A stretch of 43,981 nt of DNA, taken from contig CAYGLM010000002.1 in assembly GCA_964350915.1 (NCBI GenBank), forward strand, positions 15,728 to 59,708, read 5' to 3'. Origin of the DNA: an uncultured Gammaproteobacteria bacterium (GTDB lineage Bacteria; Patescibacteriota; Patescibacteriia; Patescibacteriales; UBA12465). A model generated the notes under the pieces. The model was not told where the DNA came from, did not search any database, and saw nothing but the letters and a program-made list of their open reading frames with translations. Below, one piece after another: positions 1 to 43,981 of this stretch. How positions within the stretch are numbered: position 1 is the first letter of the stretch; every line of letters begins with the position of its first letter. A program made the translations under genes and the position numbers.

Positions 1-996
1 GCTAAAGATTACGGGGGTGCTCGCGAAAAAAAGCCATCGCGTTTTATCGCTGAAATGGGGTTAGAAGTAAATGTTGGTGAAGAAGCGGCGCAGCTTAGTA
101 GGCAGAACGAATTTTTGAAAGATTTTCATCGTCTGAATGAGCAGCGCTCTCTAGGCGCATCTAATCAGACGGATCAGATGGAAGCGACCCAGCTAACACC
201 TGAAGAGATTTATCCCTTGCCAGCAAAATTTTCTTTTTCCCAGCTGGCAGCTTATTCTACCTGCCCCCTGCAGTATAAGTTTGCTTTTATTCTCAAGATT
301 CCCGCGCCTTCAGATAAGGCAGCTTTAATTTTCGGTCGCTCTTTACATAACACTTTATATAATTTCCTATTACCGACTTTAGCTGAAACTAAAAAGATGC
401 AAGCTAGTCTGTTCCCGGAAAATAAGCAATCAAAAAAACCGCAACTGACGGAAAAAAAGTTGCTCGAAATGTATCAGGAGTTTTGGCAGCCTGACGGTTA
501 TGCGAGCAAAATAGAAAGAGATGAATATTATCAGAAGGGACTAGCGTCTTTAAAAAAATTCTATGTCGATTACGTCAACAATCCGCCACAAGAAACAATT
601 TTTCTAGAAAAAAAATTCTCTTTTAAGATAGGAGAAGATGTTATTAAGGGAACGATTGACCGCGTTGATCGTTTGCCGGACGGTAGTTTAGAAATTATCG
701 ATTACAAGACGGGAAAGAATAAGGAGAAACTGGAATTTAAAGATAAGCGCCAATTGATTCTTTACCAATTGTTTCTGGCAGACTTTTTACAAGAGAAAGT
801 TAGTCGCCTCAGTTATTATTATCTAGAGAGTGGTGAAAAATTTTCTTTTCTAGGAACACCTAAGGAGGTTGATAAATTGAAACTTGGTGTTATGGAGGAA
901 ATCGCCGCAATCAAGAGTCGTAATTTTGCGCCGACGCCGTCCCCGCTTTGTTCTTTTTGTGATTTTCGAAACATTTGTGAATTCCGTCAAACTTAA
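1..996 (+). CDS. 3' part of a UvrD/PcrA-type helicase fused to a C-terminal Cas4/AddB-like PD-(D/E)XK nuclease domain with Fe-S cysteines (5' end lies outside the window)
   Basis: Frame 1 is open from base 1 ([20 protein letters not shown], a helicase C-terminal PSRF-type motif) and runs into the listed ORF. Nuclease signature: CPLQYKF ... IDRVD ... IIDYKTGK ... QLILYQ ... [10 protein letters not shown]. Confidence 0.7.
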
Positions 997-1037
997 AGAC
1001 AGAAATAGTCACTGGATTTAAAAATAATAATAAAAAT

Positions 1038-2057
1038 ATGACTGACGAAGAGCGCTTGATTAGTCCGCAGGAGAATCAGGAAGATGACAAGCTTGATTTA
1101 TCTTTGCGTCCTAAATTTTTTCGCGAATATATTGGGCAGGAAAGAATCAAGCAGAATTTAGATATTACCATTGCTGCTGCTAAGAAAAGATCGGAGCCGA
1201 TAGAGCACGTTTTATTATACGGTGCCCCTGGGTTAGGTAAAACGACTTTAGCTCACGTCATTGCTAATGAAACTGGCGCTAATATCCGTGTCACTTCTGG
1301 CCCGGCTATTGAAAAAACTGGTGATTTGGCGGCTATTTTAACTAATTTAGAGCCAGGAGACATTTTGTTTATTGACGAAATTCATCGCCTTCCTAAAGCA
1401 GTAGAAGAAATACTTTATCCAGCTATGGAAGATTTTGCTTTGGATATTATTATGGGCAAAGGACCAAGCGCCCGTACTTTGCGTCTTGACTTGCCGAAGT
1501 TTACTATTGTCGGAGCAACAACGATGGCGAGCCTACTTTCAGCTCCTTTGCGCGATCGTTTCGGTTTAACCTACCATCTTAATTTTTATGAAACAGACGA
1601 TATTGAAAAAATAATCAAACGCAGTGCTGGGATTTTGGGAGTAGAAATACATGAAGAAGCAAAGAAAGAAATTGCTCTGCGTAGTCGTAAAACGCCGCGT
1701 ATTGCCAATCGTCTTTTAAAAAGGGTTAGAGATTACTGCGATGTTAAAGGTGATGGCGTCGTGAGCTTATCCGGTTGTTTAGAATCTTTTCAAATGCTAG
1801 AGATAGATAGTTTAGGGTTGGATATGATTGATCGACGGATATTAGAAGTCATCGCTCATAAATTTAAGGGCGGTCCAGTTGGTTTAAATACTTTAGCAGC
1901 CTCTACTGGCGAAGAAGCTGATACAATTGAAAATATGTACGAACCTTATCTGCTTCAACTTGGCTTTCTTGATCGCTCACCGCGTGGACGCGTGATTACT
2001 CATTTGGGATTGGAGCATTTAGGAATTAAGATTCCTGGTCAGGACAAGTTAGTTTAA
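1038..2057 (+). CDS. ruvB: Holliday junction branch-migration helicase RuvB
   Basis: [19 protein letters not shown], Walker [12 protein letters not shown], Walker B/sensor FIDEIHRL, typical length of 339 aa. Confidence 0.95.
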
Positions 2058-2098
2058 TTATTTTAGGGCTGTCCACAAAATATATCAAAAAACTTAAA

Positions 2099-3259
2099 AT
2101 GTCACATAAGTTAAAAGATTTTTCTTATCATTTGCCTTTGGAATTAATCGCGCAGCAACCAGTTGAACCGCGCGATCATTCACGCTTACTTGTTTTAGAG
2201 AAGACCAGTGGGCAGATTTTTCATAAACAATTTTTTAATATCATTGATTTTTTGCATCCTAAAGACATATTAGTTTTGAATAATTCTAAAGTTTTTCCAG
2301 CTCGATTAATAGGGCACAAAGCTAAGACTGGTGGTGCAGTGGAAATATTTTTACATCAGAGAAAGACGGTTTCGGTCTGGGAGTGTTTAATTGGTGGACG
2401 CATCAAGGTGGGCTTAGAGATAATTATTTCAAATAAGCTGAGGGCAAAAATTATTAAAAATAATGAAGACGGCACCTGGTTGGTTGAATTTAATCTGAGC
2501 GGCAACCAATTACTTAGAGAGATAAGTCGTATTGGATTAGTGCCATTACCGCCCTATATCAAACGCGTCGCTGCCTTAGAAAAAGAAGCGGCTCAGGACA
2601 AGAAACGTTATCAAACAGTATTTGCTGCTCGCGATAAAATTGGCTCAGTGGCCGCTCCGACCGCTGGGCTACATTTTACTAATAGCCTGCTAGCTAAAAT
2701 TAAGGCTAAGGGAGTAAAAGTTGCTTTTATTACTTTACATGTCGGTCTCGGGACTTTTGCGTCAGTGAAAACGAATAATATTAAGGATCATAAAATGCAT
2801 AGCGAGTATGTAGAAATAAGTCGGAAAACTTGGCAGGAGATTATTAAATCCAAAAAATCGGGTGGTCGCGTTATCGCGGTTGGCACTACTAGTTGTCGCT
2901 CTTTAGAATCGGCAGCTAAATCTTTAGAATCGGCAGCTAAATCTTTAGAATCGACAGCTAAATCTTTAGAGTCAGCCACTAGTCAGTTAGATGGCTCATT
3001 GACGAAAAGTAAAATACGTTTAAAAACCAAGTCGCCTCAGGTGGATGACTCAGCTTTTTGGACGGATATTTTTATTTATCCTGGGTATAAATTTAAAATT
3101 ATCGATGGCTTAGTAACTAATTTTCATCTTCCCGAATCAACTTTACTAATGCTCGTCAGTGCTCTAGCTGGCCAAAAACAGATAAAAAAAGCCTATCAAG
3201 AAGCAATTATCAAACGCTATCGGTTTTTTAGTTACGGTGATGCCATGTTTATTAACTGA
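2099..3259 (+). CDS. queA: S-adenosylmethionine:tRNA ribosyltransferase-isomerase QueA, with an internal repeat insertion
   Basis: Motifs LVPLPPYIKR, VGTTSCRSLES, NFHLPESTLLMLVSA, FFSYGDAMFI. 386 aa, longer than usual because of the SLESAAK repeat plus a linker. Confidence 0.9.
   Translation: MSHKLKDFSYHLPLELIAQQPVEPRDHSRLLVLEKTSGQIFHKQFFNIIDFLHPKDILVLNNSKVFPARLIGHKAKTGGAVEIFLHQRKTVSVWECLIGGRIKVGLEIIISNKLRAKIIKNNEDGTWLVEFNLSGNQLLREISRIGLVPLPPYIKRVAALEKEAAQDKKRYQTVFAARDKIGSVAAPTAGLHFTNSLLAKIKAKGVKVAFITLHVGLGTFASVKTNNIKDHKMHSEYVEISRKTWQEIIKSKKSGGRVIAVGTTSCRSLESAAKSLESAAKSLESTAKSLESATSQLDGSLTKSKIRLKTKSPQVDDSAFWTDIFIYPGYKFKIIDGLVTNFHLPESTLLMLVSALAGQKQIKKAYQEAIIKRYRFFSYGDAMFIN
2900..2977 (+). repeat. 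In-frame 21-bp tandem repeat (about 3.7 copies) inside queA
   Basis: The unit tctttagaatcggcagctaaa occurs at 2900, 2921, 2942 (1 mismatch) and 2963 (partial). It encodes SLESAAK/SLESAAK/SLESTAK/SLESA directly after the conserved GTTS.RSLES motif. Confidence 0.95.
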
Positions 3260-3383
3260 GGATAAAACTGGGATTTGATTTTTTTGTAATTTTTTGTTAA
3301 AGTGGAAGCTAATTGCTGCGACTTAATTGAAATTGGGCAGCAAAGTTTTTTATCGGACAAATCATAGCAATGTAATAATTTTT

Positions 3384-3968
3384 ATGCGTAAATTCTTCTT
3401 ATTTGTTTGGGAAATAGTCAAGGTAGTAAGTATTTCCTTGGCGATCATTTTACCTGTTCGTTATTATTTGATTCAACCGTTTTATGTTAAAGGTGCCTCA
3501 ATGGAACCTAATTTTCATGATCATGAATATTTGATAATAGACGAAATCAGTTATCGTTTTAAAGAACCGGTTAGGGGGCAAGTTGTAGTTTTTCGTTACC
3601 CCAAGAATCCACAGGAATATTTTATTAAACGCATCATCGGGTTACCGGGAGAAGAGGTGCAGATTGCAGATGGAAAAGTTATTATTTTTAATGATTATTG
3701 GCCAGAAGGGTTAGCTCTTTCAGAACATTATTTAATTCCAGGAACAGAAACTTATGATAATAATGGTATCCGAACTTCTATTGGAAATAACGAATATTTT
3801 GTTTTAGGAGATAATCGCAATGCCTCTAAGGATTCGCGTAGTTTTGGGCCGGTAGACAAAGCATTTATCACGGGCAAAGTTTTGTTCCGAGGCTGGCCTT
3901 TAGATAGGGTGAATATTTTTGATAAAAATGCTTGGCCACAATATGAGCCAAATATTATCCAGCCCTAA
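3384..3968 (+). CDS. lepB: Signal peptidase I
   Basis: GASMEPNF (catalytic Ser box), FIKRIIGLPGE (Lys box), GDNRNASKDSR. I prefer the ATG at 3384 (MRKFFLF plus TM helix) over the TTG at 3327 given in the ORF track. Confidence 0.85.
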   Translation: MRKFFLFVWEIVKVVSISLAIILPVRYYLIQPFYVKGASMEPNFHDHEYLIIDEISYRFKEPVRGQVVVFRYPKNPQEYFIKRIIGLPGEEVQIADGKVIIFNDYWPEGLALSEHYLIPGTETYDNNGIRTSIGNNEYFVLGDNRNASKDSRSFGPVDKAFITGKVLFRGWPLDRVNIFDKNAWPQYEPNIIQP

Positions 3969-4032
3969 AGAGTAAGAATGAATAATCAAGAATGTAATAT
4001 TTGAAGTTGATGGTCGGTAGTATTTTTTAAGT

Positions 4033-4047
4033 TATAATATATCTTTA
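4033..4047 (+). promoter_or_regulatory. Putative -10 element (TATAAT, 4033..4038) 8 nt upstream of the hisS ATG; leaderless or near-leaderless geometry
   Basis: The sequence reads aagtTATAATatatctttATG, with no Shine-Dalgarno between the -10 and the start codon. Confidence 0.4.
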
Positions 4048-5429
4048 TGCCTAGAAGAAAAAAAGGTGCTTCTGATAATGCAGCGCCGAAAACAGAAAGA
4101 AAACACGATAAAACCCCTAGCCGCTTGTTGGGTATGAAAGATTTTATTGGTTTGGACCAGGCTTGTTTTGACTTGGCTATTGAAAAGGCGCAACAATTAG
4201 CTAAAATATATAGCTTTTCCTCAATCAAAACTCCTATTTTGGAAAGTTTAGATTTATACAAAAAAGCTTCACGACGACATAATGACAAAGATTTTTATGC
4301 TGTTGATGGAGAGAAGGGGGAAAAAATGGTATTGCGCCCGGAAATAACTCAAGGAATAATTCGAGCTTATTTGGAAAATAATTTAAATTTTGAGGTAAAG
4401 ATTACTAAGCTCTTTTCTATCGGACCGATTTTTCGCCGTGAAAAGTTACAAAGCGGACGTTATCGGGAATCGACACAGTTTAATTTGGAGATAATTGGCG
4501 ACAGGAAGCCGATGGCAGAAGCACTTTTAATTACAATCGCTAATAACTTCTTTGCTGACATGCAGGTTAAAACGCAGCTTCAGATTAATAGTTTAGGAGA
4601 TGCTGATTGTCGCAAGGATTATTGTGCCAAGCTGTTAAATTTTTATAAAGAAAGAGGGCGCCGATCAAAACTCTGTAATGCCTGCAAAAATAGTTTAGGT
4701 AAGAATTGCCTTAGTCTTCTAGATTGTAAAGAAGAATCTTGTTTGCAACTACGTGAAGAAGCACCTCAGATTGCCGACTTCTTATCTGATTCTAGTCGCG
4801 AATATCTATCAAGAACTTTGGAATTCCTGGATGAGCTCGATATCAGTTACAACTTTAACCCCTACCTTGTTCGCGGTCTTAATTATTATAATGATATTGT
4901 TTTCGAATTTTGGCCGGTTAATGACGATGAGTCGGTTGGCCGCCTCGCCCTAGCTGGTGGCGGACGCTATGATTCTTTAATAGAAAGCTTAGGTGGACCA
5001 GATACTCCGGCTACCGGATTGGCGATTGGTTTAGAAAGAGTGCTAGCTAGAGTTAAAGATAGGCAGGCTTTGACAAACAAGACAGAAGAAGATATAGTAT
5101 TTATTGCTCAATTAGGAGATCAAGCAAAATTGAAAGCCTTACAGTTATTTGAAGAATTAAGACGAGCAGATTTTAACGTCAGACAGTCTTTCACCACCGA
5201 TAGCTTGAAAATACAATTAGAAGAGGCCACGTCCATAAAAGCAAAAACTTGCTTGATATTAGGTAAAAAAGAAATAATGGATGGCACTATTTTAATGCGA
5301 GATATGGAATCAGGAGCACAGGAAACGCTTGTTTTTAAAAAAGTAAAGGAGCGTTTACTGAAGAAAGATAAGCCAGTCAATAAAAAAGTTAATAATAGAA
5401 AGGAAGGTGTATTTTATGGCGGATTTTAA
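4047..5429 (+). CDS. hisS: Histidine--tRNA ligase
   Basis: GMKDF, MVLRPEITQGIIRAY, motif 2 GPIFRREKLQSGRYRESTQ, motif 3 AGGGRYD. It has Lys/Arg-rich N- and C-terminal extensions. Confidence 0.9.
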   Translation: MPRRKKGASDNAAPKTERKHDKTPSRLLGMKDFIGLDQACFDLAIEKAQQLAKIYSFSSIKTPILESLDLYKKASRRHNDKDFYAVDGEKGEKMVLRPEITQGIIRAYLENNLNFEVKITKLFSIGPIFRREKLQSGRYRESTQFNLEIIGDRKPMAEALLITIANNFFADMQVKTQLQINSLGDADCRKDYCAKLLNFYKERGRRSKLCNACKNSLGKNCLSLLDCKEESCLQLREEAPQIADFLSDSSREYLSRTLEFLDELDISYNFNPYLVRGLNYYNDIVFEFWPVNDDESVGRLALAGGGRYDSLIESLGGPDTPATGLAIGLERVLARVKDRQALTNKTEEDIVFIAQLGDQAKLKALQLFEELRRADFNVRQSFTTDSLKIQLEEATSIKAKTCLILGKKEIMDGTILMRDMESGAQETLVFKKVKERLLKKDKPVNKKVNNRKEGVFYGGF

Positions 5430-5649
5430 GAGAAAGCCAGGCGAGAGCTTCGAGGGTTTTTTGAGGAAATTCAAAAAAGGTTTGAAGAACAGCAAAAGAT
5501 TAGAAAAGGCAAGATCAAAGCAACATCTTGAGCCTAAGAAGACTAAGCGAATTTTCAAAAAAAGAGCTTTGTCAGGTTTAGAATTGCAGAAAAAAAACGA
5601 ATTACTAAGAAAGACCGGAAAATTACCAGAGACCACCAACAGAAGATAA
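5416..5649 (+). CDS. rpsU: 30S ribosomal protein S21 (probable)
   Basis: The 77-aa basic protein MADFKRKPGESFEGFLRKFKKGL...KRIFKKRAL fits the S21 pattern (GES.E.ALR.FKR ... KP...KR). A purine-rich aaggaagg lies 8 nt upstream of the ATG at 5416. The gene overlaps the hisS 3' end by 14 nt. Confidence 0.7.
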   Translation: MADFKRKPGESFEGFLRKFKKGLKNSKRLEKARSKQHLEPKKTKRIFKKRALSGLELQKKNELLRKTGKLPETTNRR

Positions 5650-5673
5650 GTAGCTATCAGAATATTTTAAAAA

Positions 5674-5702
5674 CAGCCTCGTTTTGCGCGAGGTTGTTTT
5701 TT
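5674..5702. terminator. Bidirectional intrinsic terminator between convergent rpsU and rel
   Basis: An 8-bp stem pairs cagcctcg (5674..5681) with cgaggttg (5689..5696), including one G.U, around a 7-nt loop. It is followed by TTTTTT on the + strand and preceded by an A-run that gives a T-run on the - strand. Confidence 0.65.
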
Positions 5703-5720
5703 AATTTAAGGCGTGTTTAT

Positions 5721-7178
5721 TTATTTCATGCCTGGAATTAGGCGCTTGATATTTTCAAGAGTGGATTTTTTGGCGTGCTGTTTAATTTGATCGCGGGCTC
5801 GTTTGGTTTTGACGAATTTAAGCCAGTCTTTATTAGGGTGTTGGCGGTTTTTTTCAACAATTATTTCAACCATGTCACCGTTTTTAAGCTCCTGGTCTAA
5901 TCTTCCCAACTTGTCGTTAATTAGAACTCCAGCAGCCTTATTGCCGACATTACCATGAACGGCGTAAGCAAAATCTATCGGTGTTGATTTATCTGGAAGT
6001 TCAAAAACATCACCGCGCGGCGAAAAGACAAAAATTCTATCGCGAAAAATATCCATTTTTACATTTTTTACTAGCTCAGAAGTGTTCGTGATTTCTTTTT
6101 GAATGTCAGCGATTTCCTTGACCCAGCGCGGCTGCTGATAGCTGTCGTGCTTGGATTTGTAGTACCAATGAGCAGCGATTCCGTATAAGGCTTCCTCGTG
6201 CATTTCTTTAGTACGAATTTGAAATTCAGTTGGTTTGCCTTCGGGTCCGAAAATTGTAGTATGCAAAGAGCGGTAGCCGTTAGGTTTAGGAACGGCAATA
6301 TAATCTTTAAAGCGATTCGGCTTCGGCTTCCAAAGAGTATGAATTACGCCTAAGACTTTATAGCAGTCATCAATAGTGGGTACGATAACGCGCATAGCGA
6401 AAACATCATAAATTTCGTTAAATTTACGATCTTTTTCCTGCATTTTTTTAAAGATGCTGTATAAATGCTTGAAACGAGCTTCAATTTCATATTGTATGCG
6501 CGCCTCATCAAGCTTAGGAATTAAGGTATGCTTTACTTGCTGAAAAAAGCGCTGTCTTTCTAGTTTCTTTTCTACTTCGTATCGATATTCTAACTCGTTG
6601 AATTTTTCGGGATATAAATGTTTGAAGCAAATATCTTCCATTTGCCATTTTAATCTTTCAATGCCAAGTAGTCCGGCAATAGGAGCGTAAATCTCTAAGG
6701 TTTCTTCAGCGATACGCCGCTTCTTGTCTTCAGGGAGAGAATCAAGAGTACGTAGATTGTTTAAGCGGTCGCAGAATTTTATGAAAACTACACGCAAGTC
6801 GCTGGTCATCGCTAAGAACATTTTTTTCAGGTTTTCTCGATAGCGTTCGATGCCGCGATATTTAATTTTGCTTAATTTTGTGACTCCTCTAACTAGGGAG
6901 GCAATTTCTTCGCCGAATTCCGCTTCAATTTCTTCTAGAGTTTTTTCTGTATCTTCAGGAACGTCATGTAAAACCCCGGCTGCGACCGTCGGTAAGTCGG
7001 CTCTGATTTCTGCCAGGATGTAGGCAGTGTGCAAAGGGTGTTGAATATAAGGTTCGCCGTTCTTTCTCATCTGTCCCGCATGGGCAGCATCAGCAAAAAT
7101 AAAAGCCCTTTCTAAAACGCCCGCATCCATCCCCGGATTGTTCTCGGAAAACTTTTTAATTATCCGCTCTATAGTCAT
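5721..7178 (-). CDS. rel: Bifunctional (p)ppGpp synthetase/hydrolase of the RelA/SpoT family; short form with HD, synthetase and TGS domains and no ACT domain
   Basis: HD motif GVLHDVPEDT, synthetase motifs GYRSLHTT and EFQIRT, TGS segment IFVFSPRGDVFELPDKSTPIDFAYAVHGNVG. 485 aa. Confidence 0.9.
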   Translation of the reverse strand: MTIERIIKKFSENNPGMDAGVLERAFIFADAAHAGQMRKNGEPYIQHPLHTAYILAEIRADLPTVAAGVLHDVPEDTEKTLEEIEAEFGEEIASLVRGVTKLSKIKYRGIERYRENLKKMFLAMTSDLRVVFIKFCDRLNNLRTLDSLPEDKKRRIAEETLEIYAPIAGLLGIERLKWQMEDICFKHLYPEKFNELEYRYEVEKKLERQRFFQQVKHTLIPKLDEARIQYEIEARFKHLYSIFKKMQEKDRKFNEIYDVFAMRVIVPTIDDCYKVLGVIHTLWKPKPNRFKDYIAVPKPNGYRSLHTTIFGPEGKPTEFQIRTKEMHEEALYGIAAHWYYKSKHDSYQQPRWVKEIADIQKEITNTSELVKNVKMDIFRDRIFVFSPRGDVFELPDKSTPIDFAYAVHGNVGNKAAGVLINDKLGRLDQELKNGDMVEIIVEKNRQHPNKDWLKFVKTKRARDQIKQHAKKSTLENIKRLIPGMK

Positions 7179-7205
7179 AAAAGCTTTTTATTTTATTGGC
7201 TTTTA

Positions 7206-7214
7206 TGTTATAAT
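7206..7214 (+). promoter_or_regulatory. Extended -10 promoter element (TGtTATAAT) upstream of the giant-protein locus
   Basis: The sequence ttttaTGtTATAATaaaagc lies in the 94-nt rel/7273 divergent intergenic region. I found no convincing -35. Confidence 0.4.
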
Positions 7215-7272
7215 AAAAGCATAATAATTATATCAAAAAAAGGAGCTTTTTAAAAGGGGCTTCTGACTGAAA

Positions 7273-9930
7273 ATGTTGAAAAGATACCCAATATTTTTCG
7301 GCTTTTTATTAGCTATCGCCTCTCTATTGTCGGCTAGTTTTGCTATGGCGCAAGACTTTGGGTTGGAGCCGGTAGATAGCACTATAATGCTAGCTTCAGG
7401 CGACCCTAGAGTAATCATCGGTCGCATCATTCAAATCGCCTTAACTTTTCTCGGCGTTATTTTGCTTGGCCTGATAATTTATGCTGGGTTTTTATGGATG
7501 ACTTCCGGAGGCGAAGAAGAAAAGATTAGGCGCGCTAAAGGTATCTTGCAAAGCGCGATCATTGGGCTAGCGATCACTTTGGCTGCTTGGGCTATTACCA
7601 CTTTTATTATAACTCGCTTATTTGCTGCAATTTCCGGAGGCGGTAGCAATACTCCTTCTGGAACACCGACTAATTTTTCTGGATATGGTTTAGGTGCTAT
7701 CGGCGCCTGCTCAGTTGAATCGGTTTATCCAGAAAATGGCCAGAAAGATGTCCCGAGAAATTCTTCGATTATTATTACTTTTAAAGAAACCATCAGCTTA
7801 GCTTCGGTTTGTGTTAATGCTAGCGGCGCTTCCTGCGCTTGTGATAATGCTGCTTGTTCCAAACTCAATCCTATGGTTATTAGGATTTTTAATACTGAAC
7901 TTGGTGATGCCTGCAGCTCATCTTGTCCTAGTCCTAATTCAAATGTTGCCGACGTTGTTGTTTCAGTTTCTTCAGATAGCCAAACTCTAGTGCTGACTCC
8001 GGCCGGATATCTGGGTTCTCAAGAAAGAAATACGCGCTATGAAGTACGAGTGACAACTGATTTGAAAAAATCGGATGGCTCCTCAATGCTGGCTAGTTGT
8101 AGCGGTGGTGATTTACGCTGGGGATTTGAAGTTAACACTTCGCTCGACCTTACTCCTCCCCAAGTTGTGGCCGGATCATTATTCCCTCAACCCGATAATG
8201 AAAAAGACATTACCGGCGTTAGCGTTCCGGCTGTTGCCGCTACTGGAGAAATTAGAGCCAACAGTTGTCCTAAAAAATATCAGGCAGCTAACATAGTTAG
8301 TGTTACTCCGACCACAGAAGTTTCTCTTGATTATCATGGCACGATTAACAAATTTAAAGTTGTTATTCCAGCTGATACTACTGATCGCGCTCAGCTTTTT
8401 AATGGCAACACTAATGCGCTTTTAGGAATAGCTGATTTTAATGCCCAAAACATCGCTACCTTTCCAAGTTATTTAAGTATTAAGGCGGAAGCGCGAGCAT
8501 CCGGGCAGATGTGGGAGATAAATATTAACCCGGAACAACTTGCCGACACTTTGCGAGTTGGAAATATTGTTTACATTTTTTCTGATAGTAGCGCCAATAA
8601 TAATATTCAAGTTCCTGAAGGAGCTTGCAACACTGATCAGCAGGCGGCTAATATTGCCGCTAAGCTCAGCGGGCACTCGGATGTAAATGTTAATCTTTCT
8701 GGTAGTCGAGTTTTACTAACAGCGAAAATCGCTGGCAGTGCCGGCAATAGCTTGTCTTTAAATACTAGCAATCAAACAGCTTTACTTCTGACTCAATTTT
8801 CTGGAGGTTCAGATTTGGCAACCAGCTATACTATCAATGGTCGCAAGGATGCAGCCATGAACACGATTATTAAAATTGGTTTTAATGAAGCCATTAATCC
8901 GGTTACTTTATCAGGAACAGCTTCTGAGGTGGCTAATTATATTAAAGTAGTTAATGCTGCTGGCGGCGGATTAAATGGTTCTTCTTGCTCTTCAGCAGCT
9001 AATTGCCGGTCTTATAAATGTGATAACTCAACCTGTGTCGGTGATTACCTTAACGGACGCTTTATGGTTAGCAGTGGTTATAGGACAGTAGAATTTATTT
9101 CCGATAATGAATGTGGTATTAATGGTTGCGGTGAAAAAGTATATTGCTTACCACCAAATAGTAATTTAGCAGTAGAAATTAGAGCGGCAAATCTAAGACA
9201 ATGTAATGCTGACTCAGAATGTGCCGCTTTCAGTCCTTTTCGCATCTGTGCTGCTAGTCAGGCCGGAGGCAGGACTTGTCAAGATGCTAATGGGCGCAGT
9301 TATCCTATGGCCAATATCCTTAATTTGGGAGGCGTTACCGACATGGCCTTCAATTCTTTAGATGGCAACCGCGATCGTTTAGCTGATGGCCCGATTACAT
9401 TTTTTAATGAAAATAATGGCAATATTGATAATAGAGATAGTTATCGATTTTCTTTCTTCGTCAATGATCAGAAAGAATTGTCTTCACCTCAAGTTACTTC
9501 CATTCGTCCAGCTAGCGGTGCTGCGGACGTGATCGACTTAGCCTCTCCTGTTGAAATAGCTTTTAATACTTTAATGATGTCTAGCACTCTGCGTTCTGGC
9601 ACAATGGTATCTAGCCCCTCATCTCCAGCTCATAAATTCATCAACCTCAGGAGTGAGGCACCTTCACCCATTGGTTATTGGGTGGAAGGTCAGGATAGAG
9701 ATAATATTCCTCTTGATGGTGTGGTTGATATGACCCTTGCTCTAGTTAAGCACTCTCCTTTTTTAGAATCGTTTACTTACAGTACCCAAATAGGTTCCGG
9801 CGTTAAAGATATTTATCAGAATTGTTTTAAGCCTAGTTCTGGTCCAGGCTGCGAAGCGACCTGGGAAAATCCTTCATGTTGTTTTGGCTCAGCCACTGAT
9901 ACTCTTGATGCGAGCGGAAATTGCCAGTAA
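7273..9930 (+). CDS. 885-aa cysteine-rich surface protein: signal peptide, TrbC/VirB2-like (T4SS-pilin-like) two-helix hairpin, then Ig-like (SbsA/Big_5-type) ectodomains
   Basis: The N-terminus is MLKRYPIFFGFLLAIASLLSASFAMA|QDFGL, followed by DPRVIIGRIIQIALTFLGVILLGLIIYAGFLWMTSGGEEEKIRRAKGILQSAIIGLAITLAAWAITTFI and a Gly/Ser linker. Three segments follow the Big_5 pattern (CSVESVYPENGQKDVPRNSSIIITF; PPQVVAGSLFPQPDN; SPQVTSIRPASGAADVIDLASPVEIAF). There are many Cys clusters. Confidence 0.75.
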   Translation: MLKRYPIFFGFLLAIASLLSASFAMAQDFGLEPVDSTIMLASGDPRVIIGRIIQIALTFLGVILLGLIIYAGFLWMTSGGEEEKIRRAKGILQSAIIGLAITLAAWAITTFIITRLFAAISGGGSNTPSGTPTNFSGYGLGAIGACSVESVYPENGQKDVPRNSSIIITFKETISLASVCVNASGASCACDNAACSKLNPMVIRIFNTELGDACSSSCPSPNSNVADVVVSVSSDSQTLVLTPAGYLGSQERNTRYEVRVTTDLKKSDGSSMLASCSGGDLRWGFEVNTSLDLTPPQVVAGSLFPQPDNEKDITGVSVPAVAATGEIRANSCPKKYQAANIVSVTPTTEVSLDYHGTINKFKVVIPADTTDRAQLFNGNTNALLGIADFNAQNIATFPSYLSIKAEARASGQMWEININPEQLADTLRVGNIVYIFSDSSANNNIQVPEGACNTDQQAANIAAKLSGHSDVNVNLSGSRVLLTAKIAGSAGNSLSLNTSNQTALLLTQFSGGSDLATSYTINGRKDAAMNTIIKIGFNEAINPVTLSGTASEVANYIKVVNAAGGGLNGSSCSSAANCRSYKCDNSTCVGDYLNGRFMVSSGYRTVEFISDNECGINGCGEKVYCLPPNSNLAVEIRAANLRQCNADSECAAFSPFRICAASQAGGRTCQDANGRSYPMANILNLGGVTDMAFNSLDGNRDRLADGPITFFNENNGNIDNRDSYRFSFFVNDQKELSSPQVTSIRPASGAADVIDLASPVEIAFNTLMMSSTLRSGTMVSSPSSPAHKFINLRSEAPSPIGYWVEGQDRDNIPLDGVVDMTLALVKHSPFLESFTYSTQIGSGVKDIYQNCFKPSSGPGCEATWENPSCCFGSATDTLDASGNCQ

Positions 9931-10028
9931 ACAGTAATTAGTAGTTTCTGTAAGTACCGAAGATAGAATTTTAATTAATAGGAGAGTTAAAGGATTGGAC
10001 ATTTTAAAAAACATTTTATTTTTTTCTT

Positions 10029-13000
10029 GTGAAGAATAAATTTTTCAAACATCTTTTATCATTTTTACTTATAGCTTCCGGCTTGTTGTTTTTTCGCCTG
10101 GCTCTAGCGCAGGATTTTGGTCTAGCGGAGGTGGAAAGTGGATTAGGGGGTTCCTTATCGTCTGATGATCCACGTACAATCGCCGGCAGAATAATTAATG
10201 TTTTACTTGGCTTTTTAGGGGTTATCGCTTTAGGACTGATAATCTATGCTGGATTTTTATGGATGACCTCTGGTGGCGAAGAAGATAAAATTTCTAAAGC
10301 TAAAAAATTACTAGTCAGTGCTGTTATCGGTTTAGCTATTATTTTAGCCTCTTGGGCAATTGCCACTTTTGTTATTAATCGTTTAAGCGATGCTACTCAA
10401 GGTGGTGGCGGTGGCGGCTGCGTTTCTGGGGAGACCATGTCTTGCGGCTGCGATGGTATCAAGGTTTGTTTAAATGGTACCTGGCAACCTTGTGTTGGCT
10501 CAGATTGTAGTGGCGGCGGGTTTGGTCCTACTATGTGCGACAGTAGTCCACTGCCAGGCTGCCAAGCTGATAGCGACATCTGTGCCCCGCAAAATTATTG
10601 TGATGATAATTGTTATTGTCGTCCGCGTGGTGAAGTGGGAGATTCTTGTGATGGCGATAAAACAACACCAACCTGCGATGCTAATAACGATTTATGTGGA
10701 GAATTTTTATCTTGCGACTCAGATACTTGCACCTGTTACGGGCCGCCAGTTATTACCAGTATTAGTCCAGCTGGAGGCTTTTGTCAGGAAGATAAGAATA
10801 AGTCATGTCGCCTAGATTCTGACTGCGCAACCACATGCGACAAGATAACTCCTAACGGTGCGCCGGAAAACTTCTTAACCATTTCCGGCAAAGGCTTTGG
10901 TGTTTATGAAGAAGGGATTAGTCGGGTAATATTTATTGCTGGTAACCGCACTGGTCTTAGGCCCGCTACTGTTAATCCAATGTGTGTTAACACCTGGAGT
11001 GATAGTCAAATCATTATCGCCATTCCTAGCGGCGCTGGTGATGGCCCGATTAAAGTTATTAGAAACGATAACATGGAAGATTCTTCGGATAATGATTATG
11101 GTCCCAAGCTACCTAATTTTATTGCAAATAATATAGTGCGCCCCGGTCTTTGTTTCTTGAGTCCGGCAGAAGGTGAGTTGAGTGAAGCGGTTACTTATCA
11201 GGGTATCAATCTTAATAACGGCACTGCATATTTTGGCAGCTATCAGTCTAATGTTCGAGCACTAAATTCTAACTTTAGTTTTCCGGCTGGTACTTCTGGT
11301 ACCGCCCAGGTCCCTAATATCAGATCCGGGGCCACCACCAGTTTCGTAACTAGCACGTTTGGAGGTAATCAGGAAAATAGCAATTACTTACGTTTTACCA
11401 AGAAAGCAGACCCAAGAGAGGGAGCTTATATCGTATCTTTTTCGCCAACCCAAGGTCGCTCGGGGCAATACGTGACAATAAATGGTAGTGGTTTTGGCGG
11501 AATTAAGGGGGATTCAAGAGTTTATTTTGGGGACCAGGAAGCCAATTATACTTTTCCGCCGGTATGCGCAAGTTCTGTCTGGGGAGATAATCAAGTAATT
11601 GTTAAGGTGCCAGAAGGAATAAATAATGGTAATTATTTAATCCGCATGACCATTGGTGGTCAAAACATAGATACGGCTCAGTTAAATCCTAATATTTTTC
11701 AAGCTGACGATTCTTTATCATTAAAGACTAGTATTTGTAAGTTAGAGCCTAGACAGGGAGCAGTTTCTACGCCAGTGAAAATTTACGGAGAATATTTTGG
11801 TGCGGAAAATTCTAGCGGCGTCGCTCAGTTTAATGTACAAAAAAATATTTCTGGCACTATTAAGAAAGAAAGTGCCGCTGATGTATTGGCGGTCTCTGTG
11901 CCGGCCGATGCCATTACTGGCCCGGTCAGAGTGGTGAAAAATGGAGAGTGGGGCAATGAGGCTAATTTCGAAGTTGGTAGTTGTACTTCTAATGACAATT
12001 GCCCCGGTCAAGTATGTTGTCCAGCTAATACTTACAAGAAGGGGCGATGTGTTAATGTTCTTTTGGATTGTTTAATAGATATTCCGACTTCAGTTTTTGA
12101 GTGGAAGTTTAGCACTGGCTATGTTAATCCAAGCCAGATAGATCCGACGGAAAGTTGCGCTACTATTGCTAATCGTTTTGGTAGCTGTCAGGTTGGCTCT
12201 TTCTGTCCGAATGCGCCGGGAGTTTGCTCGCCTTATGCTGGTGGCAGCGAAAAAACAGTTGGTAATTGCGATTATTCTTGTATTTCGATTGCGGGTTGCG
12301 GTGGTGGTATCGGCACAAGCATTTGCAGTTATGATCCAACAATAAATAAATGTGTTAAGAGTGGTTCGGACGGTACTTGTAGCTTGTCAAAGAAACAAAC
12401 CTTTATTATTCAAGAGCAATCATACGAATTCAATCTTACTTGTAGTACTGGTGGCCAGTGGCAATTTACGACTCCGATGTCTTGTCCAGATGGTTGGGAA
12501 AGAAGTGTTAATAATACTTGCATAGATAGATCTTCTAGTTGTGATGTTTGTATTTCTGGATTAAATTGCGAACGAGTCGGATCTGAGGGTCGCTGCGTAT
12601 CGAACAGTATTTGTCCGGCCGGTTCTTTATGTAAGGATGAACCAGATGACACACTTGATCGTTGTGTTGTTAACGATAGTCCAAGTTGTGATTGTTGTTG
12701 CCGTATTGGTAATAGTGCTCAAGATTGTTGTGCCCCTTTACAGTGCACGGGAACTTGCGGTCAGGATACAACAGATGATGGCGCTGGTTACGGGCTATGC
12801 TCGGGATGCGCTAACGCCGGATCAACAACCGCCTCTAGAGACGCTGCTTGTAACTGTACCGGACGTAGTGGTCAATTTTGTAGCGTGACAACAGAAAGAC
12901 AGGACGGAGTTTGTACTGACTGTAGCGGTTTAAAAACTCAAGAAGCCTGTGCTGAACACGCTGGCTCATGTTGTTTTGATGCGAAAAATAATATTTGCCG

Positions 13001-16000
13001 CGGCGGCTCAGGCACAGCTCTTACTGATAACCCCAGCGATTCAGATTACGGCTACTGCGCTTATTATAATTGTTCGGCCAGCGATTCTACTACTTGTGCT
13101 TCTTCTGCTCCGGTAAAAGATGGTTTTTATAAAGATATTGCCGCTTGTGAAAGTGGTTGTGCCTCTGGAATCGATCCTTGCAATCAGTTTAATGGAAGCA
13201 AAGATTCCTGCGTAGCGATGGGTAGTTGTTGCTATGATTTAGCCAGTTCTATTTGTCGCCAGGGAGGGCAGATTACCAGTGGCCCTGATATTGGTTATTG
13301 CGCTTATTATAATTGCGGCGATCCAAATGCGACTCCTCCGGGTAATCCGGAAACTTGTGATAATAATCCGAAAACAACAGGTGCTTATAATAATTTAAAT
13401 ACCTGTAGCTTGATTTGTAGCGGCGGCTTTTCTGGCGCCGGACAAGACTGTGTTTCATCATCTAATGTTTTAGCTTGTAGCTTTTCCGCCTGCAATTATC
13501 CGAGCATGTCCTGTCTCACCGACAGCGGTGCTTCGGCTGGGGATATTTCCGATTGTGGCACTTGCTGCTGTAGTCCATCTGACCCCAATGCTTGCAATGT
13601 TGGCGGTCCAGCTGGAGTATTATATTGCCAACCTAATCAAGGAAAATGTAGTGGTAATAATCGTGGACTATGCTGTGGCTGCAGTCAAGACGTTGATTGT
13701 GTCGGTGGCGTTGGCTCGGCAGAAAATGTTGGTTGTGGTTTAGATACTTGTTGCCAAGCTAGACCTCGAGTCATAGAGTCAATGCCACTAAATAATGCCT
13801 CCAATGTTTGCCGTAATGCTTCAATTGAAGTAACCTTCGATCAGATTATGGATAGTGCTACATTTAACGCTAACATTTTGTTAATTCAGGAGATGAATTA
13901 CGGATCTGGTATTTGTCCGAGCGGCGCCTTTGTTTATGATAATTTTAAAAGTAATAAAGGTGGAATTCTAGATAAGCTAGCAAGATTTTTTCAGCGCGTT
14001 AAGACGTCTTCTGAAAAAATGATTGCTAGAATTTTCCGTGGTGAATCAAGTGCTTTAGCGAACCTGCCTGACCCAAATAAGCTTTATTGCGCGACTCCTG
14101 TCATGGTTTCAGCCTATCACAACGACGAGCAGACGGTGGCAATAATTCGTCCGCGTAACTTGTTAGCACCAGGAGCCAGATATTATTTAGTAGTTAAGGG
14201 CGATGAACAGCTCAATAGTCAATTAGGTGTGACGAGCATGAAGGGAATTGGTATGAACGGCGAGGGATTATTATTATCTGGCGGCGCAGTTGAGGGAGTT
14301 GATATTCAATTTAATAAAACTTCTTATATTAATTCTCATATTTTCCAGTTCACTACTCTGTCCGACAGAGATACTAATGCTGGTGTCTGTGCGATTTCAA
14401 CAGTAAAAATTAGACCATCCTCTTATCTGTTTAAGACGACGAACAATAGTTTAGATGAAAATGATAATAATCCTAGTCACAATACCTTTGATACGGTTTA
14501 TGACCGAGATAAAGTTTTTGCTGCCTGGGCTTATAGTGCAGACGGACAGGCAATTCAACCGGTTACTGGTTATTTTTGGAATTGGGATTTCAGTTTGACT
14601 AATTCCACCATCGTTTCCATGAGAACGCGGGCAGATTTTGCCGGACTAGCTTCGAATCGGGCTTTTATTTCTGCTCGAGAAACTGCTACTGATGGCGAAA
14701 GCAAGCTTATCGCCGCTGTAAATATGACACCATTTTTAAGTGGTGATTCTAATGAAGACCCAGCTTGTGTCTGTGCCGATGATATTTGTTCAAATCGATG
14801 TCTTAATGCTTTTTCTTTCGGCGATAGCATGGCCGCTACGAGTGATATCTACGTATTTATTTGTGAAAACCCTTGGCCACCAGTGAGTGGGGGCGAGTGG
14901 TACCCGTGGCGGGATAATTGCGAAGGAGCTATAGGCGGTTGTGCGGATTTTAATTATAAATTCTATTATTGCCGCGATGCCGGACAGCCAGGAACACACG
15001 ACGATTTACCGGCCATTATTGATAAAGCGGTTATTAGAGGTCAGAGCGCCACCTTAACTTGTAGTTCGGATAGTTCGACTTGCTCCGCAGTTAACACTCC
15101 TTGCGGCGCTGATCTTAATGGCGACGGCACGGCGGATGGAATTTGTATTTGGAATATTTTGAAAGAATCATATTTTTTCCGAGAAGCTGTTTCGTCAGCT
15201 GGAACATTGACGGCAGTGACTGATAAAAAAACAAATGGAGAGGTTTTACTGACCTGGACTTCGAGCAGTGCTCAAGCCGCGTCTTATAAAATATATTATG
15301 GTGAACTCGGTAAAGCCATGACCGGGTCTCAGGAATTTAATGCTAGTGAAGTCTGTAATTTAGTTGGTGCATTTTATAATTGTTCCGCTACAGTTTCTAA
15401 TTTAAAAAATAATCAGGCTTACAATTTTCGACTATCTGTTTTGACTGCTAATAAAGCAGAAAGTGTTTTGAGTAATGAAATGAGGGCAACTCCAACTGAC
15501 CAAACGCCGTACGGCGCTCCTAGTAGATTAAATGTTGAAATTAAAGATAATAAATTTATTTTTTCCTGGGACGACTACGATACGGGCAGCAACAAAATCT
15601 ATCGTCTTTATCACGGAGTTTTTCCCTCAAGGTACGGGGAAAGTTTTGATTCAATCTCACAAGCAAAAAAATTAGAATTTAGCCTTGATAGATTTAATTT
15701 AGGAGATCATTATTTTGCAGTATCTTCTATTGATGCAAGTGGTAATGAAAGCGCTAAATCATTGGAAATAAGCTTTGTTAAAAGCAGTTGTGATAGTGAC
15801 GCGCCAAATTGTTTTAAATTTGTAACCTTTGAGGGCATTCTTACTAATGTTGATTTTGAGCAAACAACCTCTACTGGCCTGCCTCAAGATTGGTCTATTT
15901 CTCAACAAAAATATTCCTCAGTTCGCATTAGTACGGCTGAACAATTTTCTGGCAGACAAAGTGTTTTATTGCATCAAGATCAGGGCCATCCGTATCCTGG

Positions 16001-16706
16001 GCAATGTAATGCTCAAGTATGCACCTCACATCCATCATGCACCTGGAATACTACTTCTAAAACTTGTTCTTTTACTGCTAAGGATGATTGTCATCCCAAT
16101 GAAGCTGCTGTTTATCAAGAAGGAGAAACGCTGTGCTGGGGAAATAGTAATCGGGTCATGTGGTTAAGGCTAGCTTATAATTTAGCAAAACTTGATCTCA
16201 AGCAGGGCGATAAATATTCAATCAGCTTTTACTATAAAGGGAAAACTGCTGGCAATGTTGCCGTTTCTATGTCGCCAAGCTTAGGTTGGAGCACTCAGTG
16301 TATCCACTATTCATCCATTAATGCTTTAAGACCTGGATACACCTGGACTGGCGGAGCAATAACGCCCACACCACCAGCAGGAGCAAATCCGTGCAACGTT
16401 AGTTATGGAGCGCCATGTTCGGAGCAAGCTAATTATTGTTGTGTTCAGTCACCTTATCAAACTGCTTGCTACTCAGCGATTAATATGCCAACAATTAGAA
16501 TTAATACTTATGATGATTGGACTTGGTACTATTATCAGTTTGAATACAGAGATCAAATGGCATCCTGGCTTGATCGTAATGGAAATAAATTAATAGAGAT
16601 GGGAATGGCTATAGGATATAATTCTACAGTTAGTGGTGGCACTGATTTTTATGTTGATGATTTTGTAGTGAGAAAAATTACTTCCGGAGTAGAAATAAAT
16701 TATTAA
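10029..16706 (+). CDS. 2225-aa giant cysteine-rich surface protein: signal peptide, TrbC/VirB2-like hairpin, Cys-knot-like region, about 4 IPT/TIG-like domains, a long Cys-rich core, a Big_5-like domain, 2 FN3-like domains and a CBM_4_9-like C-terminus
   Basis: The N-terminus is paralogous to that of the 7273 protein (ALAQDFGL ... DPRTIAGRIINVLLGFLGVIALGLIIYAGFLWMTSGGEEDKISKAKKLLVSAVIGLAIILASWAIATFV, then GGGGGG). IPT-like segments include IVSFSPTQGRSGQYVTINGSGFGG. FN3-like segments are GEVLLTWTSSSAQAASYKIYYG and FIFSWDDYDTGSNKIYRLYHG. The C-terminus reads NVDFEQT...W...FYVDDFVV. My hand count is about 136 Cys. The start is a GTG with no obvious RBS, so the start is uncertain. Confidence 0.75.
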   Translation: MKNKFFKHLLSFLLIASGLLFFRLALAQDFGLAEVESGLGGSLSSDDPRTIAGRIINVLLGFLGVIALGLIIYAGFLWMTSGGEEDKISKAKKLLVSAVIGLAIILASWAIATFVINRLSDATQGGGGGGCVSGETMSCGCDGIKVCLNGTWQPCVGSDCSGGGFGPTMCDSSPLPGCQADSDICAPQNYCDDNCYCRPRGEVGDSCDGDKTTPTCDANNDLCGEFLSCDSDTCTCYGPPVITSISPAGGFCQEDKNKSCRLDSDCATTCDKITPNGAPENFLTISGKGFGVYEEGISRVIFIAGNRTGLRPATVNPMCVNTWSDSQIIIAIPSGAGDGPIKVIRNDNMEDSSDNDYGPKLPNFIANNIVRPGLCFLSPAEGELSEAVTYQGINLNNGTAYFGSYQSNVRALNSNFSFPAGTSGTAQVPNIRSGATTSFVTSTFGGNQENSNYLRFTKKADPREGAYIVSFSPTQGRSGQYVTINGSGFGGIKGDSRVYFGDQEANYTFPPVCASSVWGDNQVIVKVPEGINNGNYLIRMTIGGQNIDTAQLNPNIFQADDSLSLKTSICKLEPRQGAVSTPVKIYGEYFGAENSSGVAQFNVQKNISGTIKKESAADVLAVSVPADAITGPVRVVKNGEWGNEANFEVGSCTSNDNCPGQVCCPANTYKKGRCVNVLLDCLIDIPTSVFEWKFSTGYVNPSQIDPTESCATIANRFGSCQVGSFCPNAPGVCSPYAGGSEKTVGNCDYSCISIAGCGGGIGTSICSYDPTINKCVKSGSDGTCSLSKKQTFIIQEQSYEFNLTCSTGGQWQFTTPMSCPDGWERSVNNTCIDRSSSCDVCISGLNCERVGSEGRCVSNSICPAGSLCKDEPDDTLDRCVVNDSPSCDCCCRIGNSAQDCCAPLQCTGTCGQDTTDDGAGYGLCSGCANAGSTTASRDAACNCTGRSGQFCSVTTERQDGVCTDCSGLKTQEACAEHAGSCCFDAKNNICRGGSGTALTDNPSDSDYGYCAYYNCSASDSTTCASSAPVKDGFYKDIAACESGCASGIDPCNQFNGSKDSCVAMGSCCYDLASSICRQGGQITSGPDIGYCAYYNCGDPNATPPGNPETCDNNPKTTGAYNNLNTCSLICSGGFSGAGQDCVSSSNVLACSFSACNYPSMSCLTDSGASAGDISDCGTCCCSPSDPNACNVGGPAGVLYCQPNQGKCSGNNRGLCCGCSQDVDCVGGVGSAENVGCGLDTCCQARPRVIESMPLNNASNVCRNASIEVTFDQIMDSATFNANILLIQEMNYGSGICPSGAFVYDNFKSNKGGILDKLARFFQRVKTSSEKMIARIFRGESSALANLPDPNKLYCATPVMVSAYHNDEQTVAIIRPRNLLAPGARYYLVVKGDEQLNSQLGVTSMKGIGMNGEGLLLSGGAVEGVDIQFNKTSYINSHIFQFTTLSDRDTNAGVCAISTVKIRPSSYLFKTTNNSLDENDNNPSHNTFDTVYDRDKVFAAWAYSADGQAIQPVTGYFWNWDFSLTNSTIVSMRTRADFAGLASNRAFISARETATDGESKLIAAVNMTPFLSGDSNEDPACVCADDICSNRCLNAFSFGDSMAATSDIYVFICENPWPPVSGGEWYPWRDNCEGAIGGCADFNYKFYYCRDAGQPGTHDDLPAIIDKAVIRGQSATLTCSSDSSTCSAVNTPCGADLNGDGTADGICIWNILKESYFFREAVSSAGTLTAVTDKKTNGEVLLTWTSSSAQAASYKIYYGELGKAMTGSQEFNASEVCNLVGAFYNCSATVSNLKNNQAYNFRLSVLTANKAESVLSNEMRATPTDQTPYGAPSRLNVEIKDNKFIFSWDDYDTGSNKIYRLYHGVFPSRYGESFDSISQAKKLEFSLDRFNLGDHYFAVSSIDASGNESAKSLEISFVKSSCDSDAPNCFKFVTFEGILTNVDFEQTTSTGLPQDWSISQQKYSSVRISTAEQFSGRQSVLLHQDQGHPYPGQCNAQVCTSHPSCTWNTTSKTCSFTAKDDCHPNEAAVYQEGETLCWGNSNRVMWLRLAYNLAKLDLKQGDKYSISFYYKGKTAGNVAVSMSPSLGWSTQCIHYSSINALRPGYTWTGGAITPTPPAGANPCNVSYGAPCSEQANYCCVQSPYQTACYSAINMPTIRINTYDDWTWYYYQFEYRDQMASWLDRNGNKLIEMGMAIGYNSTVSGGTDFYVDDFVVRKITSGVEINY
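12921..13427 (+). repeat. Tandem duplication of an approximately 85-aa cysteine-rich module within the 2225-aa protein
   Basis: Copy A is CSGLKTQEACAEHAGSCCFDAKNNICRGG...DYGYCAYYNCSASDSTTC...CESGCASG. Copy B is CNQFNGSKDSCVAMGSCCYDLASSICRQG...DIGYCAYYNCGDPNATPPGNPETC...CSLICSGG. The Cys spacing and the GYCAYYNC core are conserved. Confidence 0.8.
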
Positions 16707-16725
16707 TTTGGTAGTTTTATTTTAT

Positions 16726-19700
16726 ATGAAAAATTATAAATTTAAATTAACGCTTTTCATTATTATTATTGTTGCCACGCTAATATTATTTGCTCCGCAG
16801 ACTAGAGCGCAATCAGCTGACAATAATCCCGATGCAATTGCTATTCGCGTTATTCCTAATCCCAATCATTATAGCGTTACACGCTGGTATCAGAATCAGG
16901 GATTTTCCGGCTCACCTCAGGCGCTAACGGTTGATGGTTATGAAGCTTTGCGTGACGGACGTACCGTGTATATAAATGCTGCCAATGTGGTGGGTAAGAC
17001 TATCTATACTAATATTTATTTGATTTCCTATAACCAGGATTATAGTGTTAAAACGGTGGATATTTTAGGACAAATCATCGCTAACTGGAAGTTTAATGAT
17101 AATCTTCCCGCCGAAGCATCGACTTGTTCTATTTCTGCCTTGAAATGTGAGAAAGACGCGGACTGCGCTTCAAGTCAATCCTGTGACTTAGTTCGCGGCG
17201 CCTGTGTTTTAAAGGAAGTGAAAAGCTGTGCGGTTGATACCGATTGTCCCGTTAATTTTTTCTGTGATAGTATAAAAGCTAAAATTATTCGTGACTTAAA
17301 ACGAGTCGGTCGTGTAGAAGAGATAAGAGAAGCGTTAACGAGATATCGTAATGCTAATGGTCGCTATCCATTGCTTGATGCCGGAACTTATTTACCAGGA
17401 AAAACAACTTCGCTCTGGCCGAGTTGGAATCAAGTATTTTTACCGGCCGTTGGCTTGAGCCAAGGAGTTCTTGATCCAGTTAATCGTTTCGGATCTTGTC
17501 CGGGCTATGATGCTAAAACTTGTTGGGATAAGGATAAGCAGGAATTTATTGGAGCGCCAGCGGCTGGAGACTTAACTATTTCCTTGCCGGCCGATAGCCA
17601 TGCCCTAGTTTATACTACTAACCAATCTGGTTCCCAATATAATATTTGCGCCGTAATGGAAAGTCGTGAGCCAGAGCTTGGCTATACTTTATATCCTAAT
17701 GACCCGATAGGCAGTAGCTGTGTTACCAATACTGGGATTTTAGCCACCGGTAACGCTTTTAATAATCTGCCACAAATTACCGAATTATCATTAAAAGGAA
17801 TAGCTGGCCGTGAATATAATGGCTTTGTTAAAGCAGTTGATATAGATAATGATCCTTTGACCTGGTCTTTGTCTGGCGGTAGCTGGGCGGGCTGGTCAGC
17901 TATGCCGGCTATTCAAGGAACTAGTGATCCGAATCAGAAAAAATTATTTTCTTCTCGTGCTGGTAGCCCTGGCATATACCCCGTTACTATTACAGTTAGA
18001 GATACAAGAGGCGGAGTAACTTCAACGACGACTAATATTGAAATAATTTCTTCTTCTTCTTTCGCAGAAGTTGATGAATATAATTATCGTCTTGATCCGA
18101 TAGTTCCTTTTGACTATAGTTTTTACGTATCTGGAAATAACGCCGCACCAACTTATGGACTAAGAGCAATTTCTGAGCCCGATGTGCTTAGATATTCCAA
18201 TATTAGAATTAATGAGTCGTCTGACGGCACTAACCGCGTAAAAGTTTCTTTTCAGGGAATAATTTCACCTACTATTAAATTTAATGAAGATACGGAAACC
18301 GTTTACGAGCTGACAGTTAATTCATCAGGGGCAACCGCAGCCGTTAGTCGTTTTATTGTTAGAATCAAGATAGATAGACCTATTTTGGAGTTAAATTGTG
18401 AAACTCAGTCACGTCATAATTACGACTACAGCTGTCGTTTGGGCAATATCAAACAAGGAAATCATGATATAGAATATAATTCCGTTCTCGCTCTTCCTGC
18501 TGGACTTTCAGTGGGAGAAAAGACAAGCGAACCCGGAGTGATTTATTTATTTGGCAAAACAACCACTGTTCATCCCGGACAAGAAGTAAGAATAAGGGCC
18601 GTCAATGAATACGGCACAGAGACTATAAGAAGTTTTATTTTAAGAGTGAATACTTATTGTGGCGACGGCTTTAAACAAGCGCCCAACATGGAAGGACGCG
18701 GCGGCGTTTTCAATAATGGTTATGAGGCTTGTGATGGAAAAGCAGACGAGGCGGTTTCTGCCACTGATAGTAGTAAATATAGACAGTATGCTTGCAATAC
18801 CCCAACAGGAGCAGTGACTCCTTATCCAATTTCTGGAAGCAGTTATTGTGTATTTAAATCACCGCTTGATGGCGGAGGATATTGCGGGGATACTTATTGT
18901 CAGACCAGACATGAAGATAAGAGTACCTGCCCGTTTGATTGCGATCCCGCGTTTTCAGGTTCAGGGCAAAATCTTGGCGGAGACAACCCCGGTGCCATCA
19001 GTTGTCAGCTAACTAACTATTGTCCAGACGGCCAAACCTGTGTCAACGGTACTTGTGTGAGTCAGTGTTGGGACAGGGAAGTTGTCAGTAAGGTACAGTT
19101 TTCAGAAGGAGATGCAACTAGACCAGGAACTTATGAATATCGTGACTGTAATTTTTTTGGCTTTGATTGTGTAGCAACTTTTACCTATACTTCAACCAAA
19201 ATATCTCCAAGTACTGATGGTACTATCAAATATTGTTTCGCCGATAATTATCCTAATACCCCCGCCTACCCCAGAGGCAACTATTGCACCATTGTTAGAA
19301 TAGATGATCCATTTTGCACTAATAGCGCCCTTTGTCCGGTTGGTTTTAGTGATTTAAAACAAGTAGGACTTACTGGCACTGGCGACACTTGTCGCGATAA
19401 ATCTGACACCTGTCCCAATAGATGGTGTCAAAGACGTATTTATGAATGCTCTAAAACGCAGACAGTAACTTATTGTGTTGGAGATGCTTGTAGCACAACA
19501 GGAGGAACGGTTATGGATGGTAAAATTAACTCTAGCGGACAATGCATAGGATATGTAGTAGTAACACCTCCAGTCATTCCGGCAGACTCCTGTTCTTCCG
19601 ATAGTGAGTGTGCTACTGGTCAAGAATGTGTTGGCGTTCAAGGAAGTTGTGTTGACAATAATACAAGGGCATATTCTGCTAATTGTGATCAGTATTCTTT

Positions 19701-20580
19701 TGATTCAACCATTTGTGTTGCTAACCCTTATTATTCTTGCGATTGGGTTCCAACAATTCTTGGCACCTGCGTAACTAAGCAAGTTGTTGTTGACCCAACG
19801 CCCACTCCTCCGCCAACAACTTGTACTCCGGTGTGTGAGGTGGGGCGTTGTGGCGATAACCAGTGCGGTGGCACTTGTCCTTGCTACAGTGGCTCAGCTT
19901 GTGACAATGCAACTAAGACCTGTAAATGTTTAACCGGGTGCGCCTATACTGTAGCGTCAAGCAATGTTAATACGCTCTATAATTGTAGCGTTTATAATAA
20001 TTATTGTTCTCCTGGTGGCGGCTATTGTGGAGACCTGAGATGTGATGACAGAATATTAGATGATTGGAACGGGTTAATTGCCGGGGAAACATTTGATAAC
20101 TGTCCTACTGATTGTTCGGCACCACGTTGTGAATGTAAGGCAGTTAATCCAACATTTCAATGTGGTAGAGCTATTTGCCCTGATGGTAAGACGTCGTATA
20201 TGTGTGGCGTGTGTGAAGGTCAGCCATCTGGCGGTTGGCAGTCCTATGAATGTATTAATAATATGTGTGTGCCGAAATTAAAAGAAACCTGCGGCAACGG
20301 TGTGATAGATGCTTTCGAGACTTGTGATGATGGCGCAAATAATATTGCTGAAGCTGATATTCCAACCAGAGAACAATTAACACATCTTTATAATTATTCA
20401 ATGCAGAAGTATTGCACTACTATAAATTGTTTAAGAATGAACGTCTATCCGCCCAAATGTGGCGACGGTATTTGTGATTTTGATATTCTTCCAGATAAGG
20501 AAGGCTGCGGCTCAATAACTTGTCGAGACAATTATGGAATTCCCCAATATGATTGCGTGGGGAGTCCAAAATGTAGTTAA
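16726..20580 (+). CDS. 1284-aa cysteine-rich secreted protein with an internal pilin/pseudopilin-like globular segment, cadherin-like (He_PIG/Cadg-type) Ig domains and Myxococcus-type cysteine-rich repeats
   Basis: Signal peptide MKNYKFKLTLFIIIIVATLILFAPQTRAQSA (ATG at 16726 preferred over the TTG at 16708). IIRDLKRVGRVEEIREALTRYRNANGRYP...LDPVN...YNICAVMES resembles the globular head of type IV pilins/GspG. DNDPLTWSLSGG...GIYPVTITVRDTRGG is cadherin/He_PIG-like. CGDGFKQ...GYEACDG and CGNGVIDAFETCDDGANN resemble the Myxococcus Cys-rich repeat. Confidence 0.7.
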   Translation: MKNYKFKLTLFIIIIVATLILFAPQTRAQSADNNPDAIAIRVIPNPNHYSVTRWYQNQGFSGSPQALTVDGYEALRDGRTVYINAANVVGKTIYTNIYLISYNQDYSVKTVDILGQIIANWKFNDNLPAEASTCSISALKCEKDADCASSQSCDLVRGACVLKEVKSCAVDTDCPVNFFCDSIKAKIIRDLKRVGRVEEIREALTRYRNANGRYPLLDAGTYLPGKTTSLWPSWNQVFLPAVGLSQGVLDPVNRFGSCPGYDAKTCWDKDKQEFIGAPAAGDLTISLPADSHALVYTTNQSGSQYNICAVMESREPELGYTLYPNDPIGSSCVTNTGILATGNAFNNLPQITELSLKGIAGREYNGFVKAVDIDNDPLTWSLSGGSWAGWSAMPAIQGTSDPNQKKLFSSRAGSPGIYPVTITVRDTRGGVTSTTTNIEIISSSSFAEVDEYNYRLDPIVPFDYSFYVSGNNAAPTYGLRAISEPDVLRYSNIRINESSDGTNRVKVSFQGIISPTIKFNEDTETVYELTVNSSGATAAVSRFIVRIKIDRPILELNCETQSRHNYDYSCRLGNIKQGNHDIEYNSVLALPAGLSVGEKTSEPGVIYLFGKTTTVHPGQEVRIRAVNEYGTETIRSFILRVNTYCGDGFKQAPNMEGRGGVFNNGYEACDGKADEAVSATDSSKYRQYACNTPTGAVTPYPISGSSYCVFKSPLDGGGYCGDTYCQTRHEDKSTCPFDCDPAFSGSGQNLGGDNPGAISCQLTNYCPDGQTCVNGTCVSQCWDREVVSKVQFSEGDATRPGTYEYRDCNFFGFDCVATFTYTSTKISPSTDGTIKYCFADNYPNTPAYPRGNYCTIVRIDDPFCTNSALCPVGFSDLKQVGLTGTGDTCRDKSDTCPNRWCQRRIYECSKTQTVTYCVGDACSTTGGTVMDGKINSSGQCIGYVVVTPPVIPADSCSSDSECATGQECVGVQGSCVDNNTRAYSANCDQYSFDSTICVANPYYSCDWVPTILGTCVTKQVVVDPTPTPPPTTCTPVCEVGRCGDNQCGGTCPCYSGSACDNATKTCKCLTGCAYTVASSNVNTLYNCSVYNNYCSPGGGYCGDLRCDDRILDDWNGLIAGETFDNCPTDCSAPRCECKAVNPTFQCGRAICPDGKTSYMCGVCEGQPSGGWQSYECINNMCVPKLKETCGNGVIDAFETCDDGANNIAEADIPTREQLTHLYNYSMQKYCTTINCLRMNVYPPKCGDGICDFDILPDKEGCGSITCRDNYGIPQYDCVGSPKCS

Positions 20581-20591
20581 TAAAAAATTAT

Positions 20592-20897
20592 ATGAATAAA
20601 AAACAAAAATTAATTATAATATCAAGTCTAGCGGCGTTGTTGATAGTTGTTATTGTCTTAATAATAACTACAAATCGCGGTGATGATCAGGGCTACTGGC
20701 CGGATGCTGACCAGTATACACCTGAGTTTATGTCGGCCGAGGAAAAGTATATGTTTGATTTATCAGAAGACACACAAGTCCAAGTTCTGAAGCGAGAGGA
20801 GTCAGGCATGGTTGAAGTTTACAAAGTAATTAGAAGCGAAGACGATATTATCCATGACCTGGATTCAATTAAGCCTATAGATCCTAGATATAATTAA
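20592..20897 (+). CDS. Small bitopic membrane protein, function unknown (101 aa)
   Basis: N-terminal TM helix LIIISSLAALLIVVIVLIITT followed by an acidic soluble tail. It starts 11 nt after the preceding stop, which suggests co-transcription. Confidence 0.5.
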   Translation: MNKKQKLIIISSLAALLIVVIVLIITTNRGDDQGYWPDADQYTPEFMSAEEKYMFDLSEDTQVQVLKREESGMVEVYKVIRSEDDIIHDLDSIKPIDPRYN

Positions 20898-20942
20898 ACG
20901 ATTTATATTGTCGGCCCTTAACTCAACACTTTTTGCTATATT

Positions 20943-20970
20943 TTGAGTTTGGCGATTTATTGAGTATAAT
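20943..20970 (+). promoter_or_regulatory. Putative internal sigma70-type promoter (TTGAGT-16-TATAAT) ahead of the 21004 gene
   Basis: ttgagt at 20943..20948 and tataat at 20965..20970, in the 106-nt gap inside the locus. Confidence 0.4.
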
Positions 20971-21003
20971 AAAAGAATAGGGATAAAAATTTATAAAAAA
21001 AAT

Positions 21004-21792
21004 ATGTTTGAAAATCAAAACAATTCCGATGCTGCTAGCCGAGCACAAGTCGACGATATTTTTGCCGACACTGATAAAACGCCTGAAGGACAGATGCCTG
21101 GCGGTAACTCGGAAATAGTAACACGCAGTGTTGGCATGGGCGCAAATAGTGGTCCTATGTCCGCACCGGAGCCTGAAGAAGAACCACGTGGTAGCAATAA
21201 AGGTTTTATGATTGCCGTTATTGTTATGAGCGTAATCATTCTTGGCCTACTCGGCTTCTTGGCTTATAATAAGTTTTTAAAAACGCCAGTTGATGAAGAT
21301 TTGGATATAGCCGTGCTTCCAGAAACACAGAGCGAAAATACAGCAACAGGCACAGAGCTAACAATCGAGACTGAAGACGAAATAGCGACTTCCACCGACA
21401 CGGAGCCAGATTTCATTGATTATTTACCAATCTTACCAAATGAAGGCGGTGATGATGAAACCGTTGAGCCAGGAGTCGATACAGAGCTAGCTAATATTGA
21501 TTCTGATGGCGATGGCCTTACTGACGCAGAGGAATTAATTTACGGCACTAACCCAAATTTAATTGATACGGACGGCGACGGTTTGACTGACTATGAAGAA
21601 GTGATGATTTATAAAACTGATCCCTTAAAACAAGATACCGATGGTGACGGCCTAACTGATTATGAAGAAGTAATGATTTATAAAACTGATCCTTTGAATC
21701 CAGATACAGATGGAGACGGCTATTCAGATGGCGATGAGGTGCGCAGTGGTTATGATCCTCTTGGTCTCGGTAGATTACCAGAAAACAGATAA
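21004..21792 (+). CDS. Bitopic membrane protein with an acidic linker and thrombospondin-type-3-like Ca-binding repeats (262 aa)
   Basis: TM helix GFMIAVIVMSVIILGLLGFLAY. Four DxDxDG units: DSDGDGLTDAEE, DTDGDGLTDYEEVMIYKTDPL (x2) and DTDGDGYSDGDEVRSGYDPLGLGRL. Confidence 0.7.
   Translation: MFENQNNSDAASRAQVDDIFADTDKTPEGQMPGGNSEIVTRSVGMGANSGPMSAPEPEEEPRGSNKGFMIAVIVMSVIILGLLGFLAYNKFLKTPVDEDLDIAVLPETQSENTATGTELTIETEDEIATSTDTEPDFIDYLPILPNEGGDDETVEPGVDTELANIDSDGDGLTDAEELIYGTNPNLIDTDGDGLTDYEEVMIYKTDPLKQDTDGDGLTDYEEVMIYKTDPLNPDTDGDGYSDGDEVRSGYDPLGLGRLPENR
21565..21702 (+). repeat. Two tandem 69-bp units encoding DTDGDGLTDYEEVMIYKTDPL(KQ/NP)
   Basis: By my alignment 12 of 69 nt differ. Ten of these are silent changes within the 21 identical codons, and two change the last two residues. 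Confidence 0.9.
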
Positions 21793-21814
21793 TTAGCTTA
21801 TTATTTTTTATGTT

Positions 21815-22021
21815 ATGTTAACCGCTGATAATAAAAATTCCTTAACAGAAGCTCCTCAACAGAATCAACAAGTCGATGTTAATGTTAAAAAAAAGAGTCG
21901 ACTGGCGATTGATGTTCATTCTATGCCTAGAACTAGCGAAAAAAGTTTGAAAATTTGGTTCGTTTTGGGAGGAGTAGCTATTTTGGTAGTAATTGGTTTA
22001 ATCGCTATTTTATTAATTTGA
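21815..22021 (+). CDS. 68-aa tail-anchored membrane protein; looks like a truncated paralog of the N-terminal module of the next gene
   Basis: KKKSRLAIDVHSMPRTSEKS plus TM helix IWFVLGGVAILVVIGLIAILLI, compared with KPKVTVDQDLIVHNMPHRSRFS ... TM in the 22024 protein. Its stop is 2 nt before the next ATG. Confidence 0.45.
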   Translation: MLTADNKNSLTEAPQQNQQVDVNVKKKSRLAIDVHSMPRTSEKSLKIWFVLGGVAILVVIGLIAILLI

Positions 22022-22023
22022 TT

Positions 22024-23070
22024 ATGTTCGGAAAAAAGCCAGTAGGAAAAACAGAAGAGAATAAGCCTAAAGTTACGGTTGATCAAGATTTGATTGTCCA
22101 TAACATGCCGCATCGTTCTCGCTTTAGTACGGCGCCAAGCATGAAAAAAAGTGTTAATTCTGGCAATGAATTTTTAGGAGCGCCGGCTAAAACCCCGAAT
22201 AATTTTAAGGTCGTGGGCGGGCTGATAATTGGCTTCGGTATAATTTTTATCGGTACTTTGGCCTATCTTAGTTATCGCTTTATTATTAAGCCTCAAGCCG
22301 AGCCAGCACCGATAATAAAACAAGAACCGACGCCGGTTGCACCGGTAAATGAGGTGGAGGTAGATTTGACTGAAGTAGCAGTTTCGACCTCAACACCAGT
22401 AGAGGGAGTAGAGGCCAACATTATTGATTTAGAATCCGAAGGAGAAACAGTGGTTCCTGATAATGAATCAGATGTTTTGATGCCGGAAGAGGGCCTGGGG
22501 TCACCGGAAACTCCCTGGTCGCCGGTTTTAGATACTGACGGTGACGGCTTAACAGATGATGAAGAGGCCGTCTTAGGGACTAATCTCAATGAAATTGATA
22601 CGGATCAAGATGGTTATCTAGATTTAGCAGAAATAAAAAGCGGTTATGATCCTAGTGGTCCAGGCAGGCTAATCGATAATAAAAATATTGCTCGCTATCA
22701 GGGCGAGGTTGGAAGGTACTCCTTGCTTTACCCGGTAGCTTGGAATATCAGGACGCTTAACAATGGTTATACTGCTATGATTTCTGCTCCGGATAATTCC
22801 CTGATGCAAATATCAGTCCAGGAAAATCCACGCATTCAAGACATTAGTAGTTGGTATCAAGATACTTTTCCTGGAGAAAATATGTCTTATGACCGAGTTA
22901 AGAATGGTCCTGGCTGGGAAGGAATTATGGGCGAGAATGGTTTAAATTTTTATTTAACCGATCAGGCCAGACAGAGTATTTATGTGATATCATATATTCC
23001 GGCGATGAGTGGACGCTTAGCTTATCCCAATATTTTTCAGATGTTAATTGATACTTTTCAATTAAATTAA
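22024..23070 (+). CDS. Bitopic membrane protein with TSP3-like Ca-binding repeats and a C-terminal globular domain of unknown function (348 aa)
   Basis: The ATG at 22024 (MFGKKPVGK) is preferred over the ORF-track start at 21955, which overlaps the upstream gene. TM helix VVGGLIIGFGIIFIGTLAYLSY. Repeats DTDGDGLTDDEEAVLGTNLNEIDTDQDGYLDLAEIKSGYDPSGPGRL. Confidence 0.65.
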   Translation: MFGKKPVGKTEENKPKVTVDQDLIVHNMPHRSRFSTAPSMKKSVNSGNEFLGAPAKTPNNFKVVGGLIIGFGIIFIGTLAYLSYRFIIKPQAEPAPIIKQEPTPVAPVNEVEVDLTEVAVSTSTPVEGVEANIIDLESEGETVVPDNESDVLMPEEGLGSPETPWSPVLDTDGDGLTDDEEAVLGTNLNEIDTDQDGYLDLAEIKSGYDPSGPGRLIDNKNIARYQGEVGRYSLLYPVAWNIRTLNNGYTAMISAPDNSLMQISVQENPRIQDISSWYQDTFPGENMSYDRVKNGPGWEGIMGENGLNFYLTDQARQSIYVISYIPAMSGRLAYPNIFQMLIDTFQLN

Positions 23071-23103
23071 AATTAAATTTAAATTTAAACGTTTGGGATA
23101 ATA

Positions 23104-23132
23104 AAAACAACGCCTTAAGGGCGATGTTTTTT
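23104..23132. terminator. Bidirectional hairpin terminator between the 22024 gene and convergent clpP
   Basis: In aaaaacaaCGCCTtaaGGGCGatgtttttt the core 5-bp stem has one G.U and a 3-nt loop, extended by A/T pairs, with an A-run on the 5' side and a T-run on the 3' side. Confidence 0.5.
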
Positions 23133-23170
23133 ATGTAAAAAAGATTTTTTTGAAGAATATAGTAAATGTT

Positions 23171-23749
23171 TTATTTCTTAATAATTTTATCGATAATGCC
23201 ATATTTTAAGGCCTCTTCCGCACTCATAAAATTATCGCGATCACTATCTTTTTCTACCGTTGCTTCCTTCTGCTTCGTGTGCAGGGCAAGAATTTTATTC
23301 ATTTTTGCTTTTGTTTTTAAGATATGTTCGGCTCGGATTTTTATATCAGAGGCCTGACCTTCAGCACCGCCCATGACTTGATGAATCATTACCTCGCTGT
23401 TAGGTAAGGCAAAACGCTTGCCAGGAGCACCAGATGCTAAGAGTACAGAGGCCATTGAGGCGGCCAGCCCCACACAGATGGTGGAGACGTCGGATTTGAT
23501 ATATTGCATTGTATCATAAATTGCTAATCCGGCACTGACCGAACCGCCCGGTGAGTTGATGTAGAATTTTATATCCCTATCCTTATCGCCGGCATCCAGG
23601 AATAAGAATTGAGCAATCACAATATTAGCGACGTGGTCGTCGATAGGTTCACCCAGAAAGATGATTCTATCCTTAAGTAAACGAGAATAAATATCGTAGG
23701 CTCTTTCGACTTGACCTTCTTTTTCGATGACAGTGGGTATAAGTGGCAT
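23171..23749 (-). CDS. clpP: ATP-dependent Clp protease proteolytic subunit
   Basis: [17 protein letters not shown], the catalytic Ser context [14 protein letters not shown], and the His context VMIHQVMGG. 192 aa. Confidence 0.95.
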
Positions 23750-23952
23750 AAAATTATAGTTTATTGAAAAAAATGATAGTTTATTTAAAGTAGACTTATT
23801 ATAAATAAAATTGGTCTTTTTGTAAAGGCGCGGTCTTGATTTTTATTTCTAATTGTCCTAAGATAAAGGCAAGTTTTGGTAAATAATTAATATTTGCCAG
23901 TTTTTAAAAATTGGCGCTATTTTTAGGCACTATTTAAATTTAATAATCCAAT

Positions 23953-25632
23953 ATGGCACTAGCACAAAAATTTTCGAAATTGTCTTTGAAAGCGAAGACT
24001 AAGTGGGTTCTGGGTGTAATTCTACTATTTGTAGTCACAACCGCGTTAATAGCCGGGGGTAGTTATTATAATAATTTTGCGCGGTTTTTAGCAGATAAAA
24101 CTAGTAATGTCGTAATTTTACCCCAAGTTAAAGAATTACCTTTTAATCTAGGTTTAGATCTTCAGGGCGGCACACAGCTAGTCTATGAGGCTGATGTTAC
24201 TAAGATACCGGAAACTGACCGGGCTGATGCCTTAGAGTCTGCTAGAGACGTAATTGAACGTCGAGTCAATGCTTTTGGCGTTAGCGAGCCAATTGTACAG
24301 GTTAATAAGGGTGCACAGGGAGAATACAGAATTATCGCCGAGCTAGCTGGCGTTCGTGATGTTGAAGAAGCTATACAAATGATTGGTGAGACACCTTTAC
24401 TAGAGTTTAAAGAACAAAATTTAGAAGCGCTAAATGAACAATTAAGTGTTGTGGAAGAAGCAGGCGATGCGACAGAAAATCCAGAAGAAGCCGTGTCTAT
24501 TGAGGCTGTAACAGCTGAGGGAGAAGCGGTTGCTATCGAAAATATTGAACTTGAAACAGCAGAAGAAAACGTTGTTCCAGAAGACTTAAATTTAACATTT
24601 GATGAAAGCAATCTTTGGCAGAATACTGAGCTAACAGGTAAATATTTAAAACGTGCCACCTTGCAGTTTAATCCTAGCGACGGAACGCCGGAAGTTTCGC
24701 TAGAATTTAATTCTGATGGAGCGGCTTTATTTGAAGAAATAACTGCTAGAAACGTTGGACAGCCCGTAGCTATCTTTTTAGATGGTTATGTTATTAGTGC
24801 GCCAACAGTTAATGAAAAAATTTCTGGGGGCCAGGCAGTGATTTCTGGTCAGTTTAATGTGGAAGAAGCGAAGATGTTGGTTAGACGTCTAAATTCCGGT
24901 GCTCTGCCAGTACCAATCTCGTTAGTATCACAGAAAACAGTTGAAGCTAGCTTGGGCGCCAAGTCAATCTCTAATAGTCTTCAGGCAGGATTGATCGGTC
25001 TACTACTAGTTTCAATCTTTATGATTATAGTTTATCGTTTACCAGGACTTTTATCAGTTTTCTCTTTGGCGGCTTACGGCTTAACGATGTTAGCTATTTT
25101 TAAGGCTATTCCGATTATTATTGCTTTGCCCCTAATCTTTATTATGGTTGCTCTGATTTTCTATACTTTTAATGAAATAAAGATTTTTGATACTTCCTTA
25201 GCCTTCCTGTTTGCCTTGATTGGAATTCTACTATTTTTCTATGCGCTTAAGCCAGTAACCCTTTCTTTGTCTGGTATTGCCGGTTTAATTCTCTCCTTGG
25301 GCATGGCCGTAGATGCAAATATTTTGATTTTCGCTCGCATGAAAGAAGAACTTAAGCAGGGTAAAAATATTGGCCAGGCGATTGCTGACGGTTTTAAACG
25401 TGCTTGGCCTTCAATTAGAGACGGTAATATCACAGTTTTGCTTACTTGTTTAATCCTAATGTTCTTCGGTACTTCTTCTGTGCAAGGATTTGGCACCACT
25501 TTGTTTATTGGTATTTCCGTTTCCCTGTTCAGCGCTATTGGTATAACCAGAACCTTGCTGATTATTGTCGCTGGCGATTGGTTAGAGAAGAGGCGCTGGT
25601 TAGTGGGAGTTAAGAATATCAAGACCGAGTAG
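23953..25632 (+). CDS. secD: Protein translocase subunit SecD
   Basis: LGLDLQGGTQLVYEA, VDANILIFARMKEE, a C-terminal 6-TM bundle, and an acidic insertion in the periplasmic head. It is followed by secF. Confidence 0.9.
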   Translation: MALAQKFSKLSLKAKTKWVLGVILLFVVTTALIAGGSYYNNFARFLADKTSNVVILPQVKELPFNLGLDLQGGTQLVYEADVTKIPETDRADALESARDVIERRVNAFGVSEPIVQVNKGAQGEYRIIAELAGVRDVEEAIQMIGETPLLEFKEQNLEALNEQLSVVEEAGDATENPEEAVSIEAVTAEGEAVAIENIELETAEENVVPEDLNLTFDESNLWQNTELTGKYLKRATLQFNPSDGTPEVSLEFNSDGAALFEEITARNVGQPVAIFLDGYVISAPTVNEKISGGQAVISGQFNVEEAKMLVRRLNSGALPVPISLVSQKTVEASLGAKSISNSLQAGLIGLLLVSIFMIIVYRLPGLLSVFSLAAYGLTMLAIFKAIPIIIALPLIFIMVALIFYTFNEIKIFDTSLAFLFALIGILLFFYALKPVTLSLSGIAGLILSLGMAVDANILIFARMKEELKQGKNIGQAIADGFKRAWPSIRDGNITVLLTCLILMFFGTSSVQGFGTTLFIGISVSLFSAIGITRTLLIIVAGDWLEKRRWLVGVKNIKTE

Positions 25633-25664
25633 AGTTAATAAGTCTTTAGTCTTTAATTAAATAT

Positions 25665-26585
25665 ATGATTTATCGGATTATCCAAAAAAGAAAAATTTTC
25701 CTTAGCTTCTCGGCCTTATTAATGGCGGCTTCTCTTATTGCCTTGGCTACTTGGGGACTGAATTTCGGAGTTGATTTTAGTGGCGGTAGTTTATTGGAGG
25801 CGGAGTTTACTAATTATCAACCGACCATTACCGAGATACAGGACAGTCTGAAAGAGATTAATATTAATAACTTAGTCATCCAGCCAACAGAAGACAGTAC
25901 TTTCATTATTCGTTTTAAAGATACTAGTGAAGAAGTTCATAGTGCAGTTTTAGCTCAGCTTAACGGTTTGGCTGCTGCTCAAGAAGACGCTTCTTTCAAG
26001 GAATTGCGCCTTGATTTAGTGGGCCCTTCAATTGGTAGGGAGCTTAAAAGCAAGTCTTTTAATGCTTCAATTATCGTGCTAATCATGATTATTATCTATA
26101 TTTCCGTAGCTTTTAGGCGCGTTTCTAAGCCAATTGCTTCTTGGAAATATGGCATGGCTGCTATTATCGCCCTAGCTCATGATGTTTTGATAACTTTGGG
26201 TGCTTTCGCTGCGCTTGGACATTTTTATCATATTGAAATCAACACGCCCTTTATCGCCGCTATTTTAACTGTTTTAGGTTATAGCGTTAGTGATACTATC
26301 GTTGTTTTTGACCGTATCCGCGAAAATCTTCCTAAGAGTCATGAAGATTTTGAAAATACTATTAATACCAGCATCAACCAGACGATTTCCCGTTCTATCA
26401 ACACTTCTTTTTCCGCCATGCTCGCCTTGATGGCTATTTTATTGTTCGGCGGTAGTACTATTCGAGACTTTGCTCTTGCCCTTTTGATTGGTATTTTTGT
26501 CGGTACTTATAGTTCAATTTTCGTGGCTAGCCCAATTCTAGTTGTTTGGCACAAGCTGATGAAAAAATCTCACAATAAAGCTTAA
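25665..26585 (+). CDS. secF: Protein translocase subunit SecF
   Basis: LNFGVDFSGGSLLE, GYSVSDTIVVFDRIREN, SINQTISRSINTS. Confidence 0.9.
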   Translation: MIYRIIQKRKIFLSFSALLMAASLIALATWGLNFGVDFSGGSLLEAEFTNYQPTITEIQDSLKEININNLVIQPTEDSTFIIRFKDTSEEVHSAVLAQLNGLAAAQEDASFKELRLDLVGPSIGRELKSKSFNASIIVLIMIIIYISVAFRRVSKPIASWKYGMAAIIALAHDVLITLGAFAALGHFYHIEINTPFIAAILTVLGYSVSDTIVVFDRIRENLPKSHEDFENTINTSINQTISRSINTSFSAMLALMAILLFGGSTIRDFALALLIGIFVGTYSSIFVASPILVVWHKLMKKSHNKA

Positions 26586-26603
26586 ATTTCTGTTTAGTTA
26601 TTA

Positions 26604-26634
26604 AGAGGCTGGTTTTCCAGCCTCTTTTTATTTT
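26604..26634 (+). terminator. Rho-independent terminator after secF
   Basis: A perfect 9-bp stem pairs agaggctgg (26604..26612) with ccagcctct (26617..26625) around the loop tttt, followed by tttttatttt. Confidence 0.85.
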
Positions 26635-26636
26635 GC

Positions 26637-26642
26637 TATAAT
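26637..26642 (+). promoter_or_regulatory. -10 element (TATAAT) 7 nt upstream of a 5-codon mini-ORF that precedes the 26669 gene
   Basis: The sequence is gcTATAATtattaacATGAAACTAAAATGTTAGtATGAAACTAAAG. Confidence 0.4.
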
Positions 26643-26668
26643 TATTAACATGAAACTAAAATGTTAGT

Positions 26669-29017
26669 ATGAAACTAAAGTTATTTCCACGGCGTTTATC
26701 TTGGTGCGAATTTTTGGATACTATTATTGAGGCTAATTATTTAGCGATTATTTTTTTGGTGCCACTTTGGTTTGCTTATATATTTCCGACTTACCATATG
26801 TTCGAGTTGAACAAGATGGTAATTTTTCGAATTTTAGTGTGGACCTTATTTTTCTTGACTACCTGTCGCTTAGCAATTAATCTACCCATTAGGTTCGATA
26901 AAAGCAACCAACAGATTATAAAAGAATGGTTAAAAAAATATTTTTTAATTCCCGTCATCTTGCTTACAGGACTAATTTTAATTTTGCCATTTTCTCTTGA
27001 CGCTGCTAAAAGTTTTTTCGGTTCCTATGAACGCCAGCAGGGGCTTGCTAGTCAATTATACTATTTCTTCTGGGCGGCGTTAATGTTTTTTAATTTAGCT
27101 TTTACGACCACGTCTTTACTGCAGAAACGTTTGAAAAATATCGCCTTAGCCGCCGTTCTATCTGGATTTGTAGTGGCTGTCTACGGTATTTTACAAATTT
27201 TGAATATTGATTTTATAGCTTGGCCCGAACCACCGCATTTAACGGGCCGAACCATGTCTACCATAGGGCAACCGAATTTTCTTGCCTCCTTTCTTTTACT
27301 AGTTATTCCGCTAAGCGCATATTTAGCTTATGCCAGTAAGAATTTTTATCGCCGATCTTTTTTCGGAGCTGTCGTTATTTTACAAATTATTTGTTTATTC
27401 TTTACCGCTAGCCGTGGTGGTTTTTTGGCATTTTTTTTGATGCTAGTTGTTTTTGGTGGCTTTTTTCTGATAGCTAGTCGACTAAGCAAAAAAATTAAAA
27501 TCGGCATTGTTACTTTGTTAATTATTTTGGGTGTTAGCGGTTTAGGAATAATGGAATTAGTAACGCCGGGAAGAGTCAAAGAATCTTTTGATTTAAAAAG
27601 AGGTAGTTTGGCAGCTAGAGTTTTCTTTTTTCAGTCAGCCGCCGATGCTATTATAGAAAAACCTGTTTTTGGCTACGGTTTAGAAAATAGTGATGAAGTT
27701 TTTATTAGATATTATGAAAGAGATTGGGCATTATATGGACAAGTTAGCGCTAACGCTGATAGAGCCCATAATCTCATTCTAGATATTTTGTTAGTATCGG
27801 GATTTTTCGGCTTAATATTGTTTGGTATTTGGTATTATTCAGTTTTGCGTTTGGGTTGGCAGGAAAGTCGCAGGGGGAATAATCAATTTTTAGCTCTAGC
27901 ACTTTTCCTGGGACTTGTTGGTTACGTCGCTTCTTTACTTTTTAGCTTTACGATTGTCGCTGGCGAAGTATATTTCTGGTTATTTTTTGCTGTTCTAGCA
28001 GTAATTAGCGCTCGTTCTAATAATCAGCCGATTATTAATTTAGGCGCTTCTGCTAATTATTCTTTGACTTCTTCTTATCGAGTCTATGGACGGACCGCAG
28101 TTATTTTATTAGTTCTAGTTATATCAGGTTGGCAAATTTATCGCCACGCAACTACGCTGCGGGCTGATTATTATCAGAATGAAATAAATGCCGCTATCGG
28201 TGATTTGGATTTCGTATATGCTGCAGTTTTATATCAACAAACTCTCAATATAAATATTAATTCTGTTCAGAGGGAGAAGATTGATTATTTTTTTGGCAAT
28301 GCCTTAAGTAATTATTGTAGTTATAGTCCTTTTCGGGATGCGGCTGAGGAGCTAATCTTGAAAAGGAAAATTTCGGAAATTAGATTTCGTTTATCCGATT
28401 ATTCCTATGTAAATTTATTTTTGAAAGCTAAGTTAGCTAGTTGCCTCAACGAGCTAGAGGCGGCTGATTATTATTTTTCTTTAGTTACAGAAATATCTCC
28501 TGAATGGCCTTTAGTTCATTTAGCCAGAGGGCACCATTTTTACTTACACGGAAACATGACGGAAGCAGAGAAGTATTATCAACTAGCAGATATTAACCTC
28601 CCCGATCTTACTAGTCCGCTAATAAATCATGAACATCGCCAAGCAGTGATTAATTACAAATTTTTAATGTATAATAGTTTAGGAGAAGGTTATTTCCGCC
28701 AGAGAGAATATAGGCGAGCGGAGAAATTTTTTCAGGCAGCTTATCGGCAGCGCCCAGAAGAATATCCCCTACTTAAAAAAATTGCTGACTCTTATTATTT
28801 GCGTGGCGATTTAGATAATGCCCTTAAATATGTTAGGCAGGGATTACAATTTAGCCCCGGAGATTATAGTTGGTTTGTTGCCCTAGCAGCCTTAAATTTT
28901 GAAAAAGGTGATGTTTCAGAAGCAATCACGCAGATAGAAACAGCTATTTCTTTAGCTCCTGAAACAGAAAAATCGCGGCTTGAAAATTTGATAGCCGATT
29001 ATCAGAATAAACAATAA
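26669..29017 (+). CDS. O-antigen-ligase-like (Wzy_C family) polytopic membrane protein fused to C-terminal TPR repeats (782 aa)
   Basis: Wzy_C-type motifs FFTASRGGFLAFFLMLVVF and ADRAHNLILDILLVSGFFGLILF, with at least 10 TM helices. The C-terminal roughly 300 aa carry TPR-like repeats (e.g. YRRAEKFFQAAYRQRPEEY, GDLDNALKYVRQGLQFSPGDY). Confidence 0.75.
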   Translation: MKLKLFPRRLSWCEFLDTIIEANYLAIIFLVPLWFAYIFPTYHMFELNKMVIFRILVWTLFFLTTCRLAINLPIRFDKSNQQIIKEWLKKYFLIPVILLTGLILILPFSLDAAKSFFGSYERQQGLASQLYYFFWAALMFFNLAFTTTSLLQKRLKNIALAAVLSGFVVAVYGILQILNIDFIAWPEPPHLTGRTMSTIGQPNFLASFLLLVIPLSAYLAYASKNFYRRSFFGAVVILQIICLFFTASRGGFLAFFLMLVVFGGFFLIASRLSKKIKIGIVTLLIILGVSGLGIMELVTPGRVKESFDLKRGSLAARVFFFQSAADAIIEKPVFGYGLENSDEVFIRYYERDWALYGQVSANADRAHNLILDILLVSGFFGLILFGIWYYSVLRLGWQESRRGNNQFLALALFLGLVGYVASLLFSFTIVAGEVYFWLFFAVLAVISARSNNQPIINLGASANYSLTSSYRVYGRTAVILLVLVISGWQIYRHATTLRADYYQNEINAAIGDLDFVYAAVLYQQTLNININSVQREKIDYFFGNALSNYCSYSPFRDAAEELILKRKISEIRFRLSDYSYVNLFLKAKLASCLNELEAADYYFSLVTEISPEWPLVHLARGHHFYLHGNMTEAEKYYQLADINLPDLTSPLINHEHRQAVINYKFLMYNSLGEGYFRQREYRRAEKFFQAAYRQRPEEYPLLKKIADSYYLRGDLDNALKYVRQGLQFSPGDYSWFVALAALNFEKGDVSEAITQIETAISLAPETEKSRLENLIADYQNKQ

Positions 29018-29022
29018 TTTTT

Positions 29023-29787
29023 ATGTATTATTTCTTTATAGCAATTTCTGCTTTAGCTGGTTTAATAATTGGTAGTTTTCTTAACTGTCTGATTTGGCGA
29101 ATTTATAAAGAAGAAACAATGATGGGTCGTTCTTATTGTCCGCAGTGTTCGCATCAACTTGCCTGGAAAGATAATATTCCCATCTTTAGTTTCTTATGGT
29201 TGCGTGGGCGCTGTCGTTATTGTCAGCAACCGATTTCCTGGCAATATCCTTTAGTGGAATTTGTTACCGCTGTTTTATTTACTCTTTCTTTTGTTGTTAA
29301 TTCCAATTCTCCAGATTTACCGGCCTTATTAGCGCGCGATTGGCTTTTGATTTCTACTTTGATGGTTGTTTTTGTTTATGATTTACGCTGGCAAATGGTG
29401 CCGATGATTATTGTTTGGCCGATGATAGCTTTGGCGGCTGGTTTGAATCTGTTCATCGGTTATGGCTGGCAAGATATTTTCTTATTTGGCGCTCTAGGTG
29501 CTTTATTTTTTCTGATTCAGTATTTAGCCACTTCCCGTCGCGGCTTAGGAGAGGGTGATATTTGGCTTGGATTACTTATTGGCGTCTCTTTACCGCAGGC
29601 TGGATTATTAGCATTGGCTTTAGCCTTGGCTTACTTTTCTGGCGCTTTTGTCAGTCTTATTTTACTTGCTAGTCGTCAAGAGGGCTGGAAATCTAAAATC
29701 GCACTTGGCCCCTTTCTAGCTTTTGGTGCTATTATTACTCTAATTTATGGTGATAAGCTGCTCAACTGGTATTTGCGGCTGCTCTAG
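29023..29787 (+). CDS. pilD: Type IV prepilin peptidase (A24 family)
   Basis: Zn-finger region CPQCSHQLAWKDNIPIFSFLWLRGRCRYCQQPISWQYPLVE, and catalytic Asp contexts VFVYDLRWQMVP and GLGEGDIWLG. Confidence 0.85.
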   Translation: MYYFFIAISALAGLIIGSFLNCLIWRIYKEETMMGRSYCPQCSHQLAWKDNIPIFSFLWLRGRCRYCQQPISWQYPLVEFVTAVLFTLSFVVNSNSPDLPALLARDWLLISTLMVVFVYDLRWQMVPMIIVWPMIALAAGLNLFIGYGWQDIFLFGALGALFFLIQYLATSRRGLGEGDIWLGLLIGVSLPQAGLLALALALAYFSGAFVSLILLASRQEGWKSKIALGPFLAFGAIITLIYGDKLLNWYLRLL

Positions 29788-29789
29788 AA

Positions 29790-29818
29790 TTGTTAAAATC
29801 TTTTAAATTTTGTATAAT
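29790..29818 (+). promoter_or_regulatory. Sigma70-type promoter (TTGTTA-17-TATAAT) upstream of ftsA
   Basis: ttgtta at 29790..29795, a 17-nt spacer, and tataat at 29813..29818, about 70 nt upstream of the ftsA ATG. Confidence 0.55.
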
Positions 29819-29886
29819 ATTAACAGTAAATAATATTGTAAAAATATTGCGGTATTTTTATTAAAAGCGCAATTACAAGAATCACT

Positions 29887-31149
29887 ATGAAAGAAAATAT
29901 TATCGCCGGCCTGGACATCGGCTCCACCTCCATCCGCCTAGTTATCGGGCAAAGAATTTCTGGAGTCGCTGGCGATGAGCTCCAAATTATTGGTGCCGTT
30001 TCCGGCCCAACCGCTGGAGTTAATCGCGGTATCGTCAATAGTATCGAAGAAACTACTTCTTCGATTTCTGCTGTTTTAGAAAAAGCAGAAAGACTGGTTG
30101 GCGTTCCGATTAGTCGCGTCTGGGTGAGTATTAATGACCCTCATATTAAGTGTGAGCGCTCGAAGGGAGTGGTGGCGGTCGGCCGTAGCGACGGAGAAAT
30201 TGGCGACACGGATGTTAATCGAGCGATTGAAGCTGCTCGTGCTTTAGCTGTGCCGGTTAATTATGAAATTTTACATGTAATTCCGATAAGGTTTAGCGTT
30301 GATAATCAGGCCGATGTGAAGGATCCAATTGGCATGAATGGTATTAGGCTGGAGGTGGAGACTTTAATTGTTCAGGGATTAAGTACACAAATAAAAAATT
30401 TAACCAAAGCGATATATCGCACTGGTTTAGAAATTGAAGATTTAGTTTTAGCGCCGTTAGCGGCCGCTGAAGCGGTAGTTAGCTCCAAGCAAAAGGAATT
30501 AGGCGTTGCTTTGATTAATTTAGGCTCCTCGACAACCTCATTAGCAGTATATGAGGAGAGAAACTTGATTCACACCGCTATTTTGCCAATAGGAGCTGAG
30601 CATATTACCGCCGATGTTGCTATTGGCTTGCGCTGTCCAATTAATTTAGCCGAGCGTATTAAACGCGAATATGGCAGTGCTGCTATTTTTCAAAATGAAT
30701 CTGGAGAAGATGACATTGATATTTCTCGTTTAGTTAAAGAGGAAGAAATAAATGATGATATTCAAACAATTTCTCGTAAGTATGTTGCTGAAATTATTAA
30801 TGCCCGGGCTGAGGAAATTTTTGAGAAAGTTGATAATGAGTTTAAAAAAATTGATCGCTCTGGCATGTTGCCGGCCGGTGTTATTTTCGTCGGCGGCGGT
30901 TCAGAATTGGACGGACTGATTGAGGCGGCGAAGAAAAAATTACGCCTACCAGCAGCAGTTGGTGTTTCTAAAAATATTAATGTTGTTATTGATAAAGTAA
31001 AAAATCCAGAATTCTTGACCGCCCTTGGATTAGTTATCTGGGGAAGTAATGCGGATACGGACTTGGCTCCGGCCGGAAAATTTAAGAAGAACATTAGCGG
31101 ACTTTTGGACAAGACCAAGGGATTTTTTAACCGGATAATTCCAAAATAA
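29887..31149 (+). CDS. ftsA: Cell division protein FtsA
   Basis: Actin-fold motifs GLDIGSTSIRLVIG, LINLGSSTTSLAVY and VIFVGGGSELDGL; directly upstream of ftsZ. Confidence 0.9.
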   Translation: MKENIIAGLDIGSTSIRLVIGQRISGVAGDELQIIGAVSGPTAGVNRGIVNSIEETTSSISAVLEKAERLVGVPISRVWVSINDPHIKCERSKGVVAVGRSDGEIGDTDVNRAIEAARALAVPVNYEILHVIPIRFSVDNQADVKDPIGMNGIRLEVETLIVQGLSTQIKNLTKAIYRTGLEIEDLVLAPLAAAEAVVSSKQKELGVALINLGSSTTSLAVYEERNLIHTAILPIGAEHITADVAIGLRCPINLAERIKREYGSAAIFQNESGEDDIDISRLVKEEEINDDIQTISRKYVAEIINARAEEIFEKVDNEFKKIDRSGMLPAGVIFVGGGSELDGLIEAAKKKLRLPAAVGVSKNINVVIDKVKNPEFLTALGLVIWGSNADTDLAPAGKFKKNISGLLDKTKGFFNRIIPK

Positions 31150-31221
31150 TAAAAGAAATTTAAACATAAGAGCGCCCGGCTTTTCTAAAAATTTTAGAAG
31201 CTCTCAGGCGCGAATGATTGT

Positions 31222-32418
31222 ATGGCTGAAGTAAAACCAGAAATAGAAACATTTGCGAAGATAAAAGTCGTCGGTGTCGGCGGCGGCGGTAATTCCGCTA
31301 TCAATCGCATGATAGACAGTGGCGTCAAGGGCGTTGGCTTTGTCGCGGTAAATACTGACATCCAGGCCCTACATCATAACAAGGCCGGAGAAAAGATTCA
31401 CATCGGCAAAACGGTTACCAGGGGACTAGGAGCAGGGATGAATCCTGATTTGGGTAAAGCAGCCGCAGAGGAGTCGGAAAATGAGCTGAAGGAGGCCCTG
31501 AAGGGCTGTGACATGGTTTTTGTCACCTGTGGCTTAGGAGGAGGCACTGGCACAGGCGCTTCGCCGATTGTCGCGCAGATTGCCAAAGAGCAAGGAGCCT
31601 TAACGGTGGCGGTAATAACCAAGCCTTTTATGTTTGAAGGTGGACAGCGCAAAAATGTTGCTGACCGTGGTTTTGCTGAATTGGCTGACAAAGTAGATGC
31701 TATTATTACTATATCTAATGATAAATTATTGCAGGTTATAGATAAGAAAACCTCTTTGTTAGAGGCTTTCAAGATTGCCGATGATGTTTTGCGTCAGGGA
31801 GTTCAAGGAATTGCCGAGATAATTACGGTTCCTGGTGTTATCAATGCTGACTTTGCGGATGTTAAAACGATTATGTCTAACGCTGGTTCTGCCTTGATGG
31901 GCATTGGTACGGCCACGGGTGAAAATAAGGCCGTGGAGGCGGCTAAGCAGGCAATAAACTCGAATTTATTAGACATGTCTATTGATGGTGCCCGCGGTAT
32001 CGTCTTTACAGTTACTGGCGGTGCTGACTTGAGCATGTCTGAGGTTAACGAAGCGGCTAAGATTATTACTGCCGCTGCCGATGAGGACGCTAAGATTATC
32101 TTTGGCGCTGTCATCGATGAGAAACTAAAGGATCAGATTAAGATTACGGTAGTAGCGACTGGCTTTGATAGTCATAATCAGAATAAGAAGAGTGAAGCGG
32201 CTAAGCCAGCCTACACCCCTAACACCTTTATTTCGGAAAAGGAGAATGAAAAGGAAGATTTAGCGGCTCGCGAGGACAAAAACAAGACAAAATTTTCCTC
32301 AGTATTTAAGAATCTGCCACTTAAACCAACGCTGGATAATAGAAAGCCAGAAAAACCAGCGACAGAAGAAGATGATGACCTGAGCGTACCGGCTTTTATC
32401 AGAAAAAAGATGGGCTAG
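31222..32418 (+). CDS. ftsZ: Cell division GTPase FtsZ
   Basis: IKVVGVGGGGNSAINRM, tubulin signature GLGGGTGTGASP, and the C-terminal peptide DDDLSVPAFIRKK. Confidence 0.97.
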   Translation: MAEVKPEIETFAKIKVVGVGGGGNSAINRMIDSGVKGVGFVAVNTDIQALHHNKAGEKIHIGKTVTRGLGAGMNPDLGKAAAEESENELKEALKGCDMVFVTCGLGGGTGTGASPIVAQIAKEQGALTVAVITKPFMFEGGQRKNVADRGFAELADKVDAIITISNDKLLQVIDKKTSLLEAFKIADDVLRQGVQGIAEIITVPGVINADFADVKTIMSNAGSALMGIGTATGENKAVEAAKQAINSNLLDMSIDGARGIVFTVTGGADLSMSEVNEAAKIITAAADEDAKIIFGAVIDEKLKDQIKITVVATGFDSHNQNKKSEAAKPAYTPNTFISEKENEKEDLAAREDKNKTKFSSVFKNLPLKPTLDNRKPEKPATEEDDDLSVPAFIRKKMG

Positions 32419-32445
32419 GGCCAATAAAACATAAAGACTTAAAAG

Positions 32446-32472
32446 AGCCGTATCGATGATACGGCTTTTTAT
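32446..32472 (+). terminator. Rho-independent terminator after ftsZ
   Basis: A perfect 9-bp stem pairs agccgtatc (32446..32454) with gatacggct (32458..32466) around the loop gat, followed by ttttt. Confidence 0.85.
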
Positions 32473-32502
32473 ATTTATATTTATTTAATTTTAATTTTTA
32501 GC

Positions 32503-32511
32503 TGTGGATAA
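32503..32511. promoter_or_regulatory. Perfect consensus DnaA box (TTATCCACA, read on the - strand)
   Basis: tgtggataa at 32503..32511, in the AT-rich intergenic region upstream of the nrdR promoter. Confidence 0.45.
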
Positions 32512-32550
32512 CTTAAAAAATTCTCCCTAATTATTTTAAAATTAGCTGAA

Positions 32551-32579
32551 TTGACCCGAGGGTTAAATTTTGTTAAAAT
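32551..32579 (+). promoter_or_regulatory. Sigma70-type promoter of the nrdR-nrdD-nrdG operon (TTGACC-17-TAAAAT, with TG at -15/-14)
   Basis: ttgacc at 32551..32556, the 17-nt spacer cgagggttaaattttgt, and taaaat at 32574..32579. Confidence 0.55.
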
Positions 32580-32587
32580 AGGAATAC

Positions 32588-32636
32588 ATACAACATTTAG
32601 TGGCCAGGGCACTAAAAAGTCCACAAAATATGGTTT
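32588..32636 (+). promoter_or_regulatory. Two NrdR-box-like 16-mers immediately downstream of the -10 element
   Basis: atacaacatttagtgg (32588..32603) and ccacaaaatatggttt (32621..32636) each match about 12/16 positions of the published consensus acaCwAtATaTwGtgt as I recall it. They are offset by about 31-33 bp, roughly three helical turns. Confidence 0.5.
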
Positions 32637-32661
32637 TTCCTGGGAAAATCAATAAAAGCTT

Positions 32662-33123
32662 ATGAAATGCCCAATTTGTTATTACCCCGATACTAAAGTT
32701 GTTGATTCCCGGGTAGCGACCGATGGATTATCTATCCGTCGTCGTCGAGAATGTTTGAAGTGTTCCTTCCGCTTTTCTACTTATGAAGAGATAGAATTAT
32801 TGGATTTAGTCATTGTTAAGCGCGATGGCCGTCGCGAGTCTTATAGTAGAGAAAAATTGGTCGGTGGATTAAAAAAATCTTGTGAAAAACGGCCGATTAC
32901 TGAGGATCGTTTCAAGCGCTTGATTCATGCGATTGAAAGAGACTTACAGCGCCTCAAAAAAACAGAAATAACCTCGAGCCAAATCGGACAGGCGGTGATG
33001 AGAAACCTAAAGAAGATTGATACGGTTGCCTATATTCGTTACGCTTCGGTTTACGAATCATTCAAAGACGCTCAAGAATTCCGTAAGGAGATTAACAAGC
33101 TCATCAAAGATAAAAATAAGTAA
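32662..33123 (+). CDS. nrdR: Transcriptional repressor NrdR (Zn ribbon plus ATP-cone)
   Basis: MKCPICYYPDTKVVDSRV...RRRRECLKCSFRFSTYE, then an ATP-cone (VIKRDGRRESYSREKL). 153 aa. Confidence 0.95.
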   Translation: MKCPICYYPDTKVVDSRVATDGLSIRRRRECLKCSFRFSTYEEIELLDLVIVKRDGRRESYSREKLVGGLKKSCEKRPITEDRFKRLIHAIERDLQRLKKTEITSSQIGQAVMRNLKKIDTVAYIRYASVYESFKDAQEFRKEINKLIKDKNK

Positions 33124-33136
33124 TTATCAAATCCCT

Positions 33137-35197
33137 ATGTCCGAGACCATCAGCAAAATCATCAAACGATCCGGCGATATCGTCGATTTCGATCAAGACA
33201 AAATTGTTCGCGCTATCCACAAAGCAGCCACAGCTGTTGATTTGGATGACAAACATTTAGCTAAAAAGTTGGCCGACCAGGTAGTGCTAAAAGTAAACCA
33301 TAAGTTTCATAAGAACAGCATTCCGGCGGTTGAAGAAATTCAGGATGTCGTTGAAGAGGTGCTGATTGAAAATGGTTATACGAAAATCGCCAAGTCCTAT
33401 ATTCTTTATCGCGAACAGCACAGACAGCTTCGTGATATTAACGACGCTACTGCTGATGAAAAATTAATGGAAGATTATTTGGGACGAGCTGACTGGCGCC
33501 TGAAAGAAAATAGTAACATGAGCTTTTCTGTTCAGGGTTTAAATAATTATATTGCCTCAGCTATTTCTGCCCGCTATTGGCTGAATAAGATGTATCCGGA
33601 AAATATTAGGAAGGCGCATATCGAGGGCGACATGCACATTCATGATTTAGGCTTGTTGGCTCCTTATTGTTGTGGTTGGGACTTGAAAGATTTATTAGTT
33701 AAAGGATTTAGAGGAGTAAGCGAAAAAGTCCAAAGCAACCCCCCTAAGCACTTTCGTAGCGCCTTAGGTCAGATTATTAATTTTTTCTATACTCTTCAGG
33801 GGGAAGCAGCTGGAGCCCAGGCTTTTGCTAATTTTGATACTTACCTCGCTCCTTTTATCCGTTATGATAAATTGACCTACGAAGAAGTAAAGCAGGGCTT
33901 GCAGGAGTTCATGTTTAATATCAACGTTCCGACTCGTGTTGGTTTTCAGACCCCCTTTACTAATGTGACTTTAGATGTAACGCCATCACCGATGATAGGC
34001 GAGGAAAATGTGATTATTGGCGGCAAATTGATGCCAGAAAAATATAAGGATTTTCAAAAAGAAATGGACATGTTTAATCAGGCTTTTGCCGAGGTGATGT
34101 TGGCCGGCGATTCAACTGGGCGCGTCTTTGGATTCCCGATACCAACTTACAATATTGATAAGGAATTCGATTGGGACAAGGAAAGCATGAAGTCAGCCTG
34201 GGAAATGACTGCTAAATATGGAATTCCTTACTTCTCAAATTTTGTTAATTCTGACATGAATCGCGATGACGCTCGCTCTATGTGCTGTCGCTTAAGATTG
34301 GATAATCGTGAGCTGCGCAAACGCGGTGGCGGCCTATTTGGCGCCAATCCCCTTACTGGTTCTATTGGCGTAGTTACTATTAATCTTGCTCGCCTAGGTT
34401 ACTTGTCGAAAAGCAAAGATGAATTTAAAGAAAGATTGCTCTCCTTGATGGAAACAGCTAAAGAAAGTTTAGAGATAAAGCGTAAAGTAGTGGAAAAATT
34501 TACCGAAGACCGACTTTATCCTTACTCCATGTTCTATCTAGAAAATATTAAAGCTAGATTTGGTGAATACTGGAAAAATCACTTCTCTACCATCGGTATT
34601 AATGGCATGAATGAAGCGATTATGAATTTGATGGGCAAAGATTTAACTAGCCCCGAGGGACAGGCTTTTGCTGGAGAAATTCTGGATTATATGCGAGAAA
34701 AGTTAATGGATTTTCAGAACGAGACTAATACCCTTTATAATTTAGAAGCTACGCCGGGCGAGGGTTGCACCTATCGCTTTGCTAAAAAAGACCAACAGCT
34801 TTATCCAGGAATAATTTGCGCCAATACCGAGGCCGTGAAGAATTTAGGAGCTGATCCTTATTATACTAACTCAAGTCATTTGCACGTTAATCATACCGAT
34901 GATATTTTTTCTGCCCTTGATCTTCAAGATAAGCTGCAAACTAAATATACTGGCGGCACCGTTTTACATGGTTATTTAGGAGAAAGAATGCCGACTGGCG
35001 AGTCAGCTAAGAAATTAGTTAAAAGAATAGTTGAGAATTATCGTCTCCCTTATTTCACTATCACCCCGACTTTCTCTATCTGTCCGAAACACGGTTATTT
35101 GTCCGGAGAACATAAATTTTGCCCGAAATGTGACGAAGAAATTGGCTACAAAGAAACAGTTGGAGAGATTCGTTCCGCTGATCAAAATCAAGTCTAG
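33137..35197 (+). CDS. nrdD: Anaerobic ribonucleoside-triphosphate reductase NrdD, large fragment (ATP-cone, barrel and Zn-ribbon) lacking the glycyl-radical motif
   Basis: The ATG at 33137 (MSETISKIIKRSGDIVDFDQDKI, ATP-cone) is preferred; the ORF-track start at 33017 overlaps nrdR. Motifs MCCRLRLD, YNLEATPGEG, and the Zn-ribbon ICPKHGY...FCPKCDEE. The ORF ends in TAG at 35195..35197 with no R(V/I)xGY motif. Confidence 0.85.
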   Translation: MSETISKIIKRSGDIVDFDQDKIVRAIHKAATAVDLDDKHLAKKLADQVVLKVNHKFHKNSIPAVEEIQDVVEEVLIENGYTKIAKSYILYREQHRQLRDINDATADEKLMEDYLGRADWRLKENSNMSFSVQGLNNYIASAISARYWLNKMYPENIRKAHIEGDMHIHDLGLLAPYCCGWDLKDLLVKGFRGVSEKVQSNPPKHFRSALGQIINFFYTLQGEAAGAQAFANFDTYLAPFIRYDKLTYEEVKQGLQEFMFNINVPTRVGFQTPFTNVTLDVTPSPMIGEENVIIGGKLMPEKYKDFQKEMDMFNQAFAEVMLAGDSTGRVFGFPIPTYNIDKEFDWDKESMKSAWEMTAKYGIPYFSNFVNSDMNRDDARSMCCRLRLDNRELRKRGGGLFGANPLTGSIGVVTINLARLGYLSKSKDEFKERLLSLMETAKESLEIKRKVVEKFTEDRLYPYSMFYLENIKARFGEYWKNHFSTIGINGMNEAIMNLMGKDLTSPEGQAFAGEILDYMREKLMDFQNETNTLYNLEATPGEGCTYRFAKKDQQLYPGIICANTEAVKNLGADPYYTNSSHLHVNHTDDIFSALDLQDKLQTKYTGGTVLHGYLGERMPTGESAKKLVKRIVENYRLPYFTITPTFSICPKHGYLSGEHKFCPKCDEEIGYKETVGEIRSADQNQV

Positions 35198-35287
35198 TCA
35201 GTTCTTGTCAATTTGTAATTTATCAATTTTTAATTTATAATTTAAATAATCGTTAAGCTTGTTTCGCTCTTAAAATAGCGTGACAAG

Positions 35288-35443
35288 ATGGCGCAAAAAT
35301 ATATGAGTCCCATGCAAACTCAAAGACAAGAATGTATCGTTTATAGCCGTGTTGTTGGCTGGCTAACTCCGGTTAAGAATTATAATCCTGGCAAAGCTTC
35401 GGAATATAAAGATAGAAAAACCTTCAAGGTGCAGGCTAATTAA
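35288..35443 (+). CDS. 51-codon ORF encoding the NrdD glycyl-radical C-terminal motif (not in the supplied ORF track)
   Basis: My translation is MAQKYMSPMQTQRQECIVYSRVVGWLTPVKNYNPGKASEYKDRKTFKVQAN*. It matches the class III RNR C-terminus pattern (V/I)YSR(V/I)xG(Y)..PV..WN.GK..E...R..F. It is in the same frame as nrdD but separated from it by in-frame stops (TAG, TAA x3, TAG). It has no clear Shine-Dalgarno. Confidence 0.7.
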   Translation: MAQKYMSPMQTQRQECIVYSRVVGWLTPVKNYNPGKASEYKDRKTFKVQAN

Positions 35444-35458
35444 TTAATAGAAAAAGCT

Positions 35459-36184
35459 ATGATTATCGGTGGTCTAGAGAAATTGTCTCTACTTGACTAC
35501 CCCGATCATCTAGCGGCTATTATCTTCACCCAAGGATGTAACTTTAGATGTCACTTTTGCTACAACCCCATGCTTGTCCTGCCCCGCAAGGGAGAGGATG
35601 AAAAAAATAAAAAAGAAAAAGGTTTTTCTCCACTTTCCTCCGAAGACCTTTTTCTTTTTTTACGGGAAAGATATGGTCGTTTAGACGGTGTAGTTATTAC
35701 TGGCGGCGAGCCAACTTTACATCTCGACCTGCCGGCTTTTATCAAAAAGATAAAGAAAATTGGATATGACGTTAAGCTGGATACTAACGGAACTAATCCT
35801 GAAATGTTGACAGAATTAATAGAAAAAAAGTTGATTGATTATATCGCCATGGACTTGAAGGCGCCCCTAGACAAGTATGCGGAGACAGTTGGCGTCAAGA
35901 CGAGCTGTAATAATCTCAAAAAAAGTGTTAAGATTATCTTAAAGAGTGGTTTGCCGCATGAATTTCGGACGACCGTTGTTCCTGGTTTACTAGAAAAAGA
36001 TGATTTTCAGAAAATGGGCGCATTAATCAAGGGAGCGGATAATTGGTATTTACAAGCTTTTAAATCTGATACGGAATTAGTTAATCCGGATTATCGCGGC
36101 CATAAAGCTTTTTCTAGTCGACAGATGAAGGAATTCGCTGTTTTAGGAGCAAAGGTTGCCGGAAAATGTGAAATTAGGGAATAG
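35459..36184 (+). CDS. nrdG: Anaerobic ribonucleotide reductase activating radical-SAM protein
   Basis: DYPDHLAAIIFTQGCNFRCHFCYNP (CxxxCxxC), VVITGGEPTLH; directly downstream of nrdD. Confidence 0.85.
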   Translation: MIIGGLEKLSLLDYPDHLAAIIFTQGCNFRCHFCYNPMLVLPRKGEDEKNKKEKGFSPLSSEDLFLFLRERYGRLDGVVITGGEPTLHLDLPAFIKKIKKIGYDVKLDTNGTNPEMLTELIEKKLIDYIAMDLKAPLDKYAETVGVKTSCNNLKKSVKIILKSGLPHEFRTTVVPGLLEKDDFQKMGALIKGADNWYLQAFKSDTELVNPDYRGHKAFSSRQMKEFAVLGAKVAGKCEIRE

Positions 36185-36214
36185 TGTTTCTGGAAAATGT
36201 GAAATTAGGGAATA
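36161..36214 (+). repeat. 23-bp perfect direct repeat duplicating the 3' end of nrdG
   Basis: ggaaaatgtgaaattagggaata occurs at 36161..36183 (the last codons of nrdG) and again at 36192..36214, separated by the 8-nt spacer gtgtttct. Confidence 0.95.
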
Positions 36215-36217
36215 AAT

Positions 36218-36562
36218 ATGAATAATATGTTAAAAAACGACGTTTTATCCACCGATAAACCAGAATCGGCAGCATCATCAATATCTTCAGCAGTGAAGCC
36301 AGAGAAAGAGTCTGCTCAAGATGGGAAAGTAATGGTGGACATCTTGGCGCAGATGGAGAAGAATGAGCAAACAAACAGGGAAATTTTAAAGGCGGTTAAG
36401 TTTATTAAAAGTCATTATTTCTGGCGTTGGATTTTTAATATAACTAAAGTTATCGTTCTGATAATGATAATCGTGCTTGGCATAGTGTCTTGGGATAGCA
36501 TTGTTGAACTGATTAGAGCCACCATTGAAAGCTATATTAGCAATATGGCGGCAAGTCAATAA
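36218..36562 (+). CDS. Small single-pass membrane protein, function unknown (114 aa)
   Basis: Hydrophilic N-terminus, then TM helix WIFNITKVIVLIMIIVLGIVSW. It ends 32 nt before the ATPase gene. Confidence 0.45.
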   Translation: MNNMLKNDVLSTDKPESAASSISSAVKPEKESAQDGKVMVDILAQMEKNEQTNREILKAVKFIKSHYFWRWIFNITKVIVLIMIIVLGIVSWDSIVELIRATIESYISNMAASQ

Positions 36563-36594
36563 AATTTTAAGTTAGAGATAATCATATAACTGCT

Positions 36595-38655
36595 ATGGCT
36601 GGCAATATCGCGGTATTCGCCCAGACAAATTATCGCAATGAGCTGAAAAAATTCGGCATTAAAACTGACGACCGGCGCCGTCATATGTATTTGATTGGGA
36701 AAACTGGTATGGGTAAGTCGACCGTTTTGGAAAATATGATTATCGACGATATTCGTAACGGTTATGGCGTAGCGGTTGTTGATCCGCATGGTGACTTGGC
36801 AGAAAAAATTATTGAATATATTCCAACTAATCGCGTAAACGATGTTGTTTATTTCAATCCCTCAGATATCAATTACCCGATTGCTTTTAACGTTGTTGAA
36901 CAGGTCGAGTCTCATTTGCGCCACTTGGTCGCTTCCGGTTTAATAGGTGTTTTTCAGAAATTATGGGCTGATTCTTGGGGGCCACGCTTGGAATATATTT
37001 TAAGAAATGCGATTTTAGCAATTCTAGATTTTCCTGGTTCTACTCTTTTGGGTGTTGTGCGCATGCTTTCTGATAAGGGTTATCGCAAGCGCGTCGTTGC
37101 TAATATTAAAGATCCGGTGGTGAAAGCTTTCTGGGAGAAAGAGTTTTCTGGTTATGCTGACAAATTTGCCTCTGAAGCGGTTTCACCTATCCAGAATAAA
37201 GTCGGACAGTTTTTATCTAGTTCTTTAATGCGTAATATTATCGGTCAAGTTAAATCAGCCATTGATATTCGCGATATTATGGATAACGGCAAAATCCTGA
37301 TTATGAATTTGTCCAAGGGGCGTATCGGTGAGGATAACTCTGCCTTACTGGGCGCAATGATGATTACTAAAATTCAATTGGCCTCGATGAGTCGAGTTGA
37401 TTTGCCTGAGAATGAAAGGCGCGATTTTTATCTTTATATCGATGAGTTTCAAAATTTTTCTACGGACAGTTTTGCTAATATTTTGTCGGAAGCAAGAAAA
37501 TATCGTTTGAATTTAATTTTAGCGCACCAGTATATTGAACAGCTAACGGAAAAAGTTAAGCCAGCAGTTTTTGGTAATGTAGGAACTTTGGTTGTTTTTC
37601 GAGTTGGCGCAGCTGATGCAGAAGAGTTGGTTAAAGAATTCACGCCGACCTTTACCGAAGAGGATATTGTTAATCTTCCTAAATATGAAATGTATTTGAA
37701 ATTAATGATAGACGGCATTGCTTCTTCACCTTTTTCTGCTATTGGTTTACCGCCTTTGCGTCAAGAAGAAAAAACGGACAATACTGAGAAGGTAATTAAT
37801 TATTCACGAGAAAGATACGCGACGCCTCGCGAGTTAGTAGAAGAAAGAATTATGAGCTGGCATGAAAGTTATGGTGAAGATGATAGGCCGCCAGCACGTC
37901 CATCAAAAGGAGCATCAGCGCCCGCCGCTTTCAATCGGGGAGCGTCCGCTCCAGCAGCTTTCAATCAAGGAGCGTCAGCCCCGGCTACTTCTGCTGGGCC
38001 AGTGATAACACAAGTTGCGGGCAGTCAAGCAGGCGGTGGGTCGACACCAAGGGTTAGTCGTCAAAATGAAGCCTTAAGAAAGAATGAATCTGGTGATTTT
38101 AATGCAGCTAGTCGGGAACAGGTAACCTTAAGGCAAGTCCCTGGAGGGCAAGTCCAAGAAAGAAAAATGCCTACTAGATCAGGCGCACCGGGCAAAGCAT
38201 CTGCCTATCAAAAGGAAGAAGAAGGACATGAGACAACTTGTTCCAGTTGCGGCGCTATAACACATACCATTTTTATTCCTGATGGCGTTCGTCCGGTATA
38301 TTGTCGTACCTGTCTAAGTCAAAAAAAAGAAGAAAAACGCTTAGAAACGGAAATGCGTCGCCAAGCTAAGGAAATTGAAAGAAAAAATTTAGTAGAATTA
38401 AATACAGATAGTCAAGAAGCAGAAACAGAAAGTGCGTCTTTATCATTAACAGATTTAGCTAAACTAAATCCGGTTGATTTCCGGGGACGATCAATTAAGC
38501 CTTTCTCTCGGCCGGTTAGCGATAATAGCACGCTTAAACGTTCAACATTAGAAAAATCAGCAGGAGCTTCTTTAGCGAATCAAAATGATCTTAATGGCGT
38601 TAGTGCCGATGAACAAGATTTACCTGAAGGCGAAAATATCGATATTTTTGCTTGA
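36595..38655 (+). CDS. TraD/VirD4-like (T4SS coupling-protein-like) P-loop ATPase without TM segments, with a low-complexity linker and a C-terminal CxxC...CxxC zinc ribbon (686 aa)
   Basis: Walker A LIGKTGMGKSTVLENM, AVVDPHGDL, Walker B FYLYIDEFQNFST, ARKYRLNLILAHQYIEQL. C-terminal CSSCGAITHTIFIPDGVRPVYCRTCL followed by a basic coiled-coil-like stretch. Confidence 0.7.
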   Translation: MAGNIAVFAQTNYRNELKKFGIKTDDRRRHMYLIGKTGMGKSTVLENMIIDDIRNGYGVAVVDPHGDLAEKIIEYIPTNRVNDVVYFNPSDINYPIAFNVVEQVESHLRHLVASGLIGVFQKLWADSWGPRLEYILRNAILAILDFPGSTLLGVVRMLSDKGYRKRVVANIKDPVVKAFWEKEFSGYADKFASEAVSPIQNKVGQFLSSSLMRNIIGQVKSAIDIRDIMDNGKILIMNLSKGRIGEDNSALLGAMMITKIQLASMSRVDLPENERRDFYLYIDEFQNFSTDSFANILSEARKYRLNLILAHQYIEQLTEKVKPAVFGNVGTLVVFRVGAADAEELVKEFTPTFTEEDIVNLPKYEMYLKLMIDGIASSPFSAIGLPPLRQEEKTDNTEKVINYSRERYATPRELVEERIMSWHESYGEDDRPPARPSKGASAPAAFNRGASAPAAFNQGASAPATSAGPVITQVAGSQAGGGSTPRVSRQNEALRKNESGDFNAASREQVTLRQVPGGQVQERKMPTRSGAPGKASAYQKEEEGHETTCSSCGAITHTIFIPDGVRPVYCRTCLSQKKEEKRLETEMRRQAKEIERKNLVELNTDSQEAETESASLSLTDLAKLNPVDFRGRSIKPFSRPVSDNSTLKRSTLEKSAGASLANQNDLNGVSADEQDLPEGENIDIFA
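37909..37992 (+). repeat. In-frame 30-bp tandem repeat (about 2.8 copies) in the ATPase linker
   Basis: Units at 37909, 37939 and 37969 encode GASAPAAFNR / GASAPAAFNQ / GASAPATS. The units differ at several third-codon positions. Confidence 0.9.
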
Positions 38656-38733
38656 ACCTATAATAAATTAGCGCTGTAGTCGGTAATATTAAAAGTTAGC
38701 TCTGTTTATTTTTTAAAATTTAAATTTATTTTC

Positions 38734-39306
38734 ATGTATTTATTTTTCGATACTGAAACAACTGGATTGCCGAAAAATTATCAAGCCCCCCTTGATGATT
38801 TTTCTAATTGGCCGCGAGTTGTCCAGATTGCCTGGAGCTTATATGATTTTAATGGCAACCATTGGGAGAGTCATAATTATATTATTAAGCCCGATGGCTT
38901 CGTAATTTCTGAAGAAGTTGCTAAAATTCATCGCATCACTCAGGCTCGAGCAGAGCAGGAGGGAATTGAGTTAAAGAAAGCGCTGGAGCACTTTCTGACC
39001 GATGTTAGTCGTTCCACTTATTTAGTTGCTCATAATATTGAATTTGATGAAAATATTGTTGGCTCTGAGTTGTTACGTCTTAAATTTAATAATCCTCTAC
39101 CAGCCGCTAATAAGATTTGTACCATGAAACGAACAGCAGACGTCTGTCGCATCCCTAATGGCCGCGGTGGCTATAAATGGCCCAACCTGACTGCTTTATA
39201 TACTTTCTTGTTCAAAGATATCTTTCCGGAAGCACATGACGCAGCTTTTGATGTTAAAGCTTGTGCCGATTGCTTCTTTGAGCTCAAAAGAAAGAACTTG
39301 ATTTAA
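38734..39306 (+). CDS. DEDDh 3'-5' exonuclease (DnaQ / DNA pol III epsilon-like), stand-alone
   Basis: Exo I FFDTETTGLP, Exo II VAHNIEFDENIV, Exo III EAHDAAFDVKACADCF. 190 aa. Confidence 0.8.
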   Translation: MYLFFDTETTGLPKNYQAPLDDFSNWPRVVQIAWSLYDFNGNHWESHNYIIKPDGFVISEEVAKIHRITQARAEQEGIELKKALEHFLTDVSRSTYLVAHNIEFDENIVGSELLRLKFNNPLPAANKICTMKRTADVCRIPNGRGGYKWPNLTALYTFLFKDIFPEAHDAAFDVKACADCFFELKRKNLI

Positions 39307-39366
39307 GCTTTGTCTTGGGTTAATCTTTATTTTCAGGTAATAGGCTTTTATCATTAAAATTCTTTT

Positions 39367-40965
39367 ATGGAGCATGGCTCTCATTTTCTGCGCGTTGGTA
39401 AGGCGACCGATTTAACTGGCCGCGATTTTAAAATTTATCGAATATTAGAGATTTTACCAGGGGCGCTGTCTATTGGCACCTTGGTAATATTGTTATTACT
39501 ATCTTATTTACAGCCTGTTTTCGTGGCTTATTTTATTATTGCCTTTAGCGTTTATTGGCTGCTTTTGGTCATTTATATGGCGATTTTTTTAATCGCTTCT
39601 TATCGACACTTGAAAAAAGGCCTAAAAACCGATTGGCGCGCTAGATGCGAGAACTTAGCGGCCGGAAATTATGATGCTGAAGGCGCCTCAGTTGCCTGTC
39701 TTGCCCGACAAGGTTGGTCTTGGCAGGATGTTTGGCATCTAATTGTTTTGCCTACTTATAACGAAAACGTTGAGATTATTCGTGCTTCTTTAGAGGCAAT
39801 TGTTCAGGATGGTTTTCCAACGGATCGTTTAATTGTGGCTCTGGCGATTGAAGAAAGAGCTGGTCCTCTTGGTCACGAAAAAGCAGCTATTGTTCAGAAG
39901 GAATTCGGCGATAAATTTGGTCGCTTCATGATAGTTTTTCATCCAGATGGCATTGAGGGAGAGCTGAAAGGCAAGGGCGCTAATCAAGGTTGGTGTGTTA
40001 AGGAGGTTAAGCGCGATTTAATAGACAAGGAAGGCTTTGACTATAATAAAATTCTAATTAGTGTTTTCGATATTGATACTATCGTTCGATCAGGATATTT
40101 TTTCGCTCTGACGCATAAATTTTTGACAGTCGATGAGCCTTATCGTGCCAGTTATCAGCCAATTCCAGTTTATCATAACAATATTTGGCGCGCACCGTTT
40201 TTTTCTCGCGTGGCCGCCTCCTCTAATACTTTCTGGCAGATGATTATGCAAGTTAGGCAAGAAAGTTTGGTTACCTATTCTTCTCATTCCATGACCTTTA
40301 AGGCATTAGCTGATATTGGCTTTTGGTCGCCTAAGAGTGTGAGTGAAGATTCACGTATTTTTTGGCATTGTCTTTTACATTACAACGGCGACTATCGAGT
40401 TGAACCGATTAGCTTTGATGTTTCAATGGACGTTACTTGTGATACTAGTGTGCCTAGAACTGCTTTAAGTTTATATAAACAACAGCGTCGCTGGGCTTGG
40501 GGAGCAGAGAATATCCCCTATCTTTTATTTAATACTATTAAGATGTGGAGGCGCCCAGGTTTTAAAAAAGGAGTTGTTGCTGGTCATATTTCTATTCAAC
40601 TTTACGGTTTTCATGCCTGGGCTACTAATGCTTTGATTATTGCTGTTTTAGGTTGGATGCCAATGGTGTTAGGAGGAGATCGTTTTAACGCTACCGTTCT
40701 TTCAGGTAACTTGCCGACAGTAACGCAGAATTTAATGAGTTTCGCGATGGTTGGTTTAATTTTATCTGCCATTGTTTCTGCCTTACTTTTACCCAAGCGA
40801 CCAAAGGAGCATACCGTCTGGAAAAATATTTTGATTACCCTGGAATGGTTTTTAGTACCAGTAGTCATCATTTTTTTCGGAGCCATTCCCTGTCTCGATG
40901 CTCAGATTAGATTGATGCGCGGAAAGTACATGGGTTTCTGGGTGACGCCAAAAATGAGAGCTTAA
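39367..40965 (+). CDS. Membrane-integrated family-2 glycosyltransferase with processive-synthase motifs (cellulose/chitin/hyaluronan-synthase-like)
   Basis: VLPTYNENVEII, SVFDIDT, SEDSRIFW, and QQRRWAWG (the Q(Q/R)xRW motif). It has 2 N-terminal and about 4 C-terminal TM helices. Confidence 0.75.
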   Translation: MEHGSHFLRVGKATDLTGRDFKIYRILEILPGALSIGTLVILLLLSYLQPVFVAYFIIAFSVYWLLLVIYMAIFLIASYRHLKKGLKTDWRARCENLAAGNYDAEGASVACLARQGWSWQDVWHLIVLPTYNENVEIIRASLEAIVQDGFPTDRLIVALAIEERAGPLGHEKAAIVQKEFGDKFGRFMIVFHPDGIEGELKGKGANQGWCVKEVKRDLIDKEGFDYNKILISVFDIDTIVRSGYFFALTHKFLTVDEPYRASYQPIPVYHNNIWRAPFFSRVAASSNTFWQMIMQVRQESLVTYSSHSMTFKALADIGFWSPKSVSEDSRIFWHCLLHYNGDYRVEPISFDVSMDVTCDTSVPRTALSLYKQQRRWAWGAENIPYLLFNTIKMWRRPGFKKGVVAGHISIQLYGFHAWATNALIIAVLGWMPMVLGGDRFNATVLSGNLPTVTQNLMSFAMVGLILSAIVSALLLPKRPKEHTVWKNILITLEWFLVPVVIIFFGAIPCLDAQIRLMRGKYMGFWVTPKMRA

Positions 40966-41020
40966 TTTGTAATCGTTAGTTTACCTGTTATTAGCACTTT
41001 TCTTAGCAAAGAAATTTTTT

Positions 41021-41050
41021 TTGGCGCGAGTGAGAAAGCTATGTTATAAT
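41021..41050 (+). promoter_or_regulatory. Sigma70-type promoter (TTGGCG-18-TGtTATAAT) whose -10 element ends 7 nt before the ATG at 41058; a leaderless transcript is predicted
   Basis: ttggcg at 41021..41026, tataat at 41045..41050 preceded by tgt, then ataaggcATG. Confidence 0.55.
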
Positions 41051-41057
41051 ATAAGGC

Positions 41058-41495
41058 ATGGTAAAGTCAAAAATCAGGCCGCGCAGCTTCAATGCCGGTC
41101 ATCCTGTTCATGATCACAGCTTCATTTACCGCCTGGTTACCAGCCAGCGGTTTTTAGCGATTGTTGGCCTAGCTTTATTGGTCTTTATATCTCTACCACT
41201 GGCTAAAACTTATAGTCAGAAGAAAATAATTGAGCAAGAAGTCGCTGAGATGCAAGAAGCCATTAAACGCTATGAGCGGGAAACTGCTGAGCTACAGGAG
41301 ATGATTCAATATTTAGATTCAGAACAATCTTTAGAATCGCAGGCGCGCCTGAATCTTAATTTAAAGAAACCGGGCGAGACTGTAGTAGTAATAGAAAGAG
41401 AAGAAGCCAAGAGCGTCTCAGGACGGCTTAGTTTAGAAAGAGTGGAAGAGAAAAGTAATTTGAAAAAGTGGCGAGAATATTTTTTCGGTATTTAA
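41058..41495 (+). CDS. Septum formation initiator family protein (FtsB/DivIC-like)
   Basis: A single TM helix (FLAIVGLALLVFISLPLA), a coiled coil (EQEVAEMQEAIKRYERETAELQEMIQYL), and the family tail SLESQARLNLNLKKPGETVVVI. Confidence 0.7.
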   Translation: MVKSKIRPRSFNAGHPVHDHSFIYRLVTSQRFLAIVGLALLVFISLPLAKTYSQKKIIEQEVAEMQEAIKRYERETAELQEMIQYLDSEQSLESQARLNLNLKKPGETVVVIEREEAKSVSGRLSLERVEEKSNLKKWREYFFGI

Positions 41496-41500
41496 AAAAT

Positions 41501-41526
41501 AAAAAACGAGCCATGCCCGTTTTTTA
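41501..41526 (-). terminator. Hairpin terminator after the tRNA pair, possibly also used by the convergent 41058 gene
   Basis: The - strand reads aaaaaACGGGCatgGCTCGTtttttt, a 6-bp stem with one G.U. On the + strand the same position is an A.C mismatch. Confidence 0.5.
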
Positions 41527-41531
41527 TAATT

Positions 41532-41607
41532 TGGAGCCGAGAATGGGGATCGAACCCACGACCTACGGTTTACGATACCGTTGCTCTACCAGCTGAGCTA
41601 TCTCGGC
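41532..41607 (-). tRNA. tRNA-Thr (anticodon CGU), 76 nt, with a genomically encoded CCA
   Basis: The reverse complement is GCCGAGA-TA-GCTC-AGCTGGTA-GAGC-A-ACGGT-ATCGTAA-ACCGT-AGGTC-GTGGG-TTCGATC-CCCAT-TCTCGGC-T-CCA. It folds as a full cloverleaf with a GTTCGATC T-loop. Confidence 0.9.
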
Positions 41608-41616
41608 CTAATGATG

Positions 41617-41688
41617 AGCGGGTGAGCGGAATCGAACCGCCTTCTTCAGCTTGGGAAGCTGACGTAATGACCATTATACAACACCCGC
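41617..41688 (-). tRNA. tRNA-Gly (anticodon CCC), 72 nt, with no encoded CCA
   Basis: The reverse complement has acceptor GCGGGTG ... CACCCGC-T, anticodon arm TCAGC-TTCCCAA-GCTGA, and T-arm GCGG-TTCGATT-CCGC. The 3' flank is CAT, not CCA. Confidence 0.85.
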
Positions 41689-41721
41689 TAAAGCCGCTAT
41701 AAATTTAAAGATGACAAAAAC

Positions 41722-41751
41722 ATTATAATCTTAAAGAACAGCCTTAGTCAA
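41722..41751 (-). promoter_or_regulatory. Sigma70-type promoter for the tRNA-Gly/tRNA-Thr operon (TTGACT-18-TATAAT on the - strand)
   Basis: The - strand reads TTGACTaaggctgttctttaagatTATAAT, about 33 nt upstream of the mature tRNA-Gly 5' end. Confidence 0.5.
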
Positions 41752-41766
41752 TAAAATCAAGAAATT

Positions 41767-43257
41767 ATGAAGAAAAATATAACAATCTTAGCTTTAGCTT
41801 TTTTGTTGCTAGTTTCTCCGTTAGCCGCACCAGTTGCTAATGCGAAAATAGAAATTAATCGTCATCCGCTCGCCTTTACGGCTGAGCCGACTTTATTTGT
41901 TTCAGAAAATAGCGAGCGTTATAAAATACCCTGGGAGTGGGAACCGTTAACCCCAGCTTATGAATATTCTTTTTTAACCCCCGGTTTTTATGACCCCAGT
42001 CGTCCTTTAGAAGTTAAGATTTACTATCCGCAGAAAAGCGATAGACTGAAACAGATTTTTTCTTTTGATTTTCTCTCTAGTGTTTGGCGACCAGTGCCAA
42101 CTAAAGATAATCCAGCGGAGCAGTATGTAAGTATGACAACTGACGCGACCTCTGCTTGGCTGATTGTTCTAGCTCAGCCAGAAGTAATGACCGTTGGTAA
42201 TGCTAGTTGGTATAAATATAAAGAAGGCTTATTTGCCGCTTCGCCGGATTTTCCTAAAGGCACAGTTTTGCGTGTTCATAATGTTAACAATGGTAAATTT
42301 GTCGACGTAACAGTAAACGATTACGGACCAGATCGTAAAATTCATCCCGATAGAGTAATTGACTTAGATAGAGTTGCTTTTGAAAAAATTGCACCGTTAG
42401 GGGCAGGGATAACAAAGGTGCGATTAGAGGTATTGAAGGAAATTCCAACCGCTGCCGCTAAAGCGGCTACGCAGTTATCAGAAAAACCAGTTATTACTGC
42501 CTCTTCCGCGATTATCATGATGGAGCACGATGGACGCGTTCTTTTGAATCAGGCTGAGAGTAAGGCGGTACCGATTGCTAGTCTGACTAAGTTGGTGGCT
42601 GTCCGAGTTTTTTTAGATACTAACCCTGATTTGAAAAAAATTGTGACTTACAAGAAACAGGATGAGCTGTATAATTATGAACATTGCGAACCCTGGGAGT
42701 CATCACGCTTGCGCGTCTCCGATGGAGAAACTATGACTGTGGAAAATTTGTTGTACAGCACCTTAGTTGGTTCGGCTAACAACGCGATTGAAAGTTTAGT
42801 GAGAGCGAGTAGTTTGAGTAGAGCGGAGTTTATTACGCGCATGAATAAAGTGGCGAAAGATTGGGGCGCCAAGGAAACTAAATTTGTGGAGCCGAGCGGA
42901 TTGGCCGTGGACAATGTGAGTTCTCCGCGCGATTATGCTATAATGACTAAAGAGATTTTCAAGACTCCTTTAATCCAAAAAATTAGCACAACTCAGACTT
43001 ATACTTTTTCTACTTTAAATACCAAGAAAAGTCATACTTTGAATAACACTAATCAGTTATTAAAAAATACCGCCTACGAAATATTGGGTTCCAAGACTGG
43101 TTATTTGCATGAAGCCGGTTACTGTTTAATGACTAGAGTTAAAACTCCTCAGGGAAACATGGTTGTCATTAACCTGAATTCCCGCACGAGGGCGGAAAAT
43201 TTCGCCGATAATGAAAAATTAATCCGTTATGGTTTGCGCGTTTTAGGGACGAATTAA
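41767..43257 (+). CDS. Secreted fusion of an RlpA-like double-psi beta-barrel domain and a serine-type D-Ala-D-Ala carboxypeptidase (S11/PBP5-like)
   Basis: Signal peptide MKKNITILALAFLLLVSPLAAPVANA. DPBB segment GNASWYKYKEG...GTVLRVHNVNNGKFVDVTVNDYGPD...VIDLDRVAFEKIA. S11 motifs SLTK (SxxK), SAN (SxN) and KTG (GSKTGYL). Confidence 0.8.
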   Translation: MKKNITILALAFLLLVSPLAAPVANAKIEINRHPLAFTAEPTLFVSENSERYKIPWEWEPLTPAYEYSFLTPGFYDPSRPLEVKIYYPQKSDRLKQIFSFDFLSSVWRPVPTKDNPAEQYVSMTTDATSAWLIVLAQPEVMTVGNASWYKYKEGLFAASPDFPKGTVLRVHNVNNGKFVDVTVNDYGPDRKIHPDRVIDLDRVAFEKIAPLGAGITKVRLEVLKEIPTAAAKAATQLSEKPVITASSAIIMMEHDGRVLLNQAESKAVPIASLTKLVAVRVFLDTNPDLKKIVTYKKQDELYNYEHCEPWESSRLRVSDGETMTVENLLYSTLVGSANNAIESLVRASSLSRAEFITRMNKVAKDWGAKETKFVEPSGLAVDNVSSPRDYAIMTKEIFKTPLIQKISTTQTYTFSTLNTKKSHTLNNTNQLLKNTAYEILGSKTGYLHEAGYCLMTRVKTPQGNMVVINLNSRTRAENFADNEKLIRYGLRVLGTN

Positions 43258-43267
43258 ATTAAGCGAT

Positions 43268-43948
43268 ATGATCACTATCAAAAATATTTCCAAAGCCTAT
43301 ACCCGCCAAGCAAAGATCTTGAGTGATGTTAGCTTGGAGATAGACCCGGGGGAATTTGTTTCCATTGTCGGTCAGTCTGGTGCTGGTAAAACCACGCTGG
43401 TAAAAGTATTGATTGGCGAAGAGCGAGTCGACAGTGGTCAAGTGGTGGTTGGCGATTGGGATATTACTAAAATTTCTAAACGGGAGGTACCTTATTTGCG
43501 TCGCCAAATCGGTGTTATCTTTCAGGACTTTAAATTACTTCCGAAGAAAACTTTAGGAGAGAATGTTGCCTTTGCTCTAGAAGTATCCGGCGGCAGTGCA
43601 GCAAAAATTCGCAAGATAGTTCCCAGTGTTATGAAGATAGTCGGACTTGAAGATAAGCAGGGTCGTTACCCGCACGAAGTTTCTGGTGGCGAAAAACAAC
43701 GAGCTGCTATCGCTCGTGCTTTAGTGCATCAACCGAAGATATTATTGGCCGATGAGCCGACGGGAAATTTGGACGCGCTTAATGCTAATGAAATTATTGA
43801 TTTACTTTTACGCATCAATCGTTTCGGTACGACCGTTATCTTGGTTACTCACAACAAGGAAATCGTTAATCGTTTAAATAAGCGCGTGATTACAATGGAA
43901 CAAGGCCAGATAATTAGCGATCAGGAGCACGGTAAATATCTGCTTTAA
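43268..43948 (+). CDS. ftsE: Cell division ABC transporter ATP-binding protein FtsE
   Basis: Walker A GQSGAGKTTL, signature VSGGEKQRAAIARAL, Walker B LLADEPTGNLD. 226 aa. Confidence 0.85.
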   Translation: MITIKNISKAYTRQAKILSDVSLEIDPGEFVSIVGQSGAGKTTLVKVLIGEERVDSGQVVVGDWDITKISKREVPYLRRQIGVIFQDFKLLPKKTLGENVAFALEVSGGSAAKIRKIVPSVMKIVGLEDKQGRYPHEVSGGEKQRAAIARALVHQPKILLADEPTGNLDALNANEIIDLLLRINRFGTTVILVTHNKEIVNRLNKRVITMEQGQIISDQEHGKYLL

Positions 43949-43959
43949 TTAATCTCTTT

Positions 43960-43981
43960 ATGTTATCTTTTTTTCGCATTA
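43960..43981 (+). CDS. Possible 5' end of an ftsX-like permease gene, truncated by the window end
   Basis: An ATG at 43960 lies 11 nt after the ftsE stop. Only 7 codons (MLSFFRI) are visible, so the call rests on the usual ftsE-ftsX adjacency. Confidence 0.3.

Follow-up and report, generated by a model that had tools for sequence, protein, structure and literature searches.

The closest described systems to the locus reported here are the VirB2-like pilin arrays of the Patescibacterial T4SS (Wang et al. 2023, PMC10633639; Quinonero-Coronel et al. 2025, PMC12102498). The members of these arrays are small and average 25% identity (PMC12102498), and VirB2-like pilins are essential for the epibiotic growth of a Saccharibacterium (PMC10633639). 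Large Cys-rich extracellular proteins, with a mean of 1,655 aa and about 7% Cys, have been noted in Peribacteria, another CPR lineage; they mostly carry signal peptides, are clustered in the genome, are weakly similar to Myxococcus Cys-rich repeats, and have been proposed to act in attachment (Anantharaman et al. 2016, PMC4736985). Long rods of tandem Ig-like domains are found in SasG and the Mobiluncus giant adhesin of monoderm bacteria (PMC4458895, PMC10619420), and VirB5 of the T-pilus and PrgB of pCF10 are T4SS-associated adhesins or tip proteins, adhesive elements that a T4SS presents or that act with it in cell-cell contact. PrgB-type adhesins were not detected in Patescibacteria (PMC12102498).

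We analyzed a block of seven plus-strand genes, g1 to g7, at positions 7273-23070 of the window (the whole 43,981-nt stretch of DNA). The block covers 15,798 nt, or 35.9% of the window, and its intergenic gaps from g1 to g7 are 98, 19, 11, 106, 22 and 2 nt. These gene calls agree with the original prediction, which had placed seven such genes, with gaps of 2-106 nt and filling about 36% of the window, between a promoter element and a hairpin, and had described housekeeping flanks. In the present calls, rel and also lepB lie upstream, and clpP, secD and secF lie downstream. The large ORFs are intact. The genes and the signals around them are as follows.

7206..7214, + strand: extended -10 promoter element TGTTATAAT for g1, read directly, 67 nt 5' of the ATG
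7273..9930, + strand: g1, 885 aa
10029..16706, + strand: g2, 2225 aa, GTG start
16726..20580, + strand: g3, 1284 aa counted from the ATG
20592..20897, + strand: g4, 101 aa
20965..20970, + strand: candidate internal -10 box TATAAT, in a promoter-like site TTGAGT-16-TATAAT at 20943-20970
21004..21792, + strand: g5, 262 aa
21815..22021, + strand: g6, 68 aa
22024..23070, + strand: g7, 348 aa
23111..23133, + strand: hairpin CGCCTTAAGGGCG and T-run, the hairpin itself at 23111-23123

Of 56 orthologous rel-g1 spacers, 52 retain TGnTAnAAT, mostly 62-69 nt before the g1 ATG. The g4-g5 spacer of 34 of 39 loci also holds a -10-like hexamer TA[T/A/C]AAT, which always reads TATAAT exactly and commonly lies some 33-35 nt ahead of the g5 start codon (ATG). 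A second, internal promoter probably precedes g5, and the block probably consists of two transcription units instead of the single promoter-to-terminator operon proposed at first. Because an A-run lies upstream of the hairpin, it could also terminate the convergent clpP, and it is a possible bidirectional terminator common to both.

We next consider the N-termini of g1 and g2, each of which begins with a complete VirB2/TrbC-type T4SS pilin module, the decisive feature of the locus.

7273..7620, + strand: g1 signal peptide and VirB2/TrbC-type pilin module, residues 1-116, cleavage between AMA and Q
10029..10385, + strand: g2 signal peptide and VirB2/TrbC-type pilin module, residues 1-119, cleavage between ALA and Q

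The modules were called with Pfam PF18895 (T4SS_pilin), which scored above threshold in both proteins (34.2 bits in g1; 33.4 bits against a cut-off of 26.6 in g2), and some homologues of each also match TrbC (PF04956). In g1, hydropathy segments lie at residues 7-25, 52-70 and 95-113, and the AlphaFold2 model has helices at 45-77 and 82-120 that form a helical hairpin; both match the layout of a pilin. Short pilins are collinear with residues 1-120 of g1 and g2, and their ends coincide with the start of the g1 and g2 linkers. Residues 51-100 are the best-conserved 50-residue block of g2 (mean identity 0.70), and the two modules are 61% identical to each other; such conservation would be unusual for a passive membrane anchor. 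These modules tie the locus to the VirB2-like pilins described for the Patescibacterial T4SS (PMC10633639, PMC12102498), which they resemble in their N-terminal 116-119 residues, signal peptide, two hydrophobic helices and charged loop, in their tandem genes (two here) and in belonging to the same phylum. However, g1 and g2 are extended by about 770 and 2,100 aa at their C-termini, which are predicted to be extracellular; their modules are far closer to each other than the members of the described arrays are; and the locus does not adjoin virB4. Fusions of a pilin to a giant protein are not mentioned in PMC10633639 or PMC12102498. Among 146 retrieved sequences (from the 150 best clusters), 45 were at least 1,000 aa, so that pilin modules joined to Cys-rich proteins of 1,000-4,834 aa are widespread. 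The original prediction had given too little weight to these modules and their giant extensions.

Searches for VirB4, VirB6, VirB3 and TrsD found none in the 44-kb window, and there is no T4SS ATPase or channel gene nearby. Where the neighbours of related loci were read, they were housekeeping genes, and small-pilin tandem arrays are also found at a distance from virB4. Four Falkowbacteria rows of Table S1 in PMC12102498 are listed with VirB4. A link between the g1/g2 locus and a T4SS is proposed from the pilin modules.

The remainder of g1 follows a fixed order: after the signal peptide and the VirB2-like hairpin come a linker, a Big_5 Ig domain (56.1 bits, above cut-off), a beta domain at residues 315-515 that is confident in the AlphaFold2 model, a beta-rich region and a Cys-rich C-terminus. 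Foldseek returned Ig-like matches only. In g2, the Pfam domains above cut-off are T4SS_pilin, TIG, Big_5 and fn3, and the regions beyond the pilin module are as follows.

10743..11984, + strand: IPT/TIG region, four TIG-like segments, residues 239-652
11982..13763, + strand: Cys-rich core, residues 652-1245, with 10-15 Cys per 100 aa across 700-1300
15216..15773, + strand: fn3 pair, residues 1730-1915
15786..16703, + strand: accessory C-terminal domain, residues 1920-2225, in a minority of orthologues only

One TIG segment (residues 467-547) is Pfam-significant and the other three were read from the sequence pattern; PDB profile matches to the region are TIG domains of cyclodextrin glycosyltransferases. 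The Cys-rich core, whose Cys are invariant or nearly so, holds a duplicated GYCAYYNC module (motif positions 1008 and 1089). The fn3 score is 25.9 bits against a cut-off of 25, with PDB profile matches to Fn domains of fibronectin, titin and PTP-delta. Most homologues span only 86% of g2, and residues 1951-2225 have a gap fraction of 0.66-0.77 in alignment A1. Of the adhesin modules read earlier, Big_5 (g1, g2), TIG and fn3 (g2) stand; a CBM-like g2 C-terminus is not supported (CBM_4_9, only E = 1.6).

The third protein, g3, is of a secreted type, with an N-terminal signal peptide and no further hydrophobic segment.

16726..18960, + strand: g3 conserved core, residues 1-745, with invariant columns up to C739
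18961..20577, + strand: g3 variable Cys-rich C-terminal region, with length and domain variation among homologues

Within the core lie an N-terminal domain (residues about 36-345), a set of three Ig/cadherin-like domains at 350-645, and a Cys-rich repeat of the CGDG type. The cadherin/He_PIG reading of g3 failed the Pfam cut-off (16.8 vs 24 bits) and was recovered by structure: AlphaFold2 gives three tandem Ig/cadherin-like domains at 350-645, with Foldseek E values of about 1e-11 to titin and desmoglein. There are 442 homologues at E <= 1e-5, of 885-1663 aa; most matches cover only the first 55-75% of the query, and the extra domains differ (beta-helix, CarboxypepD_reg, Fib_succ_major). Variation in g2 and g3 is concentrated at their C-terminal ends, and we propose that the variable region of g3 is a distal tip. 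In four distant lineages (L104, L110, L112, L119), a single ORF carries a pilin module followed by g2-like regions and by the g3 N-domain, all in one frame and in collinear order, with E values down to 3e-38. A probable consequence is that g3 docks onto distal g2. The fusion is the basis for this docking, because residues 23-345, the best-conserved part of g3, gave a poor AlphaFold2 model.

SasG and the Mobiluncus adhesin share with g1-g3 the long rods of tandem Ig-like domains, and the latter also has internal cross-links, including disulfides within domains. In contrast to these adhesins, no LPXTG sortase signal was found in g1-g3, and the anchor of g1 and g2 would be the pilin hairpin. Moreover, g1 and g2 have a fixed, non-repetitive domain order and conserved length instead of a variable repeat number, and they are accompanied by g3 as a distinct distal partner and by four small membrane proteins.

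Of these four, g4 is bitopic with an N-terminal TM segment. The likewise bitopic g5 has its TM segment near residue 68; the conserved motif VDDIFA.TD in its N-terminal part is predicted to be cytoplasmic, and its four TSP3 Ca-binding repeats are predicted to be extracellular (TSP3_bac, 119 bits; DxDxDG at 166, 188, 211 and 234). The tail-anchored g6 has the predicted cytoplasmic motif rLsl.lH.MP. In g7, also bitopic, a motif predicted to be cytoplasmic (iVhNMP) is combined with a TM segment, two motifs of TSP3 type and, at the C-terminus, a globular domain of some 130 aa (PsbP-like match, only E = 0.11). The claim of TSP3 repeats in two of the four holds fully for g5; g7 falls just under the Pfam cut-off (22.6 vs 25 bits) and has two DxDxDG motifs. 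The bacterial TSP3 proteins (Pfam PF18884; Myxococcus CglD and MtsD) have these repeats in common with g5 and g7, and nothing else: the CglD and MtsD NCBIfam matches cover the repeat region and lie far under cut-off (52.6 vs 400 bits), whereas g5 and g7, both small and bitopic, have conserved, predicted cytoplasmic motifs of their own. Equivalents of g4-g7 recur across related loci with the same sizes and topologies (g4 in 41 loci; g6, 53-87 aa, in 43). All products of g1-g7 are predicted to be exported or membrane-anchored.

The genes are strongly co-located in related genomes, so that the check set by the original prediction does not refute it: the order rel-g1-g2-g3-g5-g7-clpP is kept in 36 of the 37 loci that span the whole region. 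The names given to the relatives, Falkowbacteria or Patescibacteria, agree with the CPR origin already suspected. There are 592 g2 relatives at E <= 1e-5, and no fewer than 527 species genomes encode one; the best 120 are about 1,700-2,400 aa with 37-65% identity. The 120 listed g1 homologues are 875-921 aa, cover 96-100% of the query and are 49-79% identical to it. Given this fixed length, an apparatus of fixed geometry seems a better comparison for g1 than the usual diversifying adhesin. To judge from these loci, the g1-g3 block is conserved and not variable, and the whole block is a core, vertically inherited locus of Falkowbacteria-type Patescibacteria. The Peribacteria proteins belong to a different lineage and, compared by description only, differ in that strain variation was stressed there and conservation is seen here; a pilin module, partner proteins and a conserved operon were not described for them (PMC4736985). 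The view that no characterised system has this composition must be softened. No characterised family explains the system in HMM, PDB profile or Foldseek searches, but, with the Peribacteria proteins, it is not wholly without precedent.

On this basis, we propose that the locus encodes a Sec-exported surface fibre apparatus that is disulfide-braced, Ca2+-stabilised and T4SS-linked and that contacts a host or substrate, a reading to which we give about even chances. In the proposed apparatus, g1 and g2 would be made as complete pilins, with a signal peptide cut after AxA and two hydrophobic helices with a short charged loop that faces the cytoplasm, and the C-terminus would emerge outside the cell. 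There, a Gly-rich linker would be followed by a rod built from Cys-rich modules and Ig-like ones (Big_5, TIG, fn3), about 770 aa long in g1 and 2,100 aa in g2. Secreted separately, g3 would dock by its conserved N-terminal domain on distal g2 and would place its three cadherin-like domains and lineage-variable Cys-rich end at the tip. The bitopic g4-g7, which have short conserved motifs predicted to be cytoplasmic and, in two of them, Ca-binding repeats, would form or organise the membrane base. Most likely, the pilin modules still interact with other VirB2-like pilins or T4SS-like machinery; the fibres would sit at or be displayed on a T4SS-like structure, probably co-assembling with the Patescibacterial VirB2-like pilin system, and would contact a host cell or substrate. 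Synteny, gene structure, domain content, the g2-g3 fusion, Cys parity and the conservation of proteins and promoter are observed; we infer the topology, the disulfides, the docking of g3 on g2, the role of g4-g7, the T4SS link, adhesion and host contact. VirB5 and PrgB have the same proposed role but no sequence or fold relation to g1 and g2, in which the adhesive part is covalently fused to the pilin. The block is a concrete, uncharacterised candidate for how ultra-small Patescibacteria (CPR) cells touch a host or substrate. Several points weigh against a T4SS-linked fibre of this kind: the window lacks T4SS genes; passengers of 770-2,100 aa on all subunits do not sit easily with a canonical VirB2 pilus; and fixed lengths with about 50% identity across species are unlike what is usual for diversifying host-specific adhesins.

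Several of these features would also be explained by a constitutive scaffold of the envelope or a coat on the surface, for example fibrils that are S-layer-like or that span the wall. The hairpin would then be a recycled membrane anchor only, unrelated to a T4SS or specific host recognition. This would fit the core position in the chromosome, surrounded by housekeeping and Sec genes (lepB, secDF), the vertical inheritance, the fixed lengths, the strong and conserved extended -10 promoter, the lack of T4SS genes nearby and the small-pilin arrays away from virB4, as well as the Big_5/SbsA-type Ig domains and weak Foldseek matches to the S-layer proteins Sap and SbsB. However, the conservation of the pilin module speaks for specific contacts between proteins, Pfam detected neither an SLH domain nor any other wall-binding domain, and the distal ends of g2 and g3 differ between lineages, as expected of ligand-facing tips. 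In addition, S-layer proteins are typically Cys-poor, whereas g1-g3 hold 3-6% Cys. We regard a scaffold as rather unlikely.

It is improbable that g1 and g2 are true polymerising subunits, extracted by a T4SS-like machine into a bottle-brush pilus in which all or many subunits carry a giant passenger. The modules are complete and highly conserved, they are common on proteins of 1,000-4,834 aa, and C-terminal passengers would face outward if they pack like F-type or T-type pilins. Nevertheless, for a cell whose genome is about 1 Mb, the biosynthetic cost and the steric crowding would both be great, assembly genes are absent nearby, and two different fixed-length passengers suggest a defined stoichiometry, not a homopolymer.

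We hold similar doubts about a substrate-capture or degradative apparatus (polysaccharide or particle binding, or attack on prey cell walls), in which TIG, fn3 and CBM-like modules would serve an unrecognised catalytic domain. TIG and fn3 do occur in glycoside hydrolases, as the cyclodextrin glycosyltransferase matches illustrate; beta-helix or Fib_succ_major domains occur in some g3 relatives; a distant fused relative has a near-threshold CBM_4_9 (24.4 vs 25.9 bits); and g1 315-515, g2 1450-1720 and g3 23-345 have no family assignment. On the other hand, Pfam, NCBIfam, PDB sequence profiles and Foldseek found no catalytic family or enzyme domain in g1-g3, in line with the original reading, and the modules of their ectodomains are all Ig-like, cadherin-like, fn3 or Cys-rich. 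The CBM_4_9 match in g2 is the insignificant one given above, and the accessory domains are not kept across the family.

Returning to the preferred surface fibre, its disulfide bracing can be examined through the cysteines. The count of about 136 Cys in g2 proved to be exactly 136 (6.1%), nearly all invariant among homologues, with the run CDCCCRIGNSAQDCCAPLQCTGTCGQ at residues 887-912. Likewise, g3 has 82 (6.4%), so that these two are extremely Cys-rich as claimed; g1, with 26 (2.9%), is only moderately so. The Cys count is even in 112 of 120 g2, 107 of 120 g1 and 95 of 120 g3 homologues (79-93%), and the commonest counts differ by two, which indicates that the Cys of g1-g3 form structural disulfides. 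Many Patescibacteria of this kind live in anoxic groundwater, and the Cys are extremely dense, CDCCC being one of the runs; yet metal or Fe-S cluster binding or redox chemistry (metal sequestration, extracellular electron transfer) in place of disulfides is highly improbable, given that even counts and steps of two imply pairs and not 3-4 cluster ligands, that Pfam shows no haem-binding or ferredoxin-type match and that the proteins are predicted to be extracellular. An MdbA-like oxidoreductase with VKOR is CPR-enriched (bioRxiv 10.1101/335083). By comparison, the remaining 23 ORFs of the window average 0.82% Cys, and g4, g5, the g6 translation and the long ORF containing g7 have zero Cys.

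Seven plus-strand genes, g1 to g7, lie between rel and clpP, both of which are on the minus strand. The positions of the genes and of the signals at the two ends of the block are as follows:

7206–7214, upstream of g1: promoter-like element TGTTATAAT
7273–9930, + strand: g1, 885 aa
10029–16706, + strand: g2, 2225 aa
16726–20580, + strand: g3, 1284 aa
20592–20897, + strand: g4, 101 aa
21004–21792, + strand: g5, 262 aa
21815–22021, + strand: g6, 68 aa
22024–23070, + strand: g7, 348 aa
23111–23133, 3' end of the block: hairpin followed by a T-run

The intergenic gaps are 98, 19, 11, 106, 22 and 2 nt from g1 to g7. Seven plus-strand genes with gaps of 2–106 nt, the two end signals and about 136 cysteines in g2 had been described in the original prediction, and all of these were confirmed. 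The window is an AT-rich (about 40% GC) chromosomal piece with a reduced CPR-type gene content: ruvB, queA, lepB, hisS, rel, clpP, secD, secF, a Wzy_C/TPR protein, a prepilin peptidase, ftsA, ftsZ, nrdR, nrdD, a T4CP-like ATPase, a DivIC-like protein and a DD-carboxypeptidase. TGnTAnAAT was present in 52 of 56 orthologous rel–g1 spacers, mostly 62–69 nt before the g1 ATG, and the predicted promoter upstream of g1 is thus phylogenetically supported. We also found a promoter-like sequence, TTGAGT-16-TATAAT, at 20943–20970 in the g4–g5 spacer (-10 hexamer at 20965–20970). A -10-like hexamer, always an exact TATAAT, occurs in this spacer in 34 of 39 loci, commonly about 33–35 nt before g5, which suggests that g5 to g7 have a promoter of their own; given this conserved hexamer, the block probably consists of two units (g1–g4 and g5–g7) or of one operon with an internal promoter.

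The first two giant proteins begin with a VirB2/TrbC-type pilin module. The Pfam family T4SS_pilin (PF18895) scored 34.2 bits in g1 and 33.4 bits in g2 (cut-off 26.6), and PF04956 was also recorded for several of their homologues. Both proteins have a predicted signal peptide with an AxA↓Q site (AMA↓Q in g1 and ALA↓Q in g2), followed by two hydrophobic helices detected by hydropathy, which are located at residues 45–77 and 82–120 in the AlphaFold2 model of g1. Between the helices is a charged loop, GFLWMTSGGEE(E/D)K, and because this loop is positive-inside, the C-terminal extension is expected on the extracellular side. Short pilins of 115–131 aa are collinear with residues 1–120 of g1 and g2 and stop just past the second helix, exactly where the Gly-rich linker of g1 and g2 begins. 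At 885 and 2225 aa, g1 and g2 exceed the size of a pilin-only precursor (about 100–150 aa), and their extensions are conserved in hundreds of homologues. The two genes are adjacent, with a 98-nt gap, so that they form a tandem of pilin-module genes. Their modules are 61% identical, and no other block of g2 is as well conserved as this module (mean identity 0.70). Paralogy among the giants was considered and rejected, since g1 and g2 have nothing in common beyond the module and g3 is unrelated to g2.

The remaining parts of the giants are mainly built from Ig-like and Cys-rich modules. In g1, the pilin module is followed by a Big_5 Ig domain, a beta domain (residues 315–515), a further beta-rich region and a Cys-rich C-terminus; the beta domain was modelled very confidently (pLDDT about 90, AlphaFold2) and gave no informative structural match. 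The g2 extension consists of Cys-rich modules, four TIG-like segments (one Pfam-significant), a Cys-rich core, a Big_5 domain, a conserved region at 1450–1720 without a domain assignment, two fn3 domains and an accessory C-terminal domain found in only a minority of orthologues. A CBM-like C-terminus of g2 was considered and rejected (CBM_4_9, E = 1.6). The third giant, g3, has a signal peptide and no further hydrophobic segment. Its residues 36–345 are strongly conserved and were modelled poorly by AlphaFold2 (pLDDT <50 at residues 23–115 and 190–344). They are followed by three Ig/cadherin-like domains at 350–645 (Foldseek E about 1e-11 to titin, desmoglein and protocadherins), CGDG-type Cys-rich repeats and a variable Cys-rich C-terminus. 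Within the N-terminal domain, the motif VGRVEEIREALTRYRNANGRYPLLDAG (window 17305–17385, residues 194–220) is similar to the ALDMYKLDNSRYP stretch at a helix end in GspG/PulG pseudopilins. By hhalign, it aligned to the ALDMYKLDNSRYP motif of a PulG-like sequence with a probability of only 6%, in a non-significant alignment of only 27 residues; no Pfam or PDB sequence match to a GspG/pseudopilin-like domain was obtained for residues 185–240, where the AlphaFold2 model is poor. In agreement with the original prediction that the giants carry no enzymatic motif, no enzymatic family was detected in g1 to g7 by Pfam or NCBIfam (whole proteins and unassigned segments). PDB profile searches with the homologue alignments A1 (which covers g2), A2 and A4 gave only Ig-like, TIG or fn3 matches. 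Foldseek gave the same outcome when the g1 and g3 models were compared with the PDB and the g1 model also with viral structures.

We counted 26, 136 and 82 cysteines in g1, g2 and g3, respectively, compared with an average of 0.82% in the remainder of the window. In g2, they are concentrated in a core at residues 652–1245, which contains a duplicated GYCAYYNC module, and reach 10–15 per 100 aa over residues 700–1300. Nearly all cysteines of the giant proteins are invariant among homologues, and their number is even in 112 of 120 g2 homologues, 107 of 120 g1 homologues and 95 of 120 g3 homologues. The commonest counts in g2 homologues (124, 126, 122, 120, 136, 130, 140 and 138) are all even, indicating that gains and losses of cysteine involve pairs. 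In proteins predicted to be extracellular, this parity points to disulfides. An MdbA-like thiol-disulfide oxidoreductase with VKOR is reported to be enriched in CPR (bioRxiv 10.1101/335083).

The four downstream proteins, g4 to g7, are bitopic and Cys-free, and counterparts with the same sizes and transmembrane positions occur in about 41–46 of 50 related loci. Two of them had been expected to carry thrombospondin type 3 repeats. This proved right for g5, which has four repeats with DxDxDG motifs (TSP3, PF18884, 119 bits); g7 contains two motifs, although its score of 22.6 bits falls just under the cut-off of 25. The repeats of g5 and g7 are predicted to bind calcium. We also noticed conserved short cytoplasmic motifs in g5 (VDDIFA.TD), g6 (rLsl.lH.MP) and g7 (iVhNMP), none of which occurs elsewhere in the window except for one DDIFS inside NrdD. 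A PsbP-like fold was considered for the C-terminal domain of g7 and is not put forward (E = 0.11 only).

To what extent is this block conserved? For g2, we obtained 592 homologues at E <= 1e-5; the best 120 of these are about 1,700–2,400 aa long with 37–65% identity and mostly 85–100% query coverage, and when one genome per species was scanned, at least 527 contained a g2 relative. The 120 listed g1 homologues (875–921 aa) show 49–79% identity over 96–100% of the query. Homologues of g3 have the first 740 aa or so in common and differ at the C-terminus, with total lengths of 885–1663 aa. NCBI names these homologues only 'IPT/TIG domain-containing protein', 'pilin' or 'Ig-like domain-containing protein', and their organism names are Candidatus Falkowbacteria or 'Patescibacteria group'; a table in PMC12102498 places Falkowbacteria in the GTDB class ABY1. 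Many locus-bearing MAGs have record titles of 'uncultured Gammaproteobacteria bacterium', and single ones are titled Balneolaceae or Bacillota (L010–L085); these titles are almost certainly wrong.

The synteny on which the original prediction was to be judged is well preserved: rel, g1, g2, g3, g5, g7 and clpP are in the same order in 36 of the 37 related loci reaching from hisS to secD. The sole exception, L054, is without g3. In this locus (CAZYNT010000002.1, about 12773–18922), g4 to g7 are directly behind g2 and g3 was not found by tblastn, which may represent a natural loss of g3. Across the same 37 loci, median identities to the window are 51% for g1, 47% for g2, 42% for g3 and 38–40% for g4 to g7, against 68% for hisS, 64% for secD, 78% for rel and 87% for clpP. 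The block genes therefore evolve faster than the housekeeping genes, but they are clearly under purifying selection, and their architecture is fixed. The identical g1 sequence was also found on contigs from six samples or runs, and where the neighbours of the block were read in related loci, they were housekeeping genes. We regard g1 to g7 as genuine and intact genes that belong to the core genome rather than to a mobile island.

We also reached more distant lineages, whose hisS is only 39–51% identical, through a metagenome scan with a short pilin. In four independent contigs (L104, L110, L112 and L119), g2-like and g3-like parts are joined in a single uninterrupted ORF of 2,600 to >3,400 aa, in the order of pilin module, g2-like TIG region, g2-like 1216–1685 region and g3 N-terminal domain. 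The parts are in frame and collinear (E = 3e-38 in L112, 2e-31 in L110 and 6e-14 in L104). In L119, the complete fused ORF is 3032 aa, and it is preceded by a 593-aa pilin-plus-Big_5 protein (g1-like) and followed by a 270-aa ORF matching the TSP3 repeats of g5 and g7. Judged from these gene orders, the core layout (g1-like, g2 and g3, TSP3 protein, beside hisS) is shown to predate the Falkowbacteria lineage. In the intermediate lineages L059 and L036, only g2, g3, g5 and g7 were found beside clpP. Given the fusion in distant lineages, the N-terminal domain of g3 is predicted to bind distal g2 in the organism of the window; g3 would then extend the g2 fibre, with the variable g3 end at the tip.

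Next, we consider how widely the pilin-fusion architecture occurs. At E <= 1e-3, the 125-residue g2 module matched 32,840 cluster representatives, of which 8,648 remained at E <= 1e-10. Among 146 sequences retrieved from the 150 best clusters, 45 were 1,000–4,834 aa long, mostly with one N-terminal module, with a median cysteine content of 4.95%; domains in example long fusions were Big_5, Big_7, TIG or LVIVD. The matches also included concatenated pilins with 2–17 modules (17 in 1,775 aa in one case), for example P0365 and P0404, the latter with at least seven T4SS_pilin matches and a TrbC (PF04956) match. We found no description of a concatenated VirB2-like pilin architecture in the literature. 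Small free pilins 55–60% identical to the g2 module had seemed to be present, and this was rejected: P0376, a 119-aa library entry, is the truncated N-terminus of a 909-aa g1 orthologue (L086, 5615–8344), so that an entry listed as a short pilin in metagenome protein data can in fact be a piece of a giant fusion cut off at a contig end. The small pilins that proved genuine showed only about 40–56% identity. In another Patescibacterium, the locus L122 contains a tandem array of six small T4SS_pilin genes (121–264 aa; 8126–11187) flanked by PBP1, NusA, H+-PPase and trigger factor genes; no T4SS family was matched in the ten neighbouring ORFs scanned, and the array is not beside virB4.

Several known systems differ from the block. 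The LPXTG giant adhesins of monoderms end in an LPXTG motif, a hydrophobic stretch and a charged tail, whereas g1 to g7 contain no LPx[TSA]G motif and have polar or Cys-rich C-termini. S-layer proteins, which are typically poor in cysteine, carry SLH or an equivalent wall anchor; no such anchor was matched in the block, whose giants have 2.9–6.4% cysteine. Type I-secreted RTX adhesins have no N-terminal Sec signal, whereas the block proteins have N-terminal signal peptides, and there are no RTX matches in the block and no T1SS genes (ABC/MFP/TolC) nearby in the window. A lipobox was likewise not detected in the block. The closest comparison is with the pilin arrays of Patescibacteria, of which a survey of 3,035 genomes reported 441 with 2–11 genes; their members diverge, with a mean identity of 25% and a maximum of 54% (PMC12102498), in contrast to the 61% between the g1 and g2 modules.

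The same survey found pilin genes near virB4 in 1,135 of 1,948 Patescibacteria assemblies (PMC12102498), and VirB2-like pilins are reported to be an unusual, essential part of the T4SS in the Saccharibacterium Southlakia epibionticum (PMC10633639). These pilins have been singled out since a monoderm T4SS is normally without pilin (PMC10633639, PMC12857230), and a 2025 review regards Patescibacteria systems as unique among monoderms in pilus-making potential (PMC12857230). In Peribacteria, large extracellular proteins rich in cysteine were reported in 2016 and were proposed to act in attachment (PMC4736985). Pilins with giant extensions are unmentioned in PMC10633639, PMC12102498 and PMC12857230, and in our full-text literature search neither giant VirB2-fusion proteins nor the g1–g7 operon were described. 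The block combines VirB2-type pilins with giant Ig-rich surface proteins in a conserved, previously undescribed system of several components.

The original prediction took the locus for a candidate surface or host-attachment system; the observation itself stands, and this reading is partly supported, the function of the block being one that we infer throughout. We give about even chances to a surface fibre apparatus that is anchored by the pilin modules and serves contact with a host or substrate, probably co-assembling with the lineage's VirB2-like pilin or T4SS-like system. In such an apparatus, g2 and g3 would be joined in series as a long fibre, with g1 as a shorter companion and g4 to g7 as a Ca-binding membrane base. 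The main rival, which we consider somewhat unlikely, is a constitutive envelope scaffold in which the pilin hairpin is merely recycled as an anchor. What speaks most strongly against a link to a T4SS is that no T4SS gene is nearby: VirB4, VirB6, VirB3 and other T4SS genes are absent from the window, where the only related match is the T4CP-like ATPase, 13.5 kb downstream. The fixed geometry also differs from that of typical adhesins. What speaks most strongly for the pilin module being more than an anchor is its conservation, both within g2 and between the paralogues (61% identity). More speculatively, and with a low probability in our estimation, the VirB2-type pilin module of Patescibacteria may be a general display and export platform, in which a T4SS-like machine would extract fusions of pilin and passenger from the membrane and build from them a filament that is brush-like or carries a tip. 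The disulfide-rich passengers of 800 to about 4,800 aa would then be the actual host-contact organelle, and g1 to g7 a conserved, fixed-geometry Falkowbacteria version with g3 as a separately secreted tip and g4 to g7 as the base. If true, this would be a surface-display route not known in any other bacteria.

Patescibacteria represent a large share of uncultivated bacterial diversity, and little is known of how they make physical contact with other cells; in the only system of theirs tested genetically, the VirB2-like pilins are essential (PMC10633639). Our analysis adds that giant, predicted disulfide-rich extracellular proteins very often have a complete pilin module as their N-terminal anchor, and that one large lineage pairs two such giants in a conserved operon with a putative docking partner and four small membrane proteins. 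This offers a possible answer to the purpose of Patescibacterial pilins, and it yields concrete targets for cryo-ET, proteomics and antibody labelling as well as the specific prediction that g3 binds g2. In addition, VirB2 counts made by profile coverage alone may include giant fusion proteins as pilins.

Several other features of the window were observed. The T4CP-like ATPase (36218–38655; TrwB_AAD_bind, TraG-D_C and DUF87) has a treble-clef zinc finger and no N-terminal transmembrane segment, and its gene is preceded by one for a 114-aa protein that has a single hydrophobic segment. Orphan homologues of T4CP are reportedly common in Patescibacteria and usually located at a distance from virB4, so that this gene is uninformative on a link to a T4SS. 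Signal peptidase I (lepB, 3327–3968) is encoded 3.3 kb upstream of the block, and secD and secF (23953–26585) follow clpP in all 37 loci spanning the region, mostly adjacent; this proximity could be functional coupling to giant-protein export or mere lineage synteny. An 80-aa basic ORF at 5407–5649 overlaps the end of hisS and by eye is like ribosomal protein S21; it gave no Pfam match at E <= 0.01, and its counterpart is called as a gene of 76–80 aa in related loci. Behind secF, 26669–29787 encodes a 782-aa polytopic Wzy_C (O-antigen ligase-like) protein with C-terminal TPR repeats and, directly after it, the prepilin peptidase; a Wzy_C gene is also called just behind secF in L007–L009, the three related loci whose gene lists reach there. 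At 41767–43257, a Peptidase_S11 DD-carboxypeptidase is fused to an RlpA-like DPBB domain and adjoins the DivIC-like gene. Finally, in the region 32662–35197, the listed NrdD ORF (TTG at 33017) overlaps nrdR by about 100 nt, and the true nrdD start is probably further downstream.

Follow-up and report, generated by a model that had tools for sequence, protein, structure and literature searches.

Genes A and B, which lie next to each other in the window (the whole 43,981-nt stretch of DNA that was analysed), code for giant proteins that each begin with a hairpin module of the VirB2/T4SS_pilin family, an assignment that we make with near certainty. The best explanation of the data as a whole, to which we give a probability of about 0.5, is that A and B are modular VirB2-type pilins, that their hairpins associate in the membrane, and that an adhesin-like complex of A, B and the product of the next gene, C, is tethered outside the cell. 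The features of A and B are as follows:

7273..9930, + strand: gene A, an ORF of 885 aa (signal peptide, hairpin, linker, and an Ig-like, Cys-containing ectodomain)
7273..7350, + strand: A signal peptide, aa 1-26, with a predicted signal peptidase I (SPase I) site SFAMA↓Q and a hydrophobic segment at 5-27
7402..7626, + strand: A VirB2/T4SS_pilin hairpin, aa 44-118, with PF18895 at residues 48-112
7627..7692, + strand: A Gly/Ser/Thr/Pro-rich linker, aa 119-140, with AF2 pLDDT <50 at residues 121-138
7693..9927, + strand: A ectodomain, aa 141-885, with beta-rich Ig-like domains, 26 Cys and Big_5 hits
10029..16706, + strand: gene B, an ORF of 2225 aa (signal peptide, hairpin, poly-Gly linker, Cys-rich ectodomain)
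10029..10109, + strand: B signal peptide, aa 1-27, with a predicted SPase I site RLALA↓Q
10167..10391, + strand: B VirB2/T4SS_pilin hairpin, aa 47-121, with PF18895 at residues 46-115 and TrbC at residues 7-114
10392..10430, + strand: B linker DATQGGGGGG, leading to the Cys-rich region, placed from the sequence and from the alignment with stand-alone pilin C-termini

The motifs that an earlier, sequence-only reading had quoted for the two N-termini were all found: SFAMA↓QDFGL in A and RLALA↓QDFGL in B, DPRVIIGRII and DPRTIAGRII, respectively, the loop GLIIYAGFLWMTSGGEE(E/D)KI, the second helix, and the GGGS... or GGGGGG linkers. In A, the hairpin is made up of the DPR motif, helix 1, the loop TSGGEEEKIRRAK and helix 2. 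The N-terminal hairpin module accounts for ∼14% of A and ∼5% of B, and the two modules are 61% identical over 116 aa (BLASTP, E 1e-44), with the hairpins aligning ungapped. The likeness at the nucleotide level between 7480..7530 and 10240..10290 is real, and it follows from the conservation of the amino-acid sequence. The longest identical run between the two modules is 14 nt, and identical codons are used at 38% of the shared residues, which rules out recent gene conversion in the window as the source of this likeness.

The proposal that A and B carry a TrbC/VirB2-type pilin hairpin at the N-terminus was borne out by profile searches. Both isolated modules scored above the gathering threshold (26.6 bits) of PF18895 (T4SS_pilin), with 36.0 bits for A and 39.4 bits for B, and the full-length proteins scored 34.2 and 33.4 bits; the E-values of the Pfam matches were 1e-9 to 1e-10. 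Over the full-length proteins the Pfam hits were T4SS_pilin and Big_5 in A, and T4SS_pilin, TIG, Big_5 and fn3 in B. With PF04956 (TrbC/VirB2), module B gave 27.4 bits (E 4e-6) over profile positions 10-97 of 98, against a threshold of 27.9, and module A was unreported; several close stand-alone relatives bear precomputed PF04956 hits. NF045849 (Mbov_0395 pilin-like conjugal transfer protein) gave 35.9 bits for B (E 4.5e-9) and 27.6 bits for A, both below its cut-off of 40. In an alignment of 27 sequences that included stand-alone members, all ten invariant columns and the near-invariant columns were common to both modules, and the stand-alone pilins stopped 0-8 residues past helix 2, which is where the Gly/Ser linker of A and B starts. 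Free pilins of ∼125 aa are 55-63% identical to the module. The hairpin profile also matched a Firmicute pilin-like conjugal transfer protein, the gene of which adjoins a VirB4 gene (hhalign probability 97%, tblastn E 2e-4); the hhalign match supports kinship with the NF045849 proteins that falls short of equivalog membership. An hhalign comparison with a sequence that we take to be that of Agrobacterium VirB2 gave a probability of 95%, and serves as a lead only. The marks of type IV pilins were absent from the N-termini of A and B, which lack the G↓(F/M)xxxE motif; in its place they have an SPase I-type site, AxA↓Q, and two helices.

The large C-terminal parts of A and B very probably lie outside the cell, as had been predicted. 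In each protein the hydrophobic segments number exactly three and lie within the first ∼120 residues, and none was found in the remaining 760 (A) or 2100 (B) residues. Cys is absent up to residue 130 of either protein, and occurs 26 (A) and 136 (B) times thereafter. Lys and Arg are richer in the hairpin loop than in the N-tail, and A-x-A at positions -3/-1 followed by Q is conserved over 144 modules. All four features are consistent with this topology. In the AF2 model of A, a helix at residues 5-24 (the signal peptide) is followed by a disordered stretch, a confidently predicted hairpin (helices 45-76 and 82-120), a disordered linker and an all-beta ectodomain; the hairpin helices of B were placed at 48-80 and 85-124 with pLDDT >90. 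Foldseek matches of the A ectodomain were weak and pointed to Ig/FN3, CopC-like, cadherin and ClfB/SdrD-type folds. These are beta-sandwich folds of the Ig/FN3/CopC-like/adhesin type and none was catalytic, so an enzymatic role of the A ectodomain was rejected. For B, an IPT/TIG domain was the sole match among PDB sequences. When the AF2 hairpin was compared with the PDB by Foldseek, generic helical hairpins (E >1) and no VirB2/TraA structures were retrieved, and phmmer and profile searches of PDB sequences with the hairpin gave no match; a helical hairpin is too generic for such searches, and we regard this outcome as uninformative rather than negative.

Genes A and B form part of a vertically inherited cluster that extends into the downstream genes. 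The other genes of the locus are:

3327..3968, + strand: signal peptidase I (S26; Pfam Peptidase_S26), a conserved neighbour of the locus in L001, L002 and L086
16708..20580, + strand: gene C, 1290 aa (probably 1284 from the ATG at 16726), a secreted Cys-rich protein and partner of B
20592..20897, + strand: gene D, a 101-aa single-pass membrane protein, conserved after C
21004..21792 and 21955..23070, + strand: two membrane proteins with TSP3-type calcium-binding repeats (Pfam TSP3_bac), the conserved end of the cluster

Protein C has 82 Cys and one hydrophobic segment, its signal peptide. Fusion of B with C is seen in other lineages, and one chain covers the homologues of both in 20 of 40 long representatives. 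C is conserved 3′ of B. A gene for a protein of 113-117 aa occupies the position of D in loci L001, L002 and L088, and the position of the TSP3 genes is shared by L001, L086 and L088. The sole terminator-like site on the + strand, at 23111, follows the end of the second TSP3 gene. A complete Falkowbacteria chromosome shows the same gene order, as do lineages that are more distant.

The view that such a fusion is exceptional proved wrong, as the architecture is both widespread and conserved. Full-length orthologues of A with the same architecture fall into more than 120 clusters and occur in at least 80 species genomes, and A is directly followed by a hairpin-bearing B-type giant (1500-2400 aa) at 72 loci, that is, in 71 of the 80 genomes fetched and in this window. 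More broadly, a survey of domain architectures showed the hairpin preceding extensions of 272-4978 aa in 84 of the 150 nearest protein clusters, and proteins with 2-10 tandem hairpins exist. Only small pilins appeared among the best 120 homologues of module B in a word-indexed search, which makes fusions look rarer than they are; an exhaustive search of representatives showed otherwise. All three fusion representatives that were looked up, taken as candidates for other fusion families adjoining T4SS genes, proved to represent this one locus, in variant form and again embedded among housekeeping genes. No description of a fusion between the PF18895/CPR pilin hairpin and giant ectodomains was found in the literature, coverage of which was incomplete.

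Within the A family the hairpin is the most conserved region and the linker the least: mean pairwise identity falls from 0.70 in the hairpin to 0.55 in the ectodomain, 0.39 in the signal-peptide helix and 0.29 in the linker. The conserved residues of the hairpin include non-hydrophobic ones (DPR, GFxWM, GGxExK and AK). Compared with arrays of small pilins, the A and B hairpins share 57-68% identity with the product of the first gene and 33-49% with the other members; for the modules and the first gene of Falkowbacteria arrays the range is 55-68%. A and B are distinct orthologous lineages, and yet their hairpins co-vary: in 70 of 72 genomes, identity between an A and a B hairpin is ∼8 percentage points higher when both come from the same genome than when they come from different ones. 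Residues 50-51, 84, 101, 108, 111 and 114 of A in the window are examples of co-varying columns. The excess persisted under GC-matched controls (68 of 69 genomes, p = 5e-13), which rules out a GC-driven amino-acid bias. About 12 genomes have A-B tracts of 23-68 nt that are identical, and identical codons are in slight excess; part of the co-variation may reflect sporadic gene conversion of adjacent genes rather than selection for packing. Likewise, the high conservation of the hairpin could be due to interaction with an insertase or with lipids rather than with another hairpin. We judge the balance to tip slightly towards a specific hairpin-hairpin assembly of one kind or another.

From these features we infer the following working of the locus. 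A and B would be exported via Sec, and their signal peptide would be cut after A-x-A by signal peptidase I, for which the enzyme encoded at 3327..3968 is a candidate. The pilin hairpin would then form the mature N-terminus, with helix 1 running from outside to inside, the short charged loop in the cytoplasm, and helix 2 leading back out. A flexible Gly/Ser linker would join it to a disulfide-rich, Ig-domain, adhesin-like ectodomain outside the cell, of 745 aa in A and ∼2100 aa in B. The hairpins would most likely pack laterally in the cytoplasmic membrane, A with B and possibly with one closely related free pilin. Tandem multi-hairpin proteins exist, and hence side-by-side hairpins are a natural state. 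Packed in this way, hairpins that retain the full pilin signature may provide a clustered anchoring platform rather than a passive anchor. A, B, the secreted C, the small membrane protein and the two calcium-binding TSP3 proteins would probably belong to one surface complex.

The strongest competing explanation is that A and B are true minor or tip subunits of a pilus, i.e., that a VirB4-type T4SS encoded elsewhere extracts them and co-polymerises them with the related free pilin. A VirB2-like fibre would then present the giant ectodomains at its tip or, thinly spread, on its flanks, in the role of a VirB5/PrgB-type adhesin. Every invariant residue of the free pilins is kept in the A and B hairpins, and their resemblance is specific to one free pilin paralogue. 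VirB4 is present in four of the five locus-bearing genomes listed in Table S1 of PMC12102498. PrgB-like adhesins were undetected in Patescibacteria, and pilins are essential in Southlakia (PMC12102498). Type IV pili with modular pilins that bear grafted adhesion domains offer an analogy (PMC8179133). Against this, genes of a T4SS (VirB4, VirB6, VirB8) were found at none of six gene-annotated related loci, where the surroundings are housekeeping genes, and the link to a T4SS therefore depends on hairpin homology. Ectodomains of 745-4800 aa, moreover, cannot fit on every subunit, and one locus-bearing genome is scored as VirB4-negative, though it is an incomplete MAG. To our knowledge, no pilus built of PF18895 proteins has been seen yet. 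We consider it possible, at odds well below even, that A and B are extracted into an extracellular pilus.

The sequence-only reading had also stated that the window contains no homologue of VirB4, VirB6 or VirB8-11. These are indeed absent among the ORFs of at least 90 aa, and yet the window is not devoid of T4SS-related genes, as it includes one:

36595..38655: VirD4/TraD-type coupling-protein-like ATPase, distantly T4CP-like, 27 kb downstream

The window also contains a prepilin peptidase gene (29023..29787), which belongs to a different system.

An improbable alternative is that the hairpin is a passive two-helix membrane anchor, reused for large surface proteins and devoid of hairpin-specific interactions. 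The absence of assembly-machinery genes from the locus would fit this, as would the occurrence of the same hairpin before very diverse extensions, as expected of a generic anchoring cassette. A purely passive anchor is argued against by the data, since no part of A is as conserved as the hairpin, which stands far above the signal-peptide helix, since the loop and N-tail motifs of the hairpin are invariant despite having no obvious purpose in anchoring, and since the hairpins of the two proteins co-vary within genomes. In addition, the neighbouring membrane proteins of the cluster use a single helix. It is very unlikely that the hairpin is a removable export or targeting handle, the ectodomains being cut in the linker and then released or associated with the wall. 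The linker is indeed flexible, poorly conserved and rich in Gly/Ser, and C, having a signal peptide only, would be released anyway; yet the linker carries no conserved cleavage motif and varies in length, the cluster encodes no dedicated protease, and, as C illustrates, a plain signal peptide suffices for release. An artefact, whether a chance likeness or a small pilin gene joined to the gene after it through a frameshift or a fault of assembly, can be dismissed in view of two independent fusions within one window, the orthologues recovered from many independent assemblies, and the E-values of the module pair and of the Pfam matches.

Patescibacteria (CPR) need to attach to host cells, and in the sole genetically studied patescibacterial species the T4SS and VirB2-like pilins are essential; the function of the patescibacterial T4SS has been described as completely unknown, and an adhesin associated with it has not been found (PMC10633639, PMC11665869, PMC12102498). 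The conserved A-B pair suggests how host-dependent CPR bacteria might display adhesins. The locus couples a pilin hairpin to ectodomains that resemble adhesins and range from 745 to more than 4000 residues, and is thus a candidate contact apparatus of one large CPR clade. A tentative extension, which we rate as doubtful, is that VirB2-class pilins can be modular and that the patescibacterial T4SS builds A and B into a fibre of the closely related free pilin, either as initiating subunits at its tip or as sparse lateral ones. If so, the pilus would carry giant species-specific adhesins, the essential patescibacterial T4SS would have its missing adhesin, and A and B would be the first natural VirB2-type counterpart to modular type IV pilins. 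In any case, the VirB2 fold serves in fusions, and in tandem multi-hairpin proteins, much more frequently than its usual image as a small stand-alone pilin implies, and this bears on the reading of pilin counts from metagenomic surveys. For example, a single VirB2 is given for the locus-bearing genome GWF2_43_32 in Table S3 of PMC12102498, and the fusion proteins therefore appear to be uncounted there. Specific residues for mutation are indicated by the conservation of the hairpin and by the columns at which A and B co-vary.

When A and B are compared with known systems, the VirB5 pilus tip, PrgB and extended VirB6 share with them the proposed role, namely a large surface-exposed part that contacts the target cell, and no sequence or fold likeness to these proteins was detected by Pfam, Foldseek or PDB sequence searches. 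Modular type IV pilins (Streptococcus sanguinis PilB and PilC, PMC8179133; large tip minor pilins) follow the same design, with C-terminal modules grafted onto a pilin. This is an analogy only, as the fold and machinery of type IV pilins are unrelated: their class III signal peptide is removed by a prepilin peptidase, they have one N-terminal helix, and a PilB/PilC-type system assembles them. VirB2/TrbC/TraA pilins (PF04956; F-pilus structure, PMC5018250) have a long cleaved signal peptide; their hydrophobic helices form a hairpin around a short charged loop, and both ends of the protein face outward. The same cleavage and topology are predicted for A and B. However, they are small stand-alone precursors of about 70-130 aa encoded with VirB4 and mating-pair-formation genes, whereas A and B, at 885 and 2225 aa, are pilin-sized in the module alone and have no VirB4, VirB6 or VirB8 gene nearby. 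T- and P-pilins are cyclised head to tail, which the C-terminal ectodomain makes impossible in A and B. In further contrast, the bacterium that encodes A and B is a monoderm. Proteins of the Mbov_0395 family, from ICEs and plasmids of Mollicutes and Firmicutes, likewise belong to monoderms and have in common with A and B the hairpin and the loop motif YxGFKYxTSxGxxxKxxEAK; unlike A and B, they have a length of ∼150 aa, and their genes lie in conjugation loci next to those of VirB4 and a cell-wall hydrolase. The small VirB2-like pilins of Patescibacteria (PF18895; arrays in PMC12102498 and PMC10633639) are stand-alone proteins of 100-150 aa, often encoded beside virB4, whereas A and B are giant and sit in a housekeeping neighbourhood free of T4SS genes; these pilins nevertheless come from the same phylum as A and B, and share with them the signal peptide, the DPR motif, the hairpin and the loop signature.

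Three consecutive giant genes on the + strand, A, B and C, lie downstream of a divergently transcribed relA. The window has a GC content of ~40% and carries housekeeping genes typical of CPR/Patescibacteria (RuvB, QueA, signal peptidase I, HisRS, RelA/SpoT, ClpP, SecDF, FtsA/FtsZ and NrdD). The relevant features are:

3327..3968, signal peptidase I, upstream flank of the giant-protein cluster
7273..9930, + strand, A, 885 aa
10029..16706, + strand, B, 2225 aa
16708..20580, + strand, C, 1290 aa, start probably the ATG at 16726
23953..26585, ClpP plus SecD/SecF, downstream flank of the cluster
26669..29017, + strand, Wzy_C O-antigen-ligase-like protein with TPR repeats, 782 aa
29023..29787, + strand, prepilin peptidase (A24), directly 3' of the Wzy_C gene
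36595..38655, + strand, VirD4/TraD-type coupling-protein-like soluble ATPase, 686 aa (Pfam TrwB_AAD_bind and TraG-D_C)

Beyond the giant genes come a single-pass membrane protein of 101 aa and two membrane proteins with TSP3 calcium-binding repeats. No terminator-like sites were found between A, B and C, and the first on the + strand past the cluster is at 23111. The prepilin peptidase is part of the type IV pilus system and has nothing to do with the SPase I-type hairpins of A and B.

The sequence-only reading had proposed that A and B begin with a TrbC/VirB2-type pilin hairpin. Translation and alignment revealed every motif that it listed, and the first ~120 residues of the two proteins are 61% identical (across 116 residues, E 1e-44). 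The nucleotide similarity of the modules, also claimed there, is real and is explained by amino-acid conservation. A and B each have three hydrophobic segments, all N-terminal, namely the signal peptide and the two helices. An AxA at -3/-1 followed by Q is conserved in 144 related modules, and the inter-helix loop is richer in Lys/Arg than the N-terminal tail. No Cys occurs before residue 130 of A or B; thereafter there are 26 in A and 136 in B, and C has 82. AlphaFold2 predicted for B a signal-peptide helix, a disordered stretch and a confident hairpin (helices 48-80 and 85-124, pLDDT >90), and for full-length A the hairpin, disorder across the linker (121-138) and then an ectodomain made up entirely of beta structure. 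Foldseek matched the ectodomain solely to Ig/FN3, CopC-like, cadherin and ClfB/SdrD-type folds, and the Pfam domains in A and B together are TIG, Big_5 and fn3.

Both modules exceed the Pfam gathering threshold of PF18895 (T4SS_pilin; 36 bits for A and 39 for B versus 26.6), whereas module B narrowly misses that of PF04956 (TrbC/VirB2; 27.4 versus 27.9 bits), and the match to the NCBIfam Mbov_0395 family ("pilin-like conjugal transfer protein") is below threshold. The pilin assignment thus stood, PF18895 being an already known family. Searches by structure and against PDB sequences gave no usable information, the helical hairpin being too generic a shape. With tblastn against plasmids one significant relative was obtained (E 2e-4), on a plasmid of the Firmicute Pontibacillus, 4 kb upstream of genes for a CD1110-family VirB4 and a large peptidoglycan hydrolase; hhalign of the hairpin family profile against this protein gave a probability of 97%. 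Against what we take to be the Agrobacterium VirB2 sequence it gave 95%, which is a lead and not a test. The A/B hairpin therefore genuinely belongs to the VirB2-like pilins described for Patescibacteria (PMC12102498, PMC10633639). On the Pontibacillus plasmid (NZ_CP062975.1, 351801-358115), the Mbov_0395-family pilin-like gene, a homologue of the CPR hairpin, lies just upstream of the CD1110-family VirB4 and a 1050-aa peptidoglycan endopeptidase. Conjugation loci of monoderms therefore do include VirB2-like hairpin proteins, a finding relevant to the published opinion that VirB2 is missing from these systems.

The module had been described as normally stand-alone. The fusions are real, and they are conserved and common. 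In a word-indexed search the closest relatives of module B were stand-alone pilins (94-217 aa, 55-63% identity), which stop at the point that corresponds to the start of the Gly/Ser linker in A and B. Full-length A has, among the matches listed, >120 orthologue clusters, all of 870-921 aa with T4SS_pilin plus Big_5 and 49-79% identical end to end; their NCBI product names are "pilin" or "Ig-like domain-containing protein". Among genomes sampled at one per species, 447 harboured a relative. The best 80 of these loci, mostly labelled Falkowbacteria or Patescibacteria (class ABY1), all have a full-length A orthologue, and a hairpin-bearing gene of 1500-2400 aa directly follows A in 72 loci (71 of the 80, plus the window). 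Many locus-bearing genomes were deposited as "uncultured Gammaproteobacteria bacterium" (e.g., L006, L007 and L013), with patescibacterial gene content and orthologues, and one (L055) bears a Bacillota label; the MAGs were probably mislabelled on submission.

Searched exhaustively, 1.84 billion representative proteins yielded 22,014 clusters at E 1e-3 or better. Among the best 150, the hairpin is N-terminal in proteins of 272-4978 aa in 84, stands alone in 24 and occurs as 2-10 tandem copies in 42. The tandem proteins, or "poly-pilins", carry from 2 to at least 10 hairpins on one polypeptide chain, with no signal peptides between repeats. One representative (P0241, L091:1777-3435) lies within an array of small pilin genes; another (P0324, L092:10001-15328; 1775 aa) also matches TrbC and is on a contig with archaeal-type genes, e.g., ribosomal protein L39e, which suggests that the family extends to archaea. 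From the tandem proteins it follows that side-by-side hairpins are a natural arrangement.

B and C homologues form a single polypeptide in 20 of 40 representatives >1000 aa (2250-4980 aa; P0269, P0385 and others). This Rosetta-stone link places C in the same functional unit. Within 10029..20580, B ends at 16706 and C starts 2-20 nt further on with its own signal peptide, hence the gene was split in the window's lineage.

The order signal peptidase I, HisRS, (RelA), A, B, (C), small membrane protein, TSP3 proteins, ClpP, SecDF recurs in a complete Falkowbacteria chromosome and in lineages further removed, and no T4SS genes were found in the gene tables of those loci. The signal peptidase I and ClpP-SecD/SecF flanks recur across lineages (window, L001, L086 and L088), which may be no more than synteny or may group export genes by function. 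For the window itself, the claim that VirB4, VirB6 and VirB8-11 homologues are lacking held among ORFs of 90 aa or more, but as a statement on T4SS homologues in general it has to be qualified because of the VirD4/TraD-like ATPase. This protein ends in a CxxC-x17-CxxC zinc ribbon and is preceded by a 114-aa ORF (pair at 36218..38655, + strand) with one C-terminal transmembrane helix, which might be its detached membrane anchor; its neighbours are NrdD/NrdG, an exonuclease and a glycosyltransferase, with no T4SS cluster. Elsewhere in the genome, the genes for the close stand-alone pilins each open an array of 5-6 pilin genes. In two Falkowbacteria (L003:10001-12552 and L004:10001-12474) the arrays have a conserved housekeeping context (SMC, Lon-like, SBP, methyltransferase, PPDK), no virB4 within 10 kb, and an extra, more divergent pilin (143-188 aa) 2-5 kb upstream. 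Five locus-bearing genomes were found in Table S1 of PMC12102498, and four of these are scored positive for VirB4. Table S3 gives, for the VirB4-positive genome GWF2_43_32, adjacent VirB4 and TrsD, two T4CPs and a single VirB2.

Four results argue that the hairpin is more than an anchor. First, it is the most conserved part of the A family (mean pairwise identity 0.70, versus 0.55 for the ectodomain, 0.29 for the linker and 0.39 for the signal-peptide helix, the internal control for a merely hydrophobic helix). Second, the invariant residues of free pilins (DPR, G-F-x-W-M, G-G-x-E-x-K, A-K) are all retained. Third, A and B hairpins are separate orthologous lineages (nearest neighbour orthologous in 139 of 144), but the A and B hairpins of one genome are ~8 points more identical to each other than to the opposite type from other genomes. 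This applies to 70 of 72 genomes and, when controls are matched for GC, to 68 of 69 (p = 5e-13). Synonymous sites give a weak signal (identical codons 0.489 versus 0.454) and long identical A-B tracts occur in only ~12 genomes, which points to sporadic gene conversion as a contributor; co-adaptation of the two hairpins is likely involved too. Fourth, both resemble the first gene of the small-pilin arrays (57-68% identity) more than other array members (33-49%), which share 31-55% among themselves.

We propose, with a probability of about 0.5, that A and B are modular VirB2-type pilins whose hairpins associate in the cytoplasmic membrane, possibly with the free pilin of the first array gene, and tether an adhesin-like A-B-C complex at the surface. 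A and B would be exported by Sec and cleaved by SPase I, and the hairpin would insert N-out/loop-in/C-out, so that disulfide-rich Ig-domain ectodomains are displayed. The main rival, for which we see a smaller but real chance, is that a T4SS encoded elsewhere extracts A and B into a pilus, where they would sit at the tip or sparsely along the sides. This is geometrically possible, since both pilin termini face outward in the F pilus (PMC5018250), and it would provide the adhesin so far not found for patescibacterial T4SS; against it, T4SS genes are consistently absent from the A-B-C locus. Other readings are less likely still: a purely passive membrane anchor, against which the four hairpin results speak, is improbable, a cleaved export handle very improbable, and an artefact hardly credible.

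The fusion architecture is solid and widespread, and brings the question of host contact by CPR bacteria closer to experimental test. Such proteins are already in databases under automatic names, but the architecture appears undescribed: a literature search of incomplete coverage found no paper on such fusions, on tandem hairpin proteins or on conservation of the A-B-C locus. Taken whole, A and B are not conjugative pilins as usually understood, from which they depart in size and gene neighbourhood. In functional design they parallel the modular type IV pilins of Streptococcus sanguinis (PMC8179133), although the pilin fold and the processing signal are both unrelated.

Follow-up and report, generated by a model that had tools for sequence, protein, structure and literature searches.

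The window analyzed here, a 44-kb stretch of DNA, encodes a class III (anaerobic) ribonucleotide reductase whose gene, nrdD, is divided into two pieces: a large open reading frame (ORF) for a 686-amino-acid subunit without a glycyl-radical loop, and a separate 46-codon ORF that encodes the loop. We propose, with a probability of roughly 0.85 and from sequence evidence alone, that these two genes specify a functional two-gene enzyme. Glycyl radical enzymes are thought to bear the radical on their own C-terminal domain, and the only free-standing radical-bearing proteins known to us are GrcA-type spare parts of pyruvate formate-lyase. The locus reads nrdR, nrdD, small peptide ORF, nrdG, all on the plus strand. 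The nrdR gene (32662..33123) is intact, with a Zn ribbon and an ATP cone (Pfam PF22811, PF03477), and lies upstream of nrdD in most related loci as well. The radical-SAM activase gene nrdG (35459..36184; NCBIfam TIGR02495 NrdG2, 213 bits) begins 15 nt 3' of the peptide gene. No second NrdD-like sequence was found elsewhere in the 44-kb window, a search that did not extend to the rest of the genome.

The large ORF (33137..35197) exceeded the curated cut-offs of three NrdD models, namely Pfam NRDD (PF13597; 614 bits, cut-off 26.2), NCBIfam NF006126 (1041 bits, cut-off 548) and TIGR02487 (522 bits, cut-off 326), and also matched the Pfam ATP-cone model. Its product consists of an ATP cone, a catalytic barrel, a Zn ribbon and a short variable tail, and in alignment it covers residues 99-610 of Thermotoga maritima NrdD (4coi). 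When 16 diverse relatives were aligned, the finger loop SMCCRLRLD and other catalytic-core residues proved invariant, as did the Zn-ribbon residues C649, H652, H659, C662 and C665, for which metal binding is only predicted. On the strength of its SMCCRLRLD loop, the protein falls in the T. maritima-like CC finger-loop lineage (PMC9669993). Conservation in the large subunit ends with the Zn-ribbon coding segment, CPKH-x9-CPKC (35081..35131), and the protein stops 21 residues past it. The initial annotation had located the final CPKC at 35120..35131 and the end of nrdD at a TAG (35195..35197), and had reported no radical motif in nrdD, all of which we confirm: the motif R-V-x-G-(Y/W) is missing from the large ORF, and RVVGW, containing G19, is encoded by the separate 46-aa ORF. 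The tail (DEEIGYKETVGEIRSADQNQV, followed by the TAG stop; 35132..35197) ranges from 4 to 50 aa among relatives and is under relaxed constraint (pN/pS 0.47, compared with 0.073 for the body of the large subunit). Among database proteins, the 120 closest large subunits are mostly about 673-703 aa long, similar to the present one, indicating that they too end at or just past the Zn ribbon; three of them, of 1004-1040 aa, probably carry inteins.

The remaining C-terminal sequence, ECIVYSRVVGW..., runs from 35330 in a small ORF that ends at 35443, just as had been described initially. That description opened the ORF at ATG 35288, giving 51 codons; the ORF itself stands, and its start needs correction. 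Across the 77 split loci the peptide ORF always starts with ATG, in most of them 10 codons before a conserved Cys, and the homologous start is thus placed at the second in-frame ATG, 35303 (MSPMQTQRQEC...), which predicts a 46-aa product (MSPMQTQRQECIVYSRVVGWLTPVKNYNPGKASEYKDRKTFKVQAN; 35303..35443). No Shine-Dalgarno sequence is visible before this ATG. The predicted radical glycine, G19, is encoded at 35357..35359 and is invariant among aligned relatives, and RVVGW aligns with the RIVGY motif of T. maritima NrdD. The Pfam NRDD profile (562 positions) is partitioned between the two ORFs without overlap, homology stopping at position 529 on the large ORF and resuming at 530 on the small one (1-529 and 530-562), so the split is clean and no part of the domain is missing. 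In a Pfam scan NRDD was the sole match to the peptide, which does not belong to the PFL-type Gly_radical family. A profile of peptides searched against the PDB gave only a marginal match, at the expected place in T. maritima NrdD (residues 616-645, E = 0.036), and the peptide sequence alone matched no PDB sequence.

Stand-alone peptides of this kind are widespread in protein databases. All 120 of the closest database matches are free-standing proteins of 41-65 aa, and a profile search of 1.84 billion cluster representatives returned 410 matches at E<=1e-10, the best 150 of which are all 47-115 aa long as called; at least 150 distinct 50%-identity clusters of such peptides exist. These database peptides are automatically annotated as NrdD. 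Annotation pipelines give both pieces nearly the same reductase name. We observe purifying selection on both pieces: beside the low pN/pS of the large-subunit body, the peptide core has a dN/dS of about 0.014 (pS 0.73, pN 0.04), and the peptide N-terminus, MSPIQTQ, has a pN/pS of 0.053.

The split architecture is itself conserved. Relatives whose NrdD is 62-88% identical (Patescibacteria/CPR, DPANN archaea and one Synergistota) were scored as split or fused with a tblastn-anchored script, and of the 79 that were informative at species level, 76 share one position of the split and three are fused, a recurrence far beyond chance. The break falls in the linker that connects the last Zn-binding Cys to the (C/T/S)EVYSRVVG(Y/W) segment and that in fused relatives is naturally variable, at 3-15 aa. 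These linker lengths come from a database search with the C-terminus of one fused relative (L068), which yielded only partial C-terminal fragments of fused enzymes and is unsuited to counting fused and split forms. In the 77 split loci, which were counted for gap, frame, stop codon and neighbors, the two ORFs are separated by 1-757 nt (mostly <130 nt), the small ORF lies in frame 0, 1 or 2 relative to the large one at 30, 29 and 18 loci, respectively, and the large ORF ends in TAA (56), TAG (19) or TGA (2). Directly 3' of the peptide gene lies nrdG in 73 of the 77 loci, and in an Aminiphilus genome it sits between the two nrdD pieces. Fused and split forms are intermingled on the tree. L068 is nested among split relatives and retains the sequence ...CDED-D-MSPQKLERQKC..., which suggests, as far as sequence can tell, that it is a re-fusion and that fused and split forms are interchangeable.

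A consensus scan located a promoter-like element of the nrdR-nrdD operon on the plus strand (TTGACC-N17-TAAAAT, with TG before the -10; 32551..32579), and its position and sequence are kept 5' of nrdR in 14 close relatives. When nrdR upstream regions were aligned, two nearly invariant NrdR-box-like blocks emerged at 32590..32634 (plus strand), ACAACATTTAGTGG at 32590..32603 and CCACAAAATATGG at 32621..32633, with starts 31 nt apart. As no site near the operon matched the textbook NrdR-box consensus with three or fewer mismatches, and the elements appeared only by aligning relatives, naming them NrdR boxes is an inference. The initial annotation had argued that intact nrdR boxes and nrdG speak against decay; nrdR and nrdG are indeed intact and two box-like elements are conserved, with only the identity of the boxes left to inference. 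Within the spacer, 5' of the peptide gene and nrdG, lies another promoter-like element, of sigma-70 type (TTGTAA-N17-TATAAT; 35213..35241, plus strand; 10 of 12 consensus matches). The form TTGTA(A/T)-N17-TATAAT is found in 21 of the 77 spacers, compared with 0.43 expected in shuffles, always with a spacing of 17 nt; 20 of the 21 belong to a close Falkowbacteria-like clade. Unlike the operon promoter, it is not followed by an NrdR-box-like sequence. Given that the spacer in this clade has its own conserved promoter-like element, the peptide gene and nrdG can probably be expressed independently of the nrdR-controlled large subunit.

In the proposed two-gene enzyme, the 686-aa subunit would supply the ATP cone, the barrel with its thiyl-radical finger loop and the Zn ribbon, and the buried loop with the radical glycine would be made, together with the C-terminal surface tail, as a separate 46-residue polypeptide starting at ATG 35303. 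The peptide would dock with its Gly loop inside the large-subunit barrel, NrdG from the neighboring gene would install the glycyl radical on the peptide, and the assembled complex would then behave like an ordinary NrdD. A detachable Gly loop is physically plausible, because the glycyl radical domain of NrdD is mobile and leaves the barrel (PMC11226230). Modelling the joined large subunit and peptide with AlphaFold2 gave no usable structure (mean pLDDT 48.5, pTM 0.46), so docking rests only on homology to solved fused enzymes; the input alignment drew on large subunits from close relatives, on peptides and on C-terminal fragments of fused enzymes, and lacked diverse full-length sequences. Separate translation is inferred from the start codon and promoter-like signals, whose conservation is observed; assembly, activation and exchange are inferred too, and direct evidence is lacking for transcription, translation, complex formation, glycyl-radical formation and NTP reduction. 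In open-access text, to which the literature search was confined, we found no description of the radical tip as a separate conserved protein, though an earlier one could exist.

Phage-like contigs also carry the peptide gene. Among the 40 best-matching contigs of a phage catalogue, 39 have neither an NrdD large subunit nor nrdG within 10 kb of it, a hint that the radical module may be exchangeable. The phage-contig peptides are closely related (up to 88% identical) and under purifying selection (pN/pS 0.27); one contig with such an orphan gene bears a terminase large subunit and another bears tail-fibre proteins. There is no overlap between the orphan-peptide contigs and the 80 best viral NrdD large-subunit loci. 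As only +-10 kb was examined and most contigs are incomplete, a distant large-subunit gene in these phages is not strictly excluded.

Four explanations of the interrupted gene had been put forward in the initial annotation: a two-piece enzyme with a free peptide, a small RNA element, translational bypassing and a recent pseudogene. Only the two-piece enzyme is supported, by the 76 relatives, the variable gap and frame, the conserved ATG, the dN/dS of the peptide and the position of nrdG. In a single sequence, a stop shortly past the Zn ribbon followed by loss of homology would resemble a fresh nonsense lesion, and we give essentially no credence to a pseudogene or to a sequencing or assembly error here, since 76 genomes assembled independently show the same architecture, both pieces combine nearly saturated synonymous differences with minimal protein change, and nrdR and nrdG are intact; conservation and purifying selection exclude recent decay. 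It is also highly improbable that bypassing, frameshifting, readthrough, a small intron or protein trans-splicing joins the pieces into a single polypeptide. The two ORFs do share one frame in the window, and T4 gene 60 is a precedent for translational bypassing. The group I intron of T4 nrdD is another precedent for recovering one product (PMC3653736). Nevertheless, relatives use all three frames with gaps down to 1 nt, and in the window five in-frame stops (TAG, TAA, TAA, TAA, TAG) precede ATG 35288, as originally counted. The Aminiphilus locus has nrdG inside the gap. The tail of the large subunit and the N-terminus of the peptide are conserved as protein, and hence are not removed. The non-coding spacer (35198..35302, plus strand; 105 nt, 26% G+C) contains no ORF or homing endonuclease gene; an Rfam scan of 34800..35700 (E<=10) gave only weak unrelated matches and no intron or riboswitch, the predicted fold of the spacer RNA is not significant (z = -1.24; 27 of 200 shuffled sequences did as well), and no spacer structure is conserved among relatives. 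An 8-bp inverted repeat reported at 35203..35210 and 35281..35288 exists and looks like chance, being one of several 8-nt chance pairs, and its left arm has a second perfect partner at 35325..35332; the junction comparison upheld the split, and neither the gap length nor, in the closest relatives, this repeat is conserved. Particular mechanisms were rejected as well: a split intein, which could not fit in flanks of only 4-50 aa and about 10 aa and of which the Pfam scan showed no domain; bypassing of the gene 60 type, given a gap of no fixed length, all three frames, the conserved ATG and no significant fold; a sunY-type self-splicing intron, with no Rfam match at E<=10 meaningfully overlapping the gap and a spacer that is too short and not conserved; and stop-codon reassignment, as TAA, TAG and TGA all end the large ORF across relatives.

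The main explanation can be refined by supposing that the peptide binds reversibly and is consumable: O2 cleavage at the radical glycine would cost only 46 aa, and fresh peptide from the internal promoter or from a phage would re-arm an intact 686-aa subunit. We regard this as a genuine possibility that falls somewhat short of an even chance. In its favor are the conserved promoter-like element before the peptide gene and nrdG, without an NrdR-box-like sequence, and the phage evidence (orphan genes under purifying selection, their absence from the best viral large-subunit loci, and a terminase large subunit or tail-fibre proteins on two of the contigs), as well as the precedent of GrcA/YfiD for pyruvate formate-lyase (PMC8683613, PMC13450708). 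However, many split loci leave a gap of only 1-20 nt and have no promoter before the peptide gene, so additional peptide expression cannot be a general feature; the phage contigs are mostly incomplete and were read only over +-10 kb, binding and turnover data are lacking, and the split may be selectively neutral. More tentative still is the fuller proposal of a free, exchangeable 46-aa glycyl-radical cofactor for ribonucleotide reduction, which would be expressed with the activase from its own promoter, loaded into the large subunit and discarded on O2 cleavage; phages of these hosts would carry the peptide gene alone, as an auxiliary gene that keeps the host large subunit armed during infection. 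Neutrality would mean a 'gene in pieces', in which an insertion in the linker brought a stop and a start and the halves, assembling tightly, have been kept by drift with no advantage. The position of the break in a linker of variable length, the plasticity of the spacers (those of two loci, L053 and L056, have acquired tandem repeats), the interspersion of fused and split forms on the tree, and the existence of working split reductases, NrdJa/NrdJb and phage Aeh1 NrdA (PMC9669993, PMC3653736), are all compatible with drift, which we nonetheless judge unlikely, because bacteria and archaea alike have kept the split through deep divergence (identity as low as 62%), fused forms numbering just 3 of 79, the novel N-terminal residues of the peptide are strongly conserved, and a conserved promoter-like element and orphan phage copies exist.

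If the two-gene enzyme is real, a glycyl radical enzyme can have its radical element as a subunit in its own right, and the peptide would be a natural minimal substrate for studying radical installation by NrdG. In that reaction the radical domain must leave the barrel, and the step is structurally hard to capture. A two-gene enzyme would further suggest how small-genome anaerobes living at oxic-anoxic interfaces might survive O2 damage at low cost, and would indicate a new kind of phage auxiliary gene. Should the peptide prove to be an exchangeable cofactor, spare-part or diffusible radical subunits would for the first time be known beyond the formate lyases, and no natural substrate of a glycyl-radical activase would be smaller. 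For annotation, surveys of the reductase family could misread the large piece as truncated.

Compared with canonical single-chain NrdD and its NrdG (T. maritima, 4COI/4U3E; Prevotella copri, 8P23; phage T4, 1H79), the present system shares the ATP cone, barrel, CC finger loop, Zn ribbon and RVVG(Y/W) loop, and resembles class III reductase loci in having nrdG adjoining and nrdR with box-like elements upstream. It differs in that what corresponds to T. maritima residues about 611-651, the glycyl loop with the C-terminal tail, is supplied by a separate 46-aa product. The initial annotation had likened this product to GrcA/YfiD, and the likeness holds insofar as the peptide, like GrcA/YfiD and phage T4 Y06I, is a small free-standing homologue of the C-terminal part that bears the radical in a glycyl radical enzyme, is presumably a substrate of the cognate activase, and has phage-borne copies (PMC13450708, PMC8683613). 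It fails in that GrcA is an extra copy that rescues an enzyme with its own glycyl domain, whereas the large subunit here, in the window and in the 76 relatives, has no such loop, making the peptide obligatory rather than spare. GrcA, with 127 aa, also includes a whole domain; the present peptide has 46 aa, lacks a Zn ribbon, and matches NRDD only, without sequence relationship to the PFL-type Gly_radical family. According to a 2026 review, spare-part proteins are known for formate lyases only.

Closer in genetic layout are the class II NrdJa/NrdJb of Pseudomonas aeruginosa and a Thermus phage and the NrdA-a/NrdA-b of phage Aeh1, in which a functional catalytic subunit likewise comes from two consecutive genes that between them span the full-length protein (PMC9669993, PMC3653736). 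Those systems belong to other reductase classes and have other break points, and the present split, in contrast, isolates the radical-bearing element as a mini-protein; Aeh1 has a homing endonuclease in its gap, and the present gap has none. The group I intron of phage T4 nrdD (sunY) and fragmented phage nrdD genes are similar in having an interrupted nrdD coding sequence (PMC3653736), but no intron-like RNA is found here and gaps shrink to 1 nt. Unlike in T4 nrdD, the interruption is resolved not by RNA splicing but by assembly of the two proteins, the assembly itself being inferred.

The locus lies on the forward strand and comprises nrdR (32662..33123), a large nrdD ORF running from its most plausible start at ATG 33137 (MSETISK...) to TAG 35195..35197, a small ORF first read as 35288..35443 and containing ECIVYSRVVGWLTPVKNYNPGKASEYKDRKTF, and nrdG (35459..36184; NCBIfam TIGR02495, NrdG2). 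Between the last Zn-ribbon cysteines (CPKC, 35120..35131) and the stop of the large ORF, whose product has 686 aa, lie 21 codons, and five stops precede ATG 35288 when its frame is continued. The initial annotation, every coordinate of which proved correct, had placed the end of nrdD after the Zn ribbon and the radical motif on a separate small ORF. The ORF reading confirms this arrangement, as does the Pfam NRDD profile (562 positions), which partitions cleanly: homology stops at position 529 on the large ORF (1-529) and resumes at 530 on the small one (530-562), and NCBIfam agrees. Against the solved structure of T. maritima NrdD, the large ORF aligns with residues 99-610 and a profile of the small proteins with residues 616-645 (YMRIVGYLVPV...) of the same chain, which puts the break precisely at the boundary of Zn ribbon and buried glycyl-radical loop.

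To compare the junction, 80 species-level relatives of the large subunit (62-88% identity) were taken from a genome collection, comprising Falkowbacteria and other Patescibacteria, CPR2, Saccharibacteria, Pacearchaeota, Aenigmatarchaeota and one Aminiphilus. Each was called split or fused by anchoring on the conserved C-terminal region with tblastn and then following the frame. Seventy-six show exactly the same split as the window, three are fused (L068, L076 and L078) and one runs off the end of its contig. Counting the window there are 77 split cases, in which the large ORF stops at TAA (56), TAG (19) or TGA (2) and the small ORF follows after 1-757 nt (median 75 nt), in relative frame 0, 1 or 2 in 30, 29 and 18 cases, respectively. 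ATG is its first codon in all 77, in most of them exactly 10 codons 5' of a conserved Cys (consensus MSPIQTQRQEC(I/E)VYSRVVG(W/Y)). This register places the homologous start in the window at ATG 35303, giving a product of 46 aa; ATG 35288, originally taken as the start, stands only as an in-frame upstream alternative. nrdG directly follows the small ORF in 73 of the 77 split loci. In the non-CPR Aminiphilus sp. locus (L077; a GC-rich Synergistota genome, contig of 3.15 Mb) the large subunit is followed first by nrdG (230 aa) and then by the small ORF, the last preceded by a Shine-Dalgarno sequence, so the activase gene sits within the "gap" and the split system also exists outside the candidate phyla.

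The 76 split relatives, with their varied stops, gaps and frames and their constant ATG, exclude an assembly error, recoding and a recent pseudogene, the last of which had been entertained initially. Stop-codon reassignment fails because all three stop codons end the large ORF among these loci, and readthrough, frameshifting and translational bypassing, another of the early suggestions, are contradicted by gaps of such different length, by the use of all three frames and by an ATG that is always present. Selection on the pieces bears on splicing. Over 35 ungapped core codons of the small ORF, compared among the 20 closest sequences, pS is 0.73 (nearly saturated) and pN 0.04, a dN/dS of ~0.014. 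pN/pS is 0.053 for the first seven peptide codons (MSPIQTQ), which are absent from the ancestral enzyme, 0.073 for the body of the large subunit and 0.47 for its tail after CPKCDEEI, which measures 4-50 aa among relatives. The values for the tail and the peptide N-terminus indicate that both flanks of the break are translated; RNA or protein splicing would need to remove them, which counts against the small RNA element also proposed at the outset, and Rfam returned nothing meaningful in the nrdD break region. For a split intein the flanks are far too short, and no intein domain was detected there.

We therefore favor a functional two-protein enzyme, a two-subunit NrdD whose activity is inferred, at a probability of about 0.85. 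A two-piece enzyme with a free glycyl-radical peptide had been among the original possibilities, and the conserved split, the conserved start codon and purifying selection support it. What is observed is the gene architecture, how it is conserved and the selection acting on it; separate translation of the peptide is inferred from the conserved start codon and purifying selection. The allosteric ATP cone, the barrel, the Zn ribbon and an invariant SMCC finger loop would reside in the large subunit, and the 46-aa peptide would supply the radical glycine (G19, encoded at 35357..35359) and the surface tail at the C-terminus. Homology predicts that the peptide's Gly loop inserts into the barrel beside the finger-loop cysteine and that NrdG installs the glycyl radical; assembly and activation are inferred. 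An AlphaFold2 model of the complex, built from only shallow full-length alignments, gave no usable docking (mean pLDDT 48.5). In P. copri NrdD, cryo-EM and HDX show a highly mobile glycyl radical domain that may become fully disordered (PMC11226230), which makes a loop held without a covalent bond physically reasonable.

The termini of the two proteins vary among relatives. Long large-subunit tails (19-50 aa) in one subclade (L040, L041, L044, L045, L047, L048, L050 and L056) end in a conserved motif, ERD(L/I/M)I.A(I/M)(A/S)(GF/GL), which is a possible docking site for the peptide, NrdG or a reductant. Many tails end in CxxC or CC (CSTC, NPTCC, CEEC, IECC; L021-L028, L039, L058, L073), as many peptides end in CC (NSCC, GPCC, RECC, DNCC; L022, L023, L025, L045, L067, L072 and others), reminiscent of the redox-shuttle cysteine pairs at the C-termini of class I and II reductases; such endings are lacking in the large subunit and peptide of the window.

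The 8-bp inverted repeat reported in the spacer is present, but a function for it is not supported: the left arm also pairs perfectly with a further site, the spacer folds no better than shuffles (z = -1.24), and the closest relatives lack the repeat. The conserved spacer feature is instead a sigma-70-type promoter-like element, TTGTA(A/T)-N17-TATAAT (35213..35241, forward strand), present with a spacing of exactly 17 nt in 21 of the 77 spacers, compared to an average of 0.43 in shuffled spacers. Twenty of these 21 belong to the window and its close relatives, a clade in which only L010 and L014 lack it. Its -10 hexamer ends 9-79 nt 5' of the ATG, which predicts a nearly leaderless mRNA in several species and fits with their missing Shine-Dalgarno sequences. 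An imperfect direct repeat with 15-nt spacing (TTGTCAATTTGTAATTTA / TTATCAATTTTTAATTTA, 35205..35237) overlaps the -35 region and spacer of this promoter-like element. The stretch 32551..32634, 5' of nrdR, contains a conserved promoter of another sequence, TTGACC-N17-TAAAAT, followed by two conserved box-like elements, ACAACATTTAGTGG (32590..32603) and CCACAAAATATGG (32621..32633), whose starts are 31 nt apart and which are common to 14 relatives. They do not match the textbook NrdR-box consensus at up to three mismatches and are plausibly divergent NrdR boxes. No NrdR-box-like elements were found 3' of the internal promoter-like element, from which we infer that expression of the peptide and the activase need not depend on NrdR. 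Tandem repeats in long gaps, namely ~20-nt GC-rich units filling 411 nt in L053 and CCCTAAT repeats in L056, show that the spacer is plastic; GTAGGCTT-like repeats occur in L048, and the site appears prone to insertions.

The 120 database proteins closest to the peptide are all 41-65 aa long and, where named, carry the automatic name "anaerobic ribonucleoside-triphosphate reductase". A peptide profile searched against 1.84 billion cluster representatives gave 4143 matches with E<=1e-3, of which 410 reach E<=1e-10; the top 150 are all 47-115 aa. Among the 120 closest large subunits, named ones are called ribonucleoside triphosphate reductase and lengths are ~673-703 aa, except for three of 1004-1040 aa (P0353, P0363 and P0379, versus ~685 aa). 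One of these three carries the Pfam intein domain PF14890; inteins occur in this NrdD lineage besides the split, and all three long proteins probably contain them. In fused relatives, 3-15 linker residues separate the last Zn Cys from (C/T/S)EVYSR (for example CPHCGEECEVYSR, CPKCVVEQKCEVYSR and CPKCDEAAKRTGSASRTKCEVYSR), so the split arose in a length-tolerant linker. The fused L068 is nested among split forms in a neighbour-joining tree of large subunits and retains, in frame, the peptide's start codon and N-terminal extension (...CDED-D-MSPQKLERQKC...). Judged from its sequence, the simplest reading is a re-fusion by deletion, which argues that the split and fused arrangements are functionally equivalent.

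Searching a viral-contig catalogue with the peptide profile identified 59 loci, and in 39 of the best 40 the peptide is a stand-alone ORF, up to 88% identical to that of the window (for example MSPIQIQRQECIVYSRVVGWLTPVKNYNPGKAAEYKERKVFKQPE). Those on L081-L092, L094, L098-L102 and L119 (the same contigs as L220-L257, which include ±10 kb flanks) encode 43-65 aa. Within ±10 kb, no NrdD large subunit (HMM) or NrdG (phmmer) was detected in any of the 39, most contigs being incomplete and the longer ones covered over 20 kb only, and the 80 best viral loci for the large subunit include none of these contigs. One contig encodes a terminase large subunit and others tail or tail-fibre proteins; the contigs look phage-like, although catalogue membership is no proof of a virus. 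The phage-borne peptides show purifying selection (pN/pS 0.27) and may represent a new kind of phage auxiliary gene. More distant viral ORFs of 72-165 aa (L103, L105, L107, L108, L110, L116, L123 and L125) combine a CxxC...CxxC Zn-ribbon-like segment with an (E/Q)V(Y/F)SR..G(Y/F) glycyl loop; with no NrdD barrel found near them, they look, from their motifs, like whole stand-alone NrdD glycyl radical domains. Should the viral pattern prove sound, a resident large subunit can be served by a peptide from another source, the essence of an "exchangeable radical module". Any exchange is inferred, and the role of the peptide as a cofactor that is exchanged and consumed remains a tentative idea, somewhat more doubtful than probable.

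A search of published full text, with incomplete coverage, found no split NrdD or NrdD-type free glycyl-radical peptide; a prior description is possible, and both proteins are already public under automatic names. Introns often interrupt phage nrdD genes (PMC3653736), and the free glycyl-radical proteins GrcA/YfiD and T4 Y06I rescue pyruvate formate-lyase (PMC8683613, PMC13450708). According to a 2026 review, spare-part proteins are known for formate lyases only. The analogy with GrcA/YfiD drawn in the initial annotation holds as a GrcA-like flavour, not as family membership; the viral 72-165-aa domains are closer in concept to GrcA. The window's system meets all sequence requirements of the NrdD family but the defining one, a glycyl motif on the same chain. 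Split ribonucleotide reductases are known in class II NrdJa/NrdJb and phage Aeh1 NrdA (PMC9669993, PMC3653736), and the two-protein NrdD of the window would work alike.
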